Source: a virus
DNA length: 64,000 nucleotides
Reading direction: 5' to 3' (one strand)
Virus record (IMG/VR): IMGVR_UViG_3300029922_000014
Location: 64,001-128,000 of that record
Shown: positions 1 to 64,000 of the stretch, in pieces
Position numbering within the stretch: the stretch's first letter is position 1
Layout: every line of letters starts with the position of its first letter
Translations under genes and position numbers: made by a program
The notes under the pieces: generated by a model
What the model was told of the DNA's origin: nothing
What the model saw: only the letters and a program-made list of their open reading frames with translations
Databases searched by the model: none

Positions 1-461
1 TGCCAGATCACCCATGGTAAAATTACCCTGAGTTATTTTTGCCTTTGGTACGAACTGCGTGAGCCAGCGCACATCGGACACCGTGAAGGTGACCAGATTG
101 CGCGCGCCCCACATTCGCTTCCATCGGTTCATGGTAGAGATGCCCTGAAGTGGGCTCAACCTATGCGCCGCACACAGGTGGTCCAGTGCCGCCCTGCTCT
201 GGCCGGGTGTAGCTGTCAAGTGGGGGTGACACAGTATATGACACAGTTGACAAAGCGGATTGACGGCGCGCAGCATCTGCACGTGTCCCTCGTAGTCCCA
301 GGATGCATGCAGATGAAGCGGCCCATTGATCTTCTGCTGGCACCCATGACAGGTTCTGTTTGCCTTCGATGTGATGCGATCCGTCAGTCGCCGGTGTTGT
401 TGCTGGTCAACCAGCGATTCGATGTCACCTGAATGTGCAGTCAGCGGCAGATACCTGACAA

Positions 462-830
462 TCAGCACAGACGCCTCTCAGAGGCGCGTACAGCGGCTTT
501 CGTTACCGTAAAGACCCAGGGCCTGCTGTCGGATCCCAAGCGATATCCGTAGGCCTTCATGAAGGCTGATCCGGTATCGGTACCGGTTCGGGAAATGATC
601 GAACGGACGTCGCCAGACGTCACCAGCGTATCATTGATCACGGTGCGCAGTCCACACCGACGGCGGGCTTCCATGGTATGACTGGACAGAATCTCGATCA
701 CCCCCGGAATAGATGACCAGCGCGCGTACACCACGCAGGCAGGACACGGCAGATCCTCGACACTGGCTTCGTAGACGAAAACGCCAGGGACGGTGCTGAA
801 GCGTCGGGCGACGGTGGGCTTGATTGACAT
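462..830 (-). CDS. Small protein, possibly GNAT-fold acetyltransferase
   Basis: RRRCGL resembles GNAT motif A and is followed by G.AFMKAYGY; ATG lies inside the Box A copy at 825-837. Confidence 0.4.
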   Translation of the reverse strand: MSIKPTVARRFSTVPGVFVYEASVEDLPCPACVVYARWSSIPGVIEILSSHTMEARRRCGLRTVINDTLVTSGDVRSIISRTGTDTGSAFMKAYGYRLGSDSRPWVFTVTKAAVRASERRLC

Positions 831-837
831 CGTGTCA
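825..837. promoter_or_regulatory. Box A palindrome (TGACATCGTGTCA)
   Basis: Exact copy; contains the stop of 835..1305 and the ATG of 462..830. Confidence 0.85.
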
Positions 838-1305
838 GTTCAGAGACGGTTCAAGCTGAATGGATCCACCAGTGAACTCGCACGCCTTTTCGGATGGTGC
901 AAAACCCGGTTGCGCGATGAACCCATGCGCCCAATGGCTGCGCTGAATGTGATTCAGCACTTGTTGCACGATCACCGGAACCACTTCCGGGTCGACGCCC
1001 ATGGTGCGCAAGCGCTCTGCGAGAAATTGCAAATGGGTACCGAACATACCCCATGAGGTCATCACAGACGCCGCAGGGGTGTCGATAATCCCCACGCTGC
1101 ACACGCCGGAAACTGGCGACAGTCGCGTCAGGATAAAATATCCACGACAGCCATCAGCGCGGGCGTGCGCATCCGCGGCGCGTGCGCGTTGGTAGTGGGC
1201 AAGAATGCTCACAATCAGTACTTCCTCTGACTCTTCCGCAATGCGCGAAGAACGAAGTTCTTTCTCTTTCTCCACGGGATGAAGACGTCGTTCCGTGGCC
1301 TCCAA
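835..1305 (-). CDS. Hypothetical protein (start uncertain)
   Basis: ORF in the dominant orientation; stop lies in Box A. Confidence 0.5.
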   Translation of the reverse strand: MEATERRLHPVEKEKELRSSRIAEESEEVLIVSILAHYQRARAADAHARADGCRGYFILTRLSPVSGVCSVGIIDTPAASVMTSWGMFGTHLQFLAERLRTMGVDPEVVPVIVQQVLNHIQRSHWAHGFIAQPGFAPSEKACEFTGGSIQLEPSLN

Positions 1306-1374
1306 CCCTCAAGCGGCAAACGCGCCGGTTTATCAATACCAAAGAGGCGAAAGAATGCGTCGCGCCAGTTCATA

Positions 1375-1668
1375 TCAGCGCTTGTCTTCGCGCAGTTCGC
1401 GATTCCAGGAAAACTCCGAACGCGGAATGAACGGTTCGGCCAAGTCACGCTCCCACACCGTGATCACATCACCGTCTTCGTTCACCACACGGTATCCCGG
1501 GCATACACCCGTGCTCGTCGTGACCACGCACGGGCGAATGATACCGACCTGCTTCCCCTTGTAGTGGGCGATGGTGCCTTCGCCGGTGACGGAGTTCTTC
1601 GCCGCATCGGTGATCATAGCCGGGTTGAACCGGAACTTCATGGGGGCGGGTGCGGTGGCGGTCGGCAT
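1375..1668 (-). CDS. Hypothetical protein
   Basis: GAGAG upstream of ATG; packs tightly with neighbours. Confidence 0.6.
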   Translation of the reverse strand: MPTATAPAPMKFRFNPAMITDAAKNSVTGEGTIAHYKGKQVGIIRPCVVTTSTGVCPGYRVVNEDGDVITVWERDLAEPFIPRSEFSWNRELREDKR

Positions 1669-1676
1669 GGCGTCTC

Positions 1677-2096
1677 TCAGAAAGAGGAGTTGGACGGGGT
1701 CGAGAACCCCGAGGTGTAGTAGAATCCCTGGTGTTTCGGGCGAGGCGGAGGTTGTGGCGTACGCTGGCGCTTCAGGCGATCCTGTCGCGCCTGCTCGTAC
1801 AGGTCCAGCTTCTTTCCGAATGCGCGTTTGGTCGCCAGTTCAGCTTCGGAGGGAAGCGGCCACAGATATTCAATGTCGGGTTTCGCTTGCATCGACCGCA
1901 GCGGAAAGTGAGTGCCGCAACCGGCGCAGTGGAACATAGCAGGAATCAGTGTGGTTGCGTTGACGCGCAGGTTGAACTTGACGCAACCACACGTGCAGAT
2001 CACTGGAACCTGTGACACCTGCCGGACGCCAGCGGCGCTGATGAAAAAGTCGAGTTCAGCGCCGTTGACACTCGCGCGGTAGTGGGATTCAGCCAT
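1677..2096 (-). CDS. Hypothetical zinc-ribbon protein
   Basis: CxC and CxxC pairs (CTCGC...CAGCG). Confidence 0.55.
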   Translation of the reverse strand: MAESHYRASVNGAELDFFISAAGVRQVSQVPVICTCGCVKFNLRVNATTLIPAMFHCAGCGTHFPLRSMQAKPDIEYLWPLPSEAELATKRAFGKKLDLYEQARQDRLKRQRTPQPPPRPKHQGFYYTSGFSTPSNSSF

Positions 2097-2147
2097 GGAC
2101 GACTCACAGACAAAAGCCGCGCGTTGGGCGTCGCGCTCAAACGCATA

Positions 2148-2465
2148 TCACCAAGCGTTCGATCCGCGCGAGAAAGCGCGGATGCGATCGAGCCGGCCGG
2201 GTCTGACGTAGGGCTGTTCTTTGTCGACGGCAACGGTCGCGGTCGATTCGATCACCTGCGGGAACAGCTTGATCGCCTTGGGCGCTTCGATCCGGTTCTG
2301 CGCGTAGACCGTCGCGAAAAAGGGAACGGTCGGCTTTTCCTTGTGCCCCTTCCGCACTTTCGGACCGGGCAGGTGACCGCTGACTATGCAGCGCACGCGG
2401 TTCTGGGTGGTGGGGTGCATGGTCACGACGTGTGACGGACGCTTGGGCTGGGTTTCAGGGGGCAT
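2148..2465 (-). CDS. Hypothetical basic protein, probably leaderless
   Basis: ATG 7 nt after the predicted -10 TATGCT. Confidence 0.5.
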   Translation of the reverse strand: MPPETQPKRPSHVVTMHPTTQNRVRCIVSGHLPGPKVRKGHKEKPTVPFFATVYAQNRIEAPKAIKLFPQVIESTATVAVDKEQPYVRPGRLDRIRAFSRGSNAW

Positions 2466-2472
2466 GTTGGCG

Positions 2473-2520
2473 AGCATAAGGTCAAGTCCGTACTGTCAAC
2501 AAGATTGCCGCGTGACGCGG
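2473..2520 (-). promoter_or_regulatory. Promoter TTGACA-N15-TATGCT with upstream Box B (CCGCGTGACGCGG, 2508-2520)
   Basis: Read directly; same geometry as 15 other promoters in the window. Confidence 0.7.
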
Positions 2521-2545
2521 AAAACACCGAATAACACGACGTCAA

Positions 2546-3199
2546 TCAGGGGCGACGTGGAATGTCAGAAAACGCGCGGCCTTCGATGTCTTCGGACAGG
2601 TAGCCGGGTGGTGTTCCATTCACTCCGACCCATCCGTGGTATTCGTTTCGTCCGTTCTCCCAGCCCATCGCAATCGACGGCGTGACGGTGAGAGCTTCAA
2701 TGGGGCCACTACGGGTCCAGCCTCCGCCGTTTGAAGACCCACCGTCGATATGCCAGTCGTGATGGCGCTTTCCAGGCGGGCAGCGAAGGATCAGCGGCCA
2801 CATCGGCTGGCCGCGGTTGTGGGGACAGTTGGTTTCATCCAGCCACCACGCCTGCCAGCAGGCACCGACCGGCGCGTCATAATCGCTGAACACACTGCCG
2901 TCGGCGGCTTCCATCAGATGCTCTTCGTGAATGTCCCACTGGTCGCTGTCCGTGAACTCATACCCGCACTGGCAGGTCTTTGGCCAGCGGACATCTTCGT
3001 TCGGGTAGTCGTTCTTGTCGATACCAACGCAATACCCATGCTCATTGAAGTTGCCGTGAGCGCGCGGTTCAACCACGAACGCCACGTCATGGTATCCCGT
3101 CGGGCTGGTCGGACAGGTGGACGTGGCTCTGAACGCATACCGGCGCAGCGAGATGCGGACGGATTCAGTGCGCTTGAGCGGGAGGAGTTTCCAAGGCAT
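2546..3199 (-). CDS. Cys/His-rich hypothetical protein with DUF6527-like C-terminus
   Basis: C-terminal WT..G..E.LTVTPSI...YHGWV pattern. Confidence 0.5.
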   Translation of the reverse strand: MPWKLLPLKRTESVRISLRRYAFRATSTCPTSPTGYHDVAFVVEPRAHGNFNEHGYCVGIDKNDYPNEDVRWPKTCQCGYEFTDSDQWDIHEEHLMEAADGSVFSDYDAPVGACWQAWWLDETNCPHNRGQPMWPLILRCPPGKRHHDWHIDGGSSNGGGWTRSGPIEALTVTPSIAMGWENGRNEYHGWVGVNGTPPGYLSEDIEGRAFSDIPRRP

Positions 3200-3830
3200 G
3201 GGGGTCTCCAGCCTGTATTGCAGCAACTGGTGACTGACCGGCAATGGTGATCGCACGATCCTTGCAGAACTCATCGAAGCGCTTACGCGCATTCTCTGCA
3301 TTGCCACAAGCATACGACGACACGCTGCCGGCTGCCCAAAGGTCACAGCGGATGGTGCTGCCTTCGACTTCCACATGAAAGTGGTGACACCGATCATCGA
3401 CATCGTGCACCGCAAAGGTCATGCGCACGATGGCTGGATGAATGAACTTCGCGGTGTAGTCGACCTTGCACGCGATGCCCGAGAAAAGCTGTATCGTTTT
3501 GGTGAGATACACGGTCATCATCTGCGACTCGAACAGGTCCTTCCGCAACTTCTCGGTCTCTGCGCCGTACCGTGCGGAAAGCGCTTGCAGCGTTTCGCCT
3601 GCGGTGACCGGATTGCGTAGGGGCAGAAGCGAAGCGAGTTCATCGAAAGATTCCGCCGCGATGTGCGCTTCGCCACATTTCGTGCAGATCATCACATCGT
3701 CGGTCGTCGCCTGCACGACCAGACTTGCGACGGCGTCCACTGGGATCACCACCGGAAGCGGCTTCGGATACTTTCGCGCCTGCCCTGCAATAAATGCGCC
3801 AGTAGCAGTGAATCGGATGAACTCGGTCAT
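3165..3830 (-). CDS. Hypothetical protein
   Basis: GAGG upstream of ATG (MTEFIRF). Confidence 0.55.
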   Translation of the reverse strand: MTEFIRFTATGAFIAGQARKYPKPLPVVIPVDAVASLVVQATTDDVMICTKCGEAHIAAESFDELASLLPLRNPVTAGETLQALSARYGAETEKLRKDLFESQMMTVYLTKTIQLFSGIACKVDYTAKFIHPAIVRMTFAVHDVDDRCHHFHVEVEGSTIRCDLWAAGSVSSYACGNAENARKRFDEFCKDRAITIAGQSPVAAIQAGDPHALETPPAQAH

Positions 3831-3837
3831 GGCTGCC

Positions 3838-4317
3838 TCAGATGGGATAAAGCGGGCGTGGAAGGAACTTCGCAACAGCGTTCCATTCGGGATCGTTCAA
3901 CGTGTTGATGATCCCGTGAATAAGCGTCAGCTTGCTGGGACTGGCTTTGAAGTCACGCAAACGTCCATCATCCAGCGCCTTTGCAGTGAGAATCGCCTTC
4001 GGGTCGCCCAGGCTCAAGATGAGCATGCGCTTGAGATTCTGCACCGTGGTCAATCCAGGCGCCTTCTGCTCGACGGCTCCGGTGGCAGGATCACGCCAAT
4101 CCGCCGGAACCGTAGCGGTGTCTTTGAACCGGTCATTGAAGGCTGCGATCTTCGGATCGACTTCCTCCCAGATGACCCTGCCGTCAACGGTCTTGGCACG
4201 CTGCACCAGCCGCTTCGATTCGGTACCGTCAGGCATCTTGATCGTGGCCCAGCCATACACCTCATCGACCACCTGCCCAACGATGGTCTCGGCTGCGGGA
4301 TTGCGCGTCATGTTCAA
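3838..4317 (-). CDS. Hypothetical protein
   Basis: ORF coupled to the upstream gene. Confidence 0.55.
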   Translation of the reverse strand: MNMTRNPAAETIVGQVVDEVYGWATIKMPDGTESKRLVQRAKTVDGRVIWEEVDPKIAAFNDRFKDTATVPADWRDPATGAVEQKAPGLTTVQNLKRMLILSLGDPKAILTAKALDDGRLRDFKASPSKLTLIHGIINTLNDPEWNAVAKFLPRPLYPI

Positions 4318-4583
4318 ACCGGCTGGAGATGGCGATTGGTCGGGCTGTGGGATTTGCGCTGGTCGTGCTGCGCCCGGTAGTGGGCACGATACACGTCGCT
4401 TTCTTTGTCGCTCTGACGGGTGATGTCGCCGCCGCGGGACAGGAACAGCAGCGCATCGCCATTGGCGCCACGATTCTCCGCGCGTTTGGCTTCACCGGGC
4501 GGAAGCGGCGAACCGTCAGGCGCAGTGACGGAGGCGGCGAGGGTGGCCAGGAAGGCGGCCATGTGGCGAGGGTTGAGAGCCAT
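4314..4583 (-). CDS. Hypothetical protein
   Basis: ORF in operon. Confidence 0.5.
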   Translation of the reverse strand: MALNPRHMAAFLATLAASVTAPDGSPLPPGEAKRAENRGANGDALLFLSRGGDITRQSDKESDVYRAHYRAQHDQRKSHSPTNRHLQPV

Positions 4584-4598
4584 GTAGTAGTCTTTCGG

Positions 4599-5060
4599 TC
4601 AGGGCTTCTGGATGCGGCGGGGGCCGGGTTTGACGATGGTGTTGGATGCCAGGGCAGAGAGGCGTTTCCCGACCGCGCCGAGTCCGTTGGCGATCTCGGT
4701 CAGGGCGTTGCCGTAAACGATCGGCAAGAGGCTTGCAGCAGCCTCCCTGGCGGCCCAGGGGGCATAGAGGATGACGTCGAGGTCGAACTGACGGATCCAC
4801 CCCTTGCAATGGTTGAACAGTAGTCCTTCGACGGGATGCGGGGTGCCGTCTTCACGCCGCACATCGAACTGCATCGCACGACGGGCGACGACCACGAGCT
4901 TCACAGGCGGAACCAGGACGATCTCTTCTTCACCCGGGTCGCGCGTGGGACCGTTGATGACGAGCTTGCATTCCGCGATCTCGTACCCGTTCAGCGCCCC
5001 CGTCGGAATCTCGAAGTTGGGGGAGCGGGGGCCGATCTCGTATGGGAGTGTCCAGGGCAT
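4599..5060 (-). CDS. Hypothetical protein, predicted leaderless
   Basis: ATG 7 nt after -10 TATTCT; high GC3 codon usage. Confidence 0.65.
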   Translation of the reverse strand: MPWTLPYEIGPRSPNFEIPTGALNGYEIAECKLVINGPTRDPGEEEIVLVPPVKLVVVARRAMQFDVRREDGTPHPVEGLLFNHCKGWIRQFDLDVILYAPWAAREAAASLLPIVYGNALTEIANGLGAVGKRLSALASNTIVKPGPRRIQKP

Positions 5061-5067
5061 GGCGGGG

Positions 5068-5118
5068 AGAATATGGGCCGAACCGAAGTGTCAAGAATCG
5101 ACTTTACGCGTTATGCGC
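5068..5118 (-). promoter_or_regulatory. Promoter TTGACA-N15-TATTCT with Box B (5106-5118)
   Basis: Read directly from sequence. Confidence 0.7.
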
Positions 5119-5751
5119 AAATTGGCGCATCCGCTGAGGAAGTGGCAAAATGCTGTACACGGGAGCGGATAGCGCGCGTGCCCGTTCCGTATTTCCAGCC
5201 AGTTCCTTCAGTAGGCGATACGAAAGCCGGCGACCGGGCATAGGCTGTGCCGCACGTCCATCCGACCGGGCGGCACGGTAATTCATGATCTGCGCAGGGA
5301 TGGACTGGCACGCTTGTTCCAACTGATCAAAAGGAACCACCAAAATCTCTTCGACGTTTCGCGCCAGTTCATCGCGGAGAACATGCAGGCTGTGACACTT
5401 CGCCGCTTCGACATTGTGGATCCAGAAGACGTAGTGCAGCGTGCCTTTGGTATAATTCACGAGGTCGCGGTCGTGGGCGAGACGATTGGAATAGATCAAA
5501 CTTTGCCGACTTAGTCCAACCGATTTCACTTCGAGATACTGGCCTTTTCCGAGGCTCAAGTCAGGGCAGATGTCCGCAGTGCTGTCAATGACGTGGCGGT
5601 CGGCTTGAAAGAGGTTGCAGGTCGCCTCCTCGTAAAACGCACCGCAATGCACGCGCGTCTGCGCCATACAGCGGAATGTGCGATCGTAGTATTCGCGCGG
5701 GAGAAATGATTGCTGGACATCTTTCGGTGGGAGGATCGCAGATATTTTCAC
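5104..5751 (-). CDS. PD-(D/E)xK nuclease-like protein
   Basis: E...PDL......YLEVKS catalytic pattern. Confidence 0.55.
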   Translation of the reverse strand: MKISAILPPKDVQQSFLPREYYDRTFRCMAQTRVHCGAFYEEATCNLFQADRHVIDSTADICPDLSLGKGQYLEVKSVGLSRQSLIYSNRLAHDRDLVNYTKGTLHYVFWIHNVEAAKCHSLHVLRDELARNVEEILVVPFDQLEQACQSIPAQIMNYRAARSDGRAAQPMPGRRLSYRLLKELAGNTERARALSAPVYSILPLPQRMRQFAHNA

Positions 5752-6143
5752 GCGTGCACCGTTGCCAAGGAGTCTGCGGTCTCATCTTCTTTCCAAAGCA
5801 TACGCGCCTCTTCGAGCAGTTCAGCGGCAAATGTCGAAGCAGAAGAATCGCCGCGGCTGAGTTTATCCAAACACTCCTGAATCCGCTTCCGGCTGACCTT
5901 GGTGTCAAAACTCTGCTTGTGTGGGCTCTGTTTGGCAGTGGAGCGATAGCGAGAACAGAGCTTCTGGTACCAATCAGGATTTTGCGAATTGACCACGCGG
6001 ATGCCGCAAGGTCCGCGTTCACGCGGAGCGGTGGCAACCACAACTTCCAACCGATTCCTCCGCAAATCATCTGCGAGGAGTTTGACGTACCGGCGCAGGG
6101 CAGGCGGACAGGTAGTCGTCGGTGTCACAGGCCGCGGATCCAC
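5748..6143 (-). CDS. Hypothetical protein
   Basis: Stop overlaps the next gene's start. Confidence 0.5.
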   Translation of the reverse strand: MDPRPVTPTTTCPPALRRYVKLLADDLRRNRLEVVVATAPRERGPCGIRVVNSQNPDWYQKLCSRYRSTAKQSPHKQSFDTKVSRKRIQECLDKLSRGDSSASTFAAELLEEARMLWKEDETADSLATVHA

Positions 6144-6350
6144 AACCCGATGGCGTCAAGTTCATCAACGAGGTCAGATGCCCAGCGAGTGAACTTCGGT
6201 TCGTCGAGCATCCCTGTCACGGCGCCGAGAATGACGAAGAACGGGATGATCGGGATGAGGAAGATCCAGTAAGCGACGCGGCGAAGAATGCGCATATGGT
6301 CCTCCGCGAAAAACATCGCGTCATGCAAGATTATGTCAAGCGCATTGAAT

Positions 6351-6363
6351 TGACACGATGTCA
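6351..6363. promoter_or_regulatory. Box A palindrome (TGACACGATGTCA)
   Basis: Exact copy next to the stop at 6365; Box B-like 6316-6328 nearby. Confidence 0.85.
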
Positions 6364-6364
6364 A

Positions 6365-6673
6365 TCAGGCAAAGTCACACGGGTCTTTGATCCGTAGGTG
6401 GTCGCAGGCGCGCTTGGCCACCTCGTATTCCGGCGTCTCTTGAATCTCTTCCCGCGCCAGATCCTTCGGGAAATGTTTGATGATCATCAAAATCGCGGCG
6501 TACAGCATCTCTTCGGCGGATTCACATCGCTTCGCCGCGTCGATGATACGTTGCTGTTTGTCGGAAACGTGCGACTCCAACGCGGACGTGTCCGAGTCGT
6601 GCGGCGGGGTGGGGGGTGACATTGGTGGCTTCCCCTTCTTGATGTGCTTGACGTTTTTCGTGCGTGGACGCAT
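6365..6673 (-). CDS. Hypothetical protein
   Basis: GGAGG upstream of ATG. Confidence 0.5.
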   Translation of the reverse strand: MRPRTKNVKHIKKGKPPMSPPTPPHDSDTSALESHVSDKQQRIIDAAKRCESAEEMLYAAILMIIKHFPKDLAREEIQETPEYEVAKRACDHLRIKDPCDFA

Positions 6674-6830
6674 GGCTGCCTCCGACATCCAAAACGTAGT
6701 TGATGAATCGGGAGTGTGAAGCGACGCAGACGAAAGGTTCAAGCACCAATCACCAAAACACCCTGGTCGTTTGTCAATAGCGTACGTAGCATGCAGGAAC
6801 TCGAACAAACCGCACACGCAGGAGATTCCC

Positions 6831-8144
6831 ATGGCCGACCGCGCTAACGATCAGACCTTGAAGGATACGATTCGAGTGTACGAAAAATGTGGCTGCAATG
6901 CCAGCGCGGCTTCGCAAAAACTGAACCTTGCGGTATCCGCCGTGCAGAAGCGAATCAACACCGCCATACGTCGCGGGCTGTACGTCAAAGAGATAAGGCC
7001 CAAATGGTCGGCCGAAGATATTGCCGATGCCAAGGAACTGATCGAAGTTTGGAAAGCGCACCACCACCGTGACACCGCAACCGCGCAAGCGATGCACATG
7101 GATCGTAGCACCTTCCGCGGACGTCGCGACAAGGCGCTCAGGATCCTCGGATTGGAAAAGGCGGCGCTGGTTCCTTCCGTAGTGCCTGAAGGCATGCGCA
7201 TGGGCAAGACGACCGTGCAGCTTGGACCTGACGGTACGGTGCTCCAGGAATGGCGCCGGTTGCATCCGGAGATTGAAACCCTTCAAGCGGTGGCTGATGC
7301 CCTCGTGAAGATCGTAGATGGCAAGAGTCCAAAACTTCCCAGGCCCATCAATGAACCGACAACCGATCTTCTTCTTGAGATTCCGTTCTTCGATTCGCAC
7401 GCTGGCAAATACGCCTGGGCTTCCGAGACCGGAGGAGACGACTTCGATCTCAAAATATTCGAGAAGCTGATGACGGGTACGGTTGCCAACATGATCGCGG
7501 AAGCGGGTGAGTTCGGAAAAGCCCTGTTGGTGATCGGTGGAGACTTTTTCCACGCTGATTCGCGCGTTGCACAAACGCCTCAAAGCCACCATGCGCTTGA
7601 TGTCGATTCCAGGTTTTTCAAGGTTTGGGAGGTTGCCACAAGATCCCTCCACACGTGCATCGCCATGCTCTCTGCAAAGTGCGCCAAAGTGCAGGTAGTA
7701 ACGTTGCCGGGAAACCACGACCACGAAAGCGCATTTGCGCTCATGCGGGTCCTTTCGGCGTACTATCACAATGAACCGCAAGTCGAGGTCGTGCACAATC
7801 CGAGAACCAGACAATACATCCGCCACGGAACCTGCCTCCTCGGATTTATCCACGGTGAAATTATCAAGATGAAGGACTTGCCGTCGCTCATGGCATTCGA
7901 GAACAAAAAGGATTGGGCAGAAACCACGGAGCGCGCTTGGCACATGGGGCATGTGCACAAGATGGTTATCGGTGACACGCTCCACGGGGTGACCATGGAG
8001 CACTTGGAATCGTTCACGTCAACGGATGCGTGGCATGCAGAGCACGGCTATGTCGGCAGCCCCAGGCGCACCACCGGGTTCCTCTGGAGCGCCAAGTGGG
8101 GTCTCAAGAAGCGGATCTATGTGCGCGTTGAAGAGTTCGTCTGA
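6831..8144 (+). CDS. HTH-fused calcineurin-like metallophosphoesterase
   Basis: DSH, GGDFFH, PGNHD, HG and GHVH motifs; two N-terminal HTH-like segments; GGAG SD; only clear plus-strand gene. Confidence 0.85.
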   Translation: MADRANDQTLKDTIRVYEKCGCNASAASQKLNLAVSAVQKRINTAIRRGLYVKEIRPKWSAEDIADAKELIEVWKAHHHRDTATAQAMHMDRSTFRGRRDKALRILGLEKAALVPSVVPEGMRMGKTTVQLGPDGTVLQEWRRLHPEIETLQAVADALVKIVDGKSPKLPRPINEPTTDLLLEIPFFDSHAGKYAWASETGGDDFDLKIFEKLMTGTVANMIAEAGEFGKALLVIGGDFFHADSRVAQTPQSHHALDVDSRFFKVWEVATRSLHTCIAMLSAKCAKVQVVTLPGNHDHESAFALMRVLSAYYHNEPQVEVVHNPRTRQYIRHGTCLLGFIHGEIIKMKDLPSLMAFENKKDWAETTERAWHMGHVHKMVIGDTLHGVTMEHLESFTSTDAWHAEHGYVGSPRRTTGFLWSAKWGLKKRIYVRVEEFV

Positions 8145-8149
8145 GGTAG

Positions 8150-8548
8150 TCAGGCCGCGTTCACGTGCGCGCGGGTGTCGGTCAGCTTGTACAGCGCTTT
8201 GCAGCCGGTACAGGTGGCCAGTCCTTCGGCGCCGACGGTGAAGGTAGTGCTGTCACAACTTGGAGCAGGACAGGAGAGCGGATTGCGGGAACGGATCGCC
8301 GTTCCTTTGACGCAGACGGGATACGCCCGGCCGCCGACGGTGAGGAGATGGGTCGTTTGCATGGTAACGTCCTTGCGGGTCGCATTGGTTATTTCAGCCA
8401 GTTCATAGGCGAGTTTGGCGTCGCTGAGTTTGATCATGGCGGGGTGGTGACGGTCAACGGTGCCGGCGTGGCTGGCAATGGCACCAACGGCGCGGGCAGC
8501 CTCGAAGAGGTCGCTGGCGAGCTTGCGGATGGTGGCTTCGTCGATCAT
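8150..8548 (-). CDS. Hypothetical protein with C-terminal zinc ribbon
   Basis: CPAPSC...CTGC. Confidence 0.55.
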   Translation of the reverse strand: MIDEATIRKLASDLFEAARAVGAIASHAGTVDRHHPAMIKLSDAKLAYELAEITNATRKDVTMQTTHLLTVGGRAYPVCVKGTAIRSRNPLSCPAPSCDSTTFTVGAEGLATCTGCKALYKLTDTRAHVNAA

Positions 8549-9003
8549 TTCAATCTCTTACGCAGGCTGATGGACGCGGATTGGACGATCTCGGATTCAA
8601 CATCGCCTGCCATAGACCCGCCGGGATCGCGGTTGTAGTTGATCGTGAATCCGAGCGCTTGAACACGCTTCCAGGCATCTGCCAAAATGGCACGGGCGGT
8701 GATCTCCGGAGACGTGAAGTCGTAAATAAGCGCAACGCTCGCGTCGGCATTCATGAGGTGCCAGCGGTTTCCGTTATTGTCAGATTCCACGACATACCCC
8801 TTGAACGTCGCGTAACTTGGTTCTTTGCCGCCTTCCCGAAGGAGTGAGTACCCGTTGGACGTAACGCAGTCAACGGAGGCAGGAGCACGGAGACGTGGGA
8901 ACTTATCACTCAGCGCGTCGACGCGAATCAGACGCTCATTCTTCGCCTTGGCTTCTTCCAGGCGACGGCGGAAGGCTGCGATGGTGGAACGGATCATGGT
9001 CAT
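8545..9003 (-). CDS. Hypothetical protein with YNRDPGGSM domain
   Basis: ATGA-coupled to neighbours; C-terminal domain shared with 17544..19661. Confidence 0.6.
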   Translation of the reverse strand: MTMIRSTIAAFRRRLEEAKAKNERLIRVDALSDKFPRLRAPASVDCVTSNGYSLLREGGKEPSYATFKGYVVESDNNGNRWHLMNADASVALIYDFTSPEITARAILADAWKRVQALGFTINYNRDPGGSMAGDVESEIVQSASISLRKRLK

Positions 9004-9209
9004 AAGATGAGCCCGGCGCTGGCCGCGTAGCGGGTGAGCCCGGCGGTGTTGTGCAGGTCGAGCTTCTGCATCAGGTGTTCGCGGTGCTTTTCCACCGTCT
9101 TGACGCTCATGCCAAACATCTCTGCGATCTCTTGCTTGGTCGCACCGTCGGCGGTCATGATCAAGACTTGGCGCTCGCGTTTGGTCAGGTAAGGGCGGGT
9201 CGTGGGCAT
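9000..9209 (-). CDS. Stand-alone LuxR/GerE-type HTH regulator
   Basis: LTKRERQVL..ADG.T..EIA......KTVEKHREHLMQKL; leaderless start. Confidence 0.9.
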   Translation of the reverse strand: MPTTRPYLTKRERQVLIMTADGATKQEIAEMFGMSVKTVEKHREHLMQKLDLHNTAGLTRYAASAGLIL

Positions 9210-9216
9210 GGCCTTC

Positions 9217-9264
9217 GTTATGCACCCCGGAAGAGGCATGCAAGCGGTTTTTCGCATGACGCGG
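9217..9264 (-). promoter_or_regulatory. Promoter TTGCAT-N15-CATAAC with Box B (9252-9264)
   Basis: ATG of the LuxR-type gene lies 7 nt downstream. Confidence 0.6.
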
Positions 9265-9294
9265 TAAACAGCGCAACACCCACAACATGCCAAC

Positions 9295-9307
9295 TGACAC
9301 GATGTCA
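9295..9307. promoter_or_regulatory. Box A palindrome
   Basis: Exact TGACACGATGTCA, intergenic. Confidence 0.85.
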
Positions 9308-9312
9308 ATCGA

Positions 9313-9564
9313 CTACGTGATCCTGAACTCGGGCGGGATCTCCCGCATTGATGAGCAAATGGACTGGTTGCAGTGGTGAACGAGGCAGCGCCGACAGAAC
9401 GCCGCGCCGCAGTCAAAGCAGCGGTACATCATCGTCAGCGGGATCGTCTGTCGGCATCCAACGGCCGGACCGCCCCATGACGCTGGAAGAGGCGTGCCGC
9501 ATTCAAACGACTGCCCCTCGGGTCCGGGGATGACATGAACAGAACAATCGCGGATGTCGGGCAT
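9313..9564 (-). CDS. Small Cys-rich zinc-finger protein
   Basis: CFDCGAAFCRRCLVHHC. Confidence 0.5.
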   Translation of the reverse strand: MPDIRDCSVHVIPGPEGQSFECGTPLPASWGGPAVGCRQTIPLTMMYRCFDCGAAFCRRCLVHHCNQSICSSMREIPPEFRIT

Positions 9565-9568
9565 GTAG

Positions 9569-9898
9569 TTACAGCAGGTGAATGATCATGTCGGACCCTG
9601 CCCGCTGATGAGCGACGCTGCGACCGGTAATCGACAAGTCGCGCAGCTTGCCATCGGGACCGATCTCGAAAACGACCAGACCGCGGTCGTTCGTGCGCTG
9701 AATGTCAATGCCGCCGTCTTCTTCGACATCGAAGTCGACAAAGCCTTCAGGGAGCATGCGCAGAAGAGCGTCGGCAGCAGCACGCGCAGGGCTGTGTTCA
9801 CGAATACGATCACAGCACGCACATTGGATGCGCCCATCCGCGAGGATCCTGTGTTCCGTCGTACGGTCGCACGTCTTGCATGTTCCTGTAGTAGTCAC
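9569..9898 (-). CDS. Hypothetical zinc-ribbon protein
   Basis: CKTC...CACC; GGAGG SD and GTG start. Confidence 0.5.
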   Translation of the reverse strand: MTTTGTCKTCDRTTEHRILADGRIQCACCDRIREHSPARAAADALLRMLPEGFVDFDVEEDGGIDIQRTNDRGLVVFEIGPDGKLRDLSITGRSVAHQRAGSDMIIHLL

Positions 9899-10542
9899 GC
9901 GGTTTCCTTCTTGACGTCCAGATAGGCATGCGCTTCGACCCATGGTTTGCCGGGCGGATGGAACCCCCACGGCCGGCGAAACGCGCCCATCTGCACGATC
10001 GACACCGTACCCGGCTCGACGTTTTTGACAGCGTGCAGGTCTTCCGCCTTGTGGATGATCCTGTCTCCCGCGCAGTGGTCCTTGAAGATCGTCGTCAGCG
10101 GGCCGCGAATGATGATCGGTTCAATGACACGCTGTTCTCCGGTATGGTGGTTTACGCTTATCCGCTGCGAATTGTAGTCGCGTCCCCGCTGCGGCCAGTC
10201 GAGCGCAGGAAGCTCCTCGCTGTACATGCCTTCGAGGAGATAGCTGACAAAGTCGCACGGATGATCGTGCAAGGCATCATCGTCATCACCCCTGGCGAAG
10301 AAATGCAGCACCGTCGCGAGATGAACGCTGTGAAGATCAGAGTCACCTGGGGCTTTCGGAGTGAGCCAGCAGCGCAGCAGGTACGGCGTGTCGGAGGTGC
10401 GCCCGGTGAAGATGCGCCAACGCCCACCGTAAACGGCAGCAAACGCGGCTTGTTCCCACCACAGCCCATGTGGCGACTGCTGTTTCTTCCTCGCGAGGTG
10501 CGCCGCGTTATGGATCAGTTCGCAGGCTTGTTCAGTGCTCAT
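9895..10542 (-). CDS. Cupin-fold phage protein
   Basis: LH.F...DDDDALHDHP.DF.S..L.G.Y.EE...H.AEDLH. Confidence 0.65.
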   Translation of the reverse strand: MSTEQACELIHNAAHLARKKQQSPHGLWWEQAAFAAVYGGRWRIFTGRTSDTPYLLRCWLTPKAPGDSDLHSVHLATVLHFFARGDDDDALHDHPCDFVSYLLEGMYSEELPALDWPQRGRDYNSQRISVNHHTGEQRVIEPIIIRGPLTTIFKDHCAGDRIIHKAEDLHAVKNVEPGTVSIVQMGAFRRPWGFHPPGKPWVEAHAYLDVKKETA

Positions 10543-10823
10543 GACCGTTCACCGCGATCAAAGAAGTGCCACACAAATTGCCCGTGGTCGGTTTGGATGG
10601 TAGTAAGATAGAGGCGGATATTTGCATCGGGATCCGGAACCTGCATGCCCGTACCAAAGCATTCGATGATACGACGAACTGGCTTGGCGTGCGGATCAAT
10701 CAGCGCCCACAAAAACAGCCGATTGTGTTGATGCTGGATGCTCAATATTTTCGCCCCTGGCGACAACGGAATCTCTTGAACATCCGCTATCTCAACGGAA
10801 AACTTGTGAATGGTCAAGGACAT
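10539..10823 (-). CDS. Conserved small phage protein (DUF7352-like)
   Basis: IHKF...P.GAKILSIQ.Q...LWALID...GTG...Y..T.Q....VWHFF. Confidence 0.6.
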   Translation of the reverse strand: MSLTIHKFSVEIADVQEIPLSPGAKILSIQHQHNRLFLWALIDPHAKPVRRIIECFGTGMQVPDPDANIRLYLTTIQTDHGQFVWHFFDRGERS

Positions 10824-11008
10824 GGTTCCGACTCCGTAGTAGGGTTCTTGCGCTCTTTGTCGAGGGCATCGAGACATTTGCGCAGGCGCTTGATGGCCTT
10901 CAGCGGGGTTTCATCCACGGCGCGCAGGATAACCATCCCGGTCCTGGTTTTCACTTCGACAGCGTTGCCGGCGACGCCGACCTTGAGGAATGGATCGTTG
11001 ATGATCAT
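10814..11008 (-). CDS. Hypothetical protein
   Basis: ATGA-coupled. Confidence 0.45.
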   Translation of the reverse strand: MIINDPFLKVGVAGNAVEVKTRTGMVILRAVDETPLKAIKRLRKCLDALDKERKNPTTESEPCP

Positions 11009-11565
11009 TGCGCACGCGGCGATTTCATGGAGGAAACGGACCGCGCGGCGATACTCTGACGATAGCGCGCTTCGATGATGACAGCCTCTTCCTGACCGAA
11101 CTCGTTGGCAAGGTCGTGGTATGCCGCACGCCCTGGACACTCCCATACGAGATCATTGTCGCTTTGTAGTGCGCTCGCCCTTTTTGGCGTCTGGTGCAAG
11201 AACTCCCGGGCCATTTCCCAAATGGTGTTGTATACCGCCTCTGCCATTTCCGCAGGGAGCGGGTCTGCCCGCAGATACGCGGTACAAATCTGCCAGAGTT
11301 CATCCGACGTGATGCCCCGGCGCCCCTCTTCGATCTCAACCAGAATCGGGAAGGACCAGCCAAGCTGATGCGCTGCCTGCGTAGTGGTCAATCCGCACTT
11401 CTCGCGAAGGTCGCGCAGCTTCATTCCGATCGCCTGCCAGTCGATTGTCTTCGACGGCGCGTCGCGCTTTACCCTGCGGTTCACGAGGTATGCGACGGTA
11501 GCACCACACGAATAGAGCACTGCCAAAACAGCAGCCAAAAACACGATGGCGGCAATGATTGACAT
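11005..11565 (-). CDS. Membrane-anchored XRE-family HTH protein
   Basis: N-terminal hydrophobic helix; IGMKLRDLREKCGLTTTQAAHQLG.S...LVEIEEGRR; ATG inside Box A. Confidence 0.75.
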   Translation of the reverse strand: MSIIAAIVFLAAVLAVLYSCGATVAYLVNRRVKRDAPSKTIDWQAIGMKLRDLREKCGLTTTQAAHQLGWSFPILVEIEEGRRGITSDELWQICTAYLRADPLPAEMAEAVYNTIWEMAREFLHQTPKRASALQSDNDLVWECPGRAAYHDLANEFGQEEAVIIEARYRQSIAARSVSSMKSPRAQ

Positions 11566-11572
11566 CGTGTCA
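11560..11572. promoter_or_regulatory. Box A palindrome
   Basis: Exact copy providing the stop of 11570..11911 and the ATG of 11005..11565. Confidence 0.85.
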
Positions 11573-11911
11573 GTCCTGACGGGGGTCGCGGATGGCGCGG
11601 TTCGGCAGCTTGCGGATACGCTCACGCTCGACGTAGTCGTCGATCAGGCCCCAGGCAGCATCTTCGGTTTCGGCCGCAGGGAAGCCGGTGGCAAAACCTT
11701 CAAGGCAGGTCTCTTCCAGGTGAACCCAGACCGGCCACCACCAGTTCCACTTCTCAGGAACGAAGAGCTTTTCGCTTTGGACGTGGACGACGCGGTATTT
11801 CGTGCGCCTGGACGAACCGCCGCAGGTTTCCGATCCGATCAGGATCCACAGGAGCCAGATCGGGCCGAGGATGATGAGAGCCAGCAGCACGATGTCGGTA
11901 GCCGGATTCAT
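11570..11911 (-). CDS. Hypothetical membrane protein
   Basis: N-terminal TM segment. Confidence 0.55.
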   Translation of the reverse strand: MNPATDIVLLALIILGPIWLLWILIGSETCGGSSRRTKYRVVHVQSEKLFVPEKWNWWWPVWVHLEETCLEGFATGFPAAETEDAAWGLIDDYVERERIRKLPNRAIRDPRQD

Positions 11912-12156
11912 GTGGGTTCCGCAGTCATAAAAGCGGGCAAGTTGGCGCTGATGTGCGCCAGATAGCGCGGGTGGATGAGCAGATGCGCGGTTCCGCCAGA
12001 CGGTTCGACGCTGGTAATGCGGCCAACGACAAACCCATCGCGCGTGAGCACGTCGCCTGCCATCGCCGCGTATCCGCCAGCATCAGGGTCCCACGGTGTG
12101 ACGTTCATCCGCGCCTTCACCCAGGACTTTTCTTCGTAGGCGACACCGGAGTTCAT
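11908..12156 (-). CDS. Hypothetical protein
   Basis: ATGA-coupled on both sides. Confidence 0.5.
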   Translation of the reverse strand: MNSGVAYEEKSWVKARMNVTPWDPDAGGYAAMAGDVLTRDGFVVGRITSVEPSGGTAHLLIHPRYLAHISANLPAFMTAEPT

Positions 12157-13124
12157 TGCGGCAGTTCCCAGCCCAGACCGAGGCATTGCGCGCAGGACGG
12201 ATGCCCAGGCGGTCCGAATATCGCGTTGTGGTGCCCGGTGCCCTTACAGTGGCGGCAATCGACCGGCGGCGCCTGGGGCAGTTCCATCCACACGGCGTCC
12301 TTGTCCACCTCGACACCGATGACGGCCCCGCTGCACCAGACGCCGCGATTGTTTCCGCCGGTAAGGTAACGCATCACCTGCCATGAACTGTCCCGCCACA
12401 TAAACACGTTGCGTCCAGTGTCAGGAACGGTGAGCGAAACGGGATAGAGCGAAGCGCGCATGGTCGCACGTAGCGCCTTGCGCGTTCCCTCAAAGGTCGC
12501 CATGGTCCCGCCCGCTGCGATCTCCACGGGCTTGAGCGCAGGAACTGTCGGGAGAGCATCCGAGGCTTCTTCCGACGAGGTGCGGTGATTGAAGCGCGCC
12601 ACCGCCCCCGGCGCAGGCGGCAGGCACGGACCGTCGTGATGAAGATCACGGACGCAATGTGGACAACGTGCAGGCGTAGTGGGTTCGGCGGCCGGGTCCT
12701 GATCACTGCCCTTGACGACGGAGTAACCGTCACCGACATCACGCCATTCCGGCGCCGGGGAGGCCGCTGGGAGGCTCTTGGCAGGGCTTTCGGGCGTGGG
12801 CGGTACCGGCGGTGAGGGTTTGTCCTCGCGCATGACCTGAACCGCCAATTCGGGGCTCTCCCAGTCCAACCCCAGCTTGATGCAGCGGGCCTTGGTCACG
12901 TAGTAGCCGTCGTTCGGTTCGACCGGCATGATGGAGACGCGGCCGACTTCCTTCTGCACGCGCTCTGTCCACTTACGCTTGGCCTTTTCCGCCTCTTCGC
13001 GCGTGGGAAAGGTCGCAGCGCCGGTGCGGTTTGCAAAGTTGTTCCGGGAGAAGACGGGCTCATTGGACATGGTGCCCAGGAAGATGCCCATGTCGTCGGT
13101 GGTGATCAGAAAGCGTGCGGTCAT
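12153..13124 (-). CDS. Hypothetical multidomain protein with C-terminal CxxCxGxG zinc finger
   Basis: CRHCKGTG...CAQCLGLG; Pro-rich linker. Confidence 0.6.
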   Translation of the reverse strand: MTARFLITTDDMGIFLGTMSNEPVFSRNNFANRTGAATFPTREEAEKAKRKWTERVQKEVGRVSIMPVEPNDGYYVTKARCIKLGLDWESPELAVQVMREDKPSPPVPPTPESPAKSLPAASPAPEWRDVGDGYSVVKGSDQDPAAEPTTPARCPHCVRDLHHDGPCLPPAPGAVARFNHRTSSEEASDALPTVPALKPVEIAAGGTMATFEGTRKALRATMRASLYPVSLTVPDTGRNVFMWRDSSWQVMRYLTGGNNRGVWCSGAVIGVEVDKDAVWMELPQAPPVDCRHCKGTGHHNAIFGPPGHPSCAQCLGLGWELPQ

Positions 13125-13798
13125 GGCAGCCCTTCAGGGTACAGCGTGCGTTCGAGGTCGGCGTCTTCGTCTTCTTCCTTGACCGACGGACTGACGTCGA
13201 TGGCAGCTTCGCGCTTTTCGTCGGCGGTCTTGTGCCGCTTCACGAAGTAGAGGTTATCGACTGCCAGCACATCAGGGTGGTCGGTGTTCGACGTGCTCTC
13301 GACATCAAAGCCCAGCGCTTTGATCTCGGCCAGGGCGCGGAGCATGACGTCGCGGGCTTCGGCGTCGTAGTCGCGGATGTGGGGACAGACGATGTCCCAC
13401 TTCAACACACAGCAATCGTACCAGGGACCAAACGTATTGTATTCCATGTCGGTGCCACCGGCACGGTGCAGGCGGTCGATCAAGACGGCGCGATGGGGCG
13501 GACGGACTTCGCGCCAACCCGGCGTGACGATCATTTCAATGTAGTCACTGATCAACGAGTCGCCATTCGACCACGCACACTTGAAGTACAACCGCGCGGA
13601 CTTGTACGAGTAACAGGCATCGCGGCTGTACGCCTCTTTGGTCGCACGCCAATGCACGCCACCGCGAACGATCGCACCCCAGCGCTGTTGCTGGTCACGG
13701 GTAACGCGATTGAGGTCGACGGTGGGCTGTCCTGGAACGGTCGGTAGTTCGGCCATCAGGGCGTTGAGTTGCTGTTTTTTCTCTTCTTCAATGGTCAT
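13121..13798 (-). CDS. Hypothetical protein
   Basis: ATGA-coupled. Confidence 0.6.
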   Translation of the reverse strand: MTIEEEKKQQLNALMAELPTVPGQPTVDLNRVTRDQQQRWGAIVRGGVHWRATKEAYSRDACYSYKSARLYFKCAWSNGDSLISDYIEMIVTPGWREVRPPHRAVLIDRLHRAGGTDMEYNTFGPWYDCCVLKWDIVCPHIRDYDAEARDVMLRALAEIKALGFDVESTSNTDHPDVLAVDNLYFVKRHKTADEKREAAIDVSPSVKEEDEDADLERTLYPEGLP

Positions 13799-14430
13799 GA
13801 CTTGGTCTTTTCCAGAGCGGTGTTGATGCGTTCTTCGAGCTTGGCTTCGCGGGCGCATTCAAGCGACGCCAGCAACGCCTCACGCAGCAGAGCGATCTTT
13901 TCGGCGTCGGTCACGGCTTCGCCGGAATGGATGTAGTCCATGACGTTGTCGGAAAGTCCGCAGAAGGCGAGCAGCGCCTGACAAGCTGCGACTCCCTCTG
14001 CGGTCATCTTCCGCCGCACCTCCAGCACATTCTCACGCCGCTGCATAAGCATGTGTGAGTTGAAAACGTGTTCCGCTGCACGTGCGTCGAGCACGCAGTG
14101 GATGTACACTTTGCTGTGCGTCCACTTGTACAAGTTGTGCGCGGAAAAGGCGTACCAGATCAGGTCCACGCGCACCATATGTTCAGCAAGGTTCAAAAAC
14201 CATTGTGCTTCACCCGGCACGGTACCGTTGCCGTGAAAGCCCAGGAGCATAGCCACGTGTCCGTATTCAACCTCGACGCTTTCATCGTCGCGTAGTGCGT
14301 TGTCGATCGCATTGACGATCCGGAACCGGCGCTTCTCGGGCAGGTCTGCGCCGCTGGCTGCCATCAGCGCCGCCAGGGGACCGGTGCGAAACTTGACGAT
14401 CTCGTCGTCTGCGATGAAAGGATCAGACAT
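13795..14430 (-). CDS. Hypothetical protein
   Basis: ORF in operon. Confidence 0.55.
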   Translation of the reverse strand: MSDPFIADDEIVKFRTGPLAALMAASGADLPEKRRFRIVNAIDNALRDDESVEVEYGHVAMLLGFHGNGTVPGEAQWFLNLAEHMVRVDLIWYAFSAHNLYKWTHSKVYIHCVLDARAAEHVFNSHMLMQRRENVLEVRRKMTAEGVAACQALLAFCGLSDNVMDYIHSGEAVTDAEKIALLREALLASLECAREAKLEERINTALEKTKS

Positions 14431-14432
14431 GG

Positions 14433-14903
14433 TCAAGCATCCCGAGGCAGGGAAATGGTATGTCCGTTGACAAACAACGTCGTCGAACGGTGTGGTTGAA
14501 GTTTCGCACGACACAGCGCCTGCATCAGCAGGGATTCCGTGACCGTGATCTTGGTACCTGGAAACGTAGTGATTCGGTGAAGGTCGGCGCGGACGACTTT
14601 CAACAAACACTCCAAAAATTCTTCAGTGACGGTCTGCCGACTCTGCGATGCAGGTTCCTCGGCCCACCATGCCTGATCGAAGTCCGCCATGGCCAACCCA
14701 GGGGACGCGCCGGTACCGACAACGCCTTCTTGCAGATTGGCGCCGAAGCAGGCAATCCAGGTATCGCCGTCTTGGGTCAGGCGCGGCGGAAAGATCACGC
14801 ACGGGCGCGTGCGCTCTTCCATCTCAACCTGCGCGTGAACGCGCTGCATGTGGCGCACACCGGCCAGATTCTCAGCGTCGCGTTGTTCAGCTTCCGTGCT
14901 CAT
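14433..14903 (-). CDS. Hypothetical protein with HicB-like segment
   Basis: DGDTWIA...LQEGVVGTGASP..AMADFD; GGAG SD. Confidence 0.5.
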   Translation of the reverse strand: MSTEAEQRDAENLAGVRHMQRVHAQVEMEERTRPCVIFPPRLTQDGDTWIACFGANLQEGVVGTGASPGLAMADFDQAWWAEEPASQSRQTVTEEFLECLLKVVRADLHRITTFPGTKITVTESLLMQALCRAKLQPHRSTTLFVNGHTISLPRDA

Positions 14904-15108
14904 TTATGTCTCCAAAAGGCGTGAATGAAAATGATCGAACCCGATGCAGATGAACCACTGGATCCCGCTCATGCGTCACACCGGACCAGGGGATCGTAGT
15001 CACACATCAGCGCTGCAAAGCACGCCATCACATCACAGGTGTTGACGAAACGATTCGTCGACCACCAGCAGAGCAGGCGCGCAAGGAAGGTGATGTGGTA
15101 ACGCACGA

Positions 15109-15405
15109 TCAGTTGGCAAGCCGGATATGGGTGAACTCGCCGTTGGGTGCCAGCACCACCGGGTGGCAATACCGGCTGGAAGCGCCACTGAGCACCACGT
15201 ACAGGGTGCCATTGGCCAGCGCGGTGCAGAAGTTAACATCCTCGCGGATGAACGACCGTGCGCCGCGAACATCGTAGACGCCAGTGACTTTGTCTCCGAG
15301 CAGGCGAACGGCAGCGCGCAGCAGTCCAGGAATGGGGCGACCGGCAAAGACGAAGCTGTCGGTTTGCATGGCGGGCGGCGTCGGCTGTTTCTTGCTGCGG
15401 GGCAT
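15109..15405 (-). CDS. Hypothetical protein
   Basis: AGGAG SD; own promoter. Confidence 0.6.
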   Translation of the reverse strand: MPRSKKQPTPPAMQTDSFVFAGRPIPGLLRAAVRLLGDKVTGVYDVRGARSFIREDVNFCTALANGTLYVVLSGASSRYCHPVVLAPNGEFTHIRLAN

Positions 15406-15445
15406 GGCTGGCTCCTGATCCGTGGGATCGTCGGTTGTGCCGCTG

Positions 15446-15520
15446 ATGGTACCGACCTTGAATCCCTGTCAATGCGCAGTTTTCCGCGTCATGCACAAAT
15501 GGTCAATTGACATCGTGTCA
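15446..15520 (-). promoter_or_regulatory. Promoter TTGACA-N15-TACCAT with Box B (15484-15496) and Box A (15508-15520)
   Basis: Read directly from sequence. Confidence 0.75.
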
Positions 15521-15523
15521 GTC

Positions 15524-15555
15524 AACAAAAGCCCCTGGGAGGTCATCCCAGGGGC
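15524..15555 (-). terminator. Rho-independent terminator
   Basis: 10-bp stem GCCCCTGGGA/TCCCAGGGGC followed by TTTTGTT on the minus strand. Confidence 0.85.
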
Positions 15556-15592
15556 AGTGGTCATCGGTAGTCGATGCCGAGGCCGAGGCCGA

Positions 15593-15847
15593 TCAGGCGG
15601 TGTGGTTGGTCACGGTGATGGTCAGGTCGACGACTTCGACCTGGGTGCCGGCGTCGATGGAAACGACCGCGTCGGTGTCGATGTTCAGCGCGCTGCCGGC
15701 AGCCGGGTTGGCGGTGGCGCTGGCGGCCACGGGAACGGTGAGCAGCATGAAGGTGCCGCCGGAAAGGGCGTAGCCGGTGCCGATGGTGAGCGAGGCGACG
15801 TCGACGAGGGTCGGGACGGTCTCATTGTGGACGACTTTGGTGGTCAT
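15593..15847 (-). CDS. Small, probably abundant protein
   Basis: Very strong C-ending codon bias; followed by the terminator. Confidence 0.65.
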   Translation of the reverse strand: MTTKVVHNETVPTLVDVASLTIGTGYALSGGTFMLLTVPVAASATANPAAGSALNIDTDAVVSIDAGTQVEVVDLTITVTNHTA

Positions 15848-15956
15848 GGGATGGTTTCCTGAAGAGGGATGATGTGGATGAAGCAGGGGCGTGAACGATA
15901 AACGGCGTCGATGTCGATTCAAGCCAAGATCCCTTGAAGAATTGACGTAGTCGAAC

Positions 15957-16565
15957 TTACGCCGTGATCTTCAGCGCTTCGAGCAGCTTTTGCTTTTGTT
16001 CATCCCAGGACGGGAGCACGTTGCGCGCCTCCCACGTTCCGATGGACATGACGCTGCAACCGACGCGCTTGGCCAATTCCTCTTGCGTCAGTTTCAGGGC
16101 GTTGCGCGCTTCGAGCAGATTGAACGACGCAGGTTTATTGCCTGACGCCGCAACGGGCTTGACCGGATTCGGAGACGAAACCGTAGTGGTCACCGCCGCT
16201 TTCGGTGAGGCTGCTTTCGGGGGCGGCGTCGGGGGCCAGACTTTCGGATCCGTGCCCTTGGCAAGATTCTGCTGCGCCATCGCCTTGAACTTGGCAAGGG
16301 CCGCTTCATCGCGAAACAGGACCGTGCTACGATACGCCGTCGGCGCCAGGGCATTCAGTTCCTCGATGGTCAAGCCGGTCAGCTTGGACAACTCCGCTTG
16401 TACCACCTCGCGGATGCCGGGGTTGATTGGCCATTTGTCGCTGCGGAACATGTTGCTCAGCGTCGATGGCTTCAACCCTGCATCGGATGTGATTTTGTGC
16501 AGGGGAACACCGGTGGCGCGGCATAGCTCACGCAAGATGGCGGTCTGTGCTCGACGGTTGCTCAT
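15957..16565 (-). CDS. Transcription regulator with two XRE-type HTH domains
   Basis: N-term LHKITSDAGLKPSTLSNMFR; C-term LLEARNALKLTQEELAKRVGCSVMSIGTWE; Pro/Ala/Lys linker. Confidence 0.75.
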   Translation of the reverse strand: MSNRRAQTAILRELCRATGVPLHKITSDAGLKPSTLSNMFRSDKWPINPGIREVVQAELSKLTGLTIEELNALAPTAYRSTVLFRDEAALAKFKAMAQQNLAKGTDPKVWPPTPPPKAASPKAAVTTTVSSPNPVKPVAASGNKPASFNLLEARNALKLTQEELAKRVGCSVMSIGTWEARNVLPSWDEQKQKLLEALKITA

Positions 16566-16567
16566 GC

Positions 16568-16903
16568 TCAGGTTCCTTTCAGGAATTGCAGCGCCGCTTT
16601 GGCTTCGACTACCGTCGCTTTGTCCGCTTCGGAGGTTGGGAAGCCTTCGCCTTCGATCGCCACGAAGGAACTCTCAGCAATTGCGATCACGCGTTCAAGC
16701 AGATCCAGCACACTGCCTGGGGCGAAACACCCGGTGAGCGTGCGAATGGCTTTGAGGGCATCTGCTTCACTGATCTCAAACGGAATCGACAGCGGCTTGT
16801 CGTTCAGGACGTACCACGCTTCCGCCGGAGCGCCCAGGGAAGCGCGGTCGGCGCTGTAGTCCGCGTCCCCTGGATCGGGAAGAGCTTTTCGGTCATACGC
16901 CAC
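16568..16903 (-). CDS. Hypothetical protein
   Basis: ORF in operon. Confidence 0.5.
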   Translation of the reverse strand: MAYDRKALPDPGDADYSADRASLGAPAEAWYVLNDKPLSIPFEISEADALKAIRTLTGCFAPGSVLDLLERVIAIAESSFVAIEGEGFPTSEADKATVVEAKAALQFLKGT

Positions 16904-17273
16904 ACGCAGACTTGCAGGCGTCTTTCATCTCCGGGAACATCTCTCCGCGTTCGCACCACGCATGCTGCCACGTCTGCCAGTGCGCCTGAATGTGTGGGAG
17001 GAGATATTCCGAATGGATGGACGTTGTTCCGCCAAGTGCAAAACCGCGACGTTGACGCCACCGAAAAGCGGCATCGGGATACAGCGCTTTATCGGCGGCC
17101 CACAGCCGGAGACCTTCGACCAGCCTTTCAAATGCCGGGCGCATGTAGCGTTCTTGCTCCACCTCTGTGGGGCTATGCGCATGAAGACCAGCACGGTGAC
17201 AGATGTCGCAGCGGTCATCGGCAATAGCCATCACCCATCTCCTTTCGGTATCGCTCATCTGCCCGTAATCCAT
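16893..17273 (-). CDS. Hypothetical protein
   Basis: ORF in operon. Confidence 0.5.
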   Translation of the reverse strand: MDYGQMSDTERRWVMAIADDRCDICHRAGLHAHSPTEVEQERYMRPAFERLVEGLRLWAADKALYPDAAFRWRQRRGFALGGTTSIHSEYLLPHIQAHWQTWQHAWCERGEMFPEMKDACKSACGV

Positions 17274-17569
17274 ACGCTGAACATGACGGTAAGCAAAACC
17301 AGCGTGACCGCAGCAAGCACGATGATGACTCCCTCGCGATAGCGTTCATAGGCATACCCGCGCAGGATGGCCTGAACGTAGTCACCATTCAAATAGGCGT
17401 GATATTCCTGTTCGCCCATATTGCCGGGCACCTCGGGGTGCTCGCGCAGGAATCGGACAAGGTCATGGCCTTGGCCAAGAGAACAGTTCTTCAAGCTGAC
17501 AGTGTAAAGCACGGCTTCTCCGCAGGTAGACACAGTGGCACGGTCAGCTTTCCGTAGTCGATCGAGCAT
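17255..17569 (-). CDS. Hypothetical protein with C-terminal TM helix
   Basis: Hydrophobic C-terminus. Confidence 0.5.
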   Translation of the reverse strand: MLDRLRKADRATVSTCGEAVLYTVSLKNCSLGQGHDLVRFLREHPEVPGNMGEQEYHAYLNGDYVQAILRGYAYERYREGVIIVLAAVTLVLLTVMFSVWITGR

Positions 17570-19661
17570 CACCGTCGCGATCAAGGTGGCGCTCGATCTC
17601 GCCGCACTTGGTGCAAAAGATGGTTCGTGATCCCATCTTGAAGTCATGCTCGCAGTGTTTGTCGTCGGACTTCGACGCCGCTTCCTCCTGTTCTGCGCGT
17701 GGTCTGATGATCAACGATTCCGGTTTGTCGATGTGCGATTCGACGTCACCGAACATGGAACCGCCGGGATCACGATTGTAGTTGATCGTCAATCCACGCT
17801 TGTGCACTTCGCCCCACGCCTCCTTCAGAATCGCCTGCGCTTCTTGCATCCGACATTCCAGCGTGGGCGGCAGCGACGCTTCCTGTTCTGCCTTGCGCTT
17901 CGCCGCGTCGATCGCTTTCTGTTCTTCCGCTTTGCGCGCAGCATGGATCACGCGCGCCTTGGCCGCTTCGGGTTCATTGGCCGGGATCACGCGGTACTTG
18001 TCGACGACGAAGGCATTGCCGGCGACCTTGACCGTCACGCTGTCAGCATCGCGGTCGATAATCTTGCCGGTCTCCCCGATCCACTTGCCGCTGATGATGG
18101 TGACGACGTCAGCGGCGAACTCCTTCGGAGCGCCGGGGGTGATCTCGTGGTAGTGGCCGTCGATGTCCAACCAGTCCACAGCGCGCTCTTTGTCGGTGCA
18201 GGTGCGACAGAGGCCATTGGCAGTTGTCGGCTCATCGCAGTCGGCATTGGCGCACTTGGACGTCACCGAAACCGACTGGTCCGTAGTGCCGAGAGCGACC
18301 CCGTCGACGCCCATGATCTTGAAGGGCGCTTGCAGTTCCACCTCACCATTGCGGACGGCGATCTTCAGCCCGTCGAACAGCTTCCCCCACGCAGGAACAC
18401 GGAACCCCCTCCAGGCGTAAAGGTGCTGATCGAAGCTCTCGATCGCATTCGGACCGTTGACGGGATAGGGTCCGCGGCTTCCACGCTCGGCACGGATGAC
18501 GTGCACATACCCGTCAAGCGCACGCCCATCTTCATTCCACCCTGGCCACGTCTTCAGATAGATCAGCAGAGCCTCGCGCAGTTCAGTCATCAGCGCCGTC
18601 TGTTCCTCCTCGACCGTAGTAGGCGCATCGGCAGCCGGCCAGTGGGCGTCCGGTGAAGCGGTCACCCGGAACGAAGCGGGATTGACCATCCCAGGAAGCT
18701 CAGGAAGCCTCTTTAACGCAGCCGCAGCCGCGGATGGTCCTTCGGTGACCGGCAGGAGCGCGGGGTCCACCAGCGGCCCCGGAAGAGGCTGCATTCTGGC
18801 AGCGGCGGCAGCGGCGACTGCCTTCTCGCGCCCCTGGCAGGTGTGGCCAGTTCCGGCACCTTCGACACGGGCAGCTTTCAGCTGCTTGAGAATGTAATAC
18901 AGCGACTGGATGGGTTCGCCGGATTCAGGCATCTCGGGCGGGGGATCCTGTTTAACCAGCGGCTGGTTGGCAGCGATCTCATCCGTCAGCGCATCGACAT
19001 CGGCACCTCGGTAGTCGTTCGGTTGGGCGGCAGGCGTCGTCAGGCTCTTCACCGCCAACCGGTGCGCGGACCGCGCTTTGAGCAACCGCGCCAGATCAGT
19101 AGTCGTGAACGCCACATTGTTGGCGACATAGCCGTCACCGGCCTGCGTGAGCTTGACGTTGAACACACTTTCGACGGCTTCGGTGAGCGTCACGGGAGGA
19201 AGGAAGCCTTCACGATACGTAGTGCAGGAGAGCGACGCACAGTGCCACTTCCCATCCACCGGTTGCAACTTCCACAGCAGGATGCGCGATGCATCGAAGT
19301 TAGCGCCAACCTGCACAGCGTCGTCCCATTCGATACGTCCGTTACGCGAGGTCTCCGTGGGCCGGGTCGCACCCCAGCGCACCGCTTCCGCCAGCGCTTC
19401 CCACACGGCCATGTCGGCGCGACTGATCCTGGTGACGTCGAGGAAGTCGCGGCTGTGCCATTCGAGCCCATCGACGAAGCGCTCGAAGGTCACGCTGAGG
19501 TCGAGCATGTAGTCTTTACGGGCGTCCATGGCGCTCTCGAACGCGTTCAAGCAGTCCACCATGAAGCGGGCGGCAATGTCGGGCGGCAGGAAGCTCGCAC
19601 GCGCGCTGAAGGATTCCAGGGCGGACTGGACGGCAGCGATGACGGAGGTGGGCTTGGGCAT
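17544..19661 (-). CDS. Large multidomain hypothetical protein (KOW/SH3-like, Zn motifs, YNRDPGGSM domain)
   Basis: VTIISGKWIGETGKIID (KOW-like); CANADC..CRTC; C-terminal CEH...CTKCG. Confidence 0.65.
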   Translation of the reverse strand: MPKPTSVIAAVQSALESFSARASFLPPDIAARFMVDCLNAFESAMDARKDYMLDLSVTFERFVDGLEWHSRDFLDVTRISRADMAVWEALAEAVRWGATRPTETSRNGRIEWDDAVQVGANFDASRILLWKLQPVDGKWHCASLSCTTYREGFLPPVTLTEAVESVFNVKLTQAGDGYVANNVAFTTTDLARLLKARSAHRLAVKSLTTPAAQPNDYRGADVDALTDEIAANQPLVKQDPPPEMPESGEPIQSLYYILKQLKAARVEGAGTGHTCQGREKAVAAAAAARMQPLPGPLVDPALLPVTEGPSAAAAALKRLPELPGMVNPASFRVTASPDAHWPAADAPTTVEEEQTALMTELREALLIYLKTWPGWNEDGRALDGYVHVIRAERGSRGPYPVNGPNAIESFDQHLYAWRGFRVPAWGKLFDGLKIAVRNGEVELQAPFKIMGVDGVALGTTDQSVSVTSKCANADCDEPTTANGLCRTCTDKERAVDWLDIDGHYHEITPGAPKEFAADVVTIISGKWIGETGKIIDRDADSVTVKVAGNAFVVDKYRVIPANEPEAAKARVIHAARKAEEQKAIDAAKRKAEQEASLPPTLECRMQEAQAILKEAWGEVHKRGLTINYNRDPGGSMFGDVESHIDKPESLIIRPRAEQEEAASKSDDKHCEHDFKMGSRTIFCTKCGEIERHLDRDGDARSTTES

Positions 19662-19688
19662 GGTGTTCTCGGCGTGGCAGAAGTGGAT

Positions 19689-19701
19689 TGACGACGTGTC
19701 A
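19689..19701. promoter_or_regulatory. Degenerate Box A (TGACGACGTGTCA)
   Basis: One arm mismatch; intergenic, next to the stop at 19703. Confidence 0.6.
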
Positions 19702-19702
19702 G

Positions 19703-19867
19703 TTAGCAACGCGCCGCGATGGCAGATCCCAGCCACACGACGCAGAGCCCAGCGACGCCCAGATAGGTGCCGAATTGGTAGTCGTGATGCAGGGCTCCAG
19801 CGATGAAGCCGACAACCATCAGCACGATGGCGATGAAGGCGGCGATGAGGATGATTGCTTTGTTCAT
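19703..19867 (-). CDS. Small two-TM membrane protein
   Basis: Two hydrophobic helices. Confidence 0.55.
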   Translation of the reverse strand: MNKAIILIAAFIAIVLMVVGFIAGALHHDYQFGTYLGVAGLCVVWLGSAIAARC

Positions 19868-19874
19868 GGTGTTC

Positions 19875-20444
19875 TCAGGGTGCGGGAGGAGCGGGTGGCA
19901 GGTTGTTATACAGCGCATTCCACAAACCAGAAATGATGGCAGCTCCTGACGATCCGGCCACGTGCTGCGCGTCCGAAACGTCAGGCGACAAAGCCCATTC
20001 GGATAAACCAAGTTGACGGATGAGGGCGATGTCCTCTTCGGACACGATGACATGCAAGACAATGCTGCGGTCCATTTTCCCTGACGTCGGTTCCGCGTCA
20101 TAGGTCGCAGCAAAAATGTCAGGCTTGCAGGGATAGCGCTCACCCTTGACGCCGGTGATGATCCAGTCCCCAGGGCAGACGATGTGGCCGCCTTCGAGGG
20201 TGTCGATCCAGCCGTGGTCGTGCAGGGTATGCGTGCAATAATGGCAACCCTCATGACCTTTCACATCAGGCCGGCGGAAGTAGCGGACGACCGCGCCTTC
20301 GCGAATCACGCGTGGGCGCTGAAATACCTGACCGTCGGCGTCAGGGTAGTCGAACATCTCGGTCGCCTTGTCGTCAGGATGGTCGCCATTCTTGAACCAT
20401 TGCACGGCTTCGATGACGACAGGCTTTTTTCTGAAGGCAGGCAT
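19875..20444 (-). CDS. Conserved phage protein (RKKPVVIEA / TLEG..PGDW family)
   Basis: FRKKPVVIEAVQW...IDTLEG.H.V.PGDWIITGVKGE.YPCKPDIF..TY. Confidence 0.8.
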   Translation of the reverse strand: MPAFRKKPVVIEAVQWFKNGDHPDDKATEMFDYPDADGQVFQRPRVIREGAVVRYFRRPDVKGHEGCHYCTHTLHDHGWIDTLEGGHIVCPGDWIITGVKGERYPCKPDIFAATYDAEPTSGKMDRSIVLHVIVSEEDIALIRQLGLSEWALSPDVSDAQHVAGSSGAAIISGLWNALYNNLPPAPPAP

Positions 20445-20451
20445 GGTGTTC

Positions 20452-20952
20452 TCAGTTCTTGGGAGCGGGGAAGAGTTGAACGATCCACTGGCACGCGCCG
20501 ACCTGCTTCAGCGTCCAGTAGTCGGGATTGTCTTGGGCGGGGTCATTGACGGTGCAGCCAGTCCCGTCGCCATGCAAGCAGACGCAGTGCCCGTCACCAC
20601 CAGGGATGATGTAACCGACCACGCAAACGGCGCCGGTCGCGGTGGCGGCTTCGGGCTGGACCGGGACGCAGGACATGCCCTTGACCTGAAGCGCACGCAG
20701 CACGTTGTCGCGATATGAGCCGATGCTGGCGATCGTGCCGCACAGCGGAATCATTTCATATTGGGTTGTGATGACACCAAAATAACTCAAGGCGGAGACA
20801 CACGCGCACGGGGCACAGTCAGAAGGGTGTGTCCCACGGCATTGATGGTTGGAGTCAGCGCCGGGTAGTGGGCGGAGGATCAGAACGACGGTAAACGCCG
20901 CCGCCAACAAGGTGACCAGGGCGGCAATGATGATCAGCGGGGTTTTTTTCAT
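20452..20952 (-). CDS. Exported or membrane-anchored C39-like cysteine peptidase
   Basis: Signal/TM helix; Q.....SDCAPCAC, GHCV and VNDPA (Cys-His-Asp). Confidence 0.65.
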   Translation of the reverse strand: MKKTPLIIIAALVTLLAAAFTVVLILRPLPGADSNHQCRGTHPSDCAPCACVSALSYFGVITTQYEMIPLCGTIASIGSYRDNVLRALQVKGMSCVPVQPEAATATGAVCVVGYIIPGGDGHCVCLHGDGTGCTVNDPAQDNPDYWTLKQVGACQWIVQLFPAPKN

Positions 20953-20972
20953 GCTCTGCACCTTTCGTGAAT

Positions 20973-20985
20973 TGACACGATGTCA
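20973..20985. promoter_or_regulatory. Box A palindrome
   Basis: Exact copy, intergenic. Confidence 0.85.
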
Positions 20986-20989
20986 ATCA

Positions 20990-21211
20990 TCAGCCGGGGT
21001 GGTTATCAGTGGGGGCACGTGCAAACGCCGCGGACATGGCGGCCTCCGCACGTGCGCGTTGCACCGGGGTCGCGATGCCCCATTCGATGCGGACACTGAA
21101 TGCGGTCTTGGTCAGGACCGGTTCCTGTCCTTCGAGGTCAATGCCCAGGCGATCGGCAATGGCTTGGATCACCATGGCGTCACTGAGTTCGACGTAGTAG
21201 GGAAAGGTCAC
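20990..21211 (-). CDS. Hypothetical protein
   Basis: AGGAG SD, GTG start. Confidence 0.5.
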   Translation of the reverse strand: MTFPYYVELSDAMVIQAIADRLGIDLEGQEPVLTKTAFSVRIEWGIATPVQRARAEAAMSAAFARAPTDNHPG

Positions 21212-21308
21212 GGTTTGACTCCTGCGTGTTTGAGGCCGAGTTCATACCAGCGCCATTCATTCGCTTCGATGCCGCTGAGTTTCGAGAGTGCAGTTATGGC
21301 GTCGTCGG

Positions 21309-21968
21309 TCATACCGGTTTCTTTTTCTTTTTCGGCTTCTTCGGAGCATCGAGAAAATCGTCGCCGGAACCAAAGCGGTAACAATCCGTAGTGATGTGCG
21401 CCGGTTCGATGCGCAGCTTGTGGTCATTGTTTGAGAGCGCCAGGAACGCCACGTCCCAGCGCTGTTCGTCGGTCAGGTTGTTCCACTCCTCGGATTCTTC
21501 GTCATCAAAGGAGCCATGTTCATATTCAGCGGAAATACCATCGACGGTATTTGACGGAAAGCGTTCCGTGACGCTGTAGGACATGACCACAGGACCGGAA
21601 TAACAGCGCAATGACGTGATCAGCGTCGTATAGCCCATGTCGGCCTTTTCCAACTTGTGGCGGAAAAGACCTTCACGGCATCCGCGTTCGAGCAGGTCCG
21701 CAAAGAACTCACGGTCGTCTCCGTGGATCCACGCGAAAATCTCACACTGACCATGCACACGCGCCATCCACCGGACGAACTCATTGCCCAGGCGCAGCGC
21801 GGTGTTGAGCTTCATGGCGAACTGCTTCGGATCGTAGTCGATGCCGCGAGCATGATTCGGAATGAAGCTGTACGCGATGCTTTCCAGAACATGCCCGTAC
21901 CAAAAGCGTTCCGCCCCGCGCAGGCGCACGTCCGGGGCATCGCGTTGATGGAAAAGAATCGCGCTCAT
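21309..21968 (-). CDS. Hypothetical protein
   Basis: ATGA-coupled. Confidence 0.6.
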   Translation of the reverse strand: MSAILFHQRDAPDVRLRGAERFWYGHVLESIAYSFIPNHARGIDYDPKQFAMKLNTALRLGNEFVRWMARVHGQCEIFAWIHGDDREFFADLLERGCREGLFRHKLEKADMGYTTLITSLRCYSGPVVMSYSVTERFPSNTVDGISAEYEHGSFDDEESEEWNNLTDEQRWDVAFLALSNNDHKLRIEPAHITTDCYRFGSGDDFLDAPKKPKKKKKPV

Positions 21969-22582
21969 GTCGTGAGGGCTTTGGCTTCATTGTTGACGTC
22001 GCGGTCGATCGCTTTGACCGCATCGAAGCGGTCAGGATAGCGCAGGCGCAGCTTGGCGATGTTGCGATCGAGGATGCCAGGAAAGGCGGTGGGATCGAAG
22101 GCGACCAGGGTGTGATAGATGCCGATCACAAGTTGCCCGGCGTTCACTTCGTTCAGCGGCTTTCCGTAGTAGATCGCGCGCTTGAGCAGGTCGCCCAGGT
22201 CACCGGTCTGCTTCAACAGAGCACCTTCGAGGTCATGGACAGAAGCGATCATGCCGCGCAGACGCACTTCCAGCGTATCGCGATTGGCAAGAAATTGCGA
22301 TTCGGCAAGGACGGCCGATGGACTGATGTAGTCGTCTTCCGTCACCTCCAGGTGCAGTGCGTCGCAGGCGATGGCGGTATACCACGCCAAGTCCCCGATC
22401 TCCTCCGCCCGGTGTTCGGTGATGGAGAGCTTGGGCGTACGCGTCGCGGTGGTCAGTTCCGCGAACTCGGTCACCAGCCCGGTGAAGGCGTGGTTGAGGC
22501 GCGCGAGCAGGGGATCGACGATCCTGCCGCTGTGGGGCGCTTCGGTGCGGATGGCGAGCGGGACGTATGACTTCCAGTCCAT
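21965..22582 (-). CDS. MazG-like NTP pyrophosphohydrolase
   Basis: GL.TE..EL...EEIGDLAWY and NIAKL.LRYP.RF. Confidence 0.75.
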   Translation of the reverse strand: MDWKSYVPLAIRTEAPHSGRIVDPLLARLNHAFTGLVTEFAELTTATRTPKLSITEHRAEEIGDLAWYTAIACDALHLEVTEDDYISPSAVLAESQFLANRDTLEVRLRGMIASVHDLEGALLKQTGDLGDLLKRAIYYGKPLNEVNAGQLVIGIYHTLVAFDPTAFPGILDRNIAKLRLRYPDRFDAVKAIDRDVNNEAKALTT

Positions 22583-22589
22583 GTGATTC

Positions 22590-22982
22590 CTAACGGGAGC
22601 GGGTTGGTCTGAGGGCAGAGAGGAGGATGCGCGTCGCTTCATCGCGGTTGCGGTCACGGCTGCGGTGCTTCTCACAGGCGCCAGTGCGCCCGGTCACGGG
22701 ATCTTTCACCTTACAGGCGGTCGCGTTCACGTTCACGCCTTCACCGAGGCGTCGGTAGTAGGTCACTTCAAACGGCGGAGGCTGGCCACCGTACTTGTCG
22801 ATGTGCACACGCTGGTTGCCCCAACGCTTGATGGCACCCGCTTCCGTAGTGGCAATTGGGCCTGATGCACCACAGCGCCGGGAGGTGCAATCCACCCACC
22901 ACACGTTGTCCCGACTGGACTGTATCTCAGTCTTTTTGCTGCTGCAAAACGGGCAGCGGGCGAGCTTCTTCGTTTTCTTCAC
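22590..22982 (-). CDS. Lar-type zinc finger fused to a GGQ-less class I release-factor-like domain
   Basis: LARCPFC...VDC...CGASGP...AIKRW plus EVTYYR..G.GVN....ACKV.DP.TG..G.CE.HRS..RNR.EA..IL...L. Confidence 0.6.
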   Translation of the reverse strand: MKKTKKLARCPFCSSKKTEIQSSRDNVWWVDCTSRRCGASGPIATTEAGAIKRWGNQRVHIDKYGGQPPPFEVTYYRRLGEGVNVNATACKVKDPVTGRTGACEKHRSRDRNRDEATRILLSALRPTRSR

Positions 22983-23431
22983 GGGCTGACACCAACGGAA
23001 ACCTGCGCTTCGTACTGCTGCGCTGCCCACGTCTGCACGTAGTCCGCTTCTTCGTCCACGCCATCACAGACACGACGAAACTTCAGCAGGTGCAGGTGAT
23101 GATTGCGCAGGTGAAATGCAACGATTTCAACAACCTGCCGATCCGTCAACGGAGGATTCCAGCTTCGCGGATAGATCGGAAAGAAGTCCAGGAGTGCAAG
23201 CTTCGCGGTCACAAAAATCACCGGGTCGACACCAAGCAATACACCCACGACGCTGTGGACCATCTTACCGTAGTTCCGGTCAGGTGCATCGCAGGCGCGA
23301 CGATATTCCATTACGGCGGCGTCGATGTTCAGACTGTTTGCTGCTGCGACACGGCACGCTTCCAGGTGTGCGCGCAATTCGTCAGCATGGCGCTGCTGCA
23401 AAGCAATGAGCGCTTCAAGAGCATTCTTCAT
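22979..23431 (-). CDS. Hypothetical protein
   Basis: ORF in operon. Confidence 0.55.
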   Translation of the reverse strand: MKNALEALIALQQRHADELRAHLEACRVAAANSLNIDAAVMEYRRACDAPDRNYGKMVHSVVGVLLGVDPVIFVTAKLALLDFFPIYPRSWNPPLTDRQVVEIVAFHLRNHHLHLLKFRRVCDGVDEEADYVQTWAAQQYEAQVSVGVSP

Positions 23432-23433
23432 GG

Positions 23434-24093
23434 TCAGGGTCCTTCGTAGGGGTGGCCAAGGTCTTCGCAACATTCACGCGCCGACTTGGCTTCGTCATCG
23501 CGTTCTTTCTCCACGCGCTCATCGCGGATCCGTTCCGCTTCCTTATCGCCTTCAGCCGCGAGGCATCGGAGTTCAGCAATCTCGGCCGGCGTGAACGACA
23601 CCGCGGTATTGTCCAAGTCGTGATCGGTGAAGTTCGATCCTTCACTCTCAAAGACGTGGCGTATGTACCGGCGCAGAAGACCGCGATAATCGTCGATCGC
23701 TTCCGTAGTCGTTCCGCGGATGGCCAAACCGGGTTGATCTGCGCTCTGACTGACGACGTCGACAGATTCCAAGTTTACCCGTTCGATCAGCGTGCCGGGA
23801 AGATTGCCCGCCGAAAACAGGTTCCATCCTTTCATGCCGTAAACGTAGATGTCTCCGCCTTCGCGCCGGCTGTCGCCCAGCTTCGGGCCGCTGACGTACA
23901 CAGGATCGTCGAGGGTCCATCCTTCGCTCCAATCGCGGTGACCGCGACAGGACGGACTCTTTTGCGCATGCTCGGAACGGCATTCACCCAGAAGCATGGC
24001 GCCGGTCTGTCCATCCATCTCCGGATGCGGATGGGTGATGGTGTCGAACACGGTGCAACAAACGGGACAGCGGGCGGTGGTCTGATAGGTCAT
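23434..24093 (-). CDS. Hypothetical protein
   Basis: ORF in operon. Confidence 0.55.
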   Translation of the reverse strand: MTYQTTARCPVCCTVFDTITHPHPEMDGQTGAMLLGECRSEHAQKSPSCRGHRDWSEGWTLDDPVYVSGPKLGDSRREGGDIYVYGMKGWNLFSAGNLPGTLIERVNLESVDVVSQSADQPGLAIRGTTTEAIDDYRGLLRRYIRHVFESEGSNFTDHDLDNTAVSFTPAEIAELRCLAAEGDKEAERIRDERVEKERDDEAKSARECCEDLGHPYEGP

Positions 24094-24094
24094 T

Positions 24095-24382
24095 TTATTT
24101 TTTCGTCTTTGATGTCCTGCTGAACTTCGCCATCATCGCTTCGCGCTCTTCGCGTCGCGCTTTCACGTTTGGGTGCTCACCAGCGGGAATCGTCGCGACT
24201 GGAACCGGAACCCAAAGCGGCTCTGATCCGTCGGAGGTCGCCTCGGCCATTTGTAGTTCGTCCGTGCTCTTGACGGAATAAAAACCGTGATCGCCGCCAG
24301 GACCGATGACGGTGTGGTCGTTGAACCGCGCGCTGACGCGTTCCCAGGTCTGTTTGCGCAGAATGCGGAGCATGAGGGTCAT
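24095..24382 (-). CDS. Hypothetical protein
   Basis: ATGA-coupled. Confidence 0.5.
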   Translation of the reverse strand: MTLMLRILRKQTWERVSARFNDHTVIGPGGDHGFYSVKSTDELQMAEATSDGSEPLWVPVPVATIPAGEHPNVKARREEREAMMAKFSRTSKTKK

Positions 24383-24747
24383 GGCATACCGTGATCAGTT
24401 TGCGTGTGCTTTTTGAGTTCTTCCACGGTGGCGCAACCCCAACCGCACCCTGAACAAATATAGGGATACGGCAGAGTGAAGGAACATTTGATGAACTCGA
24501 AGAAATGCCTGCCGTCAGCATCGAACTTGAGCACAGCACAATCGGGAATGTCGGCCGGTAGTACGGCGCCACATTCCGTGCGCAGTTGTCCTGCCGTCAT
24601 GCCTCCCATTGTGCTTGGGAGTGTGTGCAGCGTAATCGTCGCGGTCATGGACTTCGCGGTCATGGACTTCGCGGTCATGGACTTCGCGTCTGCTTTGTTT
24701 CCAGCAGATTCATTTACCGTCACGTGAAAGTCTTCAAGTCTGTTCAT
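24379..24747 (-). CDS. Hypothetical protein with C2H2-like C-terminus
   Basis: YICSGCG...ELKKHTQTDH; contains (AKSMT)3. Confidence 0.55.
   Translation of the reverse strand: MNRLEDFHVTVNESAGNKADAKSMTAKSMTAKSMTATITLHTLPSTMGGMTAGQLRTECGAVLPADIPDCAVLKFDADGRHFFEFIKCSFTLPYPYICSGCGWGCATVEELKKHTQTDHGMP
24639..24688. repeat. 15-bp tandem repeat, about 3.3 copies
   Basis: (CGCGGTCATGGACTT)3, encoding AKSMT repeats. Confidence 0.9.
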
Positions 24748-24799
24748 GGCGTTATGCGCTTATTCTCGCGCTATGCCATAAAGTCAATCCCCCAACAAT

Positions 24800-24812
24800 T
24801 GACACGATGTCA
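24800..24812. promoter_or_regulatory. Box A palindrome
   Basis: Exact copy; contains the stop of 24810..25010; Box B-like 24766-24778 nearby. Confidence 0.85.
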
Positions 24813-25010
24813 ATCGGCGTCGGTGCCCAGGAGAGAACGAACTTGGGCGTACCCTTCCGCATGCTGTTGCTGACCCTTGATCACCGCAGAACGAAACAGC
24901 GGATCATATTCGATGTCGAACCAGTAGTGCTGCGACTCGCGAACTATTGAAGAAAGGACCGCAGCGTCTTTCTGAAGTTCGATGACGGCCTGAAGGCGAC
25001 GCGTAGTCAT
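24810..25010 (-). CDS. Hypothetical protein
   Basis: Stop lies in Box A. Confidence 0.45.
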   Translation of the reverse strand: MTTRRLQAVIELQKDAAVLSSIVRESQHYWFDIEYDPLFRSAVIKGQQQHAEGYAQVRSLLGTDAD

Positions 25011-25198
25011 GATTGTACGGCGATTCGCAACGACAGGCAGACCCAAAGAAGCGGTTGATGGCGCAGTACTAACTCACAGAGCCTGCTGCATTTGCCCAGC
25101 GCCCGCAAGAGTGCCGTCGACAGCCGGTGCGTTGCCGCATTCAGCCCCGGCACCAGCGCCCTCAACCGAAATATTTGTGCGTCGTAGAAGCTCATCGG

Positions 25199-25507
25199 TC
25201 AGACGTCGCGACGGACGTAAACGGCGGACGGTTCGGTCAACCCGTCAGCAACCACACCGACGAATTGTAGTGGTCGCCCAGGCTCATCTTCCGGAACAAC
25301 GCCACCGTCGATGCAGCGATAGATCCCAAACGTCAAACTGGAAACGCTGGCATTCCGCGAATGCGCAGTCATCAGCACAACACTGCGGCGGTCGCAGTGC
25401 ACAACGCCGAGAAACGTTATGTCACTCGGAAAGGTGTGCTCGACGTAATCGCCATAACCGACGTTGACGTTGATGGTGTCGATGCGCCGCAGCAGGTTTG
25501 TAGTCAT
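25199..25507 (-). CDS. Hypothetical protein, distantly similar to 10539..10823
   Basis: Similar length and P....FL.V / FVG.V pattern. Confidence 0.45.
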   Translation of the reverse strand: MTTNLLRRIDTINVNVGYGDYVEHTFPSDITFLGVVHCDRRSVVLMTAHSRNASVSSLTFGIYRCIDGGVVPEDEPGRPLQFVGVVADGLTEPSAVYVRRDV

Positions 25508-25887
25508 GGCGCATCGTCCAACGGCAAACCCAACGCATGCCGCTCAGCCCGGTTGAGTTTGGCCAGCCCGGACTTCTTGAGTTCAGCGGTGCGCTGCTTG
25601 TTGTCGACATCGACCGAAACCGGCTCCTGCTGCGCCACGATGTACCATTCGGTGCGGGAATCTCCGCCCTCACGCGAAAGCGGATATTCGACCGGCACAG
25701 CATACACATTTTCGATGATGCCGTTCTGGTCCTGCTGCCCTGCAAAACCAGATTCGGCTTGTCCGGACGCTTCAATCTGCGCGCGGTGAATCGTCGAGTA
25801 GTAGCCGATCAACTTGCCGCAAACGCTGTTGCCGTCGGTGTCATGGCTGCGGTAGGAAACGCGATGGATCAAACGAACATAGCTCAT
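25504..25887 (-). CDS. Hypothetical protein
   Basis: ATGA-coupled; C-terminal GLAKL...ER.ALGL. Confidence 0.55.
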   Translation of the reverse strand: MSYVRLIHRVSYRSHDTDGNSVCGKLIGYYSTIHRAQIEASGQAESGFAGQQDQNGIIENVYAVPVEYPLSREGGDSRTEWYIVAQQEPVSVDVDNKQRTAELKKSGLAKLNRAERHALGLPLDDAP

Positions 25888-25890
25888 GGG

Positions 25891-26634
25891 TCAGCCTTTC
25901 AGCAGGTCTTTGACGGTGGGGTCTTTCAGCTTTGCCAGAATGCGCGCAGCTTTCTTGTCGATCGTCGCTTTGGTCTTCTTGAGGTGTGCACTACATCCAC
26001 CGGCGTCGCACGGATCGTGCTTGGTCAGATAGGCAGTGGCGGCGGCGTCCTGTGCGGCGAAGTGGGCGCGGTGTTCACGCATGTCCGGCATCGCCAATCG
26101 CTCCGCCACTTCGGCAGCAGACACTTCGATGAACATGTCGGTGTAGTCGCGTGTCAGTCCGCGGATGGCCGGCGTGTCGTGGCCCAGCACCTTGTCCCAG
26201 ACCTTGCCGCGGTTGTTCCATTCTCGCAGCGTCATGCCTTGCGGCAGGTCGGTGTTGTCCCAGTACGACCACTCCCTGACCAGCGGTGAACTGGTGAAGC
26301 TCGCGGACAGGTCCTTGTGCTCGCAGAAGACGAGCGCCGGTGTGTAGTCGTACGGCCCGGGAAAGATGGTGATGGCCAGTTCAAAGTCGAACGCGGGATT
26401 CCTGAGCCCGGTCCGCTTGATGTCGCGCGCCTGATCCTCAAGGAGGTTGCGCGCGCTTTGCAGAACGTTGGGCTTCTTCTCATGCAGAAGCGGAACGATG
26501 CACGCGGCCAGGGTGTCGATGCGCCGTTTCTTGGCAGCAATCGCATAGGCTTTCTGGACGTTGTCGAGCAGGTCGACGATGGCGCGGATGTTGCCGGTGT
26601 CGATCCGGTAACCGTTGTAAATCTTGGCGCTCAT
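25891..26634 (-). CDS. Conserved hypothetical phage protein
   Basis: MS.KIYNGY start; Y.DNTD.P......EW..R.KVW..V. Confidence 0.65.
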   Translation of the reverse strand: MSAKIYNGYRIDTGNIRAIVDLLDNVQKAYAIAAKKRRIDTLAACIVPLLHEKKPNVLQSARNLLEDQARDIKRTGLRNPAFDFELAITIFPGPYDYTPALVFCEHKDLSASFTSSPLVREWSYWDNTDLPQGMTLREWNNRGKVWDKVLGHDTPAIRGLTRDYTDMFIEVSAAEVAERLAMPDMREHRAHFAAQDAAATAYLTKHDPCDAGGCSAHLKKTKATIDKKAARILAKLKDPTVKDLLKG

Positions 26635-27044
26635 AGGTCCTTCTTCAGTTTCTCCGCTTCAGCGCGGGCAGCTTTCCACACCATTCGCAGCATGAGGCTG
26701 GCGGCAGTGAGCGATGAAAGCGTAGTGATGATGTCAGCGATGAGCGTCGCCCAGAGAACGAGGTTTGGGTCGAGGTGTGGCATGTTATTTCTTTTCAGCG
26801 CACAGCTTCTTGGCAATCCAAGGAGCGCACATGCGCAGAGCGCCGATTTCCCAGGACAATCAATAGCGCCGGCCATTCAACAGCGAGGAAGTGCATTACC
26901 GGAGTCCGCTCAGGATGCGCACGCGCCATTGGCGTTGGTGCTGGGTGACGATGGTACAGGCGATCCAATGCTTCCGTAGTACGGTTGCGGATGTTTGGTG
27001 TTCACCCGGGTGAAGCAACCACGCCGGAGGCAGAGGAAAGCGGA

Positions 27045-27293
27045 TCATGCGACGGCAGGAGGTGCAGGGTGAGGGATCCAAACAGAACCAGGACCGGGCT
27101 GCTTGGTCTCCCATATAGGTGGACCGTTAGGAATGCCCCACCCAGGGGAAAGCCCTAACGTCCCGTGGAAATAATACCGGAACTGCCACCAGCCGACAGC
27201 CGGATCCCACACCATGGCCATGTCTTCTGCCCGTGGTGTTTCTTCGGCGCAGGAACGCAGTTGCGCACGGAGTTTGTAGTCGGGCAGGCTCAT
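27045..27293 (-). CDS. Hypothetical protein
   Basis: ATGA-coupled to groES. Confidence 0.45.
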   Translation of the reverse strand: MSLPDYKLRAQLRSCAEETPRAEDMAMVWDPAVGWWQFRYYFHGTLGLSPGWGIPNGPPIWETKQPGPGSVWIPHPAPPAVA

Positions 27294-27664
27294 GACCGCG
27301 TGACCTTATACGGACGATTGACGGTGGATTTGGAGGTGCGTTGAAACAGGCGTTCAAACAAACCATCGCCTCCTTCAGGGATGGCCACCCCCAGGACATA
27401 CACCTCGCGAATGATCAGCAGGTCCTGACCTTCCGCTTTGACGTCGTTGCCCTCGTATTGCTTGAAGTAGACGTAGTCGCCCACCTGCACTTCGACGGGG
27501 ATGCGGACGCCGCGCTTGTTGCGCAGGCCGGGACCGACGGCGATCACGGTGCCTTCGAGGGTGAGCGCATGGAGGTTATCCGGCGCCAGGATGCGGCCGA
27601 TGGTGATGACGTCGCGGGGCTTGGCGCGGCGGATGGCGAGGTTGTCGTCGATGAGAGTCAGCAT
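27290..27664 (-). CDS. groES: Co-chaperonin GroES (Cpn10)
   Basis: EGTVIAVGPG.....G.RIPVEVQVGD.V.F..Y.G..VK..G...LIIRE..VLGV. Confidence 0.85.
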   Translation of the reverse strand: MLTLIDDNLAIRRAKPRDVITIGRILAPDNLHALTLEGTVIAVGPGLRNKRGVRIPVEVQVGDYVYFKQYEGNDVKAEGQDLLIIREVYVLGVAIPEGGDGLFERLFQRTSKSTVNRPYKVTRS

Positions 27665-27774
27665 GGGAGTCCTTCGTTGAGGCTGAGGCAGGTTGAACGA
27701 TGGGATCACCCGCGGGATGGGCGGCAGCGGATCACCAGATCGGTGAAATAAAACGTCACGGCTCAGAAGAGTAG

Positions 27775-28305
27775 CCATGAATTACTTTCTGCGCTTCGTG
27801 AAGGCAGAGGTCAGCATGGAAGTCCTTCACAGGGAATGTTGTGTTCTTTCATCAGTGCGCAGATCAATTCAAAGGCAGCACGGTCGCAGCAACCTGGACG
27901 GATGATGTCCCGATAGCGACTGGAACGCTCGAAGTGTCCGATCTCGGTAGTGGTATAGAACGAACCGCCACACGGCCACCAGCGCACAGGAGATGTCGAT
28001 GGCAGCATGGATGAGTTGTACGCATCCCACGGAACTTCGTTCTCGTCTTGGAATGACAAGTCATCATCGTTTGCGCTGCGTGCCCAGGTGAACAATTGAT
28101 CCGGAAAGGTGCTGGCGTGGTGCGGTAGTGCGGCAATGCACTCGTCGAAGTCCGGGCGATCATTCAGAATCGCAGCGGTGCAGGCGTCCATGAATGAATC
28201 ACGGAAGTGCTCACCGCGATGTTTGCCGCAGTCGAAGTATTGTTTCCGCTTCGCGTCGATGATGTAGTAGAAGACGCCCATGGGTTACTTTCTGCGCTTC
28301 GTAAA
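27775..28305. repeat. 28-bp imperfect direct repeat (27775-27802 and 28278-28305) flanking one gene
   Basis: 25/28 identical; 18-bp exact core TTACTTTCTGCGCTTCGT. Confidence 0.8.
27811..28281 (-). CDS. Hypothetical protein
   Basis: Lies between the direct repeats. Confidence 0.55.
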   Translation of the reverse strand: MGVFYYIIDAKRKQYFDCGKHRGEHFRDSFMDACTAAILNDRPDFDECIAALPHHASTFPDQLFTWARSANDDDLSFQDENEVPWDAYNSSMLPSTSPVRWWPCGGSFYTTTEIGHFERSSRYRDIIRPGCCDRAAFELICALMKEHNIPCEGLPC

Positions 28306-28770
28306 AGTGGAATTGTTCCAATTGTCGGTGTACAGGAGCAGGCCGCCATTGCGACCGCAGCGACTCCGCATGCGGTCTTCTGCGCTGCACAGGTCATGCA
28401 AAAAGGTCCTGCGCTGTGGGCTTTCGCTGTCTAACCACAGCGCAATCACATTCCGGCCGAGCAACACGCGTTCGTCGATGTCAGTCAGAAAGGTGACTTC
28501 CAGACCATAGCAGGACGCTTCAAACCGATGCGTTACGCCGCGATGCGCATGGATTCCGTAGGCGGTCAGCGCTGTGATCATCGCCTCCACATATCGGGCA
28601 GGGACGACCACGCATGCATGCTGTCCGGATATCATGGTGGCGGCGGTGTGCTTGATGGACTTCATCAAGAGCGGAATCGCCACCGCGATTTTATCTGCGG
28701 GCAGGTTGACGAAGGGAAGATCGAAGTTGTAGCCGTCGACGATCCGCTGATCTTCGGATGAAAGCGTCAT
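28285..28770 (-). CDS. Hypothetical protein
   Basis: GGAG SD. Confidence 0.55.
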   Translation of the reverse strand: MTLSSEDQRIVDGYNFDLPFVNLPADKIAVAIPLLMKSIKHTAATMISGQHACVVVPARYVEAMITALTAYGIHAHRGVTHRFEASCYGLEVTFLTDIDERVLLGRNVIALWLDSESPQRRTFLHDLCSAEDRMRSRCGRNGGLLLYTDNWNNSTFTKRRK

Positions 28771-28772
28771 GG

Positions 28773-29351
28773 CTAAAGCTCCCACGCGTCATACATGCGC
28801 TCTGCCTCGAACCAGTCCGCCTCAGCAAACCCGTCGACGCGTCCACGCTTCTCGTACAGGCCATAGGCGATCACTGCGATTTGTGCGTGTCGGTAGCGCG
28901 CGTACTGGTGATGAGCACCGCGCCGCGTCGCCTCTTCGGCTACGTAGTCGACGGCGCGCTTCTCCATCGCTGCAAGAATGCCCTGACGCTCTTCGGCGCT
29001 CAGGGCAGGTGCCGGGGCTTCCATTTCATCCAGCCCCGTAGTGGCCTCTTCCTCGTCTTCGTCGCGCGCAAGGATCTCCGGCACCTTGGCGAACTCCGCC
29101 AGCAGGATGGCCATCACTTCGTCGACGCTCATCCACCCATGCGACGGGTCGTGCCCATCAGCGTGATGGACCATCTGCTTCTTCGGCCAGACAGGGTCGT
29201 CTCCCGGACGCACGACCTGCAACGACCAGTCCCCATGCCGCGCACGGAAATAGAACGGGAAGCCGTGCATGGTGCCACTGGCTTGCGCGGGACAGGCGCC
29301 GCCAATGTCGGTGATGACAAGGCCGGCGGGGAGAGTTTCGAGACTGATCAT
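28773..29351 (-). CDS. Hypothetical protein with C-terminal DUF2934-like domain
   Basis: IA..AY.LYEKRG...G.AEADW.EAER. Confidence 0.6.
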   Translation of the reverse strand: MISLETLPAGLVITDIGGACPAQASGTMHGFPFYFRARHGDWSLQVVRPGDDPVWPKKQMVHHADGHDPSHGWMSVDEVMAILLAEFAKVPEILARDEDEEEATTGLDEMEAPAPALSAEERQGILAAMEKRAVDYVAEEATRRGAHHQYARYRHAQIAVIAYGLYEKRGRVDGFAEADWFEAERMYDAWEL

Positions 29352-29650
29352 CGTAGTGCCTTCTTGAGTTTGTTGCGGGTCTTGCGGTACGCCTTCTTGT
29401 CGATCGGCTGCTTGCCGGTGCCCTTTCGGTAAAAGCCGGATCGGCGCAGGTCATCTTCCTTCGCCGCCTGCACGTTCATGTCCACACCGTTCATCCAGGT
29501 GATGAAGTGGGCGTTGGTGGTTTGGCGAAAGTGGCCGCCCTTGGCATGCAAAGCCTCCGCCTCATCCGCGAATGCCATCGGCACGGGGTAACCGTAGTAG
29601 GACGGAACGGGATCGACGGTCTCTTGCATGACACTTCCTCGGATTGACAC
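29348..29650 (-). CDS. Hypothetical protein
   Basis: GTG inside Box A, or a downstream ATG with GAGG. Confidence 0.5.
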   Translation of the reverse strand: MSIRGSVMQETVDPVPSYYGYPVPMAFADEAEALHAKGGHFRQTTNAHFITWMNGVDMNVQAAKEDDLRRSGFYRKGTGKQPIDKKAYRKTRNKLKKALR

Positions 29651-29657
29651 GATGTCA
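29645..29657. promoter_or_regulatory. Box A palindrome
   Basis: Exact copy at a gene junction. Confidence 0.85.
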
Positions 29658-29658
29658 G

Positions 29659-29967
29659 TTAGCGATTCTCGACTTGCTCAGGCAGCGCTTCGATCTCGGC
29701 GGGAAAGAAGCGGATCTCCTGGAACCGCGGCGTGGCTTGCGGTCCGTTGTCGATGCGACAGATAAACACGTAACCGGAATCGGCCAGTTCCGACTTCATG
29801 ATCGTCGCTTGCGCGTGGCTGGACTTGATGACTACGACCTGCCCGACGGTAAATACGTGGCGGTTCCGTATCAGCACGATGGCCGGAATAATCATTCCGG
29901 CGATGATTGCGAGGATGCTGATGACGATCAGCAGTTCGATGATGGTGAAACCTTTGATCGTTTTCAC
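29659..29967 (-). CDS. Prepilin-type (type IV pilin/pseudopilin-like) protein
   Basis: K-G|FTIIELLIVISILAIIAGMIIPA class III signal with E+5. Confidence 0.85.
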   Translation of the reverse strand: MKTIKGFTIIELLIVISILAIIAGMIIPAIVLIRNRHVFTVGQVVVIKSSHAQATIMKSELADSGYVFICRIDNGPQATPRFQEIRFFPAEIEALPEQVENR

Positions 29968-30500
29968 GGGTGCAGCCCTTGGGTGTTGAGCGCTTTGATG
30001 CGCGCTTCTTTTTCAAAGCGCTGCTTCGTTTCGATGTCGCGATAGTTCCAGCGCGGCGCGATGGTGCCATCCGGCCGCAGCCGAAACTCATCCACTGACC
30101 ACCACGTCAGCGAACCGACGACGGCCCAGCGTTCGTGTGCCCAGCGCATGCTGTCACCGACGAGGTCAACATAGGTGATGATGAAGCCGCGGTGGCGCGG
30201 GAGCGGAACGTAGTTGGGCGAGAGGAAGATGGATGCTGGCGGATCGGGACGGCGGTCTTTGATCAGCAGACCTTCAGCGATCCAGCGCCAGCCCAGTTCG
30301 GTCAGGTGCTTCGGCGCTTGGCCCTCCCAGCGTAGTCCTTCCGGGCTGTTCCACAGCCAGTCCCAGGCTTCGCGGTCATCCGTGGCAACCGCGTCGATGA
30401 GCATGGCGCCCATGTCCTGCGCGCTGTGCCGGTAACGGTCGCAACTGAACTCGAACACTTCGCCTCGGTCGAGGTCTGCGAGACTGCGAGCGTCGGTCAT
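29964..30500 (-). CDS. Hypothetical protein
   Basis: ATGA-coupled. Confidence 0.55.
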   Translation of the reverse strand: MTDARSLADLDRGEVFEFSCDRYRHSAQDMGAMLIDAVATDDREAWDWLWNSPEGLRWEGQAPKHLTELGWRWIAEGLLIKDRRPDPPASIFLSPNYVPLPRHRGFIITYVDLVGDSMRWAHERWAVVGSLTWWSVDEFRLRPDGTIAPRWNYRDIETKQRFEKEARIKALNTQGLHP

Positions 30501-30862
30501 TGGAGCTTCCCGTCGACGACATGCGCGCAGACGTGCGTCTCGTACGAGGGGATGTATGCCGGGCAGGTTGGGCAACGAACCACCGGGGTGATGCGGATGG
30601 CGCCGGTGAACCCAAGAGGAGGGTTGTCGATGAGGGCATGAGCCTCCTTATGGCTTACCGCCATGTCCCACAACCCTTGGCCTTTAATCCAAGCCACTTC
30701 GGTGGTGTTGCGAACAAGCCCCTCAACGCGGTACATCTCTTCGCGCTTGGGCTCCGTAGTGGCTTCCATACGTGCCACCGCAGCCAGCCCTGCGTCCAGT
30801 TCTGGCTGGGTCGGGCGGCCGAGCGTGTGCAGGACCTTGCGGATGATGTCGGCGTCGGTCAT
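30497..30862 (-). CDS. Hypothetical protein
   Basis: GGAG SD, ATGA-coupled. Confidence 0.55.
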   Translation of the reverse strand: MTDADIIRKVLHTLGRPTQPELDAGLAAVARMEATTEPKREEMYRVEGLVRNTTEVAWIKGQGLWDMAVSHKEAHALIDNPPLGFTGAIRITPVVRCPTCPAYIPSYETHVCAHVVDGKLQ

Positions 30863-31101
30863 GACGCAAACTCCCCGCGCCACGCTTCGTCGCGGTCAGT
30901 GTATGGATCCGGTTCAACGCTGATGATGCGGCAGCCACAGAAGCGCATGGGCTTTCCATCCACAATCGCTTCGTAGTCGAACTTGTCAGCGTCAGGAGCA
31001 GCTGCCAGTACGGCAGCAAGCTGTCGGCGCCATTGTTCTAACAACGCAGACACGCTGGTATCAATGTGCTGTTCAATCATATCATTTCTCGCGTAGTGCA
31101 C
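30859..31101 (-). CDS. Hypothetical protein (start uncertain)
   Basis: First gene after the promoter at 31100-31126. Confidence 0.45.
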   Translation of the reverse strand: MHYARNDMIEQHIDTSVSALLEQWRRQLAAVLAAAPDADKFDYEAIVDGKPMRFCGCRIISVEPDPYTDRDEAWRGEFAS

Positions 31102-31126
31102 GATATGGACCGGAACGAACTGTCAA
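31100..31126 (-). promoter_or_regulatory. Promoter TTGACA-N15-TATCGT
   Basis: Read directly; Box B-like 31089-31101 overlaps the start region. Confidence 0.65.
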
Positions 31127-31158
31127 CGACCAGTGAAAGAACTTCGCCCGCTGCATGT

Positions 31159-31361
31159 TGTTTCCCGCGTCATGCGACGACATGGACAGGATTCCTGCGC
31201 GTGGATGTACATAGCGCACTATGCGTTATTTCTCCCCTGGACAATATTCCTGTTTCCCGCGTCATGCGACGACATGGACAGGATTCCTGCGCGCGTGTTT
31301 TCATAGCGCATGACGCGACATTCTGCACCTGGATATAATTCCTATTTACCGCGCTATGCGG
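31159..31361. repeat. Non-coding 92-bp tandem repeat (about 2.2 units) carrying five Box B copies
   Basis: 43-bp exact repeat at 31159-31201 and 31251-31293; Box B at 31165, 31214, 31257, 31306, 31349. Confidence 0.85.
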
Positions 31362-31426
31362 TAATGGCGAGCACGAAGAGGGAAGGCTTAACCGATATCC
31401 AGGTGCGTCCGTAGTCGTCACCTGAT

Positions 31427-31439
31427 TGACATCGTGTCA
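31427..31439. promoter_or_regulatory. Box A palindrome
   Basis: Exact copy containing the stop of 31437..31772. Confidence 0.85.
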
Positions 31440-31772
31440 GTTGCCTGCATGCCCGAGAGTGCCGTCAGCCGCAGGCGGAGCCCAGTGACAGAACCCACAA
31501 ATCTTGTTTCCGTCATCCAGCTTCGCGGCGACTGGCCAACCCCCCATCGCTTTGATGGCACTGTTCAGTAGTCCGAGAGCAGACAGGGAGTCGTTGCCGG
31601 TTCCGCTGATCAGTTCGGGATCGGAGCCCAGCACGGTGCCGATGGTAACGCGGTTGCGGACCACGGCACCAAAGCCGTCAGGATCGAGGGGGAGGAGGCG
31701 ATTGAAGAGGTCGATCACCGGCTGCGAGATGCCCTTGGCGGTGCGATCGGTGAGGTCTTTGTCTTCGTGCAT
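31437..31772 (-). CDS. Hypothetical protein
   Basis: AGGA SD. Confidence 0.6.
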   Translation of the reverse strand: MHEDKDLTDRTAKGISQPVIDLFNRLLPLDPDGFGAVVRNRVTIGTVLGSDPELISGTGNDSLSALGLLNSAIKAMGGWPVAAKLDDGNKICGFCHWAPPAADGTLGHAGN

Positions 31773-32041
31773 GGGATGTCCTTCAGGATTGATTCGGCAA
31801 TAGATTGAGCGACGTGGGCAACGTAGTGTGCGTCCTGATGCTGGAAGATGTAGTCCGCGAAGTCTTTGAGTTCATCGGATGGGGTCGAAGCCGGAAGCCA
31901 GTTCATCACCTGTTCGACGCGGTAGCCTTCGACCGTGTTCCAGGCGTCGAGGAGCGCTTGGGCCTCTTTGCGGCTGTGGACGTTGTAGGGCTGGTGGGTT
32001 TGTTCGACGGCCTTGAGATAGTCGTCGCGGGTGATGGTCAT
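31715..32041 (-). CDS. Hypothetical protein
   Basis: AGGA SD, high GC3. Confidence 0.55.
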   Translation of the reverse strand: MTITRDDYLKAVEQTHQPYNVHSRKEAQALLDAWNTVEGYRVEQVMNWLPASTPSDELKDFADYIFQHQDAHYVAHVAQSIAESILKDIPCTKTKTSPIAPPRASRSR

Positions 32042-32481
32042 GGTGTCCTACCTTTGGCGTTCTTGTGCTTGACGCAGTTCCACCATCCAACCGACTTGCA
32101 GCGCCGACAGTCGTCAGGCGGAAGGATCTTGCGGCAGGCGGTGGCGTACTTCTCCGCTTCCTTTTGCGCCTTCGCCCGATCGGGGCGGGGCTTGGCCTTG
32201 TGGATGGTGCTTCCTGTCAGTTGCTTGGGCATCTTCGCATTCCAGACCTTGACCAGGACGGTGTCCCGGCGCTTGGTCAGTCTGCGGATGAGCTTGGTCA
32301 GTTGATGGGCCTTCTTGGCTTGCGCCTGCCATGCTTCGTAGTCGCAGGGGCGCACCCGGGTCATGGCAGAGAGTTGCCGGGCGATGGTCCCACGAATGGT
32401 GTGCATGCGGGCATGAATGCCCTTCAGGTCTGCATTGGCTGAGTCGATCTGCTGCTTCAAGACGGACGGGGTGAGGTTCAC
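32038..32481 (-). CDS. Basic coiled-coil hypothetical protein
   Basis: Lys/Arg-rich heptads. Confidence 0.5.
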   Translation of the reverse strand: MNLTPSVLKQQIDSANADLKGIHARMHTIRGTIARQLSAMTRVRPCDYEAWQAQAKKAHQLTKLIRRLTKRRDTVLVKVWNAKMPKQLTGSTIHKAKPRPDRAKAQKEAEKYATACRKILPPDDCRRCKSVGWWNCVKHKNAKGRTP

Positions 32482-32485
32482 GGGG

Positions 32486-32865
32486 TCACGCCTTGCCGTT
32501 GCAGGTCTTGCACGGGCGTTGGTGTGGCTCCAGGCGGTATTGAAATGGGTCAATGCCCGTTCCGATACAGTCCTTGCACACGCCGGCCAGGGCTGGCTTT
32601 CCAGTCTCGGCCTCAACAGCCTCTTGATGAGACTTGAGCACTGGGGTGTTGTCAGCGGTCAGGCGGCGGCCTCGGCCGAGGCAAGCGTCACAGCGGGTCA
32701 TACTTCCATGCCCGGTGTCGATGTACGCTTTGCCTTGGCAGGCGGTGCACTTCGCTTTGTAGTCGATGGTGTTGCCGGCCAGCATATCCCCGGCGATGAG
32801 CATGAGCGCCAACAATTGCTGATCAGTCAGGCGGTCAAAGTGCGGGGCGTCATGGGATTGTTCAT
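32486..32865 (-). pseudogene. DnaJ-type CxxCxGxG zinc-finger protein with apparent 5' frameshift
   Basis: Four CxxCxGxG/K motifs; the ATGA-coupled start at 32865 is out of frame by one base at a C4 run (32844-32847). Confidence 0.45.
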
Positions 32866-33161
32866 GCGTTGGCCTTGAGGAGGTTGTCCATGTCGGCCAG
32901 GAAGTTGGCTTCCGTGATGTAGCCGTAGAGTGGTTTGGCGCCTGGGGTAACGATGGCGGCGCCTTTCATCTCTTCCTGCGTGCCCCAGATAAGATCCCCT
33001 CCGAATGTTTCGATCAGGATGATCGGTTCTTTGCCGCCGGTGATCAGGAGAATGGAATGGGCGTGGGCTCTGATCGACTTGAACAGGATCTCCTGAAGGT
33101 CGGGCAGGTCGCTGAGCGAAGCAGAGGCGGCTTCGAGTTCTTCAAAGGGAGGGAGCGTCAC
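32862..33161 (-). CDS. Hypothetical protein
   Basis: ORF after Box A. Confidence 0.55.
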   Translation of the reverse strand: MTLPPFEELEAASASLSDLPDLQEILFKSIRAHAHSILLITGGKEPIILIETFGGDLIWGTQEEMKGAAIVTPGAKPLYGYITEANFLADMDNLLKANA

Positions 33162-33176
33162 GTCAGGTCATCCAAT

Positions 33177-33189
33177 TGACACGGTGTCA
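33177..33189. promoter_or_regulatory. Box A palindrome (CGG core)
   Basis: TGACACGGTGTCA, contains the stop of 33187..33576. Confidence 0.8.
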
Positions 33190-33576
33190 GTCCGTGTAGC
33201 AGGCATGATGGGCGGTTCCGGGTTGCCGGTCCTCGTTGTGAGGCTCCACAGAGGCGCTGGAAGGCTGTTGTACGGACTTTCCTGTCTTCTTGGCCACGCG
33301 GGGAGGGTCTGACTGTTTCATAGCCTTTGCGGGGCTTGCAGCAGGTTCTTTGGAATCAGCCGAAACGGCATAAGGGGCGGGCTTGTTGATGGGCATCCAG
33401 GCAGTTATTGACCGCGCAAGCTTGCAAACGATACGAGGACCGCCCACGGTGAGGAAGAGCGGGTGTAAAGCATGGAACGTCGCCCACTCCACACACCCGT
33501 TACGCGTGATCCAGCACTCCTGCCCATCGTCAGGCAGCCGTTCCGCAATCGGGATCCAGAGTTCGGTGGTGCTCAT
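33187..33576 (-). CDS. DUF551-like phage protein
   Basis: WIPIAERLP..GQE...ITAWMPI..P. Confidence 0.65.
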   Translation of the reverse strand: MSTTELWIPIAERLPDDGQECWITRNGCVEWATFHALHPLFLTVGGPRIVCKLARSITAWMPINKPAPYAVSADSKEPAASPAKAMKQSDPPRVAKKTGKSVQQPSSASVEPHNEDRQPGTAHHACYTD

Positions 33577-33589
33577 GGCTGTGAGGAAG

Positions 33590-33639
33590 AGCGTACCAGA
33601 TCGAATGGCGCGTCAACCAGTATTTTCCGCATCATGCCG
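33590..33639 (-). promoter_or_regulatory. Promoter TTGACG-N15-TACGCT with Box B (33627-33639)
   Basis: Read directly from sequence. Confidence 0.65.
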
Positions 33640-33693
33640 GAAGTATGTTCAGAATCCAAAGTCGGAATCAGGCACGGCGCTGTTGTCCTAAGT

Positions 33694-34887
33694 TCACGTA
33701 TTCACCGTGCAAATAGGTTCCTGCTTCACAGACGGTAGTTTCGTCCCGGTCTTACGACCAGGGCCAGAGCTTCCATCTCCACAGGCGTTTATTCCCGCGC
33801 AACTCGCGGTATGGATATTTTTTGCGGCATTCAGATCACGGTCGAGCGTGAAGCCACATGCAGTACAGGAAAAGACCCGCTCTGCGAGCGGAAGGGAATC
33901 TTTCTTGTGACCACAGCTTGAACAGGTCTTTGACGAAGGAAACCAGCGGTCGACGACAAACACCGATTGCGCTTTGTATTCCAGTTGACGTCGAATCTCA
34001 CTGAATCCCACGTCATTCAAGGCGCGTGAAAGATGGCGGTTTGCCATCATGCCTTTCACGTTGAGGTCTTCGAGACCGACAGAACCATACTGCTTGGCTA
34101 TCGCCGTAGTGGTCTTGTGCTGCCAGTCTTTTCTGATTTGAGCTATCCGCCAATGCTGACGACTGAGACGAGCAACGGCTTTCTTCCGGTTGCTGGATCC
34201 TTTGACTTTGCGAGAGACGAAACGAGAGAGACGCTTCAAACGTTCGAGAGCAGACTTGAGCGGTTTGGGAGACTGAAAGGTAGTGCCGTCGGAGAGAACC
34301 AGAGCAGTCTTCAATCCGAGGTCGATGCCGACAGCGGGCTTTGACACGATGTCAGTTGGCGGATCGGGAAGTTCGACTTGAACGGAAAGCCACCAGCGTT
34401 GACCGACAAAAGACAAAACAGCGGAGAGTGGTTTGCCGTCGAAGCGGAGTTCTTCGTGGGTATCAACCCAACCAATATTCGGTAGTTTAACAGCTTTACC
34501 GGCGAACGAAAATGTTCCAGGTCCGTTGTCGAGACGTGCTGATTGCTTGGATTTATGTTTGCTCTTGAAGTCGGGCGGGGACATCTTTGGTCCCTTGCGC
34601 TTGCCTGAGCAGGAGTCGAAAAAGTTTTGGTAGGCGGTGCCGAGGTTGATGATCGCCTGCTGAACAACGCGCTTTGGCACATCCAACATCCAAGGGAACT
34701 CTTCACGCTTGATCGTATTCAAACTCTTCCGCAACGATCCGTCGTTCGGCTTGTACCCAGCGGCAAACTGAGCACGCCAGTGACATAATGCCCAGTTAAA
34801 GGCAAAGCGCGCCGCTCCGACGCACTGCCGGAAGAATGCTTCCTGCTTTCGCGTGGGGGCAAGCTTGATGATGTGGGCGCGGATCAC
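33694..34887 (-). CDS. tnpB: RNA-guided nuclease TnpB (IS200/IS605/IS607 OrfB type), no adjacent TnpA
   Basis: N-terminal G.ARFAFNWAL HTH; RuvC GIDLG, LEDL, DRDLNAA; CSSCG/CTACG zinc finger; omegaRNA-type tail (AGINACGDGSSG...SVKQE). Confidence 0.92.
   Translation of the reverse strand: MIRAHIIKLAPTRKQEAFFRQCVGAARFAFNWALCHWRAQFAAGYKPNDGSLRKSLNTIKREEFPWMLDVPKRVVQQAIINLGTAYQNFFDSCSGKRKGPKMSPPDFKSKHKSKQSARLDNGPGTFSFAGKAVKLPNIGWVDTHEELRFDGKPLSAVLSFVGQRWWLSVQVELPDPPTDIVSKPAVGIDLGLKTALVLSDGTTFQSPKPLKSALERLKRLSRFVSRKVKGSSNRKKAVARLSRQHWRIAQIRKDWQHKTTTAIAKQYGSVGLEDLNVKGMMANRHLSRALNDVGFSEIRRQLEYKAQSVFVVDRWFPSSKTCSSCGHKKDSLPLAERVFSCTACGFTLDRDLNAAKNIHTASCAGINACGDGSSGPGRKTGTKLPSVKQEPICTVNT
34342..34354. 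promoter_or_regulatory. Box A palindrome inside tnpB
   Basis: Exact TGACACGATGTCA in the linker before RuvC-I. Confidence 0.75.
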
Positions 34888-34894
34888 TGCACAC

Positions 34895-34922
34895 ACAATA
34901 ACAAAAAACACAGGCGTGGCCA
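34895..34922 (-). promoter_or_regulatory. Putative leaderless tnpB promoter TGGCCA-N16-TATTGT
   Basis: GTG start 7 nt after the -10, as in the other leaderless genes. Confidence 0.5.
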
Positions 34923-34938
34923 GTATCAGGTATTTCCT

Positions 34939-34976
34939 GGCGGATTGATCGGATCAAGTGGTATGGGGAGCTTCGG
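34939..34976. repeat. 38-bp exact direct repeat, copy 1 (copy 2 at 38421-38458)
   Basis: GGCGGATTGATCGGATCAAGTGGTATGGGGAGCTTCGG. Confidence 0.9.
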
Positions 34977-35289
34977 CGTCCCATCCGTAGTGGTCCTGGC
35001 CCCGGATGATCTTCCATCCGCGTTCACGTGCATAGGCGGACTTGAAGCGGCGCGCGGCGACGCGGGTAAAGAAACTGCCACCGACGCAGTGGGCTGCCTG
35101 GATTCGGAGCGGCTTGGCCTTGGGGTCTTTGACGTCCTGGTGGACGGTGTAGTAGCCGTCGCCTGACACTTGCGGCTTCTGGTCGAGGTCGGCAGTCACC
35201 CTGCGGACGTGCAGGCTGGTCGATTCCTTCTTGTCTTCCTTCGGGTCGGTGTTGTGAACGATCCAGCGGTATGGCGCGGGGTAAGTCAT
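34954..35289 (-). CDS. Hypothetical protein
   Basis: ORF in operon. Confidence 0.55.
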   Translation of the reverse strand: MTYPAPYRWIVHNTDPKEDKKESTSLHVRRVTADLDQKPQVSGDGYYTVHQDVKDPKAKPLRIQAAHCVGGSFFTRVAARRFKSAYARERGWKIIRGQDHYGWDAEAPHTT

Positions 35290-35324
35290 TGGTCAATGAG
35301 TCCAGAGAGGCGGATGCCTGATTA

Positions 35325-35693
35325 TCAGAACAGGTCGGTTTGAGGAACAGCGTCGTCGTCTGACCCCTCCACCTCCACAGGTTCAGGTGCACGGACCGCT
35401 TGCATGGCTTCGTAGGCGTTGGCGGGTCTATTCTGTTTTCTGATCTCGTCGCGCTTGGCGCTGACTTGCGCCAGGACCGCGGCCGGCAGGCGTTCGAGCA
35501 GGATGCGTTTGTAGTAGATACTCACGAGCGCCTTGGACTGCTTCTCGCTCCACTCTTCGACGTTCCCAGTTCCGAGTGAACAGAGATTGGCGATAAGGTC
35601 CGACTCGAATGGGGTGAGCTTGGCGAAGTTGTCAGGCGCGGTGAGGGAATGGAGCATTCCTACGGACTGGGCGGGGGTCAGGCGCATGTTCAA
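35325..35693 (-). CDS. Hypothetical protein
   Basis: ORF in operon. Confidence 0.55.
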   Translation of the reverse strand: MNMRLTPAQSVGMLHSLTAPDNFAKLTPFESDLIANLCSLGTGNVEEWSEKQSKALVSIYYKRILLERLPAAVLAQVSAKRDEIRKQNRPANAYEAMQAVRAPEPVEVEGSDDDAVPQTDLF

Positions 35694-36043
35694 TCCTTAA
35701 CCGTGATGGTCATGTGCCGTCGGCCCCACTGCACAGCTTCGGCGTGGGTTTTGAATCTGAGGTCGATGTGAACGATTCCGCGCTTGGCATCCTTGCGCAT
35801 GGCGCCGCCGGTATCATCGACCTTTGCCCAATTGCCGTTGTTGTAACCGGTGACTTTGATCAGGGTTCCGTAGGGCAGGATGGTCGGGGCTGCGGCGATG
35901 CCGGTGGGATGATCGTCGGTATCGACATCGGTTGAGGTGATGCCGGAGAAGTCTGAACCACAGTAGCCGGTGACGATCGCCTGGAGTTCGACGGCTGGGG
36001 CGGTGGCGCACAGGACGAGCAGAGCGACGAGCTTGATTGACAC
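35690..36043 (-). CDS. 3D (Asp-Asp-Asp) domain protein, MltA-like peptidoglycan-active
   Basis: Signal peptide; VTGY...IAA.P..LPYGT.IKV.GY....VDDTGGAM......IDL.F....EA.QWGRR. Confidence 0.85.
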   Translation of the reverse strand: MSIKLVALLVLCATAPAVELQAIVTGYCGSDFSGITSTDVDTDDHPTGIAAAPTILPYGTLIKVTGYNNGNWAKVDDTGGAMRKDAKRGIVHIDLRFKTHAEAVQWGRRHMTITVKD

Positions 36044-36050
36044 GATGTCA
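36038..36050. promoter_or_regulatory. Box A palindrome
   Basis: Contains the TGA of the upstream remnant and the GTG start of the 3D gene. Confidence 0.85.
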
Positions 36051-36537
36051 GTCCTTCCCGAATCCGCCGGGCTTGTACGCGGCGAGGTTCTTGAAGTGTT
36101 CGAGCTTCGGGCTCGTGCCGTGGTTAACGCGGACCAGCCGGCAGAGTTGCTTCACGTCGCGGCCGGTGGCGCGGGGGAAGGCTTCGACCAGGGACAGCAC
36201 CGTCGCCTTGGTGAGCTTCATTCCGTAGTGGGTGCTCAGGATCGACCAGAGGTCTTCCTTGTCCTTGGCGCTATCCGGGACGCCATAGCTGACTTCCGCG
36301 ATGCAGCGGCTTCGGATGGCGTCGTCGACATCGTCCCCGCGGACTCTTTTCGTAGTGGTCGTGCGCCACCTGCTTGAGGCAGAGCAGGTCCTTCTTGGTG
36401 AACAGCCGGGAGTCGAACGATTTGGGCTCGCCGTCGTTGTAGTTCCAGCCCCACTGGTCAGGGGGATCCATGAACTTGGGGCGGGAATACTGCGCGATGT
36501 AGGATTCCGCGATGGCTTTGGTGATGAACAGTTGCAT
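36048..36537 (-). pseudogene. Internally deleted AAA+ ATPase remnant
   Basis: Out-of-frame 3' part reads RGDDVDDAIRSRCIAEVSY..P.....LW...TGRDVKQL (Arg finger and lid); no Walker A/B; junction near 36340. Confidence 0.55.
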
Positions 36538-36543
36538 GGGTTC

Positions 36544-36975
36544 TCAGAGTTCGCAGGCGTAGTGGGTGAGCAGGGGCTTCCAGGAATCGAAGTCGTTCGG
36601 GCAGTTGGTCGCGAGGTTCTTCAGCACACGGACCGTGGCGCGGTTGAGGAAGATCACCCGCGGGTTGTTGACCCCACCGCCAACGTAGTTGCTTTCGATG
36701 CGGAAAGGGCAGTCGAACCCCCTTGTCATCAGCGCCGCGTGGATGTCCGAGCGAGCACGAACATAGGTTGCGGTCGTTGCCGACAGGCCAGTGAAGTTAT
36801 CCAATACCGCTTCGACAGCGTCGCTGGCTTCCTTCGTGACGTCCTCGAACGACGTCAGGTTTCTGATCCGGTTCATCCGATCCTGGTGAAGGTCTTCGTC
36901 GTCGCCCGGGAATGACAGCTTCCCGATAAACGTGACGCCGTCGCTATTGTCGCTGTCGCTCATTCCGTCGCTCAT
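36544..36975 (-). CDS. Hypothetical protein
   Basis: GGAG SD. Confidence 0.55.
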   Translation of the reverse strand: MSDGMSDSDNSDGVTFIGKLSFPGDDEDLHQDRMNRIRNLTSFEDVTKEASDAVEAVLDNFTGLSATTATYVRARSDIHAALMTRGFDCPFRIESNYVGGGVNNPRVIFLNRATVRVLKNLATNCPNDFDSWKPLLTHYACEL

Positions 36976-36999
36976 GGCATTCTCCGGTTTGTCGGTCGG

Positions 37000-37527
37000 T
37001 TAGTGGTGGGAGTTGGCAACGCCGAGCGCGGCCTTCGCCATCACAGACGACAGGTAGTCGATCTCGCCTTGGGAGAGCTTGCCGAGACCGTAGCCGTAGG
37101 AGGAGAGCATGGCGGCGATACGGGCTTTCGCTTCAGCCGGCGCGTCCTCGTATTGCAGCGGGTTGTCCTTGGCGCCGATGCTCGCGAGCTTCAGGCCCAA
37201 TGCCCGGAGGTAGGTCACCGCCTTTTCCTCGCCGTAGGCGTGAATGTAGGTCTTGTCCTTGGTCACGTCGTCTTCGGTGAGGATCGCACGCACCGGCGTG
37301 TCGCTCCAGTCGATATCGATCACGCGCTTGCGCCAGCCGAGTTCGATCAAGCCCCACGGGGTCTTCACGAGCCACCAGGGGCTGCGGTGCCGGTAGACGG
37401 CTTCCTTGAGGATGTCGGCGTCGGATTCACCGTCGCGGGTCGTGATGTAGCCGTTGGGCAACCGCCAATGCTTGGTCACGGGGATACCGGCGAGGGTGAA
37501 GATGCCGAGGAGGGTGAGTTCGTTCAT
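37000..37527 (-). CDS. Conserved hypothetical phage protein
   Basis: PW.LV.TP.G.I..GWRKRVI.IDWS.T......DDVTK....IHA. Confidence 0.65.
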   Translation of the reverse strand: MNELTLLGIFTLAGIPVTKHWRLPNGYITTRDGESDADILKEAVYRHRSPWWLVKTPWGLIELGWRKRVIDIDWSDTPVRAILTEDDVTKDKTYIHAYGEEKAVTYLRALGLKLASIGAKDNPLQYEDAPAEAKARIAAMLSSYGYGLGKLSQGEIDYLSSVMAKAALGVANSHH

Positions 37528-37535
37528 GTGCTTTT

Positions 37536-37622
37536 CTAGGGCTGGTGCATGGCGCGGCGGGCGATGGCGAGGCTGCGCAGGCAGATGGCGTCGGTGATCT
37601 GAGCGTTCATGGCGATGGTCAT
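37536..37622 (-). CDS. 28-aa peptide (MTIAMNAQITDAICLRSLAIARRAMHQP)
   Basis: Directly behind a full cassette with AAGGAG SD; not in the ORF track. Confidence 0.5.
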   Translation of the reverse strand: MTIAMNAQITDAICLRSLAIARRAMHQP

Positions 37623-37628
37623 GGGAGA

Positions 37629-37720
37629 CTCCTTGGTCCTTTGGACCGCTGGTTGGTTGTTGTACCCGCATCATGGTGCGGACTGACATCGTGTCAATTG
37701 CTGTTTTCCGCGTTATGCGG
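37629..37720 (-). promoter_or_regulatory. Expression cassette 1: Box B (37708-20), Box A/-35 (37684-96), -10 CATGAT, Box C, SD
   Basis: All elements read directly. Confidence 0.8.
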
Positions 37721-38040
37721 AACTTCCGCTGGGATGACCGGAACGTTCGCCAGGATTTCGGCCTTGCGCAGCACAATGGCTTCCGCTTCCTGTTCGATGG
37801 TGTCGGTGATCAGCTTGGCGAGGTCCTGGAGGGTGTTGACCTTGACCGTGCGACGGTCGAGCGCCTTGATCAGCTTGGACACGACGGTTTCGCGCAGAAG
37901 CAAGCCACGATGCCCGGCACGCAGGGCGGGTTCGGTGGCGGCTTTGGCGCTGGTATATAATCACCGCCGGTGGGCTTGATCGCGTGCAGGGCGTTGCGGA
38001 ACTTGTCCTGGACGGTGATCGGAGTCTTGTGCATGGCCAT
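37694..38040 (-). pseudogene. Hypothetical gene split by a 2-nt (TA) slip
   Basis: Removing 2 nt from TATATA at 37954-37959 joins ORFs 37870..38040 and 37694..37903 into one 114-aa ORF with uniform GC3. Confidence 0.5.
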
Positions 38041-38046
38041 TGGATG

Positions 38047-38132
38047 CTCCTGGTCCATTGGACCGTTGGCGTTATGGCTGCATCCTGACATGGATTGACA
38101 CGATGTCAATCGAGACTTTCCGCGTAACGCGC
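38047..38132 (-). promoter_or_regulatory. Expression cassette 2: Box B (38120-32), Box A (38096-108), -10 CAGGAT, Box C, SD
   Basis: All elements read directly. Confidence 0.8.
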
Positions 38133-38189
38133 GTTTTCCGTGCCTTGAGCACCTTGGCGTACGCAGGACAGAGGTCGGATACAATCGAG

Positions 38190-38373
38190 CCTGGAAACGC
38201 CTTACAGGTGCCAGTAAACGGCAAACCCGACCCCAACAAGGGATCGGGTCTGGCGTGTTCGCCCGCGGTGCACTTTCACAGGGGAGGGGGGAACTCCAGC
38301 CGAAAAGATCAACGCGCTGCCCAAAGGAAGGAGTGCACGGGGGGACGTGCGGGCAGTGGCAGAACGGTAAGCG
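38190..38373 (-). ncRNA. Candidate structured non-coding RNA (~180 nt)
   Basis: Nested helices 38198-205/38367-73, 38209-13/38357-61, 38261-66/38349-54, 38268-74/38332-38, plus a hairpin at ~38223-38251; promoter TTGACA-N16-CAAGAT at 38377-38404. Confidence 0.5.
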
Positions 38374-38407
38374 CGCATCTTGCGCACTACGCAGAGTCTG
38401 TCAACGG

Positions 38408-39157
38408 TCAGGTGTGGCCGGGCGGATTGATCGGATCAAGTGGTATGGGGAGCTTCGGAGGGCGCAGGATTATACTCCCGTAGTTCGGTCCTGGACCGTT
38501 ACCAGTCTGCAAAAGGATCGTCGATGCGGCCATGTGCCGACCGTTGCCGCTGTGGTCGGTGAGGTCGCGGGCGGTGGGTAGTGGCCAATAGGCGTATGGA
38601 CTGCCAATGATGGGCGGGTTCGAGTTGGCTTCCGCAACCAATTGGGTCGGGGTCATGGCGACCTGCCAAATCTTGACCGATTCGAGACTACCGACGAACT
38701 GCGCATGTGCGGTCGACGAGAACAACACGATGCGATCGAACGGGAAGCGGTTGCGGACATCCAGAAGCTGCAAGCTCAATTGCCCGTCGAAGTAGTAACT
38801 GCTGAGGGAACCATCGGAGATGAACCCCCAGTGATGCCAGCGTGTGTCGAGGCTTGGCCACTGCCCCGTAGTCTGGATGCGGTCACCGACAAAGAGTTCA
38901 GGAGTCAGGCCGGATTCATCGGATCCCAGGTACAGTGACTCGGGGCCGCCTTCCGTGCAAATGGCGATGGCGGCGGCGCGCGCGTTGGTGGGCTTCTCCC
39001 AACGCACCCACATGGACACTGTCAGAGGTCCGGTCCCTGGCCCTGCCTGCGGTGACGCGAAAACGCCGCCATAAGGCCATTCCAGGTGGCACTCCCGGAA
39101 GATCGCGTTGCCGATCCCCGGGCCGTAACCGATGACTGCGATGGTCGTGACGCTCAC
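38408..39157 (-). CDS. LamG/concanavalin-like jelly-roll protein (probable virion or adhesion protein)
   Basis: LTVSMWVR, WHHWGF..DG.....YFDG, F.GSL..VKIW..A.T, YWPL, D.SGNGRH. Confidence 0.75.
   Translation of the reverse strand: MSVTTIAVIGYGPGIGNAIFRECHLEWPYGGVFASPQAGPGTGPLTVSMWVRWEKPTNARAAAIAICTEGGPESLYLGSDESGLTPELFVGDRIQTTGQWPSLDTRWHHWGFISDGSLSSYYFDGQLSLQLLDVRNRFPFDRIVLFSSTAHAQFVGSLESVKIWQVAMTPTQLVAEANSNPPIIGSPYAYWPLPTARDLTDHSGNGRHMAASTILLQTGNGPGPNYGSIILRPPKLPIPLDPINPPGHT
38421..38458. repeat. 38-bp exact direct repeat, copy 2
   Basis: In the 3' end of the LamG gene; identical to 34939-34976. Confidence 0.9.
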
Positions 39158-42100
39158 TTCTTGCCCATGGTCCCAAGCGACGTCTTCATGCCGGTATGGT
39201 GTTCGATGGTGCGGTGCAGGTCGTCGGCGTAGACGCCGTCCGCGGAATGCTTCACGGTGTACTTGCCGCCGCTGATCTTGCCAAAGTCCACCTTGTAGGT
39301 GTCGTCGGGCTTGAGGTGCACCTTGATGTGGTTGACGTTCTTGGCGTTCTTGCCGATCTTGAACTGGTAGGATGGCATGCCGGTGCCGGGAACGTGGGTC
39401 TCCTTGCCGTCCTCACCTTTGGTAGTGTAGCCCTGCCCGTGGTCGACCATCATGTTCTTGGCGCCGAGCATGAAGTGCGCCTTGGCACCGATCTGCTTGT
39501 GGATCGCGTGCGCCTTCTCCAGGCCTTCCTTGGCGGCCTTCTCGTTGATGGCTTCGGTAAGGGATTCTTCCTTCTTGCCGAAACCGGGGGCGGCGCGGAC
39601 GCCGTGCTTCTCGCGAACCTTGGCTCGGGCTTCCGGGTCCTGCTTGTGGCCCATGTGCCCCTTGTCGGGCGTGCTGCCGCCCCACTTGCCGCTGTTGATG
39701 TTCTTGAGGATGTCGGAGTACTTGATCTCCATCTTCCCCGGCTTGTGGCCATCCTTGATCGCGTAGGTAGAGACGACGAGCGTCGCGCGGTCCTTATCCA
39801 GGTCGCGGGACTTGATCGTCCACCAGACGTTCTTGATGACTACGGACTTGTTCGGAACGAAGTACTTCCGCAGGTCCTTGTCGTTGAGTTTGCCTTCGGT
39901 CAGCGATTCGTTGTGCAGGTGGATGTGGACGTGCTTGGCCTTGTCCTCGGGGCCTTCGTCTTCGTCGTCGTCGTCTTCATCACCCTTGCTGTTGGCACCG
40001 CCTTCCTCTTCTTCTTCGTCCTCTTCGTCGGGAACGTCGTCGGTACCGGTAGCGCCGGGAGCCGGCGGCGGGACAACGGTCGGGTTGGGCAGTTCGTTGG
40101 CGCCCTGCGCACCAGCACGGGTCATCATCTGTTCGCCCATCTTCGGGACGGAGATGTAGCCGGTGGGGCTGGCCTTCCATTCGTTGGGCTTGAGCCCAAA
40201 GCGCTCTTCGATGCGGACTTCCATCGCGTCGATGTCGCAGTCGGCGCACAGGAGCATATCGTAGTAGGTCTGAACGTCGGCCACGGTGAAGTTCTTGGGA
40301 TCGACACCCTCCGCCAGGATCTTGGCCTTCGCGTCGTCGAGCCGCGTCTTGGCTTCCGTGGTCAGGTTCTTGGACAGCCCAACATACAGCTTCAGCCGCG
40401 CGGCGGCGGTCTTGGCGTTGGGTGACGATTCCAGGAGCCCCTTGGCGATCGACGCGGCAGAGCCCTCAAAGAAGTTCTCCGGCGGGGTCCAAGATTCGCC
40501 CAGTTGGACGAAGTTCTTGCCCTTCATCGCCTGCATCGCGTTGCCCTTGGTCGTGGCGCGCACGCAGGAGACAACCAATTGCCCGTCGGCGTCCATGGTC
40601 TGCTGCATCAGCGATTCGGCTTGATCCATGGTCAGAGCGTTGTTGTTCACCAATTCCCAGCCGTCCTTGGTCTTCTGGCAGATCCAGTAGTCGCAGGAGG
40701 CTTTGCCAGCGGCTTCGGTAGTGGCCTTCTTCGCGAAGCCATGCTCATCGTGGTGGACCTTGTCGAACGTCTTGGCCCGGAGCTTCCCCATGGCTTCGCT
40801 GTGATCCTTGGCCTTGATGTATGCGGCGAAGTGCGGCTTACCGTGAGGGTAGGTCTTCTCGTTGTTTGGACCGGTGTGCGGCGTCAGCGCGTTGTCGATC
40901 GTGCGCTCCAATTCGCCCTTGGTCTTCTTGCCCTGGCCCAGAATGGGCTCATGCATCGTGGTGCCCTTGGCGCCCCGACCGATCACAGGGTAGTGCATGG
41001 TTTCGTCGATTGACGCGATGTCAGTGGCCTCAGTGATGCTCTTCACATGGACGCGGGAATCGTTGTGGACCGGATCATGCGACTGCACCGACGTCGCAAA
41101 CATCTCGGCGTGTTTCTTCGCACCGAACTTGAAGGCGTGATGCTGTTCCTTCGTGTCGCCGCGCGTGCTGGTTCCAACATGCTCACCGGACCGATGACCC
41201 ATGGCACCGGCGGCCTTCTTCAAATGATCGACCGTGAACGGCTTGCCCGACGAATGCTTGGCACTGTGGGCCACCAGCACGTAGTGAGCTTCGTCGATGC
41301 CTTCGTTGCGGCGCTTGAGCATGTTGCGGGCGGTGCCGCGCTTGCGCTTGCCGAGCATGCCGTACTTGGACGGGAAGCTGGCACGGACGGGAGCGAAGGA
41401 GGCAGAGGCGAATCCGCCTACGGTGCCGGAGCGGGTCATCTCGTCGATGTAGTCGAGGAATGATCCGGGAAGCTCCACCTCTGCGCCCTCAGCATTGAGG
41501 AAGATCAGGTCACCGTTGACGTCTTCCGACATGGAACAGGTGTCGCCGGCCGGGGAGATGACGGTCACACCTTCGGTGCCGATGACAAGCTTCCAGGTCT
41601 GGTCTGATTCGACGGATTCCTTGACGGAAAAGTCGCCCATCAGAAAGTTCATGATGTCGACGTGGGCGGCGGTCGAATCGCCATTGTGCTTGGTCAGGAT
41701 CTTGTCGATCCCACTACGGTAGAGAACCATGTCGCCTTCGTCGACGTAGCGGAACACATTCTCGTCATCGCGGATGGTCACGGAGACGACGCCGGGTTCG
41801 ATCTCGACTACTTCCCAGGCCGGCTGCTCCAGCGATTCGCGGACCTTGGTCGCGGCGTCAGCGGGCTGTTCGTCGGCGTTGGGGTCCTTGATCTTCTTCG
41901 GCGGGACGGGCTGCTTGCCGAGCGGGGTACATTCGATGATCGACACATCGGAGACGCGGTCGTTGGCGATGTCGGTGGTGCCGGCGGTCAGGGACAGCTT
42001 GTATTTGAGGAACTGTGCTTCCCCCAGCTTGCCGGTGTCGTCGCGGGTCAGGGCGCCCTCGAAGATGGCGGTGAAGCTCTTGGGGCCGACTACGGTCTCG

Positions 42101-42372
42101 ACGAGCTTCGCGTAGAGCGAGGCGGATTCCTGCATCAGCCAGGACTCGAACTGCAACGCGCACAAGCCGACGTCGGTCGCGGTGAAGATCGGATCGCGGG
42201 CGAGGAACTGCGCGGCGAAGGTCTTCGGATCGTCCTGCACGCCGGCCCACTCCAGGACCTTGTTGATGACGGCGCGCGGATGGGCGATGGTGTCGCCGGT
42301 CTCGATCAGGTCGAGTTCAGCGCGGAGCGCGGCGATGTCTTCGGTCTTCGGTTGGATCGTGAGCTTCTTCAT
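39154..42372 (-). CDS. Large (~1070 aa) putative internal-head/virion polyprotein
   Basis: Strong codon bias; many hydrophobic-x-E|(A/S/G) motifs between His/Lys-rich modules; acidic linker; degenerate Box A at 41011-41023. Confidence 0.6.
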   Translation of the reverse strand: MKKLTIQPKTEDIAALRAELDLIETGDTIAHPRAVINKVLEWAGVQDDPKTFAAQFLARDPIFTATDVGLCALQFESWLMQESASLYAKLVETVVGPKSFTAIFEGALTRDDTGKLGEAQFLKYKLSLTAGTTDIANDRVSDVSIIECTPLGKQPVPPKKIKDPNADEQPADAATKVRESLEQPAWEVVEIEPGVVSVTIRDDENVFRYVDEGDMVLYRSGIDKILTKHNGDSTAAHVDIMNFLMGDFSVKESVESDQTWKLVIGTEGVTVISPAGDTCSMSEDVNGDLIFLNAEGAEVELPGSFLDYIDEMTRSGTVGGFASASFAPVRASFPSKYGMLGKRKRGTARNMLKRRNEGIDEAHYVLVAHSAKHSSGKPFTVDHLKKAAGAMGHRSGEHVGTSTRGDTKEQHHAFKFGAKKHAEMFATSVQSHDPVHNDSRVHVKSITEATDIASIDETMHYPVIGRGAKGTTMHEPILGQGKKTKGELERTIDNALTPHTGPNNEKTYPHGKPHFAAYIKAKDHSEAMGKLRAKTFDKVHHDEHGFAKKATTEAAGKASCDYWICQKTKDGWELVNNNALTMDQAESLMQQTMDADGQLVVSCVRATTKGNAMQAMKGKNFVQLGESWTPPENFFEGSAASIAKGLLESSPNAKTAAARLKLYVGLSKNLTTEAKTRLDDAKAKILAEGVDPKNFTVADVQTYYDMLLCADCDIDAMEVRIEERFGLKPNEWKASPTGYISVPKMGEQMMTRAGAQGANELPNPTVVPPPAPGATGTDDVPDEEDEEEEEGGANSKGDEDDDDEDEGPEDKAKHVHIHLHNESLTEGKLNDKDLRKYFVPNKSVVIKNVWWTIKSRDLDKDRATLVVSTYAIKDGHKPGKMEIKYSDILKNINSGKWGGSTPDKGHMGHKQDPEARAKVREKHGVRAAPGFGKKEESLTEAINEKAAKEGLEKAHAIHKQIGAKAHFMLGAKNMMVDHGQGYTTKGEDGKETHVPGTGMPSYQFKIGKNAKNVNHIKVHLKPDDTYKVDFGKISGGKYTVKHSADGVYADDLHRTIEHHTGMKTSLGTMGKK

Positions 42373-42439
42373 GCCCCGAAACGTAGTGGAGGCGTACGAG
42401 CGGGGAAGGCAGAAACAACGAACCTCGGGAACCTCAGGA

Positions 42440-42976
42440 TCAGATATGTGCCCAGCGCCTGGGAGCGCCACCGCGAAAAGGAGCAATAGCACGAATCGCC
42501 CGCGGTGAAACTCCGTATTTCGACGCTACTGCAATTACGGCGCCGTCTCGCCATGTGCGGTGTTTCAATATATCACGAATTGCCAGAACATCTGCTTCAC
42601 TAAGCCGGGCTGCGCCATGTTTTTCCCCATGTGCGTGACGACGCTGTGCCACAGTATCTGCAATATTATCAATTTGTGTCCCAAGCACGAGATGCTGCGG
42701 ATTCACACAAGCGGGGTGGTTGCAACGATGCCTAACAACTGCGCCATCCGGAATATCCCCATAGGCCATTTGCCAAGCCCACCGATGCGCTTTGACCGGC
42801 CACGATGAAATAATTCGAGACGAAACAGGACGAAACTCGCCATACCCATTCGGATTCTTAGCGCCCGTCCAGAGCCAGCAGGTATCGGTTTTTTGCACCT
42901 TCGCGTAAAATCGCTTCCGCGCGGTCAAATAACCTGCATCTGTACGTTGCTGTACCGTCAAACGCTTCCGCACCAT
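42440..42976 (-). CDS. HNH homing endonuclease
   Basis: CWLWTGA....GYG.F...AHR.AW...VRHRCNHPACVNPQHL..GT..DN. Confidence 0.9.
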   Translation of the reverse strand: MVRKRLTVQQRTDAGYLTARKRFYAKVQKTDTCWLWTGAKNPNGYGEFRPVSSRIISSWPVKAHRWAWQMAYGDIPDGAVVRHRCNHPACVNPQHLVLGTQIDNIADTVAQRRHAHGEKHGAARLSEADVLAIRDILKHRTWRDGAVIAVASKYGVSPRAIRAIAPFRGGAPRRWAHI

Positions 42977-42984
42977 ATTCAACC

Positions 42985-43950
42985 CTAACCCTCCATGAGA
43001 CAGGTGTCAGCGAAGTCCACAGCGAGTTTGACAACATCGGCTTCACGTGCAATCACACGCTGCCATTCCAGCGGCAGCGCCTCTGCACCATGGATCCATC
43101 CGGACAGCGCGCCGGTAATCGCCGCCGTCGTATCAGTGTCAGACCCTAAGTTCACTGCGGCCAGGACGCTATGCGCAAATGCTTCGGTACCAACCAGACC
43201 CAAGGTCTCTGTCTGGTGCAAGCACCACACTGCGGATTCCAGCGAATGGATGCAGTACCCTCCGCTCTGAATGTCCCTGCGCGCGGCAGCGAAAATCGAA
43301 CCATCCTCAAGGCGAGCAAACTCGCGCTTATCCTCGGTCCCGAGCAACATGCCGCCGACAGCCATGGCCAACGCTTCGCGAATGCTGCGCCCGTTAGCCA
43401 GCGGCGAGAGCATGCGCGCATGCGTAACACACGTATAGGTCGAACGGTCGTGGGCGTGCGTCAGGGCGGACCCCTCGCGGGCAAAACGTTCGATATGGTG
43501 CGGATTGCTGAAAAGGGCATACACGTTCAAGGGCATGCAACGCATCAAGCTGCCATTGCCGTTGCTGCTCAGACTGGTGCCGCCGCACTGACTGGCAGGA
43601 AAACCGGCTTTGCGCTTGGCAATCGCTGCGCGCGTCGCATTTCCACAGTCGAAGTTCACACCGTGGGCGGTCCAAGTCGCATGGTCATACCAGGAAACAA
43701 ACGAATCCATGACGGCTTCGAGGTCCCAGCCCTTGCGGACCAGAACGTCAGCGGCGGCCAGGGTCATGGAGGAGTCGTCAGACCACGTCCCAACCGGTTG
43801 ATTCCAGGTGCCGTGTCCACGCATCTCTTTAATCGGATCCGCATCGCGTGCTTCACGGGTGCTGAACTCTGCATAAACCCCAAGAGCGTCGGAAATGCAG
43901 GTGCCGATGATCGAACCGATGATGCGCGAGCGAAGGGTGGGGGTCGACAT
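42985..43950 (-). CDS. ADP-ribosylglycohydrolase (DraG/ARH family)
   Basis: DALG..EF, GTWSDDSSM, GNGSLMR, LTHAH, AVNLG.DTDTTAAITGAL. Confidence 0.92.
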   Translation of the reverse strand: MSTPTLRSRIIGSIIGTCISDALGVYAEFSTREARDADPIKEMRGHGTWNQPVGTWSDDSSMTLAAADVLVRKGWDLEAVMDSFVSWYDHATWTAHGVNFDCGNATRAAIAKRKAGFPASQCGGTSLSSNGNGSLMRCMPLNVYALFSNPHHIERFAREGSALTHAHDRSTYTCVTHARMLSPLANGRSIREALAMAVGGMLLGTEDKREFARLEDGSIFAAARRDIQSGGYCIHSLESAVWCLHQTETLGLVGTEAFAHSVLAAVNLGSDTDTTAAITGALSGWIHGAEALPLEWQRVIAREADVVKLAVDFADTCLMEG

Positions 43951-43956
43951 GGCAGG

Positions 43957-44040
43957 CTCCAGGTCCGGGGGACCGTTGGGGTATGGCTGCATCATGGCGG
44001 GATTGACACGATGTCAATCGCTGTTTTCCGCGTCATGCGG
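43957..44040 (-). promoter_or_regulatory. Expression cassette 3: Box B (44028-40), Box A (44004-16), -10 CATGAT, Box C, SD
   Basis: All elements read directly. Confidence 0.8.
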
Positions 44041-44051
44041 AAAGCACCGCA

Positions 44052-44543
44052 TCAGCGACGGGGGACGCCCGGTCCTTGGATCCTGGCGCTCTGGGCCATG
44101 TGCTGCTTGAACTGTTCCGACAGCACATCGGCAAACTGGCGATTGCCGTCGTTCTGGGCGGTCTGGCAGCAGGGTCCGTAGTAGGCGATGGCCTCGTCGA
44201 GGTTGTTCGCGCCGATCAGCGGGAAGTCCAGCATGGCGTTGGTCTTGCGCACGCGGCCGAGCGGATCCTTGGCCGTCAATTCCATCTGCTGGCGCCCGAT
44301 GAAGGGGTGGAACTCCAGCGGGAAGATGCCGGTGATCACACGGCGATGGATGATGCGCGCCACGGGGCCATAGCCGTAGACGTGCTCCTCGTACGTGAAG
44401 GCCTGCGCGAGCCCCGCCAGAGCCTCCAAAGACAGCCCGGTGCCTTCGGGAGGGGCCGCCGCTTCCGGTGCCGTCTGAGAGGCTTCCTGTGGCTGCACGG
44501 GAGCTTCCGGGGCGGTGGTATCGGCGGCGTTCTCGGTGTTCAT
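44052..44543 (-). CDS. Hypothetical protein
   Basis: ATGA-coupled. Confidence 0.55.
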   Translation of the reverse strand: MNTENAADTTAPEAPVQPQEASQTAPEAAAPPEGTGLSLEALAGLAQAFTYEEHVYGYGPVARIIHRRVITGIFPLEFHPFIGRQQMELTAKDPLGRVRKTNAMLDFPLIGANNLDEAIAYYGPCCQTAQNDGNRQFADVLSEQFKQHMAQSARIQGPGVPRR

Positions 44544-44839
44544 GGGGATGCCTTGACTGATGGCTTGTGGTTGATGCGCGGACGGCGCACGGGGGTCTGA
44601 CGGAGGTTGCGGGATTCGTTGTACTGCCGGATCAGGTCGACGTAGACATCGACGTTCTCTGCCAGCGTGATGATCGCTTTGCGGATGGCCTTCTCGGACA
44701 TCGTCTTCGGCATGGTGACGGCGACCTTGATTGGGCAATTCTCGAAGCTCAGGAAGTCGACAGTGAACGTCGCACCGTCGTCATCACGGACGATGACGCC
44801 TGCATCATTTTCCTCTTCAGTCAAGATGGTCTTGTTCAC
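44540..44839 (-). CDS. Hypothetical protein
   Basis: ORF in operon. Confidence 0.55.
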   Translation of the reverse strand: MNKTILTEEENDAGVIVRDDDGATFTVDFLSFENCPIKVAVTMPKTMSEKAIRKAIITLAENVDVYVDLIRQYNESRNLRQTPVRRPRINHKPSVKASP

Positions 44840-44860
44840 GGGTTCAGATTGTAGTAAATG

Positions 44861-45430
44861 TCAATAGTGTTTCAATAGATTGTTTCGCGCGCAATTGCCT
44901 GCAAATAGTTTGAGGAGGCTTTCGACATCTTTCACCATGTCCATTTCACGTAGCGGATTGAAATGAATGGCGTGGCCGCCGTTCTGGATGAACTCGCGCA
45001 CGTTGGTGCGATTGTCGTCGATCAGAATCGTATTCGACTGGGCCAGGAAACGGCGATGGCTGGTGATGTAGTACGGCGCCCCGGCGGCATTCTTCTTGAA
45101 CCACAGCATCATTCCGCGCGGCGCCCACAGGTAATCACGCGGGTCGGTGACAAAGCGCAATTCGCCATAACGGACAACGGCACGAAACAGTTCTCCGTAG
45201 TGGGCGAATGGCTTCATCTCAGACCAGAACGTGATGCCTTTGGCGTCGATGATCTCAACCAATTGAGGGTAGGTCATGCCGAATGAGTTCTGCACATTCT
45301 GACGGTCGAGGTCGGGGTGCGCGTACAGTTCTTCACGCCCAACCAATCGCAGACATTCTCGCATCCACGGTGCGCAGACATCATGCACGTCCAGGTAGAT
45401 CACCGGCGGAGGTGGATCATGAAGCGGCAT
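44861..45430 (-). CDS. HAD-family 5'(3')-deoxyribonucleotidase-like protein
   Basis: IYLDVHDV, FW..MKP, ILIDDN..NV.EF...GG.AI.F. Confidence 0.75.
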   Translation of the reverse strand: MPLHDPPPPVIYLDVHDVCAPWMRECLRLVGREELYAHPDLDRQNVQNSFGMTYPQLVEIIDAKGITFWSEMKPFAHYGELFRAVVRYGELRFVTDPRDYLWAPRGMMLWFKKNAAGAPYYITSHRRFLAQSNTILIDDNRTNVREFIQNGGHAIHFNPLREMDMVKDVESLLKLFAGNCARNNLLKHY

Positions 45431-45622
45431 CGGTGTCCTTAACGGCGAGCGCCACAACGCGCCCGTAGGGGGAGCGGCCAAAACGTCGAGAGACGATCTT
45501 GAACGGGGTGCGCCAGAGGAACCATGCCAGGATCCGTAGTGGGCGGGGGTACATGTCGACGGCGCGGGCAACACCAACCACCTTGAATCCAGGCGGGGCT
45601 TTTGGTGCTCCAATGCGCGGTT

Positions 45623-45856
45623 TCACAGTGCCCTCAACTGGTCCAGGCGGAAGAAGTCCGTCTTCCAGGCCGGGGCATTCGTTTGCGGGTCCATGTACGG
45701 GATCTTGAGATACACCGCATGCGCCTTGTCGCTGTCGTAGGTGAAGCTCATGATCGTGCCCAACATACGGAAGCTCAGACTCTTTTCGTCGAGCACACGC
45801 ATGCGCATGCCAACACGGAGATTCGCGCGGTCGGGAATGTCCAGGGTGACGTTCAT
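45623..45856 (-). CDS. Hypothetical protein
   Basis: ATGA-coupled. Confidence 0.45.
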   Translation of the reverse strand: MNVTLDIPDRANLRVGMRMRVLDEKSLSFRMLGTIMSFTYDSDKAHAVYLKIPYMDPQTNAPAWKTDFFRLDQLRAL

Positions 45857-46122
45857 AGGGATCGAATCTCGCCTTCGCCAGTGGACAGGTATGCTTTTGC
45901 GCGTTCCGCTTCAACGGACATTCGGTGCAGGTATGCCCGTCCGTCCTCCATGCAATAGACCGTAGTGGTGATGCGCCGCCCGGCGCCGGCATCAACGACC
46001 AGTCGCCGTTCCTGCGGAAGACAGTTGCACACCGCACACAGTTTCTTTTGTGCCGGTGTGACATTTTCGACTTCGATGGAGATTGACCGAAACCATAGCC
46101 CCGGCTTGCGGCGGGAGGTCAT
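45853..46122 (-). CDS. Hypothetical protein
   Basis: Coupled to neighbours. Confidence 0.45.
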   Translation of the reverse strand: MTSRRKPGLWFRSISIEVENVTPAQKKLCAVCNCLPQERRLVVDAGAGRRITTTVYCMEDGRAYLHRMSVEAERAKAYLSTGEGEIRSL

Positions 46123-46484
46123 CAGTTATCGAACCATATGACAACCAGAGGATCGCGCGTGAGCTTGCGCGCATCGGCCAGAACCTGAACGAACGACACC
46201 TCGTCATCGGATGGATCCGGGGGATCGAAGTGATGAGGCTCTGCCTGCCTGACCGTGGCCTCAAGCTCATCAGGCGTCAGCGCCTGGATTCCAAAAAAAT
46301 CGTACTCCATAAAATCTGCAAGCCCATCGACGTAGTGCCAGTGGTCACGCTCTGCATTGAGAAGGGCAGGAAAAATATTGACGTACCGTGGCAAATGGTA
46401 GTCGGAATGCGCCGACGGCCATATGCGAGGATACTTCCCGTACTCATCTTTCTGGATGAGTTTGATGTTGATGTCAGTGCCCAT
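46122..46484 (-). CDS. Hypothetical protein
   Basis: MGTDI start and V.WFDN end, typical of a common phage family. Confidence 0.6.
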   Translation of the reverse strand: MGTDINIKLIQKDEYGKYPRIWPSAHSDYHLPRYVNIFPALLNAERDHWHYVDGLADFMEYDFFGIQALTPDELEATVRQAEPHHFDPPDPSDDEVSFVQVLADARKLTRDPLVVIWFDN

Positions 46485-46487
46485 GGC

Positions 46488-46937
46488 TCAGGAGACCGTA
46501 GTGATGCCGACGCGGGTTTCCGGCTTCTCGGATGCAGCCTGGATACCTTCGACGTAAGCGGCCTCATCGAACGGGACGCCCTGCACGGTGGCGAGTTGCT
46601 GGGCGGTCGTAGTGGCGACTTCCTTCCACTTCGGACGGCGGCCAGTGGTTTCCTCGACGAAGGGGGCGAAGCGGCCGGGCTCGAAGGACAGGCCCTGGTC
46701 GGTGGCGGCCTTGATCTGGATCTGGATGTGCTTGAAGGCCTTCTCGGCTTCGCCGCGTAGCGCATTCAGCAGGTACGCGGCTTCGAGCGAATCCTGACTG
46801 GTGACATCGCCAGGAGCGGCGTTGCCGAGCGCTTCCAGGACGTTGACGAGATTGGAAACGCTGGCCTCGACGCGCCGGGCCAGGGTCGGCTTCTTGGGTT
46901 TGACTGCGGGAACGGTGGCGAGCTTGCGGACGGCCAT
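46488..46937 (-). CDS. Hypothetical protein
   Basis: AGGA SD, high GC3. Confidence 0.6.
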   Translation of the reverse strand: MAVRKLATVPAVKPKKPTLARRVEASVSNLVNVLEALGNAAPGDVTSQDSLEAAYLLNALRGEAEKAFKHIQIQIKAATDQGLSFEPGRFAPFVEETTGRRPKWKEVATTTAQQLATVQGVPFDEAAYVEGIQAASEKPETRVGITTVS

Positions 46938-46970
46938 GGCGTATTCCTGGTAATGTGGTGCAACACTGAA

Positions 46971-46997
46971 GCCCATCCGCCATGACAGCGGATGGGC
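46971..46997 (-). terminator. Strong hairpin, possible terminator or stability element
   Basis: GCCCATCCGC-N7-GCGGATGGGC with a weak U-tract. Confidence 0.5.
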
Positions 46998-47015
46998 CAG
47001 GAACAGAGCGGATGA

Positions 47016-47444
47016 TCAGACCTTGAACTTTTCCAAGAGCAGGTTGAAGGCGAAGGCATAGGCCTTGGCCTTGGTTTCCTTGGTCGGGACCAAGCCCTTG
47101 ATGGCCTTGTACTGGGCGTGGCCTTCGGGGCAGGTCACCTTGAGAAGATCCGCGATGTTGTGGGCAAAGAAGTCGACCGCCTTGGCCACCTTCTCCGGAG
47201 TGGCACCTTCGGGCATGACGGTGGGATATTTCTCCCCGTCGGTGGTCTGGGCAGCCGGGACGGTCGCCTTGGCAGCGGTTTTGGCCTTGGCGTCCGCGAT
47301 GGCGTTGACGGTCGGCATGAAGATGACCTGTTCATCGGCGGTCATGGGCGCGAAGCCCTTTTCCTGGAGTTTCGCGTTGATTTCCGCGAGGGGCTTGGCC
47401 ATCTCGACGAGGAGGGTGATGATGTCGGTACGGGTGGCTTTCAT
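47016..47444 (-). CDS. Hypothetical early protein
   Basis: Behind cassette 4; strong codon bias. Confidence 0.7.
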   Translation of the reverse strand: MKATRTDIITLLVEMAKPLAEINAKLQEKGFAPMTADEQVIFMPTVNAIADAKAKTAAKATVPAAQTTDGEKYPTVMPEGATPEKVAKAVDFFAHNIADLLKVTCPEGHAQYKAIKGLVPTKETKAKAYAFAFNLLLEKFKV

Positions 47445-47450
47445 GGGAGG

Positions 47451-47536
47451 CTCCTTGGTCCATTGGACCGTTGGTGTGATGAGCGAAGCATATGCGGACT
47501 GACATCGTGTCAATGCCTCTTTTCCGCATAGCGCGT
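47451..47536 (-). promoter_or_regulatory. Expression cassette 4: Box B (47524-36), Box A (47500-12), -10 TATGCT, Box C, SD
   Basis: Its 64-bp core is near-identical to 48940-49003. Confidence 0.85.
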
Positions 47537-47546
47537 AAAATGCTCT

Positions 47547-47774
47547 TTAAGCAATGCGGTCCTGGTCCAGCAGAGCAAAAACCACCGGTTCTTGGGTGGT
47601 CGGGCAGACAGAATAGAAATTGAAGACACTGGGGCGGGTAAAACGCCGAGCGAGAAGACCGTGCCGCAAACTGCAACGGGGGCAGGATTCGACGACGATA
47701 TTTACCGCAGTAAGAGGAATGCGAATAACAAACTCTTTCTTAGGTTCAGCCGCTGGTTTGGTTGCGGATCCCAT
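47547..47774 (-). CDS. Small zinc-ribbon hypothetical protein
   Basis: CPRC..H...CPTT.EP. Confidence 0.45.
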   Translation of the reverse strand: MGSATKPAAEPKKEFVIRIPLTAVNIVVESCPRCSLRHGLLARRFTRPSVFNFYSVCPTTQEPVVFALLDQDRIA

Positions 47775-48106
47775 CCATCCTTGCAGGCTTCTGCAACGGT
47801 GACGGCAAACAGGACAACATCCGAATCTTCAAAGACGCGGTTGTCGATGCTCCGAGACAGGATTTTGTAGTCGAGCATCAGACTTCCGCGCGATCAGTGC
47901 TTTTTTGCGCGCTCACGCGGATCGGTGGCCTTGACCGATTCGTCGGCGTGGCCGTCGGTGGTCTTCGGACGGATCACGGGGGCGTTGGTGGCAGCATCAT
48001 GGCCGCCGACGGAGTCCAGGTCTTCGACGATGGGTCCGCGGGCGGGCGGTGGGATCTGGCGCTTCTCGTTCATGGGTTCTCCGGGCGACAGTATCCGCGC
48101 CATGCG

Positions 48107-48397
48107 TCAGTGTGCAACGTAGTCGTTGCCGAATAGCTCGTCGAGCAGCGAACGGTCACCGGTACAGGACCATTCCCGGCACTGATGCGGGGCGGTGCTG
48201 TAACACCACACGAAGCCTTCCCGGCCATCGTCGTGCTGGAACCCCCAGGACGCGCCGACCTTGTCAGCATCGTCCAGGGCAGTCGCATTCGGCATGCCGA
48301 GGATGGTGATCAGCGTGCGAAAGTCGGCGGTGATGGTACCGGTGCGGGATGCGCCGGTCTTCGGGATGGGGTTGATCATGGCGGCAATCGCGCTCAC
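48107..48397 (-). CDS. Hypothetical protein
   Basis: Coupled to the upstream gene. Confidence 0.55.
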   Translation of the reverse strand: MSAIAAMINPIPKTGASRTGTITADFRTLITILGMPNATALDDADKVGASWGFQHDDGREGFVWCYSTAPHQCREWSCTGDRSLLDELFGNDYVAH

Positions 48398-48933
48398 AGC
48401 AGCACCGGTTCCAGGCCAAAATCCGCGTCATCAGAAGGGGACGCGTCCAGCACGATCTTCCGCTTGCGGCGGTTCTTCCTGCCCTTGTCCGCGCGCGGGG
48501 TCTGTTCGTGATCGAACCAGGAACCGTACAGCCCGGAACCGGGGTGCAGAGCCTGCTGCAAGGCGTTTCCGAGCCCCCAAACCTTGTGGAGGAGGTCCAG
48601 GTACCCTTTGCGCTCCGGAATGTCCTTGGCGCGTTCTTTGGCGGCGTCCTTGAAGTTGGAATAGTCGATGGCCTCCGCGAGGTGCGACATGACCAGCATC
48701 AGTTCGACCTTGGTGACGAAGATGCGGAAGGCGTAATCGCGGCCGGGGATCTCGTGGATCTCGCGACCATCGAGCAAAGGGACAACGCGGATGAGCGTGA
48801 CCATGCTTTCGAGGGTGCGCGCACGGATGACGCGTTCGTCGGGAGACGCCCGGGTGAAGGACACCTTGCCGCGGGTGATGGTCTCTTTCTCAGCGACGAC
48901 TGAGAACATCCCGAAAGTCGTTAGAACCCACAT
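48394..48933 (-). CDS. Conserved hypothetical phage protein (MWxxTxxGxFSVV family)
   Basis: MWVLTTFGMFSVV...IRAR...DYAFR...IDYSNFK. Confidence 0.7.
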   Translation of the reverse strand: MWVLTTFGMFSVVAEKETITRGKVSFTRASPDERVIRARTLESMVTLIRVVPLLDGREIHEIPGRDYAFRIFVTKVELMLVMSHLAEAIDYSNFKDAAKERAKDIPERKGYLDLLHKVWGLGNALQQALHPGSGLYGSWFDHEQTPRADKGRKNRRKRKIVLDASPSDDADFGLEPVLL

Positions 48934-48939
48934 TTTTGA

Positions 48940-49023
48940 CTCCTTGGTCCTTTGGACCGTTGGTGTGATGAGCAAAGCGTATACAGACTGACACGATGTC
49001 AATCAAGTTTCTGCATAGCGCGG
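48940..49023 (-). promoter_or_regulatory. Expression cassette 5: Box B (49011-23), Box A (48989-49001), -10 TACGCT, Box C, SD
   Basis: All elements read directly. Confidence 0.85.
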
Positions 49024-49578
49024 CAAATGCCGATAAGTTTGACCGCGACGGATGTATTCGATCACATCGCGTGACACTCCGTACGTTTGGGCTAACGCTG
49101 TGATCGAATCAGCAGAAGCAATGATCTCCGCAGCCTGCGCATTGGTCAGGAGCGCTTTGCAATGCTCCTCGCCCCAGGGCATGCGCCCGTTGCGTATAGC
49201 ATCAGCAGCATTGGCCGCCTGTGTGTCGTATCGCAAATTGTCTAGACGGTTGTCAAATGGGTTGTCGTTCGCGTGGCACATGACCGCCCTGGAAGGGCGC
49301 GGGCCGACAAACGCCCGTAGAACAATCAGCCCAACCGGCCTGACGAGTCTATTTGCGCGCCCGTTACGCAAATTGCAAATCGGAATCGCGCGACGCCTGT
49401 ACCCAACCCGTGCAACAGTCAATTTCAGTTCAGCCGGCTCCTGATCCAGTTCGATCGTCGAAGTCCTGAACCCCTGGTGCTTGAACGAAAACACACGCCC
49501 GTGATCAGTAACGTAATAACCGTCCCAGCCCACAACCGGAAGCTGGTGCTCACCATCTCGAAGATGAGCAATCCACAT
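49003..49578 (-). CDS. NUMOD4/HNH homing endonuclease
   Basis: PVVGWDG.Y.VTDHGRV.S, AFVGPRP....CH.ND...DNRLDNLRYDT..AN. Confidence 0.85.
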   Translation of the reverse strand: MWIAHLRDGEHQLPVVGWDGYYVTDHGRVFSFKHQGFRTSTIELDQEPAELKLTVARVGYRRRAIPICNLRNGRANRLVRPVGLIVLRAFVGPRPSRAVMCHANDNPFDNRLDNLRYDTQAANAADAIRNGRMPWGEEHCKALLTNAQAAEIIASADSITALAQTYGVSRDVIEYIRRGQTYRHLPRYAET

Positions 49579-49584
49579 ATAAGA

Positions 49585-49669
49585 CTCCTGGTCCAGGGGA
49601 CCGCTGGTGATGGGGGGTCATCATGCACGGACTGACACGATGTCAATCGCTGTTTTCCGCGTCACGCGG
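49585..49669 (-). promoter_or_regulatory. Expression cassette 6: Box B (49657-69), Box A (49633-45), -10 CATGAT, Box C, SD
   Basis: All elements read directly. Confidence 0.8.
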
Positions 49670-50174
49670 GAAGCGGGTAACTGGCGCGGTCGGCGTTCCG
49701 GATCAGGTTGCAACGCATGACGTACAGCGCCATTTCCATGTCGCGGCGGTTTGGGCGACTCGGGCGCGGCTTGGAACGCCGCCCGCCTGCCCGACGGTGG
49801 TTCTTCATGTACTGGCTCAATATCTTGCCGCAGACGTCCCAGTCGGGGATGGTCTCGCGGGCGACGCGCATCTGCCATTGGTAGTTGGCGTAAAAGGCCA
49901 CGTGTGCGCAAGACGGTGCACCGTACTCGACGCGCAGTTCGTTCTTGCACGGACGCGGACCGAATTGCCCGAATCCCGGAATGGTCACCGGTCGGCCGAG
50001 CACTACCTGTTCCATGATCGCTTCGCACAGATAAGTCAGCGCGATGCCCATCTCGTATTCGTTCTTGCCGGAGGCGCGGGCGGCTTGAACCAGCGCATCC
50101 CCAAGCCCGTCGATTGGATTCGAGCGGACGCTGGTGATGCGGGTGGTATTGTTCTGTGGAATGCCTTTGGGCAT
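49662..50174 (-). CDS. HU/IHF-like DNA-binding protein (divergent)
   Basis: EAIMEQVVLGRPVTIPGFGQFGPR. Confidence 0.55.
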   Translation of the reverse strand: MPKGIPQNNTTRITSVRSNPIDGLGDALVQAARASGKNEYEMGIALTYLCEAIMEQVVLGRPVTIPGFGQFGPRPCKNELRVEYGAPSCAHVAFYANYQWQMRVARETIPDWDVCGKILSQYMKNHRRAGGRRSKPRPSRPNRRDMEMALYVMRCNLIRNADRASYPLPA

Positions 50175-50176
50175 GA

Positions 50177-53100
50177 CTACGCCTTCTTGGCGCGGAGTGT
50201 TTCCAAGTCTTCGTTCAACTGCTTGCGCTCTTCGGAATCTTCGATGCCGTCGGTGATGTCCTGACCCATCCACAGCGGGGGCAGGGTCGACGGGTCGGTC
50301 TGCTGCACGATCTGATCGTCCAGGTGTGCTTCTGCGATGTCACCGATGATCTTGCGCAGCGCAGGGGAACGGTGGATCGACTCGGCAATGCGCTTCTTCT
50401 CCCCTGACGACAGGCAGTAGTAGCCTTCGGTACCAGTCATGCGCGCCGCTTCCAGAATAGCCTTCTGATTCGTCAGCGACTCCTCAGGCGTGTTTCCGCC
50501 GCCCGTCACACTGGTAGCTTCGGGACCGGCCACCTCTTTCGAGAGCAGACGCAAGACGACGTCTTCGGGAAGCTTGGCGTATTGGGTGAGGATGTAGACG
50601 CTCCACACCTTGGGATTCACGCCGAGGGTCTGGCCAAACTGGGCCATCGCACCCATGAGTTCGCTGCGAAGCTGAATCAATTCGAGGCGTTCGAGTTCGT
50701 CGAGGTAGGAGCTTGGCGGGACGCAAACGAGGTAACGGTTCTCTTCGGCGGTGGGATCGTAGTCGGAGTTTCCGACGGCGAGCAGGGTGTAATGGATGTC
50801 GAGGGTCTGACGGATGCCGTATTTGTAGGCCTTCTGAATGCGTTTGATGGTGCGGGCAAAGCGCACATCCTGCTGGAGCAGGGTAGCTTTTGCGTTGACA
50901 TCCCCTTCAAAGCCGATATAGGCAGCCGGAATCTTCGCCACACCGCAGAAGATTTTCCGGTTCATGTCCACGTCTTGGATCTCACCGGCATTGCCAGCAC
51001 CAGACATCGGTTCGATGCGCGTTTCGGAGTCGGCACCGCGCACAGGCAGGAAGACATCTTCCCACGGGGTCAGGGGATTGAATTGTTTCCTGTAATTGGG
51101 GCTCGCCGGGTCAATATACTCGTTCTTCCGAAAGGCTTTCTTAAATTGATTCACGTAGTCCATCGCCTCGGACTCTTCCATATTACCAACATCAACAAGC
51201 ACCATGTTACGGTCTGGCGCACGGCGAAGGCGATACATAAGCACAGCATCCATGCTCAGCGTATTGTGTGAAACAACGCCATTAGCAACGAAGTTGTGAA
51301 GATCGTCGGCAACGGTGATGTCATACGTCTCCCCTTCCCCTATAGGCTCGACGTGCGTTACAGGTTCGTAGACAACAGGAGCATCAGTCGCCTCGTCACT
51401 GACAAAAATACGGAATGCGCGCAGCGCCTTGGCGCGCTTTCCGCGAATTGTGGTCTCCCTGTCGATTGACTTGATCTCGCGACTGACTCTGTATCCCGAC
51501 ATCTGCGCCAACGTCCAGCAGCCCCGCATCAGTTCTTCGTTGGAAAGCCCAAGACGCCAACCGTTGCTCTGGAAACCTGCGTCGGCATCAAACATCCCTT
51601 GCAAGAAAGCACGCCGCACTTCCAGAGACATCCCATAAAGCCACGACGGAACACGCTTCTTCGCAAAACCGTGAATGAAACCAACAGATTCCAACATGCG
51701 CTTAATCCCAAGCCCGAGAACCTGCACATGCCCGGCGCCGAGCGCATTGAAGGTTGCCGCCCCCCGAGGCTCTGGGGTGCAATTGAACAATTCACGACAC
51801 AGGTCGATGTAGTAGGTGTTGCAGCCATCGTCCTCGCCCAACGCAAATGCGATGCCTTTCGACTCGAACCATCCGTCGCCAAGCATGAAGCCGAGAAACC
51901 GTGCAAAGCGCGCATCGACTTCAAAAGAAAGCGTATCCAGGTCAACCCCGTGCACCGGATTTTTCCCTGTGCGAACCACAAGATCAACCGGAGGAACATC
52001 AATACCGGCAGCGCGCAAGCGCAGATAGTTCGCATGTGATATGCCGTTCTTGCCACGCAAAAAGGCATGCGCAACCTTCTGAATATGCTTATGTCCGACG
52101 AGTTGGGCGGAACGCAGCTTATCCATAATCCCAGGAGGGGTTTCGACAGGCCCGCGCGGGAGCACTGACCATGCATCACCACTCAGCGTAAACCTCCGCG
52201 TAGCGTCCCCATCAACCAAACGAGGGAGCACAAGCGAATCACGATCCCGATAGGCAGGCCAAACCGTCCGATCGGGCGCCGCGACCAGATGATCGGCACG
52301 CTTGTAGAGAAAGTTGCCGTCCTTGTCGCGCGCCAACATCCCATGATTGGCAGTAACGACAATCTGCCGATGCGCGGTCCGAATCCGAACCAGCTTCTGC
52401 ACACCCTGCTTCAAGACCGCAACAATCTCTGTCTTCCGCGTCTCACCCGTAGCCGGGTCGTGAGCGTAAGTGACCTGTCCACGACAAACACTCTCGGCTG
52501 TCGTGGGGCCGTCAGTGGTCCAGATAAGAGTTCCGGCAGCGATGCAATAGGTGCGCCACGGGTTGAACCACGTGTCGAGCAGCGCCGTGCCGTATCCAGT
52601 CTCTTCGTCTTTGCCGAGCAGGCGGAAATGCGTGTAGTCCCAGGGCCAGGAGGTCGCGCGTTTGCCGTTGCGAAACTGGACGCCGTCCTGACGGAATCCG
52701 ACGAGGCGGCCGTATTTGTCCTCGACGCGGTGCATCTTGTCGGTGCGGCAGTACTTCCACCCGATGACACCTTTTCCAGCTTGGTAGATGTTGCGCTGGA
52801 AGCCATCGCCCATCTTGCACATGCGCCGGACCAGCGGGGTGCCGCGGTCTTCGATCATGATGTTGTGCAGGCATTCGTTGCCCGCCTTGATCATCTTCTC
52901 GTTCTTCGATTCGATCCAGACGTGGCGCCCACGTTCATGGTCGGGCTGGGTGGCCTCTTCCGCGTAGATGTCGAGGAAGCTCGACACCATGCCGCTGCCA
53001 TCCATCTCCTCGAAGATGCGGTAGCGTTCGAGCCTGGACCCGGCGATGTGGAAGAGGCGGCGCCACCATTCCTGCGCCTGTTCTTCCGCGTCACTGCGCT

Positions 53101-53248
53101 GTTCACCGTCGGTGTCGTATTGGGTAGCGTGGGTCTGCTTGTCGTACAGCCCGAGCAAACGCCAGTACCACGCCTGCTTGTGCGGGGTTCCGACCAGTTC
53201 GGACTGACCGTTTGTCGAACCTACGGGAGAATCGGGCATCTGCGGCAT
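50177..53248 (-). CDS. T4 gp20-like portal protein with intein
   Basis: DA.L.YRL.RAPDR....VDVGNM, ED.FLPVRG, IE...G..N.GEI.DV, KIP.AYIG, L.QQDVRFARTIKRIQ; follows terL. Confidence 0.9.
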   Translation of the reverse strand: MPQMPDSPVGSTNGQSELVGTPHKQAWYWRLLGLYDKQTHATQYDTDGEQRSDAEEQAQEWWRRLFHIAGSRLERYRIFEEMDGSGMVSSFLDIYAEEATQPDHERGRHVWIESKNEKMIKAGNECLHNIMIEDRGTPLVRRMCKMGDGFQRNIYQAGKGVIGWKYCRTDKMHRVEDKYGRLVGFRQDGVQFRNGKRATSWPWDYTHFRLLGKDEETGYGTALLDTWFNPWRTYCIAAGTLIWTTDGPTTAESVCRGQVTYAHDPATGETRKTEIVAVLKQGVQKLVRIRTAHRQIVVTANHGMLARDKDGNFLYKRADHLVAAPDRTVWPAYRDRDSLVLPRLVDGDATRRFTLSGDAWSVLPRGPVETPPGIMDKLRSAQLVGHKHIQKVAHAFLRGKNGISHANYLRLRAAGIDVPPVDLVVRTGKNPVHGVDLDTLSFEVDARFARFLGFMLGDGWFESKGIAFALGEDDGCNTYYIDLCRELFNCTPEPRGAATFNALGAGHVQVLGLGIKRMLESVGFIHGFAKKRVPSWLYGMSLEVRRAFLQGMFDADAGFQSNGWRLGLSNEELMRGCWTLAQMSGYRVSREIKSIDRETTIRGKRAKALRAFRIFVSDEATDAPVVYEPVTHVEPIGEGETYDITVADDLHNFVANGVVSHNTLSMDAVLMYRLRRAPDRNMVLVDVGNMEESEAMDYVNQFKKAFRKNEYIDPASPNYRKQFNPLTPWEDVFLPVRGADSETRIEPMSGAGNAGEIQDVDMNRKIFCGVAKIPAAYIGFEGDVNAKATLLQQDVRFARTIKRIQKAYKYGIRQTLDIHYTLLAVGNSDYDPTAEENRYLVCVPPSSYLDELERLELIQLRSELMGAMAQFGQTLGVNPKVWSVYILTQYAKLPEDVVLRLLSKEVAGPEATSVTGGGNTPEESLTNQKAILEAARMTGTEGYYCLSSGEKKRIAESIHRSPALRKIIGDIAEAHLDDQIVQQTDPSTLPPLWMGQDITDGIEDSEERKQLNEDLETLRAKKA
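51263..52546 (-). mobile_element. Intein (428 aa) with LAGLIDADG homing endonuclease
   Basis: Y|CIAAGT start, TANH block B, LGFMLGDG and LQGMFDADA blocks, TYDITV...HNFVANGVVSHN|T end. Confidence 0.92.
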
Positions 53249-53271
53249 GGCTCAGAGCGTAGTAACCGTGA

Positions 53272-53298
53272 AGCATGCGGCAATTGACATCGTGTCAG
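53272..53298 (-). promoter_or_regulatory. Box A (53285-53297) overlapping a putative portal promoter CTGACA-N15-CATGCT
   Basis: Exact Box A in the terL-portal gap. Confidence 0.75.
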
Positions 53299-53304
53299 TC
53301 CATC

Positions 53305-55434
53305 TCACAGATTTTTTTCCAGCGACTGCCAATCCATCTTCCCGCCCTCGCCGGTGATGATCGGCGGCTGACGCGATTGCAGTGCAGATTCGGTACGCGG
53401 GTCGACCATGTGCGTGTTGGTCTTGATGTCGTTGCTGTAGTGGGCAGCGATGGCAACCTGACTGTGGAGCGCATTCCAGACAGACCCACAGCAACTATCA
53501 GCTACGTCTTTGCTGCCTTTTCCGCCCTTCGCATTCTTCACTGGGTGATCGACCTTGCCCTTTCCCTTGATGTCGCGGGTGAGGTCCAGGACTTCTTCAA
53601 TGAAGGGTTCGTAGCGGTACGTGTGAATGCGCCGCTCAGAGAACGCAGCGCGCAGACCGACGTATTTAATGTCGTCCCGGTCGACGCTGATCTCCTTCGC
53701 CATGATTCCCATCTTGTTCAGGATCTGTTGACTGTCCTCCGATTCGTAACCGTCGAAGGTGACAACATGGACTGGAAAGAACTTGGTCAGGTATGCAACG
53801 AATGAGCGGATCTTCGAGAGGTCAATACGACTACCGGGCGGCGGCCGGATACGCAGCATGAAGTCCACCATCGCCACCGGCAGGTTCTCTGTGGTCGTGA
53901 TCCCGAGGTTCGCGGGATCGGTACGCTTGACGCTCTTAAAACCCGCGAGGTGCGACATCGCGATGCCGGCACAGTCCCCCGTCAGTGCGATGTCGACGTG
54001 GAGGTAGCGGGGAGCGCCTCGGTTAAGGCGCGGCGTCCACTTGCCATCAACGACCTGACACACGCGCTCAACATTGAACGCATCTTGCAGGTGGAAGTCG
54101 GTGGCGATGTCGATGGTCAGTTCTTCGCGATCAAACGGACATGGGATCTGATCGGTGATCGCGTCGAAGATCGAAGCGCGGTCGTGGATAAGCGGACTGA
54201 CATTGAAGGTGGCAACGCCTGCGATGTCACGCAGCGCTTGGTCGGTGTCTTCGATGAACTGCTTGTAGTAGTCCTGGGGGATCTCGACGAGCTTGGCGCC
54301 GTCGCGCGGCTTCTCATCGGGCTTCAGGATGCGACTGCGCGCAATACGGTCACCGACTTCGACCTTGAACCACGACTGCTTGGCGAACTCCTTGGGCTTG
54401 AGGTCCCAGATGGCGTAGTCGCTGACGTACACCGCTGAATCATTCTTCGTCAACTTGATGCGCTCTTCGAGGAAGGCGCCCAAACCTGCACGCGATGAAC
54501 CCAGCAACATGATGCCCGGAATAGTCCCACCGGGGCGCTTGAAACGACTCAAGACACGCGTGCTGGTGTTGTCGTAAAGCTTCTTGGCCTGCCCGACTTC
54601 GCCTTCAATCTCCGCCTTGGTCTTTCCTGGCATGTGCATGAAGTTGACTTCGTCCATGACGAAGCTGTAGAGGTCGAGACCGAGAGCATGAAACTCCCGA
54701 GAACCTAAAATGATTTTCACGTTCGACTTATCGAACTCGATTTCCGATGAGAGCCGCAGATTGTGCGGAAACTCCTGTTGAAAGTACGGACTGCTTTCCA
54801 GATAGCTGCGAAGTTTGGCATAAGCACTATCGGTGACTTGTTTCTTCGTAATCGAATAAATGCCAAACGTGATGAACGAATCAATCATCAGTCCGTAGTA
54901 TTGCGCGGGATTCCGCATACAGGACATGTAATAGATTTTGTACCCGAGCGCGCCTCCCATCATGCTCGTTTTTCCAGTTCCTATGCCCCCAGTTAGTAGC
55001 CACTCAGTAATTCCTGAGTTCGGATGCAGCACCGTGCACAGGTCGTGCATCCACTTGTCGTAAATCTTGGAGAAGTTGCGCCCAAAGTATTTCTGGTCAG
55101 TGAAGAATACTTCTGGCATCACCGGCTTGTGGATGAAGTCGATCTCCCAGATGGCATCGTGGATGACGTTGTAGGCGTCGCCTTCGCCCAAGCTGCTGAC
55201 CAGCCATTCGATCACCAGCTTGCGCTCATAGGAGTTCAGCGCATCAAATGCCGTGCGAATGTCATCGCCACTGCCGTTGATGACGTCTTCAGCGAACTTG
55301 TCGAAGAGCGCGATGGTGTCGGCGTTCGCTTCGGTCGGCCGGATGCCGTTCGCGGGGTTGCCCGGCCGCGGACGCGCGTGCTGATCAGTTCCGCCAAAGA
55401 CGGGATTCTTGGGAGGGAGCCTGCGAACAGCCAT
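53305..55434 (-). CDS. terL: Terminase large subunit
   Basis: Walker A GGIGTGKT, Walker B FVMDE, nuclease LHVDIA, VTFDG, KVDHP....SKDVAD. Confidence 0.9.
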   Translation of the reverse strand: MAVRRLPPKNPVFGGTDQHARPRPGNPANGIRPTEANADTIALFDKFAEDVINGSGDDIRTAFDALNSYERKLVIEWLVSSLGEGDAYNVIHDAIWEIDFIHKPVMPEVFFTDQKYFGRNFSKIYDKWMHDLCTVLHPNSGITEWLLTGGIGTGKTSMMGGALGYKIYYMSCMRNPAQYYGLMIDSFITFGIYSITKKQVTDSAYAKLRSYLESSPYFQQEFPHNLRLSSEIEFDKSNVKIILGSREFHALGLDLYSFVMDEVNFMHMPGKTKAEIEGEVGQAKKLYDNTSTRVLSRFKRPGGTIPGIMLLGSSRAGLGAFLEERIKLTKNDSAVYVSDYAIWDLKPKEFAKQSWFKVEVGDRIARSRILKPDEKPRDGAKLVEIPQDYYKQFIEDTDQALRDIAGVATFNVSPLIHDRASIFDAITDQIPCPFDREELTIDIATDFHLQDAFNVERVCQVVDGKWTPRLNRGAPRYLHVDIALTGDCAGIAMSHLAGFKSVKRTDPANLGITTTENLPVAMVDFMLRIRPPPGSRIDLSKIRSFVAYLTKFFPVHVVTFDGYESEDSQQILNKMGIMAKEISVDRDDIKYVGLRAAFSERRIHTYRYEPFIEEVLDLTRDIKGKGKVDHPVKNAKGGKGSKDVADSCCGSVWNALHSQVAIAAHYSNDIKTNTHMVDPRTESALQSRQPPIITGEGGKMDWQSLEKNL

Positions 55435-56124
55435 TCATTCTACTACTTTCGCGGCTTTGATCTCGCGGGCAGCCTGCCTGACCGCCCGTGGCTTCTGCAT
55501 CTTCTGCTGAATCGCCTTGGCCAAGTCGGCAGCGCGGGGTCCGAGCTTTTCGATCAGGTTGCGCACACGTTCACGCGCCAGGGCTTGTTCCTTCGGATCC
55601 AGGCCGCCGGTATCTTCCACGTCGATGCGTGCGCTGGCAATCTCCGCCGGCTTCATGAGCACGTCGAGGTTGCTGTCGGCACGGATGTCGATGCGGACCT
55701 TGGATTCTATGCCAAGGCACTCCATGACCTTTTCCGCGGCGCGAAGCTGCGTTGGGGTGATCCCAGCATCGCGCGTCAGCGGATTGCCGTGGCGGTCCTG
55801 CATGATCCTGCCTTCAGGATCGCGGATGTATGTCGGTCCGGCCATGGCCCGGTTGAGGGTAGACACCGCAGTCGGCGCCAGCCGCGCCAGCCCGCGCTTG
55901 GTGCTGAACTGGACACGGGATTGGATCGCCTCCTGATTGTCGAACTCGTGCTTGAGCAAGTCGAGTTGCGTCCGCACCTCAGGACGATTGAGGAAGTCGC
56001 TGACCTGCGTGATGGTCCAGCCAAGCTCGACAAGAACAGACGCCCCACGCGAAAAGAGTTCGACGACTACGCCTCGCTCTTCCGGTGAAAGCTGCGCCTG
56101 TGCAATGGCGACTTCGGACGACAT
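55435..56124 (-). CDS. Probable terminase small subunit
   Basis: Helical protein immediately upstream of terL (positional inference). Confidence 0.5.
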   Translation of the reverse strand: MSSEVAIAQAQLSPEERGVVVELFSRGASVLVELGWTITQVSDFLNRPEVRTQLDLLKHEFDNQEAIQSRVQFSTKRGLARLAPTAVSTLNRAMAGPTYIRDPEGRIMQDRHGNPLTRDAGITPTQLRAAEKVMECLGIESKVRIDIRADSNLDVLMKPAEIASARIDVEDTGGLDPKEQALARERVRNLIEKLGPRAADLAKAIQQKMQKPRAVRQAAREIKAAKVVE

Positions 56125-56525
56125 CAGATTTTCTTTTCCTTGAGCGCTTGCTTGAGGCTGGTGGCCGGGATGAACCGAACATACCGACGCGCGGGAACAC
56201 GCCGCAGGGTATCGCCGCCGGCCTCGCGATAGTTGGTCGGCTTCTTGACGTACGGTTCGAGCGTGCCGACGTTGACCAGTGACACGGTGCGACCGGTCTG
56301 GATGGCCTCCGTGATCACGCCGAGCAATGCGGTCCAGGCAGCGGTCGCTTGCAGCTTGGTGCAGGCCTTCTTGCCCAGGGTATGGCGCAGGACCTTTTCG
56401 AGGTGCCCACTACCGACCCGGCCGCCGACGGGGATGTCCGTCAGAAGGTCAGGGGCATCAGTGTCGGTGTCGGCATCAGCATCGTCCGCCACTGCGGTAT
56501 CGACTTTGTCTTCGTCTTCGTTCAT
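56124..56525 (-). CDS. HU/IHF-family DNA-binding protein
   Basis: ITEAIQTGRTVSLVNVGTL......TNYR.......VPARRYVRFIPA.SLK.AL. Confidence 0.8.
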   Translation of the reverse strand: MNEDEDKVDTAVADDADADTDTDAPDLLTDIPVGGRVGSGHLEKVLRHTLGKKACTKLQATAAWTALLGVITEAIQTGRTVSLVNVGTLEPYVKKPTNYREAGGDTLRRVPARRYVRFIPATSLKQALKEKKI

Positions 56526-56532
56526 GGGGATC

Positions 56533-57033
56533 TCACAGGGTAGAAGGAGGGGTGGATGACGTCAGAACGTCCAGTGGCAACACGACAGCATCATTGAACA
56601 TAATCCGCGGTGTTGGTTCAGGACCAATGCGGTGCATGTTGAAAAACGCTGCCTTGGACAACAGGGCAAGATCGGGTGACCGATTCTTGGAAAAGATAAG
56701 GAGTGGCGTGAGTTCAGCTTCTACGGCTTGCCGCTTCGCCTGTTCCCACCACATCCACGGCCCCCACTTTGAACTGGTCATCGCAATGCCCAAGTCCCAA
56801 TTGGCTTCCACTTTCTTGAGTTCAATGCACCACGGCACCTTGATGCGTGGATCATGAATCAGGTCCCGGCCCCCCACCCAGGTACTGATCAGATTGCTGT
56901 CGTCCGCTTCCCTCCGCCGAAACAAAAGATTGGTCGTCGACATATCCTTGAACGACGGTCCCCCATACCAGATCGACATCTTTCGTGCGATCTCGTTCTC
57001 GTAGCTGTTTCCCTTGCGTCGTCCGTCGGTCAT
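56533..57033 (-). CDS. Holliday junction resolvase (Hjc-like PD-(D/E)xK)
   Basis: GRRKG.SYE.EIA...DLI...IELKK...WWEQA..QA.....PLLIF..NR. Confidence 0.75.
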   Translation of the reverse strand: MTDGRRKGNSYENEIARKMSIWYGGPSFKDMSTTNLLFRRREADDSNLISTWVGGRDLIHDPRIKVPWCIELKKVEANWDLGIAMTSSKWGPWMWWEQAKRQAVEAELTPLLIFSKNRSPDLALLSKAAFFNMHRIGPEPTPRIMFNDAVVLPLDVLTSSTPPSTL

Positions 57034-57037
57034 ATGG

Positions 57038-58927
57038 TCAGTGTGCCGCGGAGAGCGTAGTGGTTTTCGCGCCATGCGCAACAACAACGGAAGAGCCGCC
57101 GCGGTCGACCACAGAGAACACGACATCCGCCGCAGCTTTTATGCGTTCGTCGTGGGTCACCATGATCACCGGGCAGGTCGCTGCGGTTTCTTTCAGAATG
57201 TCGATCACGTAGGAGCAACCCTGACGATCGAGCCCGTCAAAAATCTCGTCGACGAAAAGCTGGTTGAATGGCTTGACGGTCCGGGACGCCAGGAGGTCCC
57301 GGAAAGCGCAGAGAAGCGAAACATCGAACCGGCGCTTCTGCCCCTTGCTCGCGCCGTGGTACAGGTCGGTCTTGCCGGGAATGACGGCCTCGACGGACAG
57401 TTCCTCGCGGTAGACATCGCGCTTGGTCTTGAGTTCCCGGGTAGCATGGAGGCGCAGGATCGCCCCGGGTCCGAGGAGACGTTGCGCGTAGGCCGTGGCC
57501 CTGCGGTTGATCTCAGGTATCTCGGATTCGATCAGGAAGCTCTTGATCCCGGAGTTGCCAAATGCTTCGATCCAGAACAGGAGTTGATCCTGGCGCCCGC
57601 GCAGTTCGGCCTGTTCTTCGGTCAGCTTGAGGAGCTTGTTGCGCCCAATGGCGATCTCGGATTCAAGTGCAGTCACAGCGGCGCGGTCCTGGGACATGCG
57701 AGACTTCAACGATGCCACGCGTTCGCGCAGGGTGGCAGCTTCGGCCCGGAGGCGGCTCAACTCTTCGTCTTTGTGGGCAATTGCAGCCGCGTAAAGGCCT
57801 GCCCAGCGATCATTCGGTTGCAGCACGTCCGCCAGGGAGTCCTGCGCCGTTCTGGCCTCTGTGAGCCTCCGTTTGGCATCTGCAAGCTGGGGCGCCAAAG
57901 CTTCGATCGAATCACGCAGGGCGCGGACGTTCATGTCCGCGTGGCTGGCTTTGACTTCCTGCTCGCAAGCGGGACAGCGACTGCCGGTCATGTTCGCCCA
58001 CGACGCCATCTCTTTCTTCTGCGCACTGAGCCTGACTTCGGTGCGAGCGATCTCACCAGAGATGGTGGAGATGATGTCGGTGTGCGCACTGCGCTGCGCG
58101 TTGATGGCGGCCTGCTTGACCGCGACTTCACGGCGGCGAATGGTGATGGCAGCGGCGGCTTTTTGCTGACGCTCGACAAGACGAGCACGATCGACGGTCG
58201 TTCGGATTGACATCGCGTTAGTCCGACGAAGCCGAGCCTGCGCACGGATGAAGTCGAAGGACACTTCGCTATTGTCCTGGTTCGCCTTCTCCTGAAGGAC
58301 TTGCAGGCGCACGTTCTGATTCTCCAGCACCGCAGTCACCGACGCGATCTCCGTGTCGATGCGGTCGAGGTTCGGCTGGATCATCTTGGAGTCAGAAGCG
58401 GCGAGCTTGCGCGCATCCTCATACAGTTCGAGGCACAGCATCTTGTCAAAGATGCGTTTACGGTCGCTGTCGTCGGCGGAGAAGAACGACTTCACCTCTT
58501 CGCGCACGCCGAAAGCGACCACGTTCATGAAGCTCAGGTAGTCGACACCGATCATCTGCACGATCGCGGCGTCGGTCTGCGCGTTGGTTCCGCGAGTGAC
58601 TTCAACGTCATCGACGAAGAGGCGCACGTTGTCGCGGTGCTTCGGGTGCTTGCGGTAACGGATGCAGCGGATCCTGGTTTTTCCGTCGGTGATGTTGACG
58701 GACACATACGTACCGCCCGTGGAGTCGTGCCGGATGATGTTGTCGCCGTCGTACTTCGGCCGAATACACTTACTATAGAGTGAAAAACTAATACCGTCGA
58801 ACAGGGCACTTTTGCCCATGCCGTTATCACCCTCAATGAGGGTCAATCCAGTCTTCGCAAAGTCGAAGCTCGTCTGCTCGAAGAACATGAAGTTGCCGTA
58901 GTCGACCAACCCAATGACAAAGCTCAC
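57038..58927 (-). CDS. Rad50/SbcC/gp46-like recombination ATPase
   Basis: GDNGMGKS, coiled coils with CPAC zinc hook, SKGQ signature, LFVDE.FDGLD, VTH. Confidence 0.92.
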   Translation of the reverse strand: MSFVIGLVDYGNFMFFEQTSFDFAKTGLTLIEGDNGMGKSALFDGISFSLYSKCIRPKYDGDNIIRHDSTGGTYVSVNITDGKTRIRCIRYRKHPKHRDNVRLFVDDVEVTRGTNAQTDAAIVQMIGVDYLSFMNVVAFGVREEVKSFFSADDSDRKRIFDKMLCLELYEDARKLAASDSKMIQPNLDRIDTEIASVTAVLENQNVRLQVLQEKANQDNSEVSFDFIRAQARLRRTNAMSIRTTVDRARLVERQQKAAAAITIRRREVAVKQAAINAQRSAHTDIISTISGEIARTEVRLSAQKKEMASWANMTGSRCPACEQEVKASHADMNVRALRDSIEALAPQLADAKRRLTEARTAQDSLADVLQPNDRWAGLYAAAIAHKDEELSRLRAEAATLRERVASLKSRMSQDRAAVTALESEIAIGRNKLLKLTEEQAELRGRQDQLLFWIEAFGNSGIKSFLIESEIPEINRRATAYAQRLLGPGAILRLHATRELKTKRDVYREELSVEAVIPGKTDLYHGASKGQKRRFDVSLLCAFRDLLASRTVKPFNQLFVDEIFDGLDRQGCSYVIDILKETAATCPVIMVTHDERIKAAADVVFSVVDRGGSSVVVAHGAKTTTLSAAH

Positions 58928-59928
58928 GACAGCCCCTTCGCTCTCTCCAGCAGTTCATTGCCGAGTTTGGACAGGTGCCCACCCGGATCAGGCAGATCGC
59001 GGTATTTCAGATAGGCGGTGATGATGTCGCCGTGGGTGTGGCTGGTGCGGATGTCGATCCGCGGCGGGGCTCCTGGCGCTTCGGAATAGCTCGACCTGAC
59101 GATGCGGGCATGTTCGACCTTGGCCTTGATCTTCAGGTAGGTCGCGTGGTCCGGAGCGTCGATCCAGATGAAGTCGTTTTCGCCAACCTCCGGGACCGCG
59201 AAGGAGTCGGTGATCTTATAGAACCGCGGGCTGACGGTGTTCTCGACGAATGACAACGTGTCAGTCTCGGTATCGAGGATGCGCACCCCGCGCTTCCCGC
59301 CGCAGTCACCAAAGTCCAATTGCATCGGGGAGCCGATGTAGTGGATGTTGTCGGTATCCTTCGGTGCGTGCACGTCACCCAGCAGAACACGCTTCCAGGA
59401 CCGGGGCTTGAGCGCTTCGATCGGCAGAGTTTTGGCGGACTTGTGGACGGCGCCGTCGATCAGGGCATGCGCCAGCAGGTAGTCGCAATGCGATTCCTCG
59501 GCGGCCTGGGCGATGTCTTCGGCCAGTTGGGTGTTGTCGTCCGTCCAGGGCATGAGCATGAACGGCGGCATCATGAATGGCTGATCAATCACCTCACCGC
59601 TGCCGAGAAAAATCTGCATCGAATTGATGCCGGGCGTACGCAGGTAAGAATCGTGGTTCCCGACGATGAAGCACAGATCGACGCTTTGCGATGTTTCATG
59701 CACGACGCGGCAGAGGCGGTCCAGCACCGACATGTCGATGCTGGTGCGGGAGTCGATGAAGTCCCCGACCACGAAGATACGCTCGCACTTCTGGTCGATC
59801 GCGATTTTGGTCATCCACCGCCAGCAGTCGAGCATATCGGTCAAACGCGTCGAAACGCCGTCGACGCCGATCGTCGAAAGACCGGCGTAGGTATCGAACT
59901 GCCAGTCGGCGGTGAGCAGAACTTTCAC
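58924..59928 (-). CDS. Mre11/SbcD/gp47-like nuclease
   Basis: TADWQ, VGDF.D, VGNHD, GDVH, YIGSP.Q.DFGD. Confidence 0.9.
   Translation of the reverse strand: MKVLLTADWQFDTYAGLSTIGVDGVSTRLTDMLDCWRWMTKIAIDQKCERIFVVGDFIDSRTSIDMSVLDRLCRVVHETSQSVDLCFIVGNHDSYLRTPGINSMQIFLGSGEVIDQPFMMPPFMLMPWTDDNTQLAEDIAQAAEESHCDYLLAHALIDGAVHKSAKTLPIEALKPRSWKRVLLGDVHAPKDTDNIHYIGSPMQLDFGDCGGKRGVRILDTETDTLSFVENTVSPRFYKITDSFAVPEVGENDFIWIDAPDHATYLKIKAKVEHARIVRSSYSEAPGAPPRIDIRTSHTHGDIITAYLKYRDLPDPGGHLSKLGNELLERAKGLS
59251..59263. promoter_or_regulatory. Box A (ACG core) inside the nuclease gene
   Basis: TGACAACGTGTCA, perfect arms. Confidence 0.55.
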
Positions 59929-60128
59929 GGCACCACCACAACAGTCAGGTTCCGCGCCATCCGCATCCAACGCCCATCAGCGCTCAACACATCGCGACGC
60001 AGGTCGGTAGGCAGATAACCTGGATACTCCGCGCTGCCGCGGACCGTGCGAACCGGCGGAAGAATCCTGCCATTTTTTGCCACGACACGAAACTTGTCGC
60101 CGGGCTTGAGGTCATTGAGCGCCGTCAT
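59925..60128 (-). CDS. Small hypothetical protein
   Basis: ATGA-coupled. Confidence 0.5.
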   Translation of the reverse strand: MTALNDLKPGDKFRVVAKNGRILPPVRTVRGSAEYPGYLPTDLRRDVLSADGRWMRMARNLTVVVVP

Positions 60129-60514
60129 GCGAACTGCCCGATGCGCATGTCCAAGCCGACGCGCTGGGACACTTCGTCCCACTTATCGGCGGTCGCCTTG
60201 CCAAGGTCGATGCCGAGACGGAAGGCGAGGATGTCGAGGTAGACCACGACATCGGCCAGTTCCTTCGCCAGCATGATCCTCCGTGACTCCTCGGGCAGAT
60301 TGTCGAGGTCGCCGCGCCGGATCTTCTTCTTGAGGTTGGCGTATTCCCCCAACTCACCCAGCACCGCTTCGAGCCATTCGGCGTCGGACCAGTCGGAACC
60401 GTCCGCCACGTGGACCACCTTGCCGAGGGCATCCTTGAAAAGCGGGAGGCGCGCGACGTTGGCACGGCGCAGGGCGGCGAAGGTGAGGGGGTTGAGTTCG
60501 TCGGAGATGGACAT
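60125..60514 (-). CDS. MazG-like nucleotide pyrophosphohydrolase
   Basis: GELGEYAN..KKI.RGD...KELADVV.YL..LA. Confidence 0.8.
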   Translation of the reverse strand: MSISDELNPLTFAALRRANVARLPLFKDALGKVVHVADGSDWSDAEWLEAVLGELGEYANLKKKIRRGDLDNLPEESRRIMLAKELADVVVYLDILAFRLGIDLGKATADKWDEVSQRVGLDMRIGQFA

Positions 60515-60516
60515 GG

Positions 60517-61518
60517 TTATTTCCTGTCGGGCCATGCGCAGTTGACGGTCTCGAAGATGACGGCTTCTGAGACAAAGTCGTTCTTGCGAATCTTCTTGGC
60601 AAACTCGTCGAAGCGACGCTGACTCCAACCGGCATTCTCAATCGCGATTCGCGCGCAGTGACAACCGGCAAGCATCCCACCCAAAATCAACAACTCCACC
60701 TTGCTGAGATTGATACCGTCGATGAAGTGGTCTTTGTAGCTGGCCCATGCAGCAGGAAACAGCACTTCCGTGACGCGAGCAATGGCATCAGCGAACACGC
60801 GAATCTCAAACTGCGCATGCTTATCTGTGCGCAGACGCAGGTAGTTCAGCAGATTCTTGAGGTCGCACTTCCACACGCACTGGGTGTAAATGTTCACACC
60901 GAGAACCATGCGGGCTTGCTCACGGGCAATTCCCGGAATCTTGAGACCGCTGGCACCGTGTTCATCGTTGATACCGCTGAGCAACGCCTGATAGAGCCCG
61001 TAGCTGTTGTCGTTATGCTCCTTGAGCCAATCGTAGAGCCTATGCGCAATCTTCGGATCCAGTTCATATTGAATGGTGGCCTGCTTGTTCACCGTCGTAT
61101 TCATCGCCCAGTGCTCGGGCTTCGGAACGTAGAAGTCGCTGGCCAGTTCTGAATATCGCGCGCTCTCCTCATTCAAAGAGGCAGTGCGATGACGAACGTG
61201 CTGCCGCATAACAAAGATCGGCAGACGGATGTGGAACTTCAACTCCCCCATCTCAATCGGGCTGGTGTGTTGGTTTCGGATGAGGTGGTCAATAAGGGCA
61301 GCGTCGGCGCTTACCTTGCGGGTACCTTTCTGGTAACTGATACGCGCAGCGTCGGCCAGAGCAAAGTCGCAACCAACAGCGTCAGTCGGAATCAGACGCG
61401 GCATGCAATCCAGCACCTTGACGAATCCATGATCGAGGCACGGCTGATCAAGCAAATTGACAGGCAGACGCGAGAGAGCGTCAACAACAGCGTCGCCAGT
61501 AATCGGATCAGTGAACAT
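60517..61518 (-). CDS. thyX: Flavin-dependent thymidylate synthase
   Basis: AARISY, HTSP.E, PIFV.RQH.RHRTASLNEESARY, REQAR.VL, LR.D.HAQ.EIR. Confidence 0.95.
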   Translation of the reverse strand: MFTDPITGDAVVDALSRLPVNLLDQPCLDHGFVKVLDCMPRLIPTDAVGCDFALADAARISYQKGTRKVSADAALIDHLIRNQHTSPIEMGELKFHIRLPIFVMRQHVRHRTASLNEESARYSELASDFYVPKPEHWAMNTTVNKQATIQYELDPKIAHRLYDWLKEHNDNSYGLYQALLSGINDEHGASGLKIPGIAREQARMVLGVNIYTQCVWKCDLKNLLNYLRLRTDKHAQFEIRVFADAIARVTEVLFPAAWASYKDHFIDGINLSKVELLILGGMLAGCHCARIAIENAGWSQRRFDEFAKKIRKNDFVSEAVIFETVNCAWPDRK

Positions 61519-61527
61519 AATATTTCC

Positions 61528-62136
61528 TTACAGCCAAGGTGCGGTTTGAACGATGGACTTGAACACGATCTCGGCGGAGAAGGTCGGCACGCTGGTGTCG
61601 TAATAGTCGATGGTGAAGTCGTGCGCCGCGAGATAGGCGAGGATGTTGTAGACCATCGGAATGTCACCATGCAGCCGCGCCTGCGCCAGCTTCATCCGCT
61701 CTGTATCGAGTTCGTCACGGGCAGTGACGCGCTTCTCGCGCACGTCGGGCGGTGCCCAAAGATGCACGAACATGCTGCGGTAGGGCAGCGCGATGGCGTC
61801 GTGCATCTGCTGCCAATCCCGCGGCTGCCCGTCGATCAGAATGACCTTCTTGCCTGCGGCGGTGTGGGCGCTGATCCCATCGACACACATCTTCCACGCT
61901 TCAACCGCGGTGTGCGCCGGGGCTGCTTGGCCTTGAAAGTGGGATGGCGGATACTTCGCCCGCATCATCTTTCCGACTTCGACCAGCCCGACGGTGGACT
62001 TCTTGCCCAGTTCCGCCAGGAGCGTGGTCTTGCCGACACCGTTCGGTCCCAGGATCCACGCCAACACAGGGCGCGTCCAAAAGGCCATGTCGACTTCGTA
62101 GGGGGATATTTTGGGTTCAGCGGTCGCGGTGTTCAT
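61528..62136 (-). CDS. Nucleoside monophosphate kinase (adenylate kinase-like)
   Basis: ILGPNGVGKTT, VG..MR, ILIDGQPR...Q. Confidence 0.75.
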   Translation of the reverse strand: MNTATAEPKISPYEVDMAFWTRPVLAWILGPNGVGKTTLLAELGKKSTVGLVEVGKMMRAKYPPSHFQGQAAPAHTAVEAWKMCVDGISAHTAAGKKVILIDGQPRDWQQMHDAIALPYRSMFVHLWAPPDVREKRVTARDELDTERMKLAQARLHGDIPMVYNILAYLAAHDFTIDYYDTSVPTFSAEIVFKSIVQTAPWL

Positions 62137-62142
62137 GGGTCC

Positions 62143-63048
62143 TCAGATGTCCAAGCGGATCTTGTAGCGGCGACCGTCCATCTCGGTTTCGGTCGGGCCA
62201 ACCCACGTGGCAGGGATGATGACGGTCTTGCCCTTCATCGCGGAATAGCGCTCTGCGTTGTAGGTGCGGAAGTGCCGGCGGCGGGCATGGGAACCCGGGC
62301 TGCTATGTGAACCGCGCAGGCTGGGAAGCAGATGCTGGATCTCGCGAGGGTACAGCGTGGTGTAGCGCGGGCGGTCGTCGCTGCGCAGGATCTTTCCGGC
62401 CTTCTTCGCCTTATCGGGTGACCGCGCCTTCATGGACAGGGACTCAACCACGAAGCGCGCTGGCTGGTTGAACCAGCACACCTCTTCGATGGCAGCCCCG
62501 ACGTTGCGGATGGCGCTTGCTTCGATGCCTGCGAATGCAGTCACGGAGCGGTTGCGCTGCTGCGGCAGGATGATCTGGTCCTTGGTCACTGCCGCCCACC
62601 ATTCGAGGTTGCCGGCGAGGGTGACGGGGTTGCGTTCGGCAGTCGGCTGGAATTGATAGCTGGACAGGGTTCCAACGGTGATGACGTAGGTGTCGGAGGG
62701 AACACCCTTGTCCTTGAAGAACGCGGTGCTGGGGCTGGGAGTCGAATCTGCGAACTCGCCTTCCGTGCCGAAGATCGGGTAGCATTCGATGAACGTGCGT
62801 GGTTTTGAAAAACCGACCTGCGCTTCATCCTCGTCTTCGATCAGGATGCAGGAGGCAGTGTCTTCGATCGCGGTGCAGTGGAACGGGAGGAAGAAGCTGT
62901 CGACCAGTTCTTTCACATCGCCATATTCCATTTCTTTCAGGATCTCGTGCGCGCGGCCAGGGAAGCTGAAGAGGGCGGCGGATTCGCACATCGCCCGGAG
63001 TGGCGGGATATGACGTTCAGCAAAGCCGCAGAGTTTATCGAAAATCAT
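62143..63048 (-). CDS. Conserved hypothetical phage protein
   Basis: C-terminal SP..HARRRHFR...I...WVG motif. Confidence 0.65.
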   Translation of the reverse strand: MIFDKLCGFAERHIPPLRAMCESAALFSFPGRAHEILKEMEYGDVKELVDSFFLPFHCTAIEDTASCILIEDEDEAQVGFSKPRTFIECYPIFGTEGEFADSTPSPSTAFFKDKGVPSDTYVITVGTLSSYQFQPTAERNPVTLAGNLEWWAAVTKDQIILPQQRNRSVTAFAGIEASAIRNVGAAIEEVCWFNQPARFVVESLSMKARSPDKAKKAGKILRSDDRPRYTTLYPREIQHLLPSLRGSHSSPGSHARRRHFRTYNAERYSAMKGKTVIIPATWVGPTETEMDGRRYKIRLDI

Positions 63049-63063
63049 GGTTACCTGGGGGGA

Positions 63064-63113
63064 ATGATAGTTGAACTGACACGGTGTCAATCATTGTTTT
63101 CCGCGTAGTGCGG
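63064..63113 (-). promoter_or_regulatory. Promoter TTGACA-N15-TATCAT with Box A (63077-89, CGG core) and Box B (63101-13)
   Basis: Read directly from sequence. Confidence 0.75.
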
Positions 63114-64000
63114 AGATTCGCGCAAAGGGCGCAACAAACTTGCTGCGATGGGCGATGACATTGTCGAGACCGATCTTCGCCGCGAATCGCAAGAATCGCG
63201 TCTGATCGAACTCAAGTTCTTTCCCCTTCGCTTCGCAGTAGCAGGACTCGGAAAGGTCGATCCCGCGCATTTCATTCTCAAGTCGGCTGTGACTGTTGAT
63301 GATGTTCGTGTATGCCTTCGCGCGTCCTTTAGCCGCGATTCCCGCCAAGCGTTTCACGAGCATTTCAAGCTGTTGCAGTGGAGTCAGATAGGTGACGTCG
63401 GTTCCCTCTTCCGCTTCGATCTCTGCCCACTCCATCACGAGCTTCGGGGCGATCTTCTTGCCGCAACCGGCGGCGCCTCCGAGAGAGTCCGACGGGTCAC
63501 CCAGCAGGGTCTTCATCAGCAGGTAGAGGTATGGAGGAACCCCAGCGTTCTCGCGAAAGTTGAGATGATCCGTCAGGCGTTCGCCGTCAAACACGGAACC
63601 ACCCATGCCGACCACCTGGAACAGGTCACGATCGTTGCTGTAGACCACCGGTCTGCCCGTCGCCATGTTCTGCCTGACGATCGACGCACAGAGGTCATCG
63701 GCCTCAAAACCCAGCATCTTACAGACGGGAATACCAACGGCGCGGCACAGGTCCTCACAGTTGACAAGCTCCTCATGGATCGCTTCGAGCACTTCGGGCG
63801 CGAGTTCCTTGCGGTTCTTGATCCGGCTCTCTTTGTAGTTGGGAATGAGGTCGGTGCGGTGCTTGGGAACGCCATTGTCGAAGCAGGCGTAAATCTGCGT
63901 AGTCTCCGGATGCAGTTCGAGAAAGCCGACAATAGCGCGCAAGAAGGCGTTCGGGCCACCGGACCTGACCTGCGCAACGATGTCGCCATCTATTGCAGCC
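63091..64000 (-). CDS. 5'-3' exonuclease / T4 RNase H-like flap nuclease (5' end beyond the window)
   Basis: CFD....R....P.YK.SR, GFEADD, SNDRDL.Q, L.GD.SD...G..G.G.K.A; frame open to the window edge. Confidence 0.9.
   Translation of the reverse strand, partial: AAIDGDIVAQVRSGGPNAFLRAIVGFLELHPETTQIYACFDNGVPKHRTDLIPNYKESRIKNRKELAPEVLEAIHEELVNCEDLCRAVGIPVCKMLGFEADDLCASIVRQNMATGRPVVYSNDRDLFQVVGMGGSVFDGERLTDHLNFRENAGVPPYLYLLMKTLLGDPSDSLGGAAGCGKKIAPKLVMEWAEIEAEEGTDVTYLTPLQQLEMLVKRLAGIAAKGRAKAYTNIINSHSRLENEMRGIDLSESCYCEAKGKELEFDQTRFLRFAAKIGLDNVIAHRSKFVAPFARISALRGKQ

What the first reader, a model, noticed from the sequence alone, without database searches (positions are those of the whole stretch)
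825..63089. Window-wide 13-bp operator network (Box A, TGACA-N3-TGTCA) at gene junctions and promoters
Seen: 18 exact copies of TGACACGATGTCA or its complement (825, 6351, 9295, 11560, 15508, 20973, 24800, 29645, 31427, 34342, 36038, 37684, 38096, 44004, 47500, 48989, 49633, 53285). Three more have perfect arms but a variant core (33177, 59251, 63077), and there are degenerate copies at 2532, 19689, 41011 and 58208. Nearly all sit in tiny intergenic gaps or overlap stop/start codons, eight supply a promoter -35, and one lies between terL and portal. Known analogy: the ~13-bp stoperators of cluster A mycobacteriophages, which are repressor-bound operators and elongation roadblocks at gene junctions. 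Those are asymmetric and polarised; these are near-palindromic and occur in both orientations. Inference: one phage protein can silence or coordinate the whole genome, implying a repressed or carrier state in a T4-like large phage. Alternatively the sites are genome-organising or recombination sites.
Basis: partly seen in the sequence, partly recalled or inferred. Interest (0 to 1): 0.85.

Follow-up and report, generated by a model that had tools for sequence, protein, structure and literature searches.

The report
Evenly spaced phage palindrome array
An uncultured 150-kb phage and a distant relative both write one short DNA palindrome about every 2.7 kb along the whole chromosome, most likely as docking sites for the phage's own partner-less ParB-type DNA clamp; no paper I found assigns a reader to such phage arrays.

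Summary
All 18 exact TGACACGATGTCA copies are at the stated coordinates (0.01 expected by chance), as are the 3 core variants and 4 degenerate copies. The window is part of a complete 150-kb phage genome with nearly all genes on one strand, 50 exact-arm copies and 55 copies with at most 1 mismatch. The real motif is a 19-bp palindrome, RAY-TGACA-YSR-TGTCA-RTY.

Spacing is far more even than chance (CV 0.54 against 0.97; largest gap 6 kb against 13 kb). Intragenic copies fill the gaps left by long genes. Thirteen copies form the -35 of a stereotyped promoter cassette. Many others use the box's own TGA as the upstream stop codon.

A 95-kb relative (30-50% protein identity) carries 37 copies of a drifted version, TRACAY-N-RTGTYA, with the same even spacing.

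The stoperator, repressed or carrier-state reading is not supported. The sites are symmetric and orientation-free, and the genome has no integrase and no ParA.

The best candidate reader is an orphan ParB/KorB-type CTPase encoded just outside the window in the replication module and conserved in the relatives. That assignment is circumstantial, about 50%.

This scan has noted similar arrays in about 8-10 other phage genomes. Those are unchecked AI notes.

The parts
825..837 (.). Box A, exact. Its TGA is the stop of gene 835-1275 and its internal ATG is the start of gene 462-830.
2532..2544 (.). Degenerate Box A (2 arm mismatches) next to a Box B word
6351..6363 (.). Box A, exact. It abuts the stop (TGA-T) of gene 6365-6673 and reads TTGACA on the transcribed strand.
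9295..9307 (.). Box A, exact, intergenic, 85 nt upstream of the GerE/LuxR-type gene 9000-9209
11560..11572 (.). Box A, exact. Its TGA is the stop of gene 11570-11911 and its internal ATG is the start of the HTH_3 gene 11005-11565.
15508..15520 (.). Box A, exact, intergenic
19689..19701 (.). Box A with 1 mismatch, abutting the stop (TAA-C) of gene 19703-19867
20973..20985 (.). Box A, exact, in a tight gene junction
24800..24812 (.). Box A, exact. Its TGA is the stop of gene 24810-25010.
29645..29657 (.). Box A, exact, abutting the stop of gene 29659-29967 and 15 nt before the next start codon
31427..31439 (.). Box A, exact. Its TGA is the stop of gene 31437-31772. A 346-nt noncoding gap follows.
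33177..33189 (.). Box A with a fully palindromic core (CGG/CCG). Its TGA is the stop of gene 33187-33576.
34342..34354 (.). Box A, exact, inside the TnpB/IS605 OrfB-like gene 33694-34911
36038..36050 (.). Box A, exact. Its TGA is the stop of gene 36048-36221 and its internal GTG is the start of gene 35690-36043.
37629..37725 (-). Promoter cassette: Box B, Box A (37684-37696) as the -35, a -10-like hexamer, the Box C leader hairpin, then SD
38047..38137 (-). Promoter cassette with Box A at 38096-38108
41011..41023 (.). Box A with 1 mismatch, inside the 1072-aa gene 39154-42372. It fills a 5.9-kb gap between intergenic sites.
43957..44045 (-). Promoter cassette with Box A at 44004-44016. It drives the ADP-ribosylglycohydrolase gene 42985-43950.
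47451..47541 (-). Promoter cassette with Box A at 47500-47512: TTGACA, 15-bp spacer, TATGCT
48940..49030 (-). Promoter cassette with Box A at 48989-49001: TTGACA, 15-bp spacer, TACGCT
49585..49674 (-). Promoter cassette with Box A at 49633-49645
53285..53297 (.). Box A, exact, between terL (53305-55434) and portal (50177-53239)
58208..58220 (.). Degenerate Box A (2 mismatches) inside the SbcC-like gene 57038-58927
59251..59263 (.). Box A with exact arms and a variant core, inside the SbcD-like gene 58924-59970. It fills a 9.8-kb gap between intergenic sites.
63050..63118 (-). Promoter cassette with Box A at 63077-63089 (palindromic CGG/CCG core): TTGACA, 15-bp spacer, TATCAT. It abuts the stop of the 5'-3' exonuclease gene and drives gene 62143-63048.
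9000..9209 (-). Rival candidate reader: 69-aa GerE/LuxR-type HTH protein
   Evidence: Pfam GerE, E 2.7e-17. No family member in relative G011.
11005..11565 (-). Rival candidate reader: Xre-type HTH_3/HTH_31 protein
   Evidence: No homologue or family member in G011.
15957..16565 (-). Rival candidate reader: protein with a C-terminal HTH_3
   Evidence: No homologue or family member in G011.
63091..64000 (-). 5'-3' flap exonuclease gene, which runs on to genome position 128050. The ParB-like gene follows immediately beyond the window at genome 128145-129335 (window-equivalent 64145-65335), behind the Box B + Box A cassette at genome 129419.

Best explanation
Box A is a selected array of about 50-55 binding sites for a dimeric DNA-binding protein. 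The consensus is RAY-TGACA-YSR-TGTCA-RTY. The sites are spread about every 2.7-3 kb over the whole phage chromosome.

The most likely reader is the phage's own orphan ParB/KorB-type CTPase: 396 aa, genome 128145-129335, in the replication-recombination module.

Proposed mechanism (inferred):
- ParB dimers nucleate on each box, bind CTP, close into clamps and slide a kilobase or so. Sites every ~3 kb would then keep the whole phage chromosome loaded.
- At the 13 cassette promoters the box is the -35, so occupancy would shut those sigma70-type, non-structural-gene promoters off, including the parB promoter itself, as proximal OB sites do for KorB.
- At junction and intragenic sites the array would serve a chromosome-scale purpose, such as organising, marking or protecting replicating phage DNA.

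Shown: the array, its selection, its even spacing, its DNA-level nature, its conservation in a relative, and the presence and conservation of an intact ParB-type protein.

For: Enrichment. 18 exact copies against 0.01 expected in the window. Genome-wide there are 50 exact-arm sites and 55 with <=1 mismatch.

Even spacing. The CV of the gaps is 0.54 against 0.97 for random placement (P<2e-4), and the largest gap is ~6 kb against ~13 kb. With the intergenic sites fixed and the 13 intragenic ones randomised within coding sequence, CV still gives P<2e-4 and the largest gap P=8e-4.

DNA-level dimer site, not a hairpin. The arms are invariant. The -7/+7 flank positions do not covary, and the non-pairing C..A combination is the commonest (18/50). 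Core orientation is unrelated to transcription. The hairpin would be weak and no T-run follows.

Conservation. Relative G011 (33 shared proteins at 25-55% identity) has 37 TRACAY-N-RTGTYA sites against 0.02 expected. Its spacing CV is 0.51 (P<2e-4). It shows the same junction, stop-codon and cassette usage.

The ParB-type protein.
- Domains: ParB_N plus HTH_ParB. It passes TIGR00180 with 78 bits against a 58.45 cut-off.
- Solved relatives: the best sequence match is Caulobacter ParB 6t1f, E 1.4e-16, over both domains.
- Model: pLDDT 90. It superposes on the KorB-KorA-DNA complex 8qa9 (TM 0.78 of the target), ParB-parS 6t1f (0.75) and Noc.
- Family: 77 full-length representatives at E<=1e-30. 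In the 60-sequence alignment G116 and R119 are invariant, and R118, E156, N157 and R162 (the nucleotide-pocket boxes) are >=90% conserved.
- Context: no ParA and no ParA-binding peptide, so it is not a partition system. The gene is syntenic in all five relatives found, between a RecA-like and a flap-exonuclease gene. It sits behind a Box B + Box A cassette in both G000 and G011.

Rival readers are absent from G011: no GerE and no HTH_3 hit in 95 kb, while both families ring in G000 as controls.

Recognition-helix trend. KVRRCL occurs in G000, G011 and L146, all of which are enriched for the ACAY-N-RTGT core. The diverged helices of L148 go with no detectable array.

Not a host box. The 19-mer has 10 single hits in 596 Gb of prokaryote genomes, about the chance level.
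Against: - No binding data exist; the ParB assignment is guilt by association.
- Two ParB-bearing relatives (L146 and L148 types) show little or no array within ~20 kb around the gene. ParB is therefore not sufficient for an array, or their sites were missed.
- G011 is only 68% complete, so the rival HTH proteins could lie in the missing third.
- About 100 small ORFs of this phage are unannotated and could include the true reader.
- Known ParB-family sites have abutting half-sites (parS, NBS) or a 1-bp centre (OB). Box A has 8-bp half-sites around a 3-bp core.
- Box B (TTTCCGCG-N3-CGCGGAAA-like) resembles parS and NBS in its outer TTTC...GAAA and could be the ParB site instead.
- Box II reads GHRRLL where the family has GERR. 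The two arginines are kept, but CTP binding is unproven.
- An unrelated phage without ParB (G002) uses TTGACA-N3-TGTCAA boxes as local early-region operators, so other proteins can read such words.
Confidence: 0.5

Rival explanations
1. Operator/stoperator-like network. A classical phage HTH repressor (GerE/LuxR-type or Xre-type) binds Box A. It represses the cassette promoters and blocks elongating RNA polymerase at gene junctions, giving a silenced or carrier state.
For: - 42 of 55 sites are at gene ends or in intergenic DNA, although only 10% of the genome is noncoding.
- 13 sites overlap a -35.
- The phage encodes one GerE-type and two Xre-type HTH proteins. Two of those genes lie right behind or on a Box A copy.
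- G002 shows such boxes acting as local operators in a phage without ParB.
Against: - The arms are symmetric and the core is orientation-free, unlike stoperators (PMC9283540).
- 13 intragenic copies are placed so as to even out the spacing.
- The genome has no integrase and no ParA.
- G011 keeps the array but has no GerE or HTH_3 family member and no homologue of the three candidates in the 95 kb held.
- With a site every ~3 kb, proximity of a gene to a box carries no information.
Confidence: 0.2
2. Host-factor site. Box A is read by a host protein, such as a nucleoid-associated protein, topoisomerase, host ParB/Noc-like protein or global regulator. The phage recruits it along its chromosome.
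For: - Half of the box is the sigma70 -35 hexamer TTGACA.
- The host is unknown, so its regulators cannot be checked.
- Box B is nearly unchanged between G000 and G011, which would fit a shared host factor for the cassette.
Against: - The 19-mer occurs only 10 times, always singly, in one genome each of 185,579 species. That is at or below chance.
- The box has drifted between two related phages (centre S to W, flank RA lost). This is the pattern expected for co-evolution with a phage-encoded reader.
Confidence: 0.12
3. RNA-level element. Each box forms a hairpin in the polycistronic mRNA. The hairpin acts as a processing, stability or translational-coupling signal; the box carries a stop (TRA) and a start (RTG) 4 nt apart in either orientation.
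For: - All genes share one strand, so every box is transcribed.
- The box's TGA or TAA serves as the upstream stop 11 times in G000 and 8 times in G011. Its ATG or GTG serves as the next start 3 and 5 times.
Against: - The arm sequence is invariant, rather than merely complementary.
- The flank positions do not covary, and C..A is the commonest combination.
- The stem is only 5 bp, at -2.4 to -7.3 kcal/mol, with no T-run after it.
- Even spacing and mid-gene copies have no RNA-level rationale.
- Stop and start use is the minority and is explained by genome compaction.
Confidence: 0.06
4. Selfish or recombination element. The boxes are REP/MITE-like mobile palindromes, or recombination or homing hot-spots, that have spread through the genome without serving the phage.
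For: - The asymmetric CGA core is exactly conserved in 38 of 50 copies, which could reflect copying.
- A TnpB/IS605-like gene is present at 33694-34911.
Against: - A selfish spread does not predict even spacing, which is maintained in two phages that have diverged to 30-50% protein identity.
- Intragenic copies are in frame in essential genes (DNA polymerase, SbcCD, large structural genes).
- No IS200-type TnpA was seen next to the TnpB-like gene.
- The element is only 19 bp, with no flanking duplications evident.
Confidence: 0.05

Closest known systems
KorB and its OB operators on IncP-1 plasmid RK2 (PMC11790492, PMC13768133)
   Same: - Both involve a ParB-family CTPase with an NTD plus an HTH DNA-binding domain. 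The phage model's best superposition is on the KorB-KorA-DNA complex.
- Both have one palindromic site with an odd centre, dispersed over the whole replicon. Some copies lie next to or on promoters and others are far from any promoter.
- In RK2 a second short operator for a small partner protein (KorA/OA) sits at target promoters. Here Box B sits at a fixed 22-24 bp from Box A in 13 cassettes.
   Different: - RK2 has 12 sites on 60 kb, not evenly tiled. This phage has ~55 on 150 kb with significantly regular spacing, including in-frame intragenic copies.
- KorB has a ParA partner (IncC) and also partitions the plasmid. This phage has no ParA and no ParA-binding peptide.
- The replicon here is a contractile-tailed phage with no sign of lysogeny.
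- The box overlaps the -35 itself, whereas proximal OB sites lie 4-10 bp upstream of the promoter.
- Binding and CTP dependence are untested.
Cluster O mycobacteriophages (Corndog): 17-bp repeat TGTTCGG-N3-CCGAACA (PMC4351075)
   Same: - More than 30 copies per genome of an inverted repeat around a 3-bp spacer, with invariant arms.
- One dominant asymmetric central triplet with no orientation bias.
- A mix of intergenic and intragenic positions.
- The phages are not obviously temperate and have no integrase or parAB.
- They encode an orphan ParB-like protein, gp90 (ParB_N 27.7 bits, AGQRR box).
- The authors concluded that a dimeric binder acts in something other than transcription initiation, and left it unassigned.
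   Different: - The sequence, phage lineage and host are unrelated.
- Corndog's 34 sites are not evenly spaced: CV 1.06, indistinguishable from random and crowded in the right arm.
- gp90 is only marginally similar to this ParB (pairwise E 0.08).
Stoperators of Cluster A mycobacteriophages (L5, Bxb1, TipsytheTRex; PMC9283540)
   Same: - 13-bp sites at more than 20 positions per genome, in promoters and in short intergenic gaps.
- One phage protein proposed to act genome-wide.
   Different: - Stoperators are asymmetric, strictly oriented with transcription and read by a monomeric two-domain immunity repressor of temperate phages.
- Box A is symmetric, orientation-free, evenly spaced and also intragenic, and sits in a genome without lysogeny genes.
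Dispersed SopB centromere sites of the plasmid-prophage N15, and chromosomal ParB-parS / Noc-NBS (own knowledge for N15; PMC8367383 and the structures for ParB and Noc)
   Same: - A ParB-family protein reads palindromic sites scattered on a phage or bacterial replicon.
- Noc is a precedent for an orphan ParB paralogue with dozens of sites and a non-partition role.
   Different: - N15 has four sites and a SopA partner, and they serve plasmid partition of a prophage.
- parS and NBS half-sites abut, with no 3-bp core.
- None of these arrays tiles a replicon at regular intervals.

Membership tests
ParB-CTPase clamp with cognate palindromic sites (ParB-parS / Noc-NBS / KorB-OB) | ParB_N nucleotide-binding fold with the arginine box (GxRR) and the ENxxR box | tested here: met
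   PF02195, E 1.3e-14. TIGR00180, 78.3 bits against a 58.45 cut-off. Box II reads GHRR and box III reads EN..R..LNP. In the 60-sequence family alignment G116 and R119 are invariant, and R118, E156, N157 and R162 are >=90% conserved.
ParB-CTPase clamp with cognate palindromic sites (ParB-parS / Noc-NBS / KorB-OB) | Central HTH DNA-binding domain of the ParB type | tested here: met
   PF17762 HTH_ParB, 30.1 bits against a 22.6 cut-off. The alignment to 6t1f runs through the HTH. The fold matches the DBD-containing structures 8qa9, 6t1f and 7nfu.
ParB-CTPase clamp with cognate palindromic sites (ParB-parS / Noc-NBS / KorB-OB) | C-terminal dimerisation domain that closes the ring | tested here: inconclusive
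   Residues ~285-373 are predicted as a confident helical domain and are conserved across the family: W295, G331, R340 and G341. All matching solved structures are C-terminally truncated, so there was no fold match to judge by.
ParB-CTPase clamp with cognate palindromic sites (ParB-parS / Noc-NBS / KorB-OB) | Specific binding of the protein to the palindrome, and CTP-dependent loading and sliding | not testable with these tools
   The support is circumstantial only: co-conservation of gene and array in G000 and G011, and absence of the rival HTH families in G011.
ParABS partition system | ParA-type ATPase partner and an N-terminal ParA-interaction peptide (L/F/I)G(K/R)G(L/F/I) | tested here: not met
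   No PF13614 hit in the genome, while 14 of 14 control genomes ring. No such peptide occurs in the low-complexity N-terminus. I therefore do not file this as a partition system.
Cluster A stoperators | Asymmetric site whose orientation follows the direction of transcription | tested here: not met
   The arms are palindromic. On the transcribed strand the core reads TCG 23 times and CGA 15 times, interleaved along a genome transcribed almost entirely in one direction.
Cluster A stoperators | Temperate phage with an immunity repressor (integrase or parABS present) | tested here: not met
   No PF00589 integrase and no ParA. Serine recombinases and an L5 gp71 homologue were not searched for.
Cluster A stoperators | Sites in promoters and in short intergenic gaps across the genome | tested here: met
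   42 of 55 sites are intergenic or at gene ends, and 13 are at cassette promoters.
Cluster O-type phage dyad-repeat arrays | >30 copies of an inverted repeat around a 3-bp spacer, with invariant arms, a dominant asymmetric core without orientation bias, and both intergenic and intragenic copies | tested here: met
   against the description in PMC4351075. This is an analogy of form only: the sequences are unrelated, and Corndog lacks the even spacing.
Intrinsic terminator / structured RNA element | Stem kept by compensatory changes; a G+C-rich stem followed by a U-run for terminators | tested here: not met
   There is no covariation at the flank positions, and C..A is the commonest combination. 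MFE is -2.4 to -7.3 kcal/mol, and the longest T-run downstream is 3.

The most novel reading that the evidence does not exclude
A lineage of large, apparently non-temperate phages tiles its chromosome every ~2.7 kb with loading sites for an orphan ParB-CTPase clamp encoded in the replication-recombination module. The whole viral chromosome would then be kept coated with sliding clamps. That would be a virus-encoded, chromosome-wide DNA-marking or organising system that also switches off the early promoters. The same principle could explain the dyad-repeat arrays of Cluster O mycobacteriophages, unexplained since 2015, and the similar arrays this scan has noted in other phages.
Probability: 0.4. 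Interest if true: 0.85.

Novelty: new variant of a known kind. Interest (0 to 1): 0.72.

Why it matters
ParB-family CTPase clamps are known from chromosome and plasmid partition, nucleoid occlusion and, since 2025, long-range silencing by KorB. A phage that spaces about 50 loading sites regularly along its genome, with no ParA and no lysogeny genes, would be a new use of this switch: coating or marking an entire viral chromosome.

It would also offer a testable mechanism for the genome-wide palindromes seen in phage genomes since the Cluster O report and never assigned a reader.

The system is compact and easy to test: one 396-aa protein and one 19-bp site. The regular-spacing rule, including sites written in frame into essential genes, is a clear selective signature. 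It could be used to find such systems in metagenomes.

Tried and rejected
Searches for relatives that found nothing useful.
- Close relatives in the isolate phage collection by DNA.
- IMG/VR by terL and ParB peptide patterns.
- The 14-mer in IMG/VR gave ~100 single chance hits. Ten large contigs each held only 1-2 copies.
- The 19-mer in metagenomes gave 22 loci, none related.
I therefore could not fetch the 5 contigs carrying the identical ParB or the contigs of the 77 family members.
A 12-sequence alignment worked.

Leads dropped.
- G002, an unrelated 61.5-kb phage, has 4 exact copies. It turned out to carry a local cluster of TTGACA-N3-TGTCAA operator-like boxes, and it shares no ParB and no other protein with this phage in the locus held. 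I treat it as convergence on the -35 hexamer.
- Blind palindrome and repeat searches in the small relatives L146, L148 and L149 found no clear array (one script timed out).

Ideas considered and rejected.
- N4-type hairpin promoters for a virion RNA polymerase: both loop orientations occur, and no RNAP was found. The 2450-aa protein gave only a Nudix-like hit.
- Strand-specific nick sites, Chi-like sites and replication polarity signals: the core orientation shows no polarity.
- Antisense promoters at the C-flanked sites: no -10 on either strand.
- ParB as a partner of a T-dioxygenase, as in bioRxiv 10.1101/2025.08.14.668559: those ParBs lack the DNA-binding domain that this one has. The neighbours here are a flap exonuclease and an unknown protein.

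Full report
**1. The observation**

The 13-mer TGACACGATGTCA or its complement occurs 18 times in the window, at exactly the stated coordinates. Dinucleotide-preserving shuffles give 0.01. TGACA-N3-TGTCA occurs 21 times against 0.11 expected, which adds 33177, 59251 and 63077. The degenerate copies at 19689 and 41011 have one arm mismatch; 2532 and 58208 have two.

The window is bases 64001-128000 of a 150,436-bp IMG/VR phage record whose 127-bp terminal repeat marks a circular assembly. Genome-wide there are 38 exact 13-mers, 50 exact-arm sites and 55 sites with at most one mismatch.

Each half-site reads R-A-Y-T-G-A-C-A-Y, with A at -8 in 98 of 100 half-sites, around a central C or G. That makes a 19-bp palindrome.

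**2. The genome**

My codon-bias gene caller places nearly all of its 181 genes on the minus strand, with 90% coding density.

The phage has a gp23-like major capsid protein, at most 32% identical to any isolate. It also has a tail sheath, baseplate, prohead protease, portal, terL, family-A DNA polymerase, helicases, a RecA/UvsX-like protein, SbcCD-like nuclease, a thymidylate-synthase-like enzyme and a TnpB-like gene.

It has no sigma-70 region 2, no ParA-type ATPase and no tyrosine integrase; the control genomes rang for each search. Nothing points to lysogeny.

**3. Anatomy of the sites on the transcribed strand**

There are three contexts.

(a) Thirteen cassette promoters, at genome 84, 3077, 5340, 8114, 62580, 101684, 102096, 108004, 111500, 112989, 113633, 127077 and 129419.
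- Box B (CCGCR-N3-YGCGG) has its centre 22-24 bp upstream of the Box A centre.
- The first arm of Box A is a TTGACA -35, followed by a 15-16-bp spacer and a TAYNNT or CATGAT -10.
- In ten of the cassettes a leader follows with Box C (GGTCC-N3-GGACC) and an SD.
- The cassettes drive non-structural genes: a helicase, an ADP-ribosylglycohydrolase, the ParB-like gene and small unknowns. None lies in the 8.5-62 kb structural module.

(b) About 29 junction sites without a -10 on either strand.
- In 11 of them the box's own TGA is the upstream stop codon. In 7 more the stop abuts the box (TGA-T or TAA-C).
- In 3 the ATG or GTG inside the box is the next start codon.

(c) Thirteen copies lie well inside genes.

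Box B promoters without Box A also exist, for example at genome 66499. Box A is therefore an addition to that promoter class, not part of its definition.

**4. The box acts on DNA, not RNA, and spacing is under selection**

- The arms are invariant in sequence, rather than merely complementary.
- The flank positions -7/+7 do not covary, and the non-pairing C..A combination is the commonest, at 18 of 50.
- The asymmetric core reads TCG 23 times and CGA 15 times on the transcribed strand, interleaved along the genome.
- The RNA hairpin would be worth only -2.4 to -7.3 kcal/mol, and no site has a T-run longer than 3 after it.
- The gaps between sites have a CV of 0.54 against 0.97 for random placement (P<2e-4). 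The largest gap is about 6 kb against about 13 kb expected.
- A stricter null fixes the 42 intergenic sites and scatters the 13 intragenic ones at random in coding sequence. The observed CV is still reached in none of 5000 trials (P<2e-4), and the largest gap gives P=8e-4. The intragenic copies sit where long genes would otherwise leave holes.

This argues for a function that reads the DNA at regular intervals. The preference for gene ends then looks like the cheapest place to write a 19-bp word that begins and ends with a stop codon.

**5. Not a host box**

The degenerate 19-mer has 10 hits, all single, in one genome each of 185,579 prokaryote species (596 Gb). That is at or below chance. The host is unknown, so this does not exclude an unsampled host.

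**6. Candidate readers**

Earlier notes of this scan on overlapping windows proposed a ParB-type protein. I tested that lead independently.
- The genome has one ParB_N gene, at 128145-129335. It starts 145 bp beyond the window's right edge and sits behind the cassette at 129419.
- It has ParB_N plus HTH_ParB domains and passes TIGR00180.
- It aligns with Caulobacter ParB and with Noc over both domains.
- It keeps the arginine box (GHRR, where the family has GERR) and the EN..R box.
- It has no ParA-binding peptide in its low-complexity N-terminus.
- An AlphaFold2 model built from a 60-sequence family alignment is confident, with pLDDT 90.4. Its N-terminal and DNA-binding domains superpose best on KorB in the KorB-KorA-DNA complex (8qa9, TM 0.78 of the target, rmsd 3.2 A) and on ParB-parS (6t1f, TM 0.75).
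- The C-terminal helical domain is confident and conserved, but has no solved counterpart to compare with.

**7. Comparative test**

An exhaustive profile-free search found 77 full-length family representatives at E<=1e-30. A 12-member alignment retrieved six viral loci representing four phage types.

All are distant relatives of this phage. They share the synteny DNA polymerase, SSB-like, RecA-like, ParB-like, 5'-3' exonuclease, unknown, SbcD, SbcC, then terL and portal, at 30-50% identity. The ParB-like gene is therefore a conserved member of the replication-recombination module.

The 95-kb relative G011 carries 37 copies of TRACAY-N-RTGTYA against 0.02 expected by shuffling.
- Mean gap is 2.6 kb and CV is 0.51 (P<2e-4). 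The largest gap is 5.4 kb (P=8e-4).
- Its genes are also unidirectional.
- 25 of 37 sites are at junctions. Eight use the box's TGA or TAA as a stop, and five use the internal ATG as a start.
- Box B + Box A cassettes recur, including one in front of its parB gene.
- The half-site has drifted: the centre is W instead of S, position -5 is G or A, and the RA flank is lost. Box B is almost unchanged.

G011 has no homologue of the three HTH candidates and no GerE or HTH_3 family member at all in its 95 kb, while my genome rings as a control. G011 is only 68% complete.

The smaller fragments temper the link.
- L149 has 4 Box A-like sites against 0.29 expected.
- L145 has 5 ACAY-N-RTGT cores against 0.52 expected.
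- L146 and L148 show no clear array in blind searches.

The recognition-helix motif follows the same trend. KVRRCL occurs in G000, G011 and L146. KVRRAL occurs in L149. The two tandem paralogues of L148, where no array is seen, read RVRRAL and RIRRYL. With four lineages this is suggestive only.

**8. Comparison with known systems**

Stoperators are asymmetric, oriented with transcription and read by a monomeric immunity repressor of temperate phages (PMC9283540). Those defining features were tested here and not met.

KorB-OB is the closest mechanistic model. KorB is a ParB-family CTPase that loads at a dispersed palindrome, slides up to 1.5 kb, represses promoters that lie 4-10 bp or more than 1 kb from OB, and is locked by a small operator-bound partner (PMC11790492). 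Differences here are the absence of ParA, about 55 regularly spaced sites, in-frame intragenic sites and a phage replicon.

Cluster O mycobacteriophages are a striking formal precedent. They have 34 copies of a 7-3-7 palindrome with invariant arms and an orientation-free TTT/AAA core. They are not temperate, have no parA, and encode an orphan ParB-like gp90. I confirmed a marginal ParB_N hit in gp90. Corndog's sites are not evenly spaced, with CV 1.06, so the tiling property is not shared.

A survey of the ParB-CTPase fold notes many orphan, mobile-element-linked homologues, including in phages (PMC12704722). A preprint shows that DBD-less phage ParBs activate thymine dioxygenases. Neither describes site arrays. 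My full-text searches found no paper assigning a reader or function to such phage arrays.

**9. Verdict**

I put about 0.85-0.9 on the array being a real, selected, DNA-level, evenly spaced set of protein-binding sites conserved in a distant relative.

The main alternatives are a small phage HTH protein (about 0.2) and a host factor (about 0.12).

Clamp sliding, early-promoter shut-off and chromosome coating are inferences from the KorB, ParB and Noc precedents.

This scan's earlier notes report similar evenly spaced palindrome arrays with orphan ParB-like proteins in roughly 8-10 other uncultured phage genomes. They are unchecked AI notes and I did not count them as evidence, but they suggest a recurring class.

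Noticed in passing
all Box A sites; G011 (L151-L155) sites: In both phages, and in either orientation, the box reads T-R-A (a stop codon), then 4 nt, then R-T-G (a start codon). It serves as the upstream stop 11 times in G000 and 8 times in G011, and as the next start 3 and 5 times. It is unclear whether this is only compaction or a translational re-initiation device.
   Followed up: partly
window 37629-49674 and 63050-63118; genome 84, 3077, 5340, 8114, 62580, 129419: The promoter cassette has three different 5-3-5 palindromes (Box B upstream, Box A as the -35, Box C in the leader) and an unusually short, fixed 15-16-bp -35/-10 spacer. Box B is nearly identical in relative G011, while Box A has drifted. 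The readers of Box B and Box C are unknown.
   Followed up: partly
window 33694-34911: A TnpB / IS605 OrfB-like gene (OrfB_IS605, Cas12f1-like TNB and HTH_OrfB domains) sits in the phage with a Box A copy inside it (34342). The neighbouring 129-aa ORF hit only DUF551, not a TnpA.
   Followed up: partly
window 31159-31342: Two tandem 92-bp direct repeats (82% identical), each beginning with a Box B-like word, lie in a 346-nt noncoding gap just downstream of box 31427. This could be an origin, an sRNA or a regulatory region.
   Followed up: no
window 6831-8144 (+): This 437-aa DNA repair exonuclease (phrog_704) is the only gene of substantial length that my caller places on the plus strand, in a genome otherwise transcribed almost entirely one way. 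It may be a later insertion.
   Followed up: no
window 5034-5061 and 11127-11154: A 28-nt inverted repeat, 96% complementary, with arms 6 kb apart. Unexplained.
   Followed up: no
window 34926-34976 and 38408-38458: A 51-nt direct repeat (92% identical) at the 3' ends of two different genes, suggesting a shared C-terminal module.
   Followed up: no
L147 / L148 (8894-9796 and 10001-10807): This relative carries two tandem ParB-like paralogues with diverged recognition helices. No palindrome array is detectable in the ~20 kb held.
   Followed up: partly
L013 (IMGVR_UViG_3300036791_000517, 61.5 kb): An unrelated phage without a ParB homologue has 11 TTGACA-N3-TGTCAA-like boxes, 4 of them identical to Box A, clustered in an 8-kb early region. 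They are probably local operators built on the -35 hexamer.
   Followed up: partly
L157+L158 (Mycobacterium phage Corndog, AY129335): The published 34-copy Cluster O palindrome array is not evenly spaced (CV 1.06, like random). This differs from the arrays in G000 and G011, even though Corndog also encodes an orphan ParB-like protein.
   Followed up: yes
window 42985-43950: An ADP-ribosylglycohydrolase gene (Pfam E 1.9e-62) lies directly behind a cassette promoter. It could be a counter-defence or host-takeover function.
   Followed up: no

Follow-up and report, generated by a model that had tools for sequence, protein, structure and literature searches.

Stereotyped, probable promoter-plus-leader cassettes with three separable palindromes in an uncultured phage

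About ten accessory, probably early, genes of an uncultured phage begin with one stereotyped cassette of roughly 100 nt, in which three palindromes (Boxes A, B, and C) are combined with a promoter, a leader, and a ribosome site. We consider it likely (probability about 0.6) that the cassettes are promoter-plus-leader units from which the host RNA polymerase transcribes genes, probably at an early stage of infection, and that each consists of three separable parts. They are an elaborate relative of the promoter-early stem-loop (PeSL) cassettes, not a new kind of system. The phage contig is 150,436 bp long with about 60% GC, carries its genes nearly all on the minus strand, and has overlapping ends. 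Coordinates are positions in the window, the 64,000-nt stretch of DNA that was analysed, unless marked genome, which refers to the whole contig.

Cassette anatomy and copy number

A sequence-only reading of the window had described six cassettes; all six were present where it placed them, with every listed part included (Table 1). Read on the minus strand, the order is Box B, an A-run, TTGACA, a spacer of 15 or 16 nt, a −10 of the form TAnnnT or CAnnnT, CCA(A/G)C, Box C, GGAG, and ATG. Box A (TGACA-N3-TGTCA) and Box C (GGTCC-N3-GGACC) were exact in all six, and Box B matched the pattern first given for it with 0–1 mismatch. The family proved larger than the six originally counted, since the contig contains four further full copies and one variant. 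A perfect TTGACA and a TAnnnT or CAnnnT hexamer occurred in 10 of 10 full copies and in the variant, and the spacer between them was 15 nt in eight of the ten full cassettes and 16 nt in two. In cassette 6, Box B overlaps the stop codon of the gene upstream. Expected box counts were obtained from second-order Markov simulations of the whole 150-kb contig: 0.07 for Box A (51 exact copies observed), 0.4 for Box C (11 copies), and 0.6 for strict Box B (11 copies).

The cargo comprises a helicase with a Dam methylase, an ADP-ribosylglycohydrolase with an HNH endonuclease, a lone HNH gene, and small ORFans; the ADP-ribosylglycohydrolase, HNH, and 28-aa ORF named at first sight were all confirmed. 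The proposal that the cassette is a modular expression unit also held, in that its anatomy is that of a host sigma-70-type promoter plus leader ahead of unrelated accessory cargo, and each box was also seen on its own (about 35 gene-junction or intragenic sites with Box A only, Box B with an ordinary −35).

Table 1. Positions of cassettes and related features (window coordinates unless marked genome)
Feature	Position	Strand	Parts and cargo
Cassette 1	37620..37720	-	Box B 37708-37720; -35 TTGACA 37692-37697 within Box A 37684-37696; 16-nt spacer; -10 CATGAT 37670-37675; Box C 37635-37647; SD GGAG 37629-37632; ATG 37620-37622
Cassette 1 cargo	37536-37622; 37000-37527	-	28-aa ORF, then 175-aa ORF
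Cassette 2	38038..38132	-	Box B 38120-38132 (1 mismatch); Box A 38096-38108; 16-nt spacer; -10 CAGGAT 38082-38087; Box C 38052-38064; SD 38047-38051; ATG 38038-38040; cargo a small ORF, about 56 aa
Cassette 3	43948..44040	-	Box B 44028-44040; Box A 44004-44016; 15-nt spacer; -10 CATGAT 43991-43996; Box C 43962-43974; SD 43957-43961; ATG 43948-43950
Cassette 3 cargo	42985-43950; 42440-42982	-	ADP-ribosylglycohydrolase, directly followed by HNH_3 endonuclease gene; one unit
Cassette 4	47442..47536	-	Box B 47524-47536; Box A 47500-47512; 15-nt spacer; -10 TATGCT 47487-47492; Box C 47457-47469; SD 47451-47456; ATG 47442-47444; cargo 142-aa ORF 47016-47444
Terminator-like hairpin + T-run	47580-47601		just upstream of cassette 4
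Cassette 5	48931..49023	-	Box B 49011-49023; Box A 48989-49001; 15-nt spacer; -10 TACGCT 48976-48981; Box C 48946-48958; SD 48940-48945; ATG 48931-48933; cargo 179-aa ORF 48394-48933
Cassette 6	49576..49669	-	Box B 49657-49669; Box A 49633-49645; 15-nt spacer; -10 CATGAT 49620-49625; Box C 49590-49602; SD 49585-49589; ATG 49576-49578; cargo free-standing HNH gene 49003-49578
Further full cassettes	genome 3042-3112, 5281-5376, 8073-8150, 150350-150428		last one repeated at 41-119 in terminal overlap of contig
Variant cassette	15403..15496	-	Box B 15484-15496; ordinary -35 TTGACA 15467-15472, without palindrome; 15-nt spacer; -10 TACCAT; hairpin GATCC-CAC-GGATC 15417-15429; AGGAG; ATG 15403-15405
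Box B + Box A promoter without Box C	63077..63113	-	Box B 63101-63113; Box A 63077-63089; short leader to 301-aa ORF 62143-63048
Box A promoter, then Box B promoter	9252..9307	-	Box A 9295-9307; Box B 9252-9264, non-palindromic -35 TTGCAT, 15-nt spacer, CATAAC
Non-coding tandem array	31100..31361	-	92-nt period, 2.2 copies; five or six Box B-like palindromes

Relation to PeSL cassettes and possible gene shuffling

PeSLs are known from the T4-type phages RB49/phi1, PST, and nt-1 (Arbiol et al. 2010, PMC2839356; Comeau et al. 2014, PMC4122927). A PeSL is defined as a sigma-70-like early promoter with AT-rich DNA ahead of it and a stem-loop that may precede, overlap, or follow the promoter; the unit spans the interval between a stop codon and the SD and ATG of the following gene (PMC2839356). 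The analogy drawn in the sequence-only reading is apt, as promoter, palindromes, and intergenic extent all agree with this definition. The present cassettes are likewise compact intergenic units running from an upstream stop codon to an SD and ATG, with a sigma-70-like early promoter, an A/T-rich upstream element, and palindromes capable of forming stem-loops; they stand ahead of non-essential or ORFan genes, are repeated in direct orientation, and occur in a phage with a T4-type portal. They differ in that each unit carries three different palindromes of conserved sequence, where a PeSL has a single variable GC stem-loop; they also share their −35 palindrome with about 35 non-promoter sites genome-wide and have a spacer of 15–16 nt, typically 15, rather than 17. 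Moreover, the PeSL stem-loop is a terminator or attenuator of upstream transcription, whereas here, judging by sequence, no palindrome is an evident terminator: on the coding strand none of the three boxes leads into a U-run (the letters after Box B are AAAA and those after Box C (A)AGGAG). Box B and Box C were rejected as Rho-independent terminators for want of the U-run, and neither was reported by a coding-strand terminator scan; the only terminator-like hairpins precede cassette 4 and the repeat at genome 120-152. PeSLs shuffle genes, with mini-circles arising from recombination between neighbouring cassettes; for the cassettes described here both are only possibilities.

A possible alternative, partly overlapping our own, is that portable homology is the main selected role of the cassettes, accessory genes being excised, inserted, and swapped together with their promoter, perhaps via mini-circles. 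Beyond the architecture itself, this would account for several observations that are suggestive of cassette-mediated shuffling in this phage. A conserved 288-aa gene lies between the portal-adjacent gene and the cassette-5 gene in 23 related loci, and was not found in this genome by tblastn or a profile HMM; relative to those 23 relatives (about 45% protein identity) its slot is occupied, exactly between the upstream stop codon and the ancestral promoter, by the cassette-bounded cassette 6 and HNH gene. An 83-nt direct repeat (89% identity, 44 nt identical) brackets the 2,993-bp helicase and Dam block, two of four HNH_3 genes lie within cassette units, and the cassettes cluster in two regions that differ in gene content from a syntenic relative, G001 (35–50% protein identity). 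Similarity among the cassettes is mosaic, the nearest neighbour of a given cassette changing from segment to segment, and the cassette at genome 5340 bears a scar, a partial duplication of its leader and of the 5′ arm of Box C. Mosaicism can be mimicked by short, functionally constrained segments.

Against mobility as the main role, part of the cargo belongs to the conserved backbone: G001 has homologues of the genes driven by cassettes 4 and 5, and of the one at genome 4814-5269, with promoters in the same places. The two HNH proteins are not related, and function alone explains the conserved blocks. Close kin of the phage were not found, and the relatives that were found, at about 45% protein identity, are too distant for breakpoints to be placed. 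As a promoter-plus-leader unit, too, a cassette of roughly 100 nt that recurs in direct orientation beside accessory and HNH endonuclease genes offers homology for recombination. Genes are therefore likely, though not proven, to come and go by this side route, as they do through PeSLs.

Box C and the ribosome site

Box C was found only in the cassettes and never away from a ribosome site. All 11 copies lie downstream of a Box A, at a distance that varies from 22 to 46 nt, and the distance from Box C to the ATG is fixed at 11–12 nt. The hairpin appeared in every minimum-energy fold (predicted cassette hairpin energies of −6 to −10 kcal/mol), with the SD left unpaired or barely paired. Its stem is identical in 10 of 11 copies and its loop variable; the exception, in the variant cassette, is a compensatory change from G-C to A-T (GATCC/GGATC). 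Other leaders carry GC hairpins of different sequence in the same position, namely that of a ParB-type gene (GCCGG-AACA-CCGGC) and that of the gene at window position 6304. By our count over hairpin hits, hairpins abut the SD in about 13 of about 20 promoter-proximal genes, as against about 5 of about 160 other called genes. Box C was present in no sampled relative, by pattern search or by a covariance model run over 0.51 Mb, and no Rfam family matched anywhere in the window at the gathering score.

From its placement and predicted folding, Box C is most likely an RNA hairpin of the 5′ untranslated region, acting at the level of RNA or translation. The sequence-only reading had proposed three-input control, which is at most a possibility here, and had offered as an option a hairpin that gates the SD; the position locked to SD and ATG and the compensatory change favour the hairpin, and sequestration can be dropped because Box C does not cover the SD. 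We envisage a 5-bp stem with a 3-nt loop, starting near +11 in a leader some 35 nt long and abutting GGAG, which would probably work on the message. It could either hold the ribosome site open and shield it from RNA upstream, or protect the mRNA or be contacted by a regulator. A single-stranded 5′ tail of 10 nt speaks against classic 5′-end protection. An invariant stem with a variable loop is also what a sequence-specific dimeric binder of DNA or double-stranded RNA would be expected to leave.

It is unlikely, in our view, that Box C is a further operator in the DNA, where a repressor at about +11 to +23 would form a roadblock and complete a three-protein control like that of KorA/KorB/KorC in IncP plasmids. 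Invariant arms around a free central triplet are typical of sites for dimeric DNA binders, 6 of 10 copies begin at +11 or +12 of the predicted transcript, and several helix-turn-helix proteins of the phage have no assigned site. Against this, Box C keeps its register with the SD and ATG and not with the promoter; further points are the compensatory variant, the differently sequenced SD-abutting hairpins of other leaders, and the lack of any copy away from a ribosome site. A known parallel to Box C is given by the start-associated sequences (SAS/ESAS) of cluster K mycobacteriophages, the SAS being an asymmetric 13-mer that includes the ribosome-binding site. Both are short conserved motifs set directly upstream of the ribosome site or start at a fixed distance in a subset of phage genes; Box C differs as a palindrome lying 5′ of a standard GGAG, ahead of promoter-proximal genes only.

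Box A and Box B as candidate protein-binding sites

Box A is not restricted to cassettes. Twenty-three of its copies lie in the window, and only about 13 of the 51 in the genome are promoters; the remainder are at gene junctions or within genes and lack promoter geometry. The phage encodes a ParB-type protein (396 aa, genome 128145-129335; ParB_N E = 1.3e-14, HTH_ParB E = 5.7e-07) whose best solved relatives are ParB, Noc, and Spo0J, and whose own promoter carries Box B and Box A. G001 has kept the protein as well as the palindrome, with Box A occurring 12 times, and other clade members have TGACA- or TGACG-type palindromes in promoter and junction settings alike. The most likely binder of Box A is this candidate protein. 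Box A would supply the perfect TTGACA of each cassette promoter, and the bound protein would occlude it, shutting the promoter down.

A precedent is the IncP-1 plasmid RK2, in whose KorB/KorA/KorC network KorB, a ParB-family global repressor, uses palindromic OB operators both at and away from promoters. Here too the element brings its own ParB-family protein, a single palindrome is present in many copies, over −35 boxes and far from promoters, and other, distinct palindromes accompany it in the promoter regions. The differences are that the element is a lytic-type phage in which no ParA partner was noted, that ParB-type binding to Box A is presumed, and that Box C is probably an RNA element.

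All three boxes had been assigned a common 13-bp geometry of 5-3-5. This is exact for Boxes A and C; in Box B the T-run before it (T3) mirrors the A-run after it (A3–4), which makes it a 19-bp palindrome (TTTCCGC-N5-GCGGAAA, arms CCGC/GCGG invariant) rather than a 5-3-5 box followed by an A-tract. Box B ends 8–11 nt, mostly 10, upstream of TTGACA, and it also precedes promoters with non-palindromic −35 boxes and no Box A. The promoter at 63077..63113 shows that Boxes B and A occur without Box C, and the site at 9252..9307 that Box B occurs without Box A. Box B-type sites precede promoters in G001 as well, among them the promoters orthologous to those of the cassette-4 and cassette-5 genes; the cassette-5 homologue there follows Box B and Box A without Box C. 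Support for Box B as a protein-binding DNA site comes from the tandem array of Box B-like palindromes at 31100..31361. Lying two helical turns upstream of the −35, with its centre near −50, Box B would most likely bind a dimeric factor that tunes promoters with a sub-optimal 15-bp spacer, although it could instead be partly an UP-like A-tract.

A more ambitious scheme, in which the cassette is at once a switch with three layers and a portable unit for capturing genes, seems to us rather improbable as a whole. The ParB-type clamp would silence the −35 palindrome, a dimeric factor conserved in a large clade of uncultured phages would activate through the 19-bp palindrome and offset the 15-bp spacer, a lineage-specific factor would read the SD-locked hairpin, and cassette exchange would move HNH and accessory genes, even displacing the conserved portal-adjacent gene.

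Polymerase and regulators

Canonical sigma-70 is poorly served by a spacer of 15 nt, and the −10 assignment, the polymerase, or the sigma factor could therefore differ from that assumed here; promoter spacers in the relatives are 16–17 nt. The phage encodes two XRE helix-turn-helix proteins and one Sigma70_r4-type helix-turn-helix protein. The latter match (about 9060-9188) is in the small protein behind the 9252..9307 promoters, whose N-terminal sequence we read as GerE/LuxR-like. No Sigma70_r2 match was found among the phage proteins, nor did any of the large proteins scanned, those of 2450 aa and 1151 aa included, show an RNA polymerase domain. The T7-type polymerase profile PF00940 had no match in the phage, nor in the control genomes.

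The 5-bp stem and 3-nt loop recall the hairpins of N4 early promoters, but extruded DNA-hairpin promoters for a phage-borne polymerase are very improbable, given the lack of a polymerase domain in the large proteins scanned, the junction and intragenic Box A copies without promoter geometry, and a perfect TTGACA and TAnnnT at fixed spacing that already explain the promoters. Recent duplication of an ordinary promoter, with the boxes as mere inherited similarity, fits the long identical runs common to some cassette pairs and can hardly be reconciled with exact boxes in between-box sequence that has diverged to 56–82% identity overall, with boxes that also stand alone elsewhere, or with Boxes A and B kept in phages of only 35–50% protein identity.

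Anatomy of the promoter cassettes

The sequence-only reading had recognized six copies of a promoter cassette on the minus strand of the window and had proposed that they serve both as early expression modules and as units for gaining or losing genes. Inspection of the sequence and pattern searches bore out all six sites as described, and four more full cassettes were located beyond the range of that reading. In anatomy and setting the unit is an early promoter cassette like the PeSLs (promoter/stem-loop cassettes) of T4-type phages; the proposed shuffling of genes is compatible with the data but unproven. Coordinates of the cassettes and of the other features discussed are collected in the table.

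Among the ten copies, Box B ended 8–11 nt (mostly 10) before TTGACA, which was followed after 15 nt (16 in two of the ten copies) by TAnnnT or CAnnnT. Assuming that transcription starts about 7 nt after this −10 element, the predicted leader is 28–51 nt long, typically 34–36. Its 5′ end is a C/A-rich stretch of about 10 nt that closes with CCA(A/G)C, and then come Box C, immediately (A)GGAG, 6–7 nt, and the ATG. Exact copies in the whole genome numbered 51 for Box A, 11 for Box C (10 unique, one lying in the terminal overlap), and 11 for the strict form of Box B, where a second-order Markov model predicted 0.07, 0.4, and 0.6, respectively. Every Box C lay 22–46 nt downstream of a Box A, and a genome-wide search found none outside these leaders. 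When aligned, the ten cassettes were only 56–82% identical overall, yet the boxes were exact; selection, and not recency alone, thus preserves the boxes.

The phage itself has a contig of 150,436 bp (59.6% G+C) with a terminal overlap of 127 bp, classed in IMG/VR as having direct terminal repeats and rated 100% complete by CheckV. By a simple gene caller based on codon usage, 181 of the 194 genes were assigned to the minus strand. Among the genes that could be recognized are a large terminase, a T4-type portal that carries an intein, a Rad50/Mre11-like pair, TnpB, an ADP-ribosylglycohydrolase, an HNH gene, several helicases, and a family A DNA polymerase fused to a uracil-DNA glycosylase domain. 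Identity to cultured phages reached at best about 32% for the terminase and 27% for the Rad50-like protein. Homologues of the terminase number in the hundreds in metagenomes, many on contigs of 145–157 kb; with none close in culture, the phage is a member of a large uncultured clade. Searches of the window for Rfam families and tRNAs returned none.

Coordinates of the cassettes and associated features
Feature	Window	Genome or other locus	Strand or remark
Cassettes 1–6	37629, 38047, 43957, 47451, 48940, 49585		minus
Further full cassettes		genome ~3.1, 5.3, 8.1, 150.4 kb	
Box B before non-palindromic −35 boxes	5118, 9264, 15496, 33639	genome 139808	
Array of Box B-like copies	31100–31361		non-coding
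Junction-type Box A preceding the array region	31427		
Box B promoters with −10 close to ATG	5106–5118, 33627–33639		
Box B followed by degenerate Box A	2508–2550		plus
Box C variant	15403–15496		
Gene with unrelated GC hairpin	6304		
Junction Box A, examples	825, 11560, 36038		many others
Junction Box A in relative G001		G001 13062, 60370, 63708, 87259	
TnpB gene (IS605 OrfB / Cas12f-like)	33694–34911 (coding strand)		
Box A within TnpB gene	34342–34354		
Cassette 6 and HNH gene	49003–49669		
Matching slot in G001		L014:18254–19120	288-aa gene
Cassettes with 83-nt repeat		genome 84, 3077 (repeat copies 70–152 and 3063–3145)	
Cassette with partial duplication		genome 5281–5340 (L097)	
Portal gene carrying the intein	50177–53248		
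ParB-type protein		genome 128145–129335	
Two XRE proteins	11005–11625, 15957–16565		
Small protein with Sigma70_r4-type helix-turn-helix	~9060–9188		
2450-aa protein		genome 48666–56018 (L099:4666–12018)	
HNH_3 gene		genome 40535–40672	plus; outside window

Box C and the ribosome binding site

Box C lies 11–12 nt from the ATG throughout, whereas its spacing from the promoter covers a range of 24 nt. All minimum-energy folds of the predicted leaders contained the hairpin, with GGAG free or nearly free. One variant reads GATCC-CAC-GGATC, a change from G-C to A-T made in both arms, and unrelated GC hairpins occupy the same position against the Shine-Dalgarno (SD) sequence of the ParB gene and of one other gene, both of them promoter-proximal. 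By our own count, an SD-abutting hairpin precedes about 13 of the roughly 20 promoter-proximal genes, as compared to about 5 of the other 160 or so called genes. Together, the ATG-locked distance, the folds, the two-arm variant, and the other SD-abutting hairpins place Box C at the level of RNA and translation. Ten copies have the same stem and differ in the loop, which speaks against a purely structural role, as sequence-specific recognition of the double-stranded arms would give this pattern too; Box C as a DNA operator is therefore kept as a rival reading. Sequestration of the SD was rejected because the folds leave it free or nearly so, and termination because a U-run is absent. A role as a restriction target, through its two GGWCC sites, was dropped, as GGWCC is only mildly under-represented in the genome (336 observed, 490 expected).

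Box A and Box B as probable protein-binding sites on DNA

Box B had first been read as CCGCR-N3-YGCGG and is better described as TTTCCGC-N5-GCGGAAA: the A-run has a mirroring T-run on the opposite side, and the symmetry of the five central bases is incomplete. The same box stands before several ordinary, non-palindromic −35 boxes, with its distance and the 15-nt spacer unchanged, and five or six Box B-like copies form part of a non-coding 92-nt tandem array. The phasing to the −35 is fixed at two turns, the A/T flanks are symmetric, and copies occur in an array, all of which suggests that a protein binds this box on DNA. Box B as a terminator was rejected, since a U-run is absent and the A-run is likewise not terminator-like. 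A phage-encoded sigma factor was also dropped from consideration, as the phage proteins contained no match to Sigma70_r2.

The array region comprises about 350 nt of non-coding DNA in which the 92-nt repeat occurs in 2.2 copies and the Box B-like palindromes alternate with a CAGGAAT..TGTCC motif; the region may serve as a hub of regulation or as an origin of replication. At two Box B promoters the −10 lies only 7–13 nt from the ATG and an SD is absent, so that their messages are possibly leaderless; one of the two has a TTGACG −35 and lies just downstream of the TnpB gene. One Box B precedes a degenerate Box A in plus-strand orientation, and this pair may represent an antisense or divergent promoter, unlike the rest of the genome, which is read in one direction.

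Only about 13 of the 51 copies of Box A have promoter geometry; the others lie at gene junctions or within genes. At junctions, the palindrome often contains both the TGA that ends the upstream gene and the ATG or GTG that starts the downstream one. The first three bases of the palindrome are then the TGA, the next protein begins Met-Ser-, and an SD-like GGA lies just 5′; this arrangement is kept in relatives. Another copy of Box A lies inside the TnpB gene.

In the cassettes, the central triplet of Box A occurs equally often in both orientations, as would be expected if a symmetric dimer binds the DNA. The phage encodes a chromosomal-type ParB protein with ParB_N and HTH_ParB domains, closest in sequence to the solved structures of ParB, Noc, and Spo0J; its gene lies behind a Box B and Box A promoter of its own. 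Two XRE proteins and a small protein with a Sigma70_r4-type helix-turn-helix are further candidate binders encoded by the phage. We infer that Box A is a putative binding site of this ParB-type protein.

Distribution among relatives

Close relatives were not recovered when the region and one cassette were compared with cultured phages by megablast or blastn, nor by motif scans of IMG/VR or a scan of metagenome contigs. The only real kin from the IMG/VR and metagenome scans were a 95-kb IMG/VR contig found by the motif scan (G001) and fragments from its sample; matches in the metagenome scan were mostly unrelated DNA of about 45% GC. G001 shares 35–50% protein identity with the phage and is syntenic with it from the terminase through the replication genes. 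It carries 12 copies of Box A, in both promoter and junction settings, with CAA/TTG at the centre instead of CGA/TCG, and about ten Box B-type sites, several of them 9–12 nt before a −35. The promoter of the cassette-5 gene homologue is in the matching place, as is a unit of terminator and Box B before the cassette-4 gene homologue. Leaders in G001 are longer (54–126 nt), folded, and without Box C.

The same kind of palindrome was observed in several of eighty terminase-anchored loci of the clade, some members having the variants TGACG-N3-CGTCA or TAAAC-N3-GTTTA. Spacers in the clade are 16–17 nt (16 in G001, 17 in L021, L031, L032, and L033) as compared to 15 nt here, and with its uniform 15-nt spacer this lineage has shifted its promoter geometry. 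When 0.51 Mb of clade loci was searched with a covariance model built on the Box C leader, no match emerged. Judged by these comparisons of sequence, Boxes A and B are long-standing features of the clade, and Box C is new in this lineage.

Possible recombination between cassettes

PeSLs are small composite promoter/stem-loop units that mark where indels between near-identical phages end, and for them mini-circles have been shown (PMC2839356, PMC4122927). Across the clade studied here, the terminase and portal genes are followed by a gene of about 170 aa and a conserved gene of 288 aa, after which come a promoter and the cassette-5 gene. In all, 23 related loci have the 288-aa gene; in this genome, neither tblastn nor a profile HMM found a homologue, and cassette 6 and an HNH gene of poor codon score fill its slot. 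This unit begins on the upstream gene's stop codon and stops 5 nt short of the Box B in cassette 5, the spacing between cassettes 6 and 5 being 644 bp. The 288-aa protein, which follows the portal region, is Pfam-negative, and its cysteine-rich C-terminus recalls head-morphogenesis proteins.

Similarity among the cassettes is mosaic: cassettes 3 and 6 have in common an identical run of 32 nt spanning Boxes B and A, the stretch between Box A and Box C is 88% alike in cassettes 4 and 5, and that between Box C and the ATG is 91% alike in cassettes 1 and 4. Cassette 3 drives the ADP-ribosylglycohydrolase and a second HNH gene, unrelated to that of cassette 6; duplicated cargo as the source of the similarity between cassettes 3 and 6 was ruled out, as the two HNH proteins are not paralogues. 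Two other cassettes share an 83-nt repeat (89% identical) that includes 44 identical bases upstream of Box B with a small hairpin within, and its copies flank a block of 2,993 bp with genes for a helicase and a Dam-type methylase. In G001, orthologues of the genes that surround this block were not detectable, so the block cannot be called an insertion. In a further cassette, the leader and the 5′ arm of Box C are partly duplicated, and an extra inverted copy, GGACC-AAC-GGTCC, stands 11 nt upstream of Box C; this looks like a scar of duplication or recombination. Several cassette-driven genes are conserved backbone genes with ancestral promoters. The slot replacement, the HNH gene behind cassette 3, the flanking repeat, the mosaicism, and the duplication fit recombination between cassettes and are not proof of it.

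Relation to known systems

The promoter/stem-loop cassette is a kind already known, and the unit described here is a relative of the PeSLs with distinct traits. It differs from them in having three conserved palindromes with no terminator among them, a −35 palindrome that belongs to a genome-wide array, an upstream palindrome kept across distant relatives, a hairpin locked to the ribosome site, and a uniformly short spacer. For Boxes A and B, the nearest regulatory analogy is presumably the operator network of KorB, a ParB-family protein of IncP plasmids.

The cassettes provide a clean, testable parts list of gene control for a large phage clade, with genomes of about 150 kb, that is uncultured and lacks cultured relatives. 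The placement of the −35 box within a genome-wide ParB-type palindrome suggests a direct link from a chromosome-wide clamp to the shut-off of early promoters. Retention of the upstream palindrome at 35–50% protein identity points to a conserved transcription factor or host factor, while the ribosome-site-locked hairpin has spread through one lineage only. If the role in recombination is true, cassette-mediated shuffling would extend beyond the T4 relatives of enterobacteria, vibrios, and cyanobacteria.

Other features of the genome

Very few plus-strand genes in the genome are credible; among them is one of the four HNH_3 genes. In a protein of 2450 aa, a central NUDIX fold was the only recognizable domain. 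The portal intein was identified by its Intein_splicing domain; the portal of G001 (619 aa) is intein-free, and inteins also occur in many terminase homologues of the clade.
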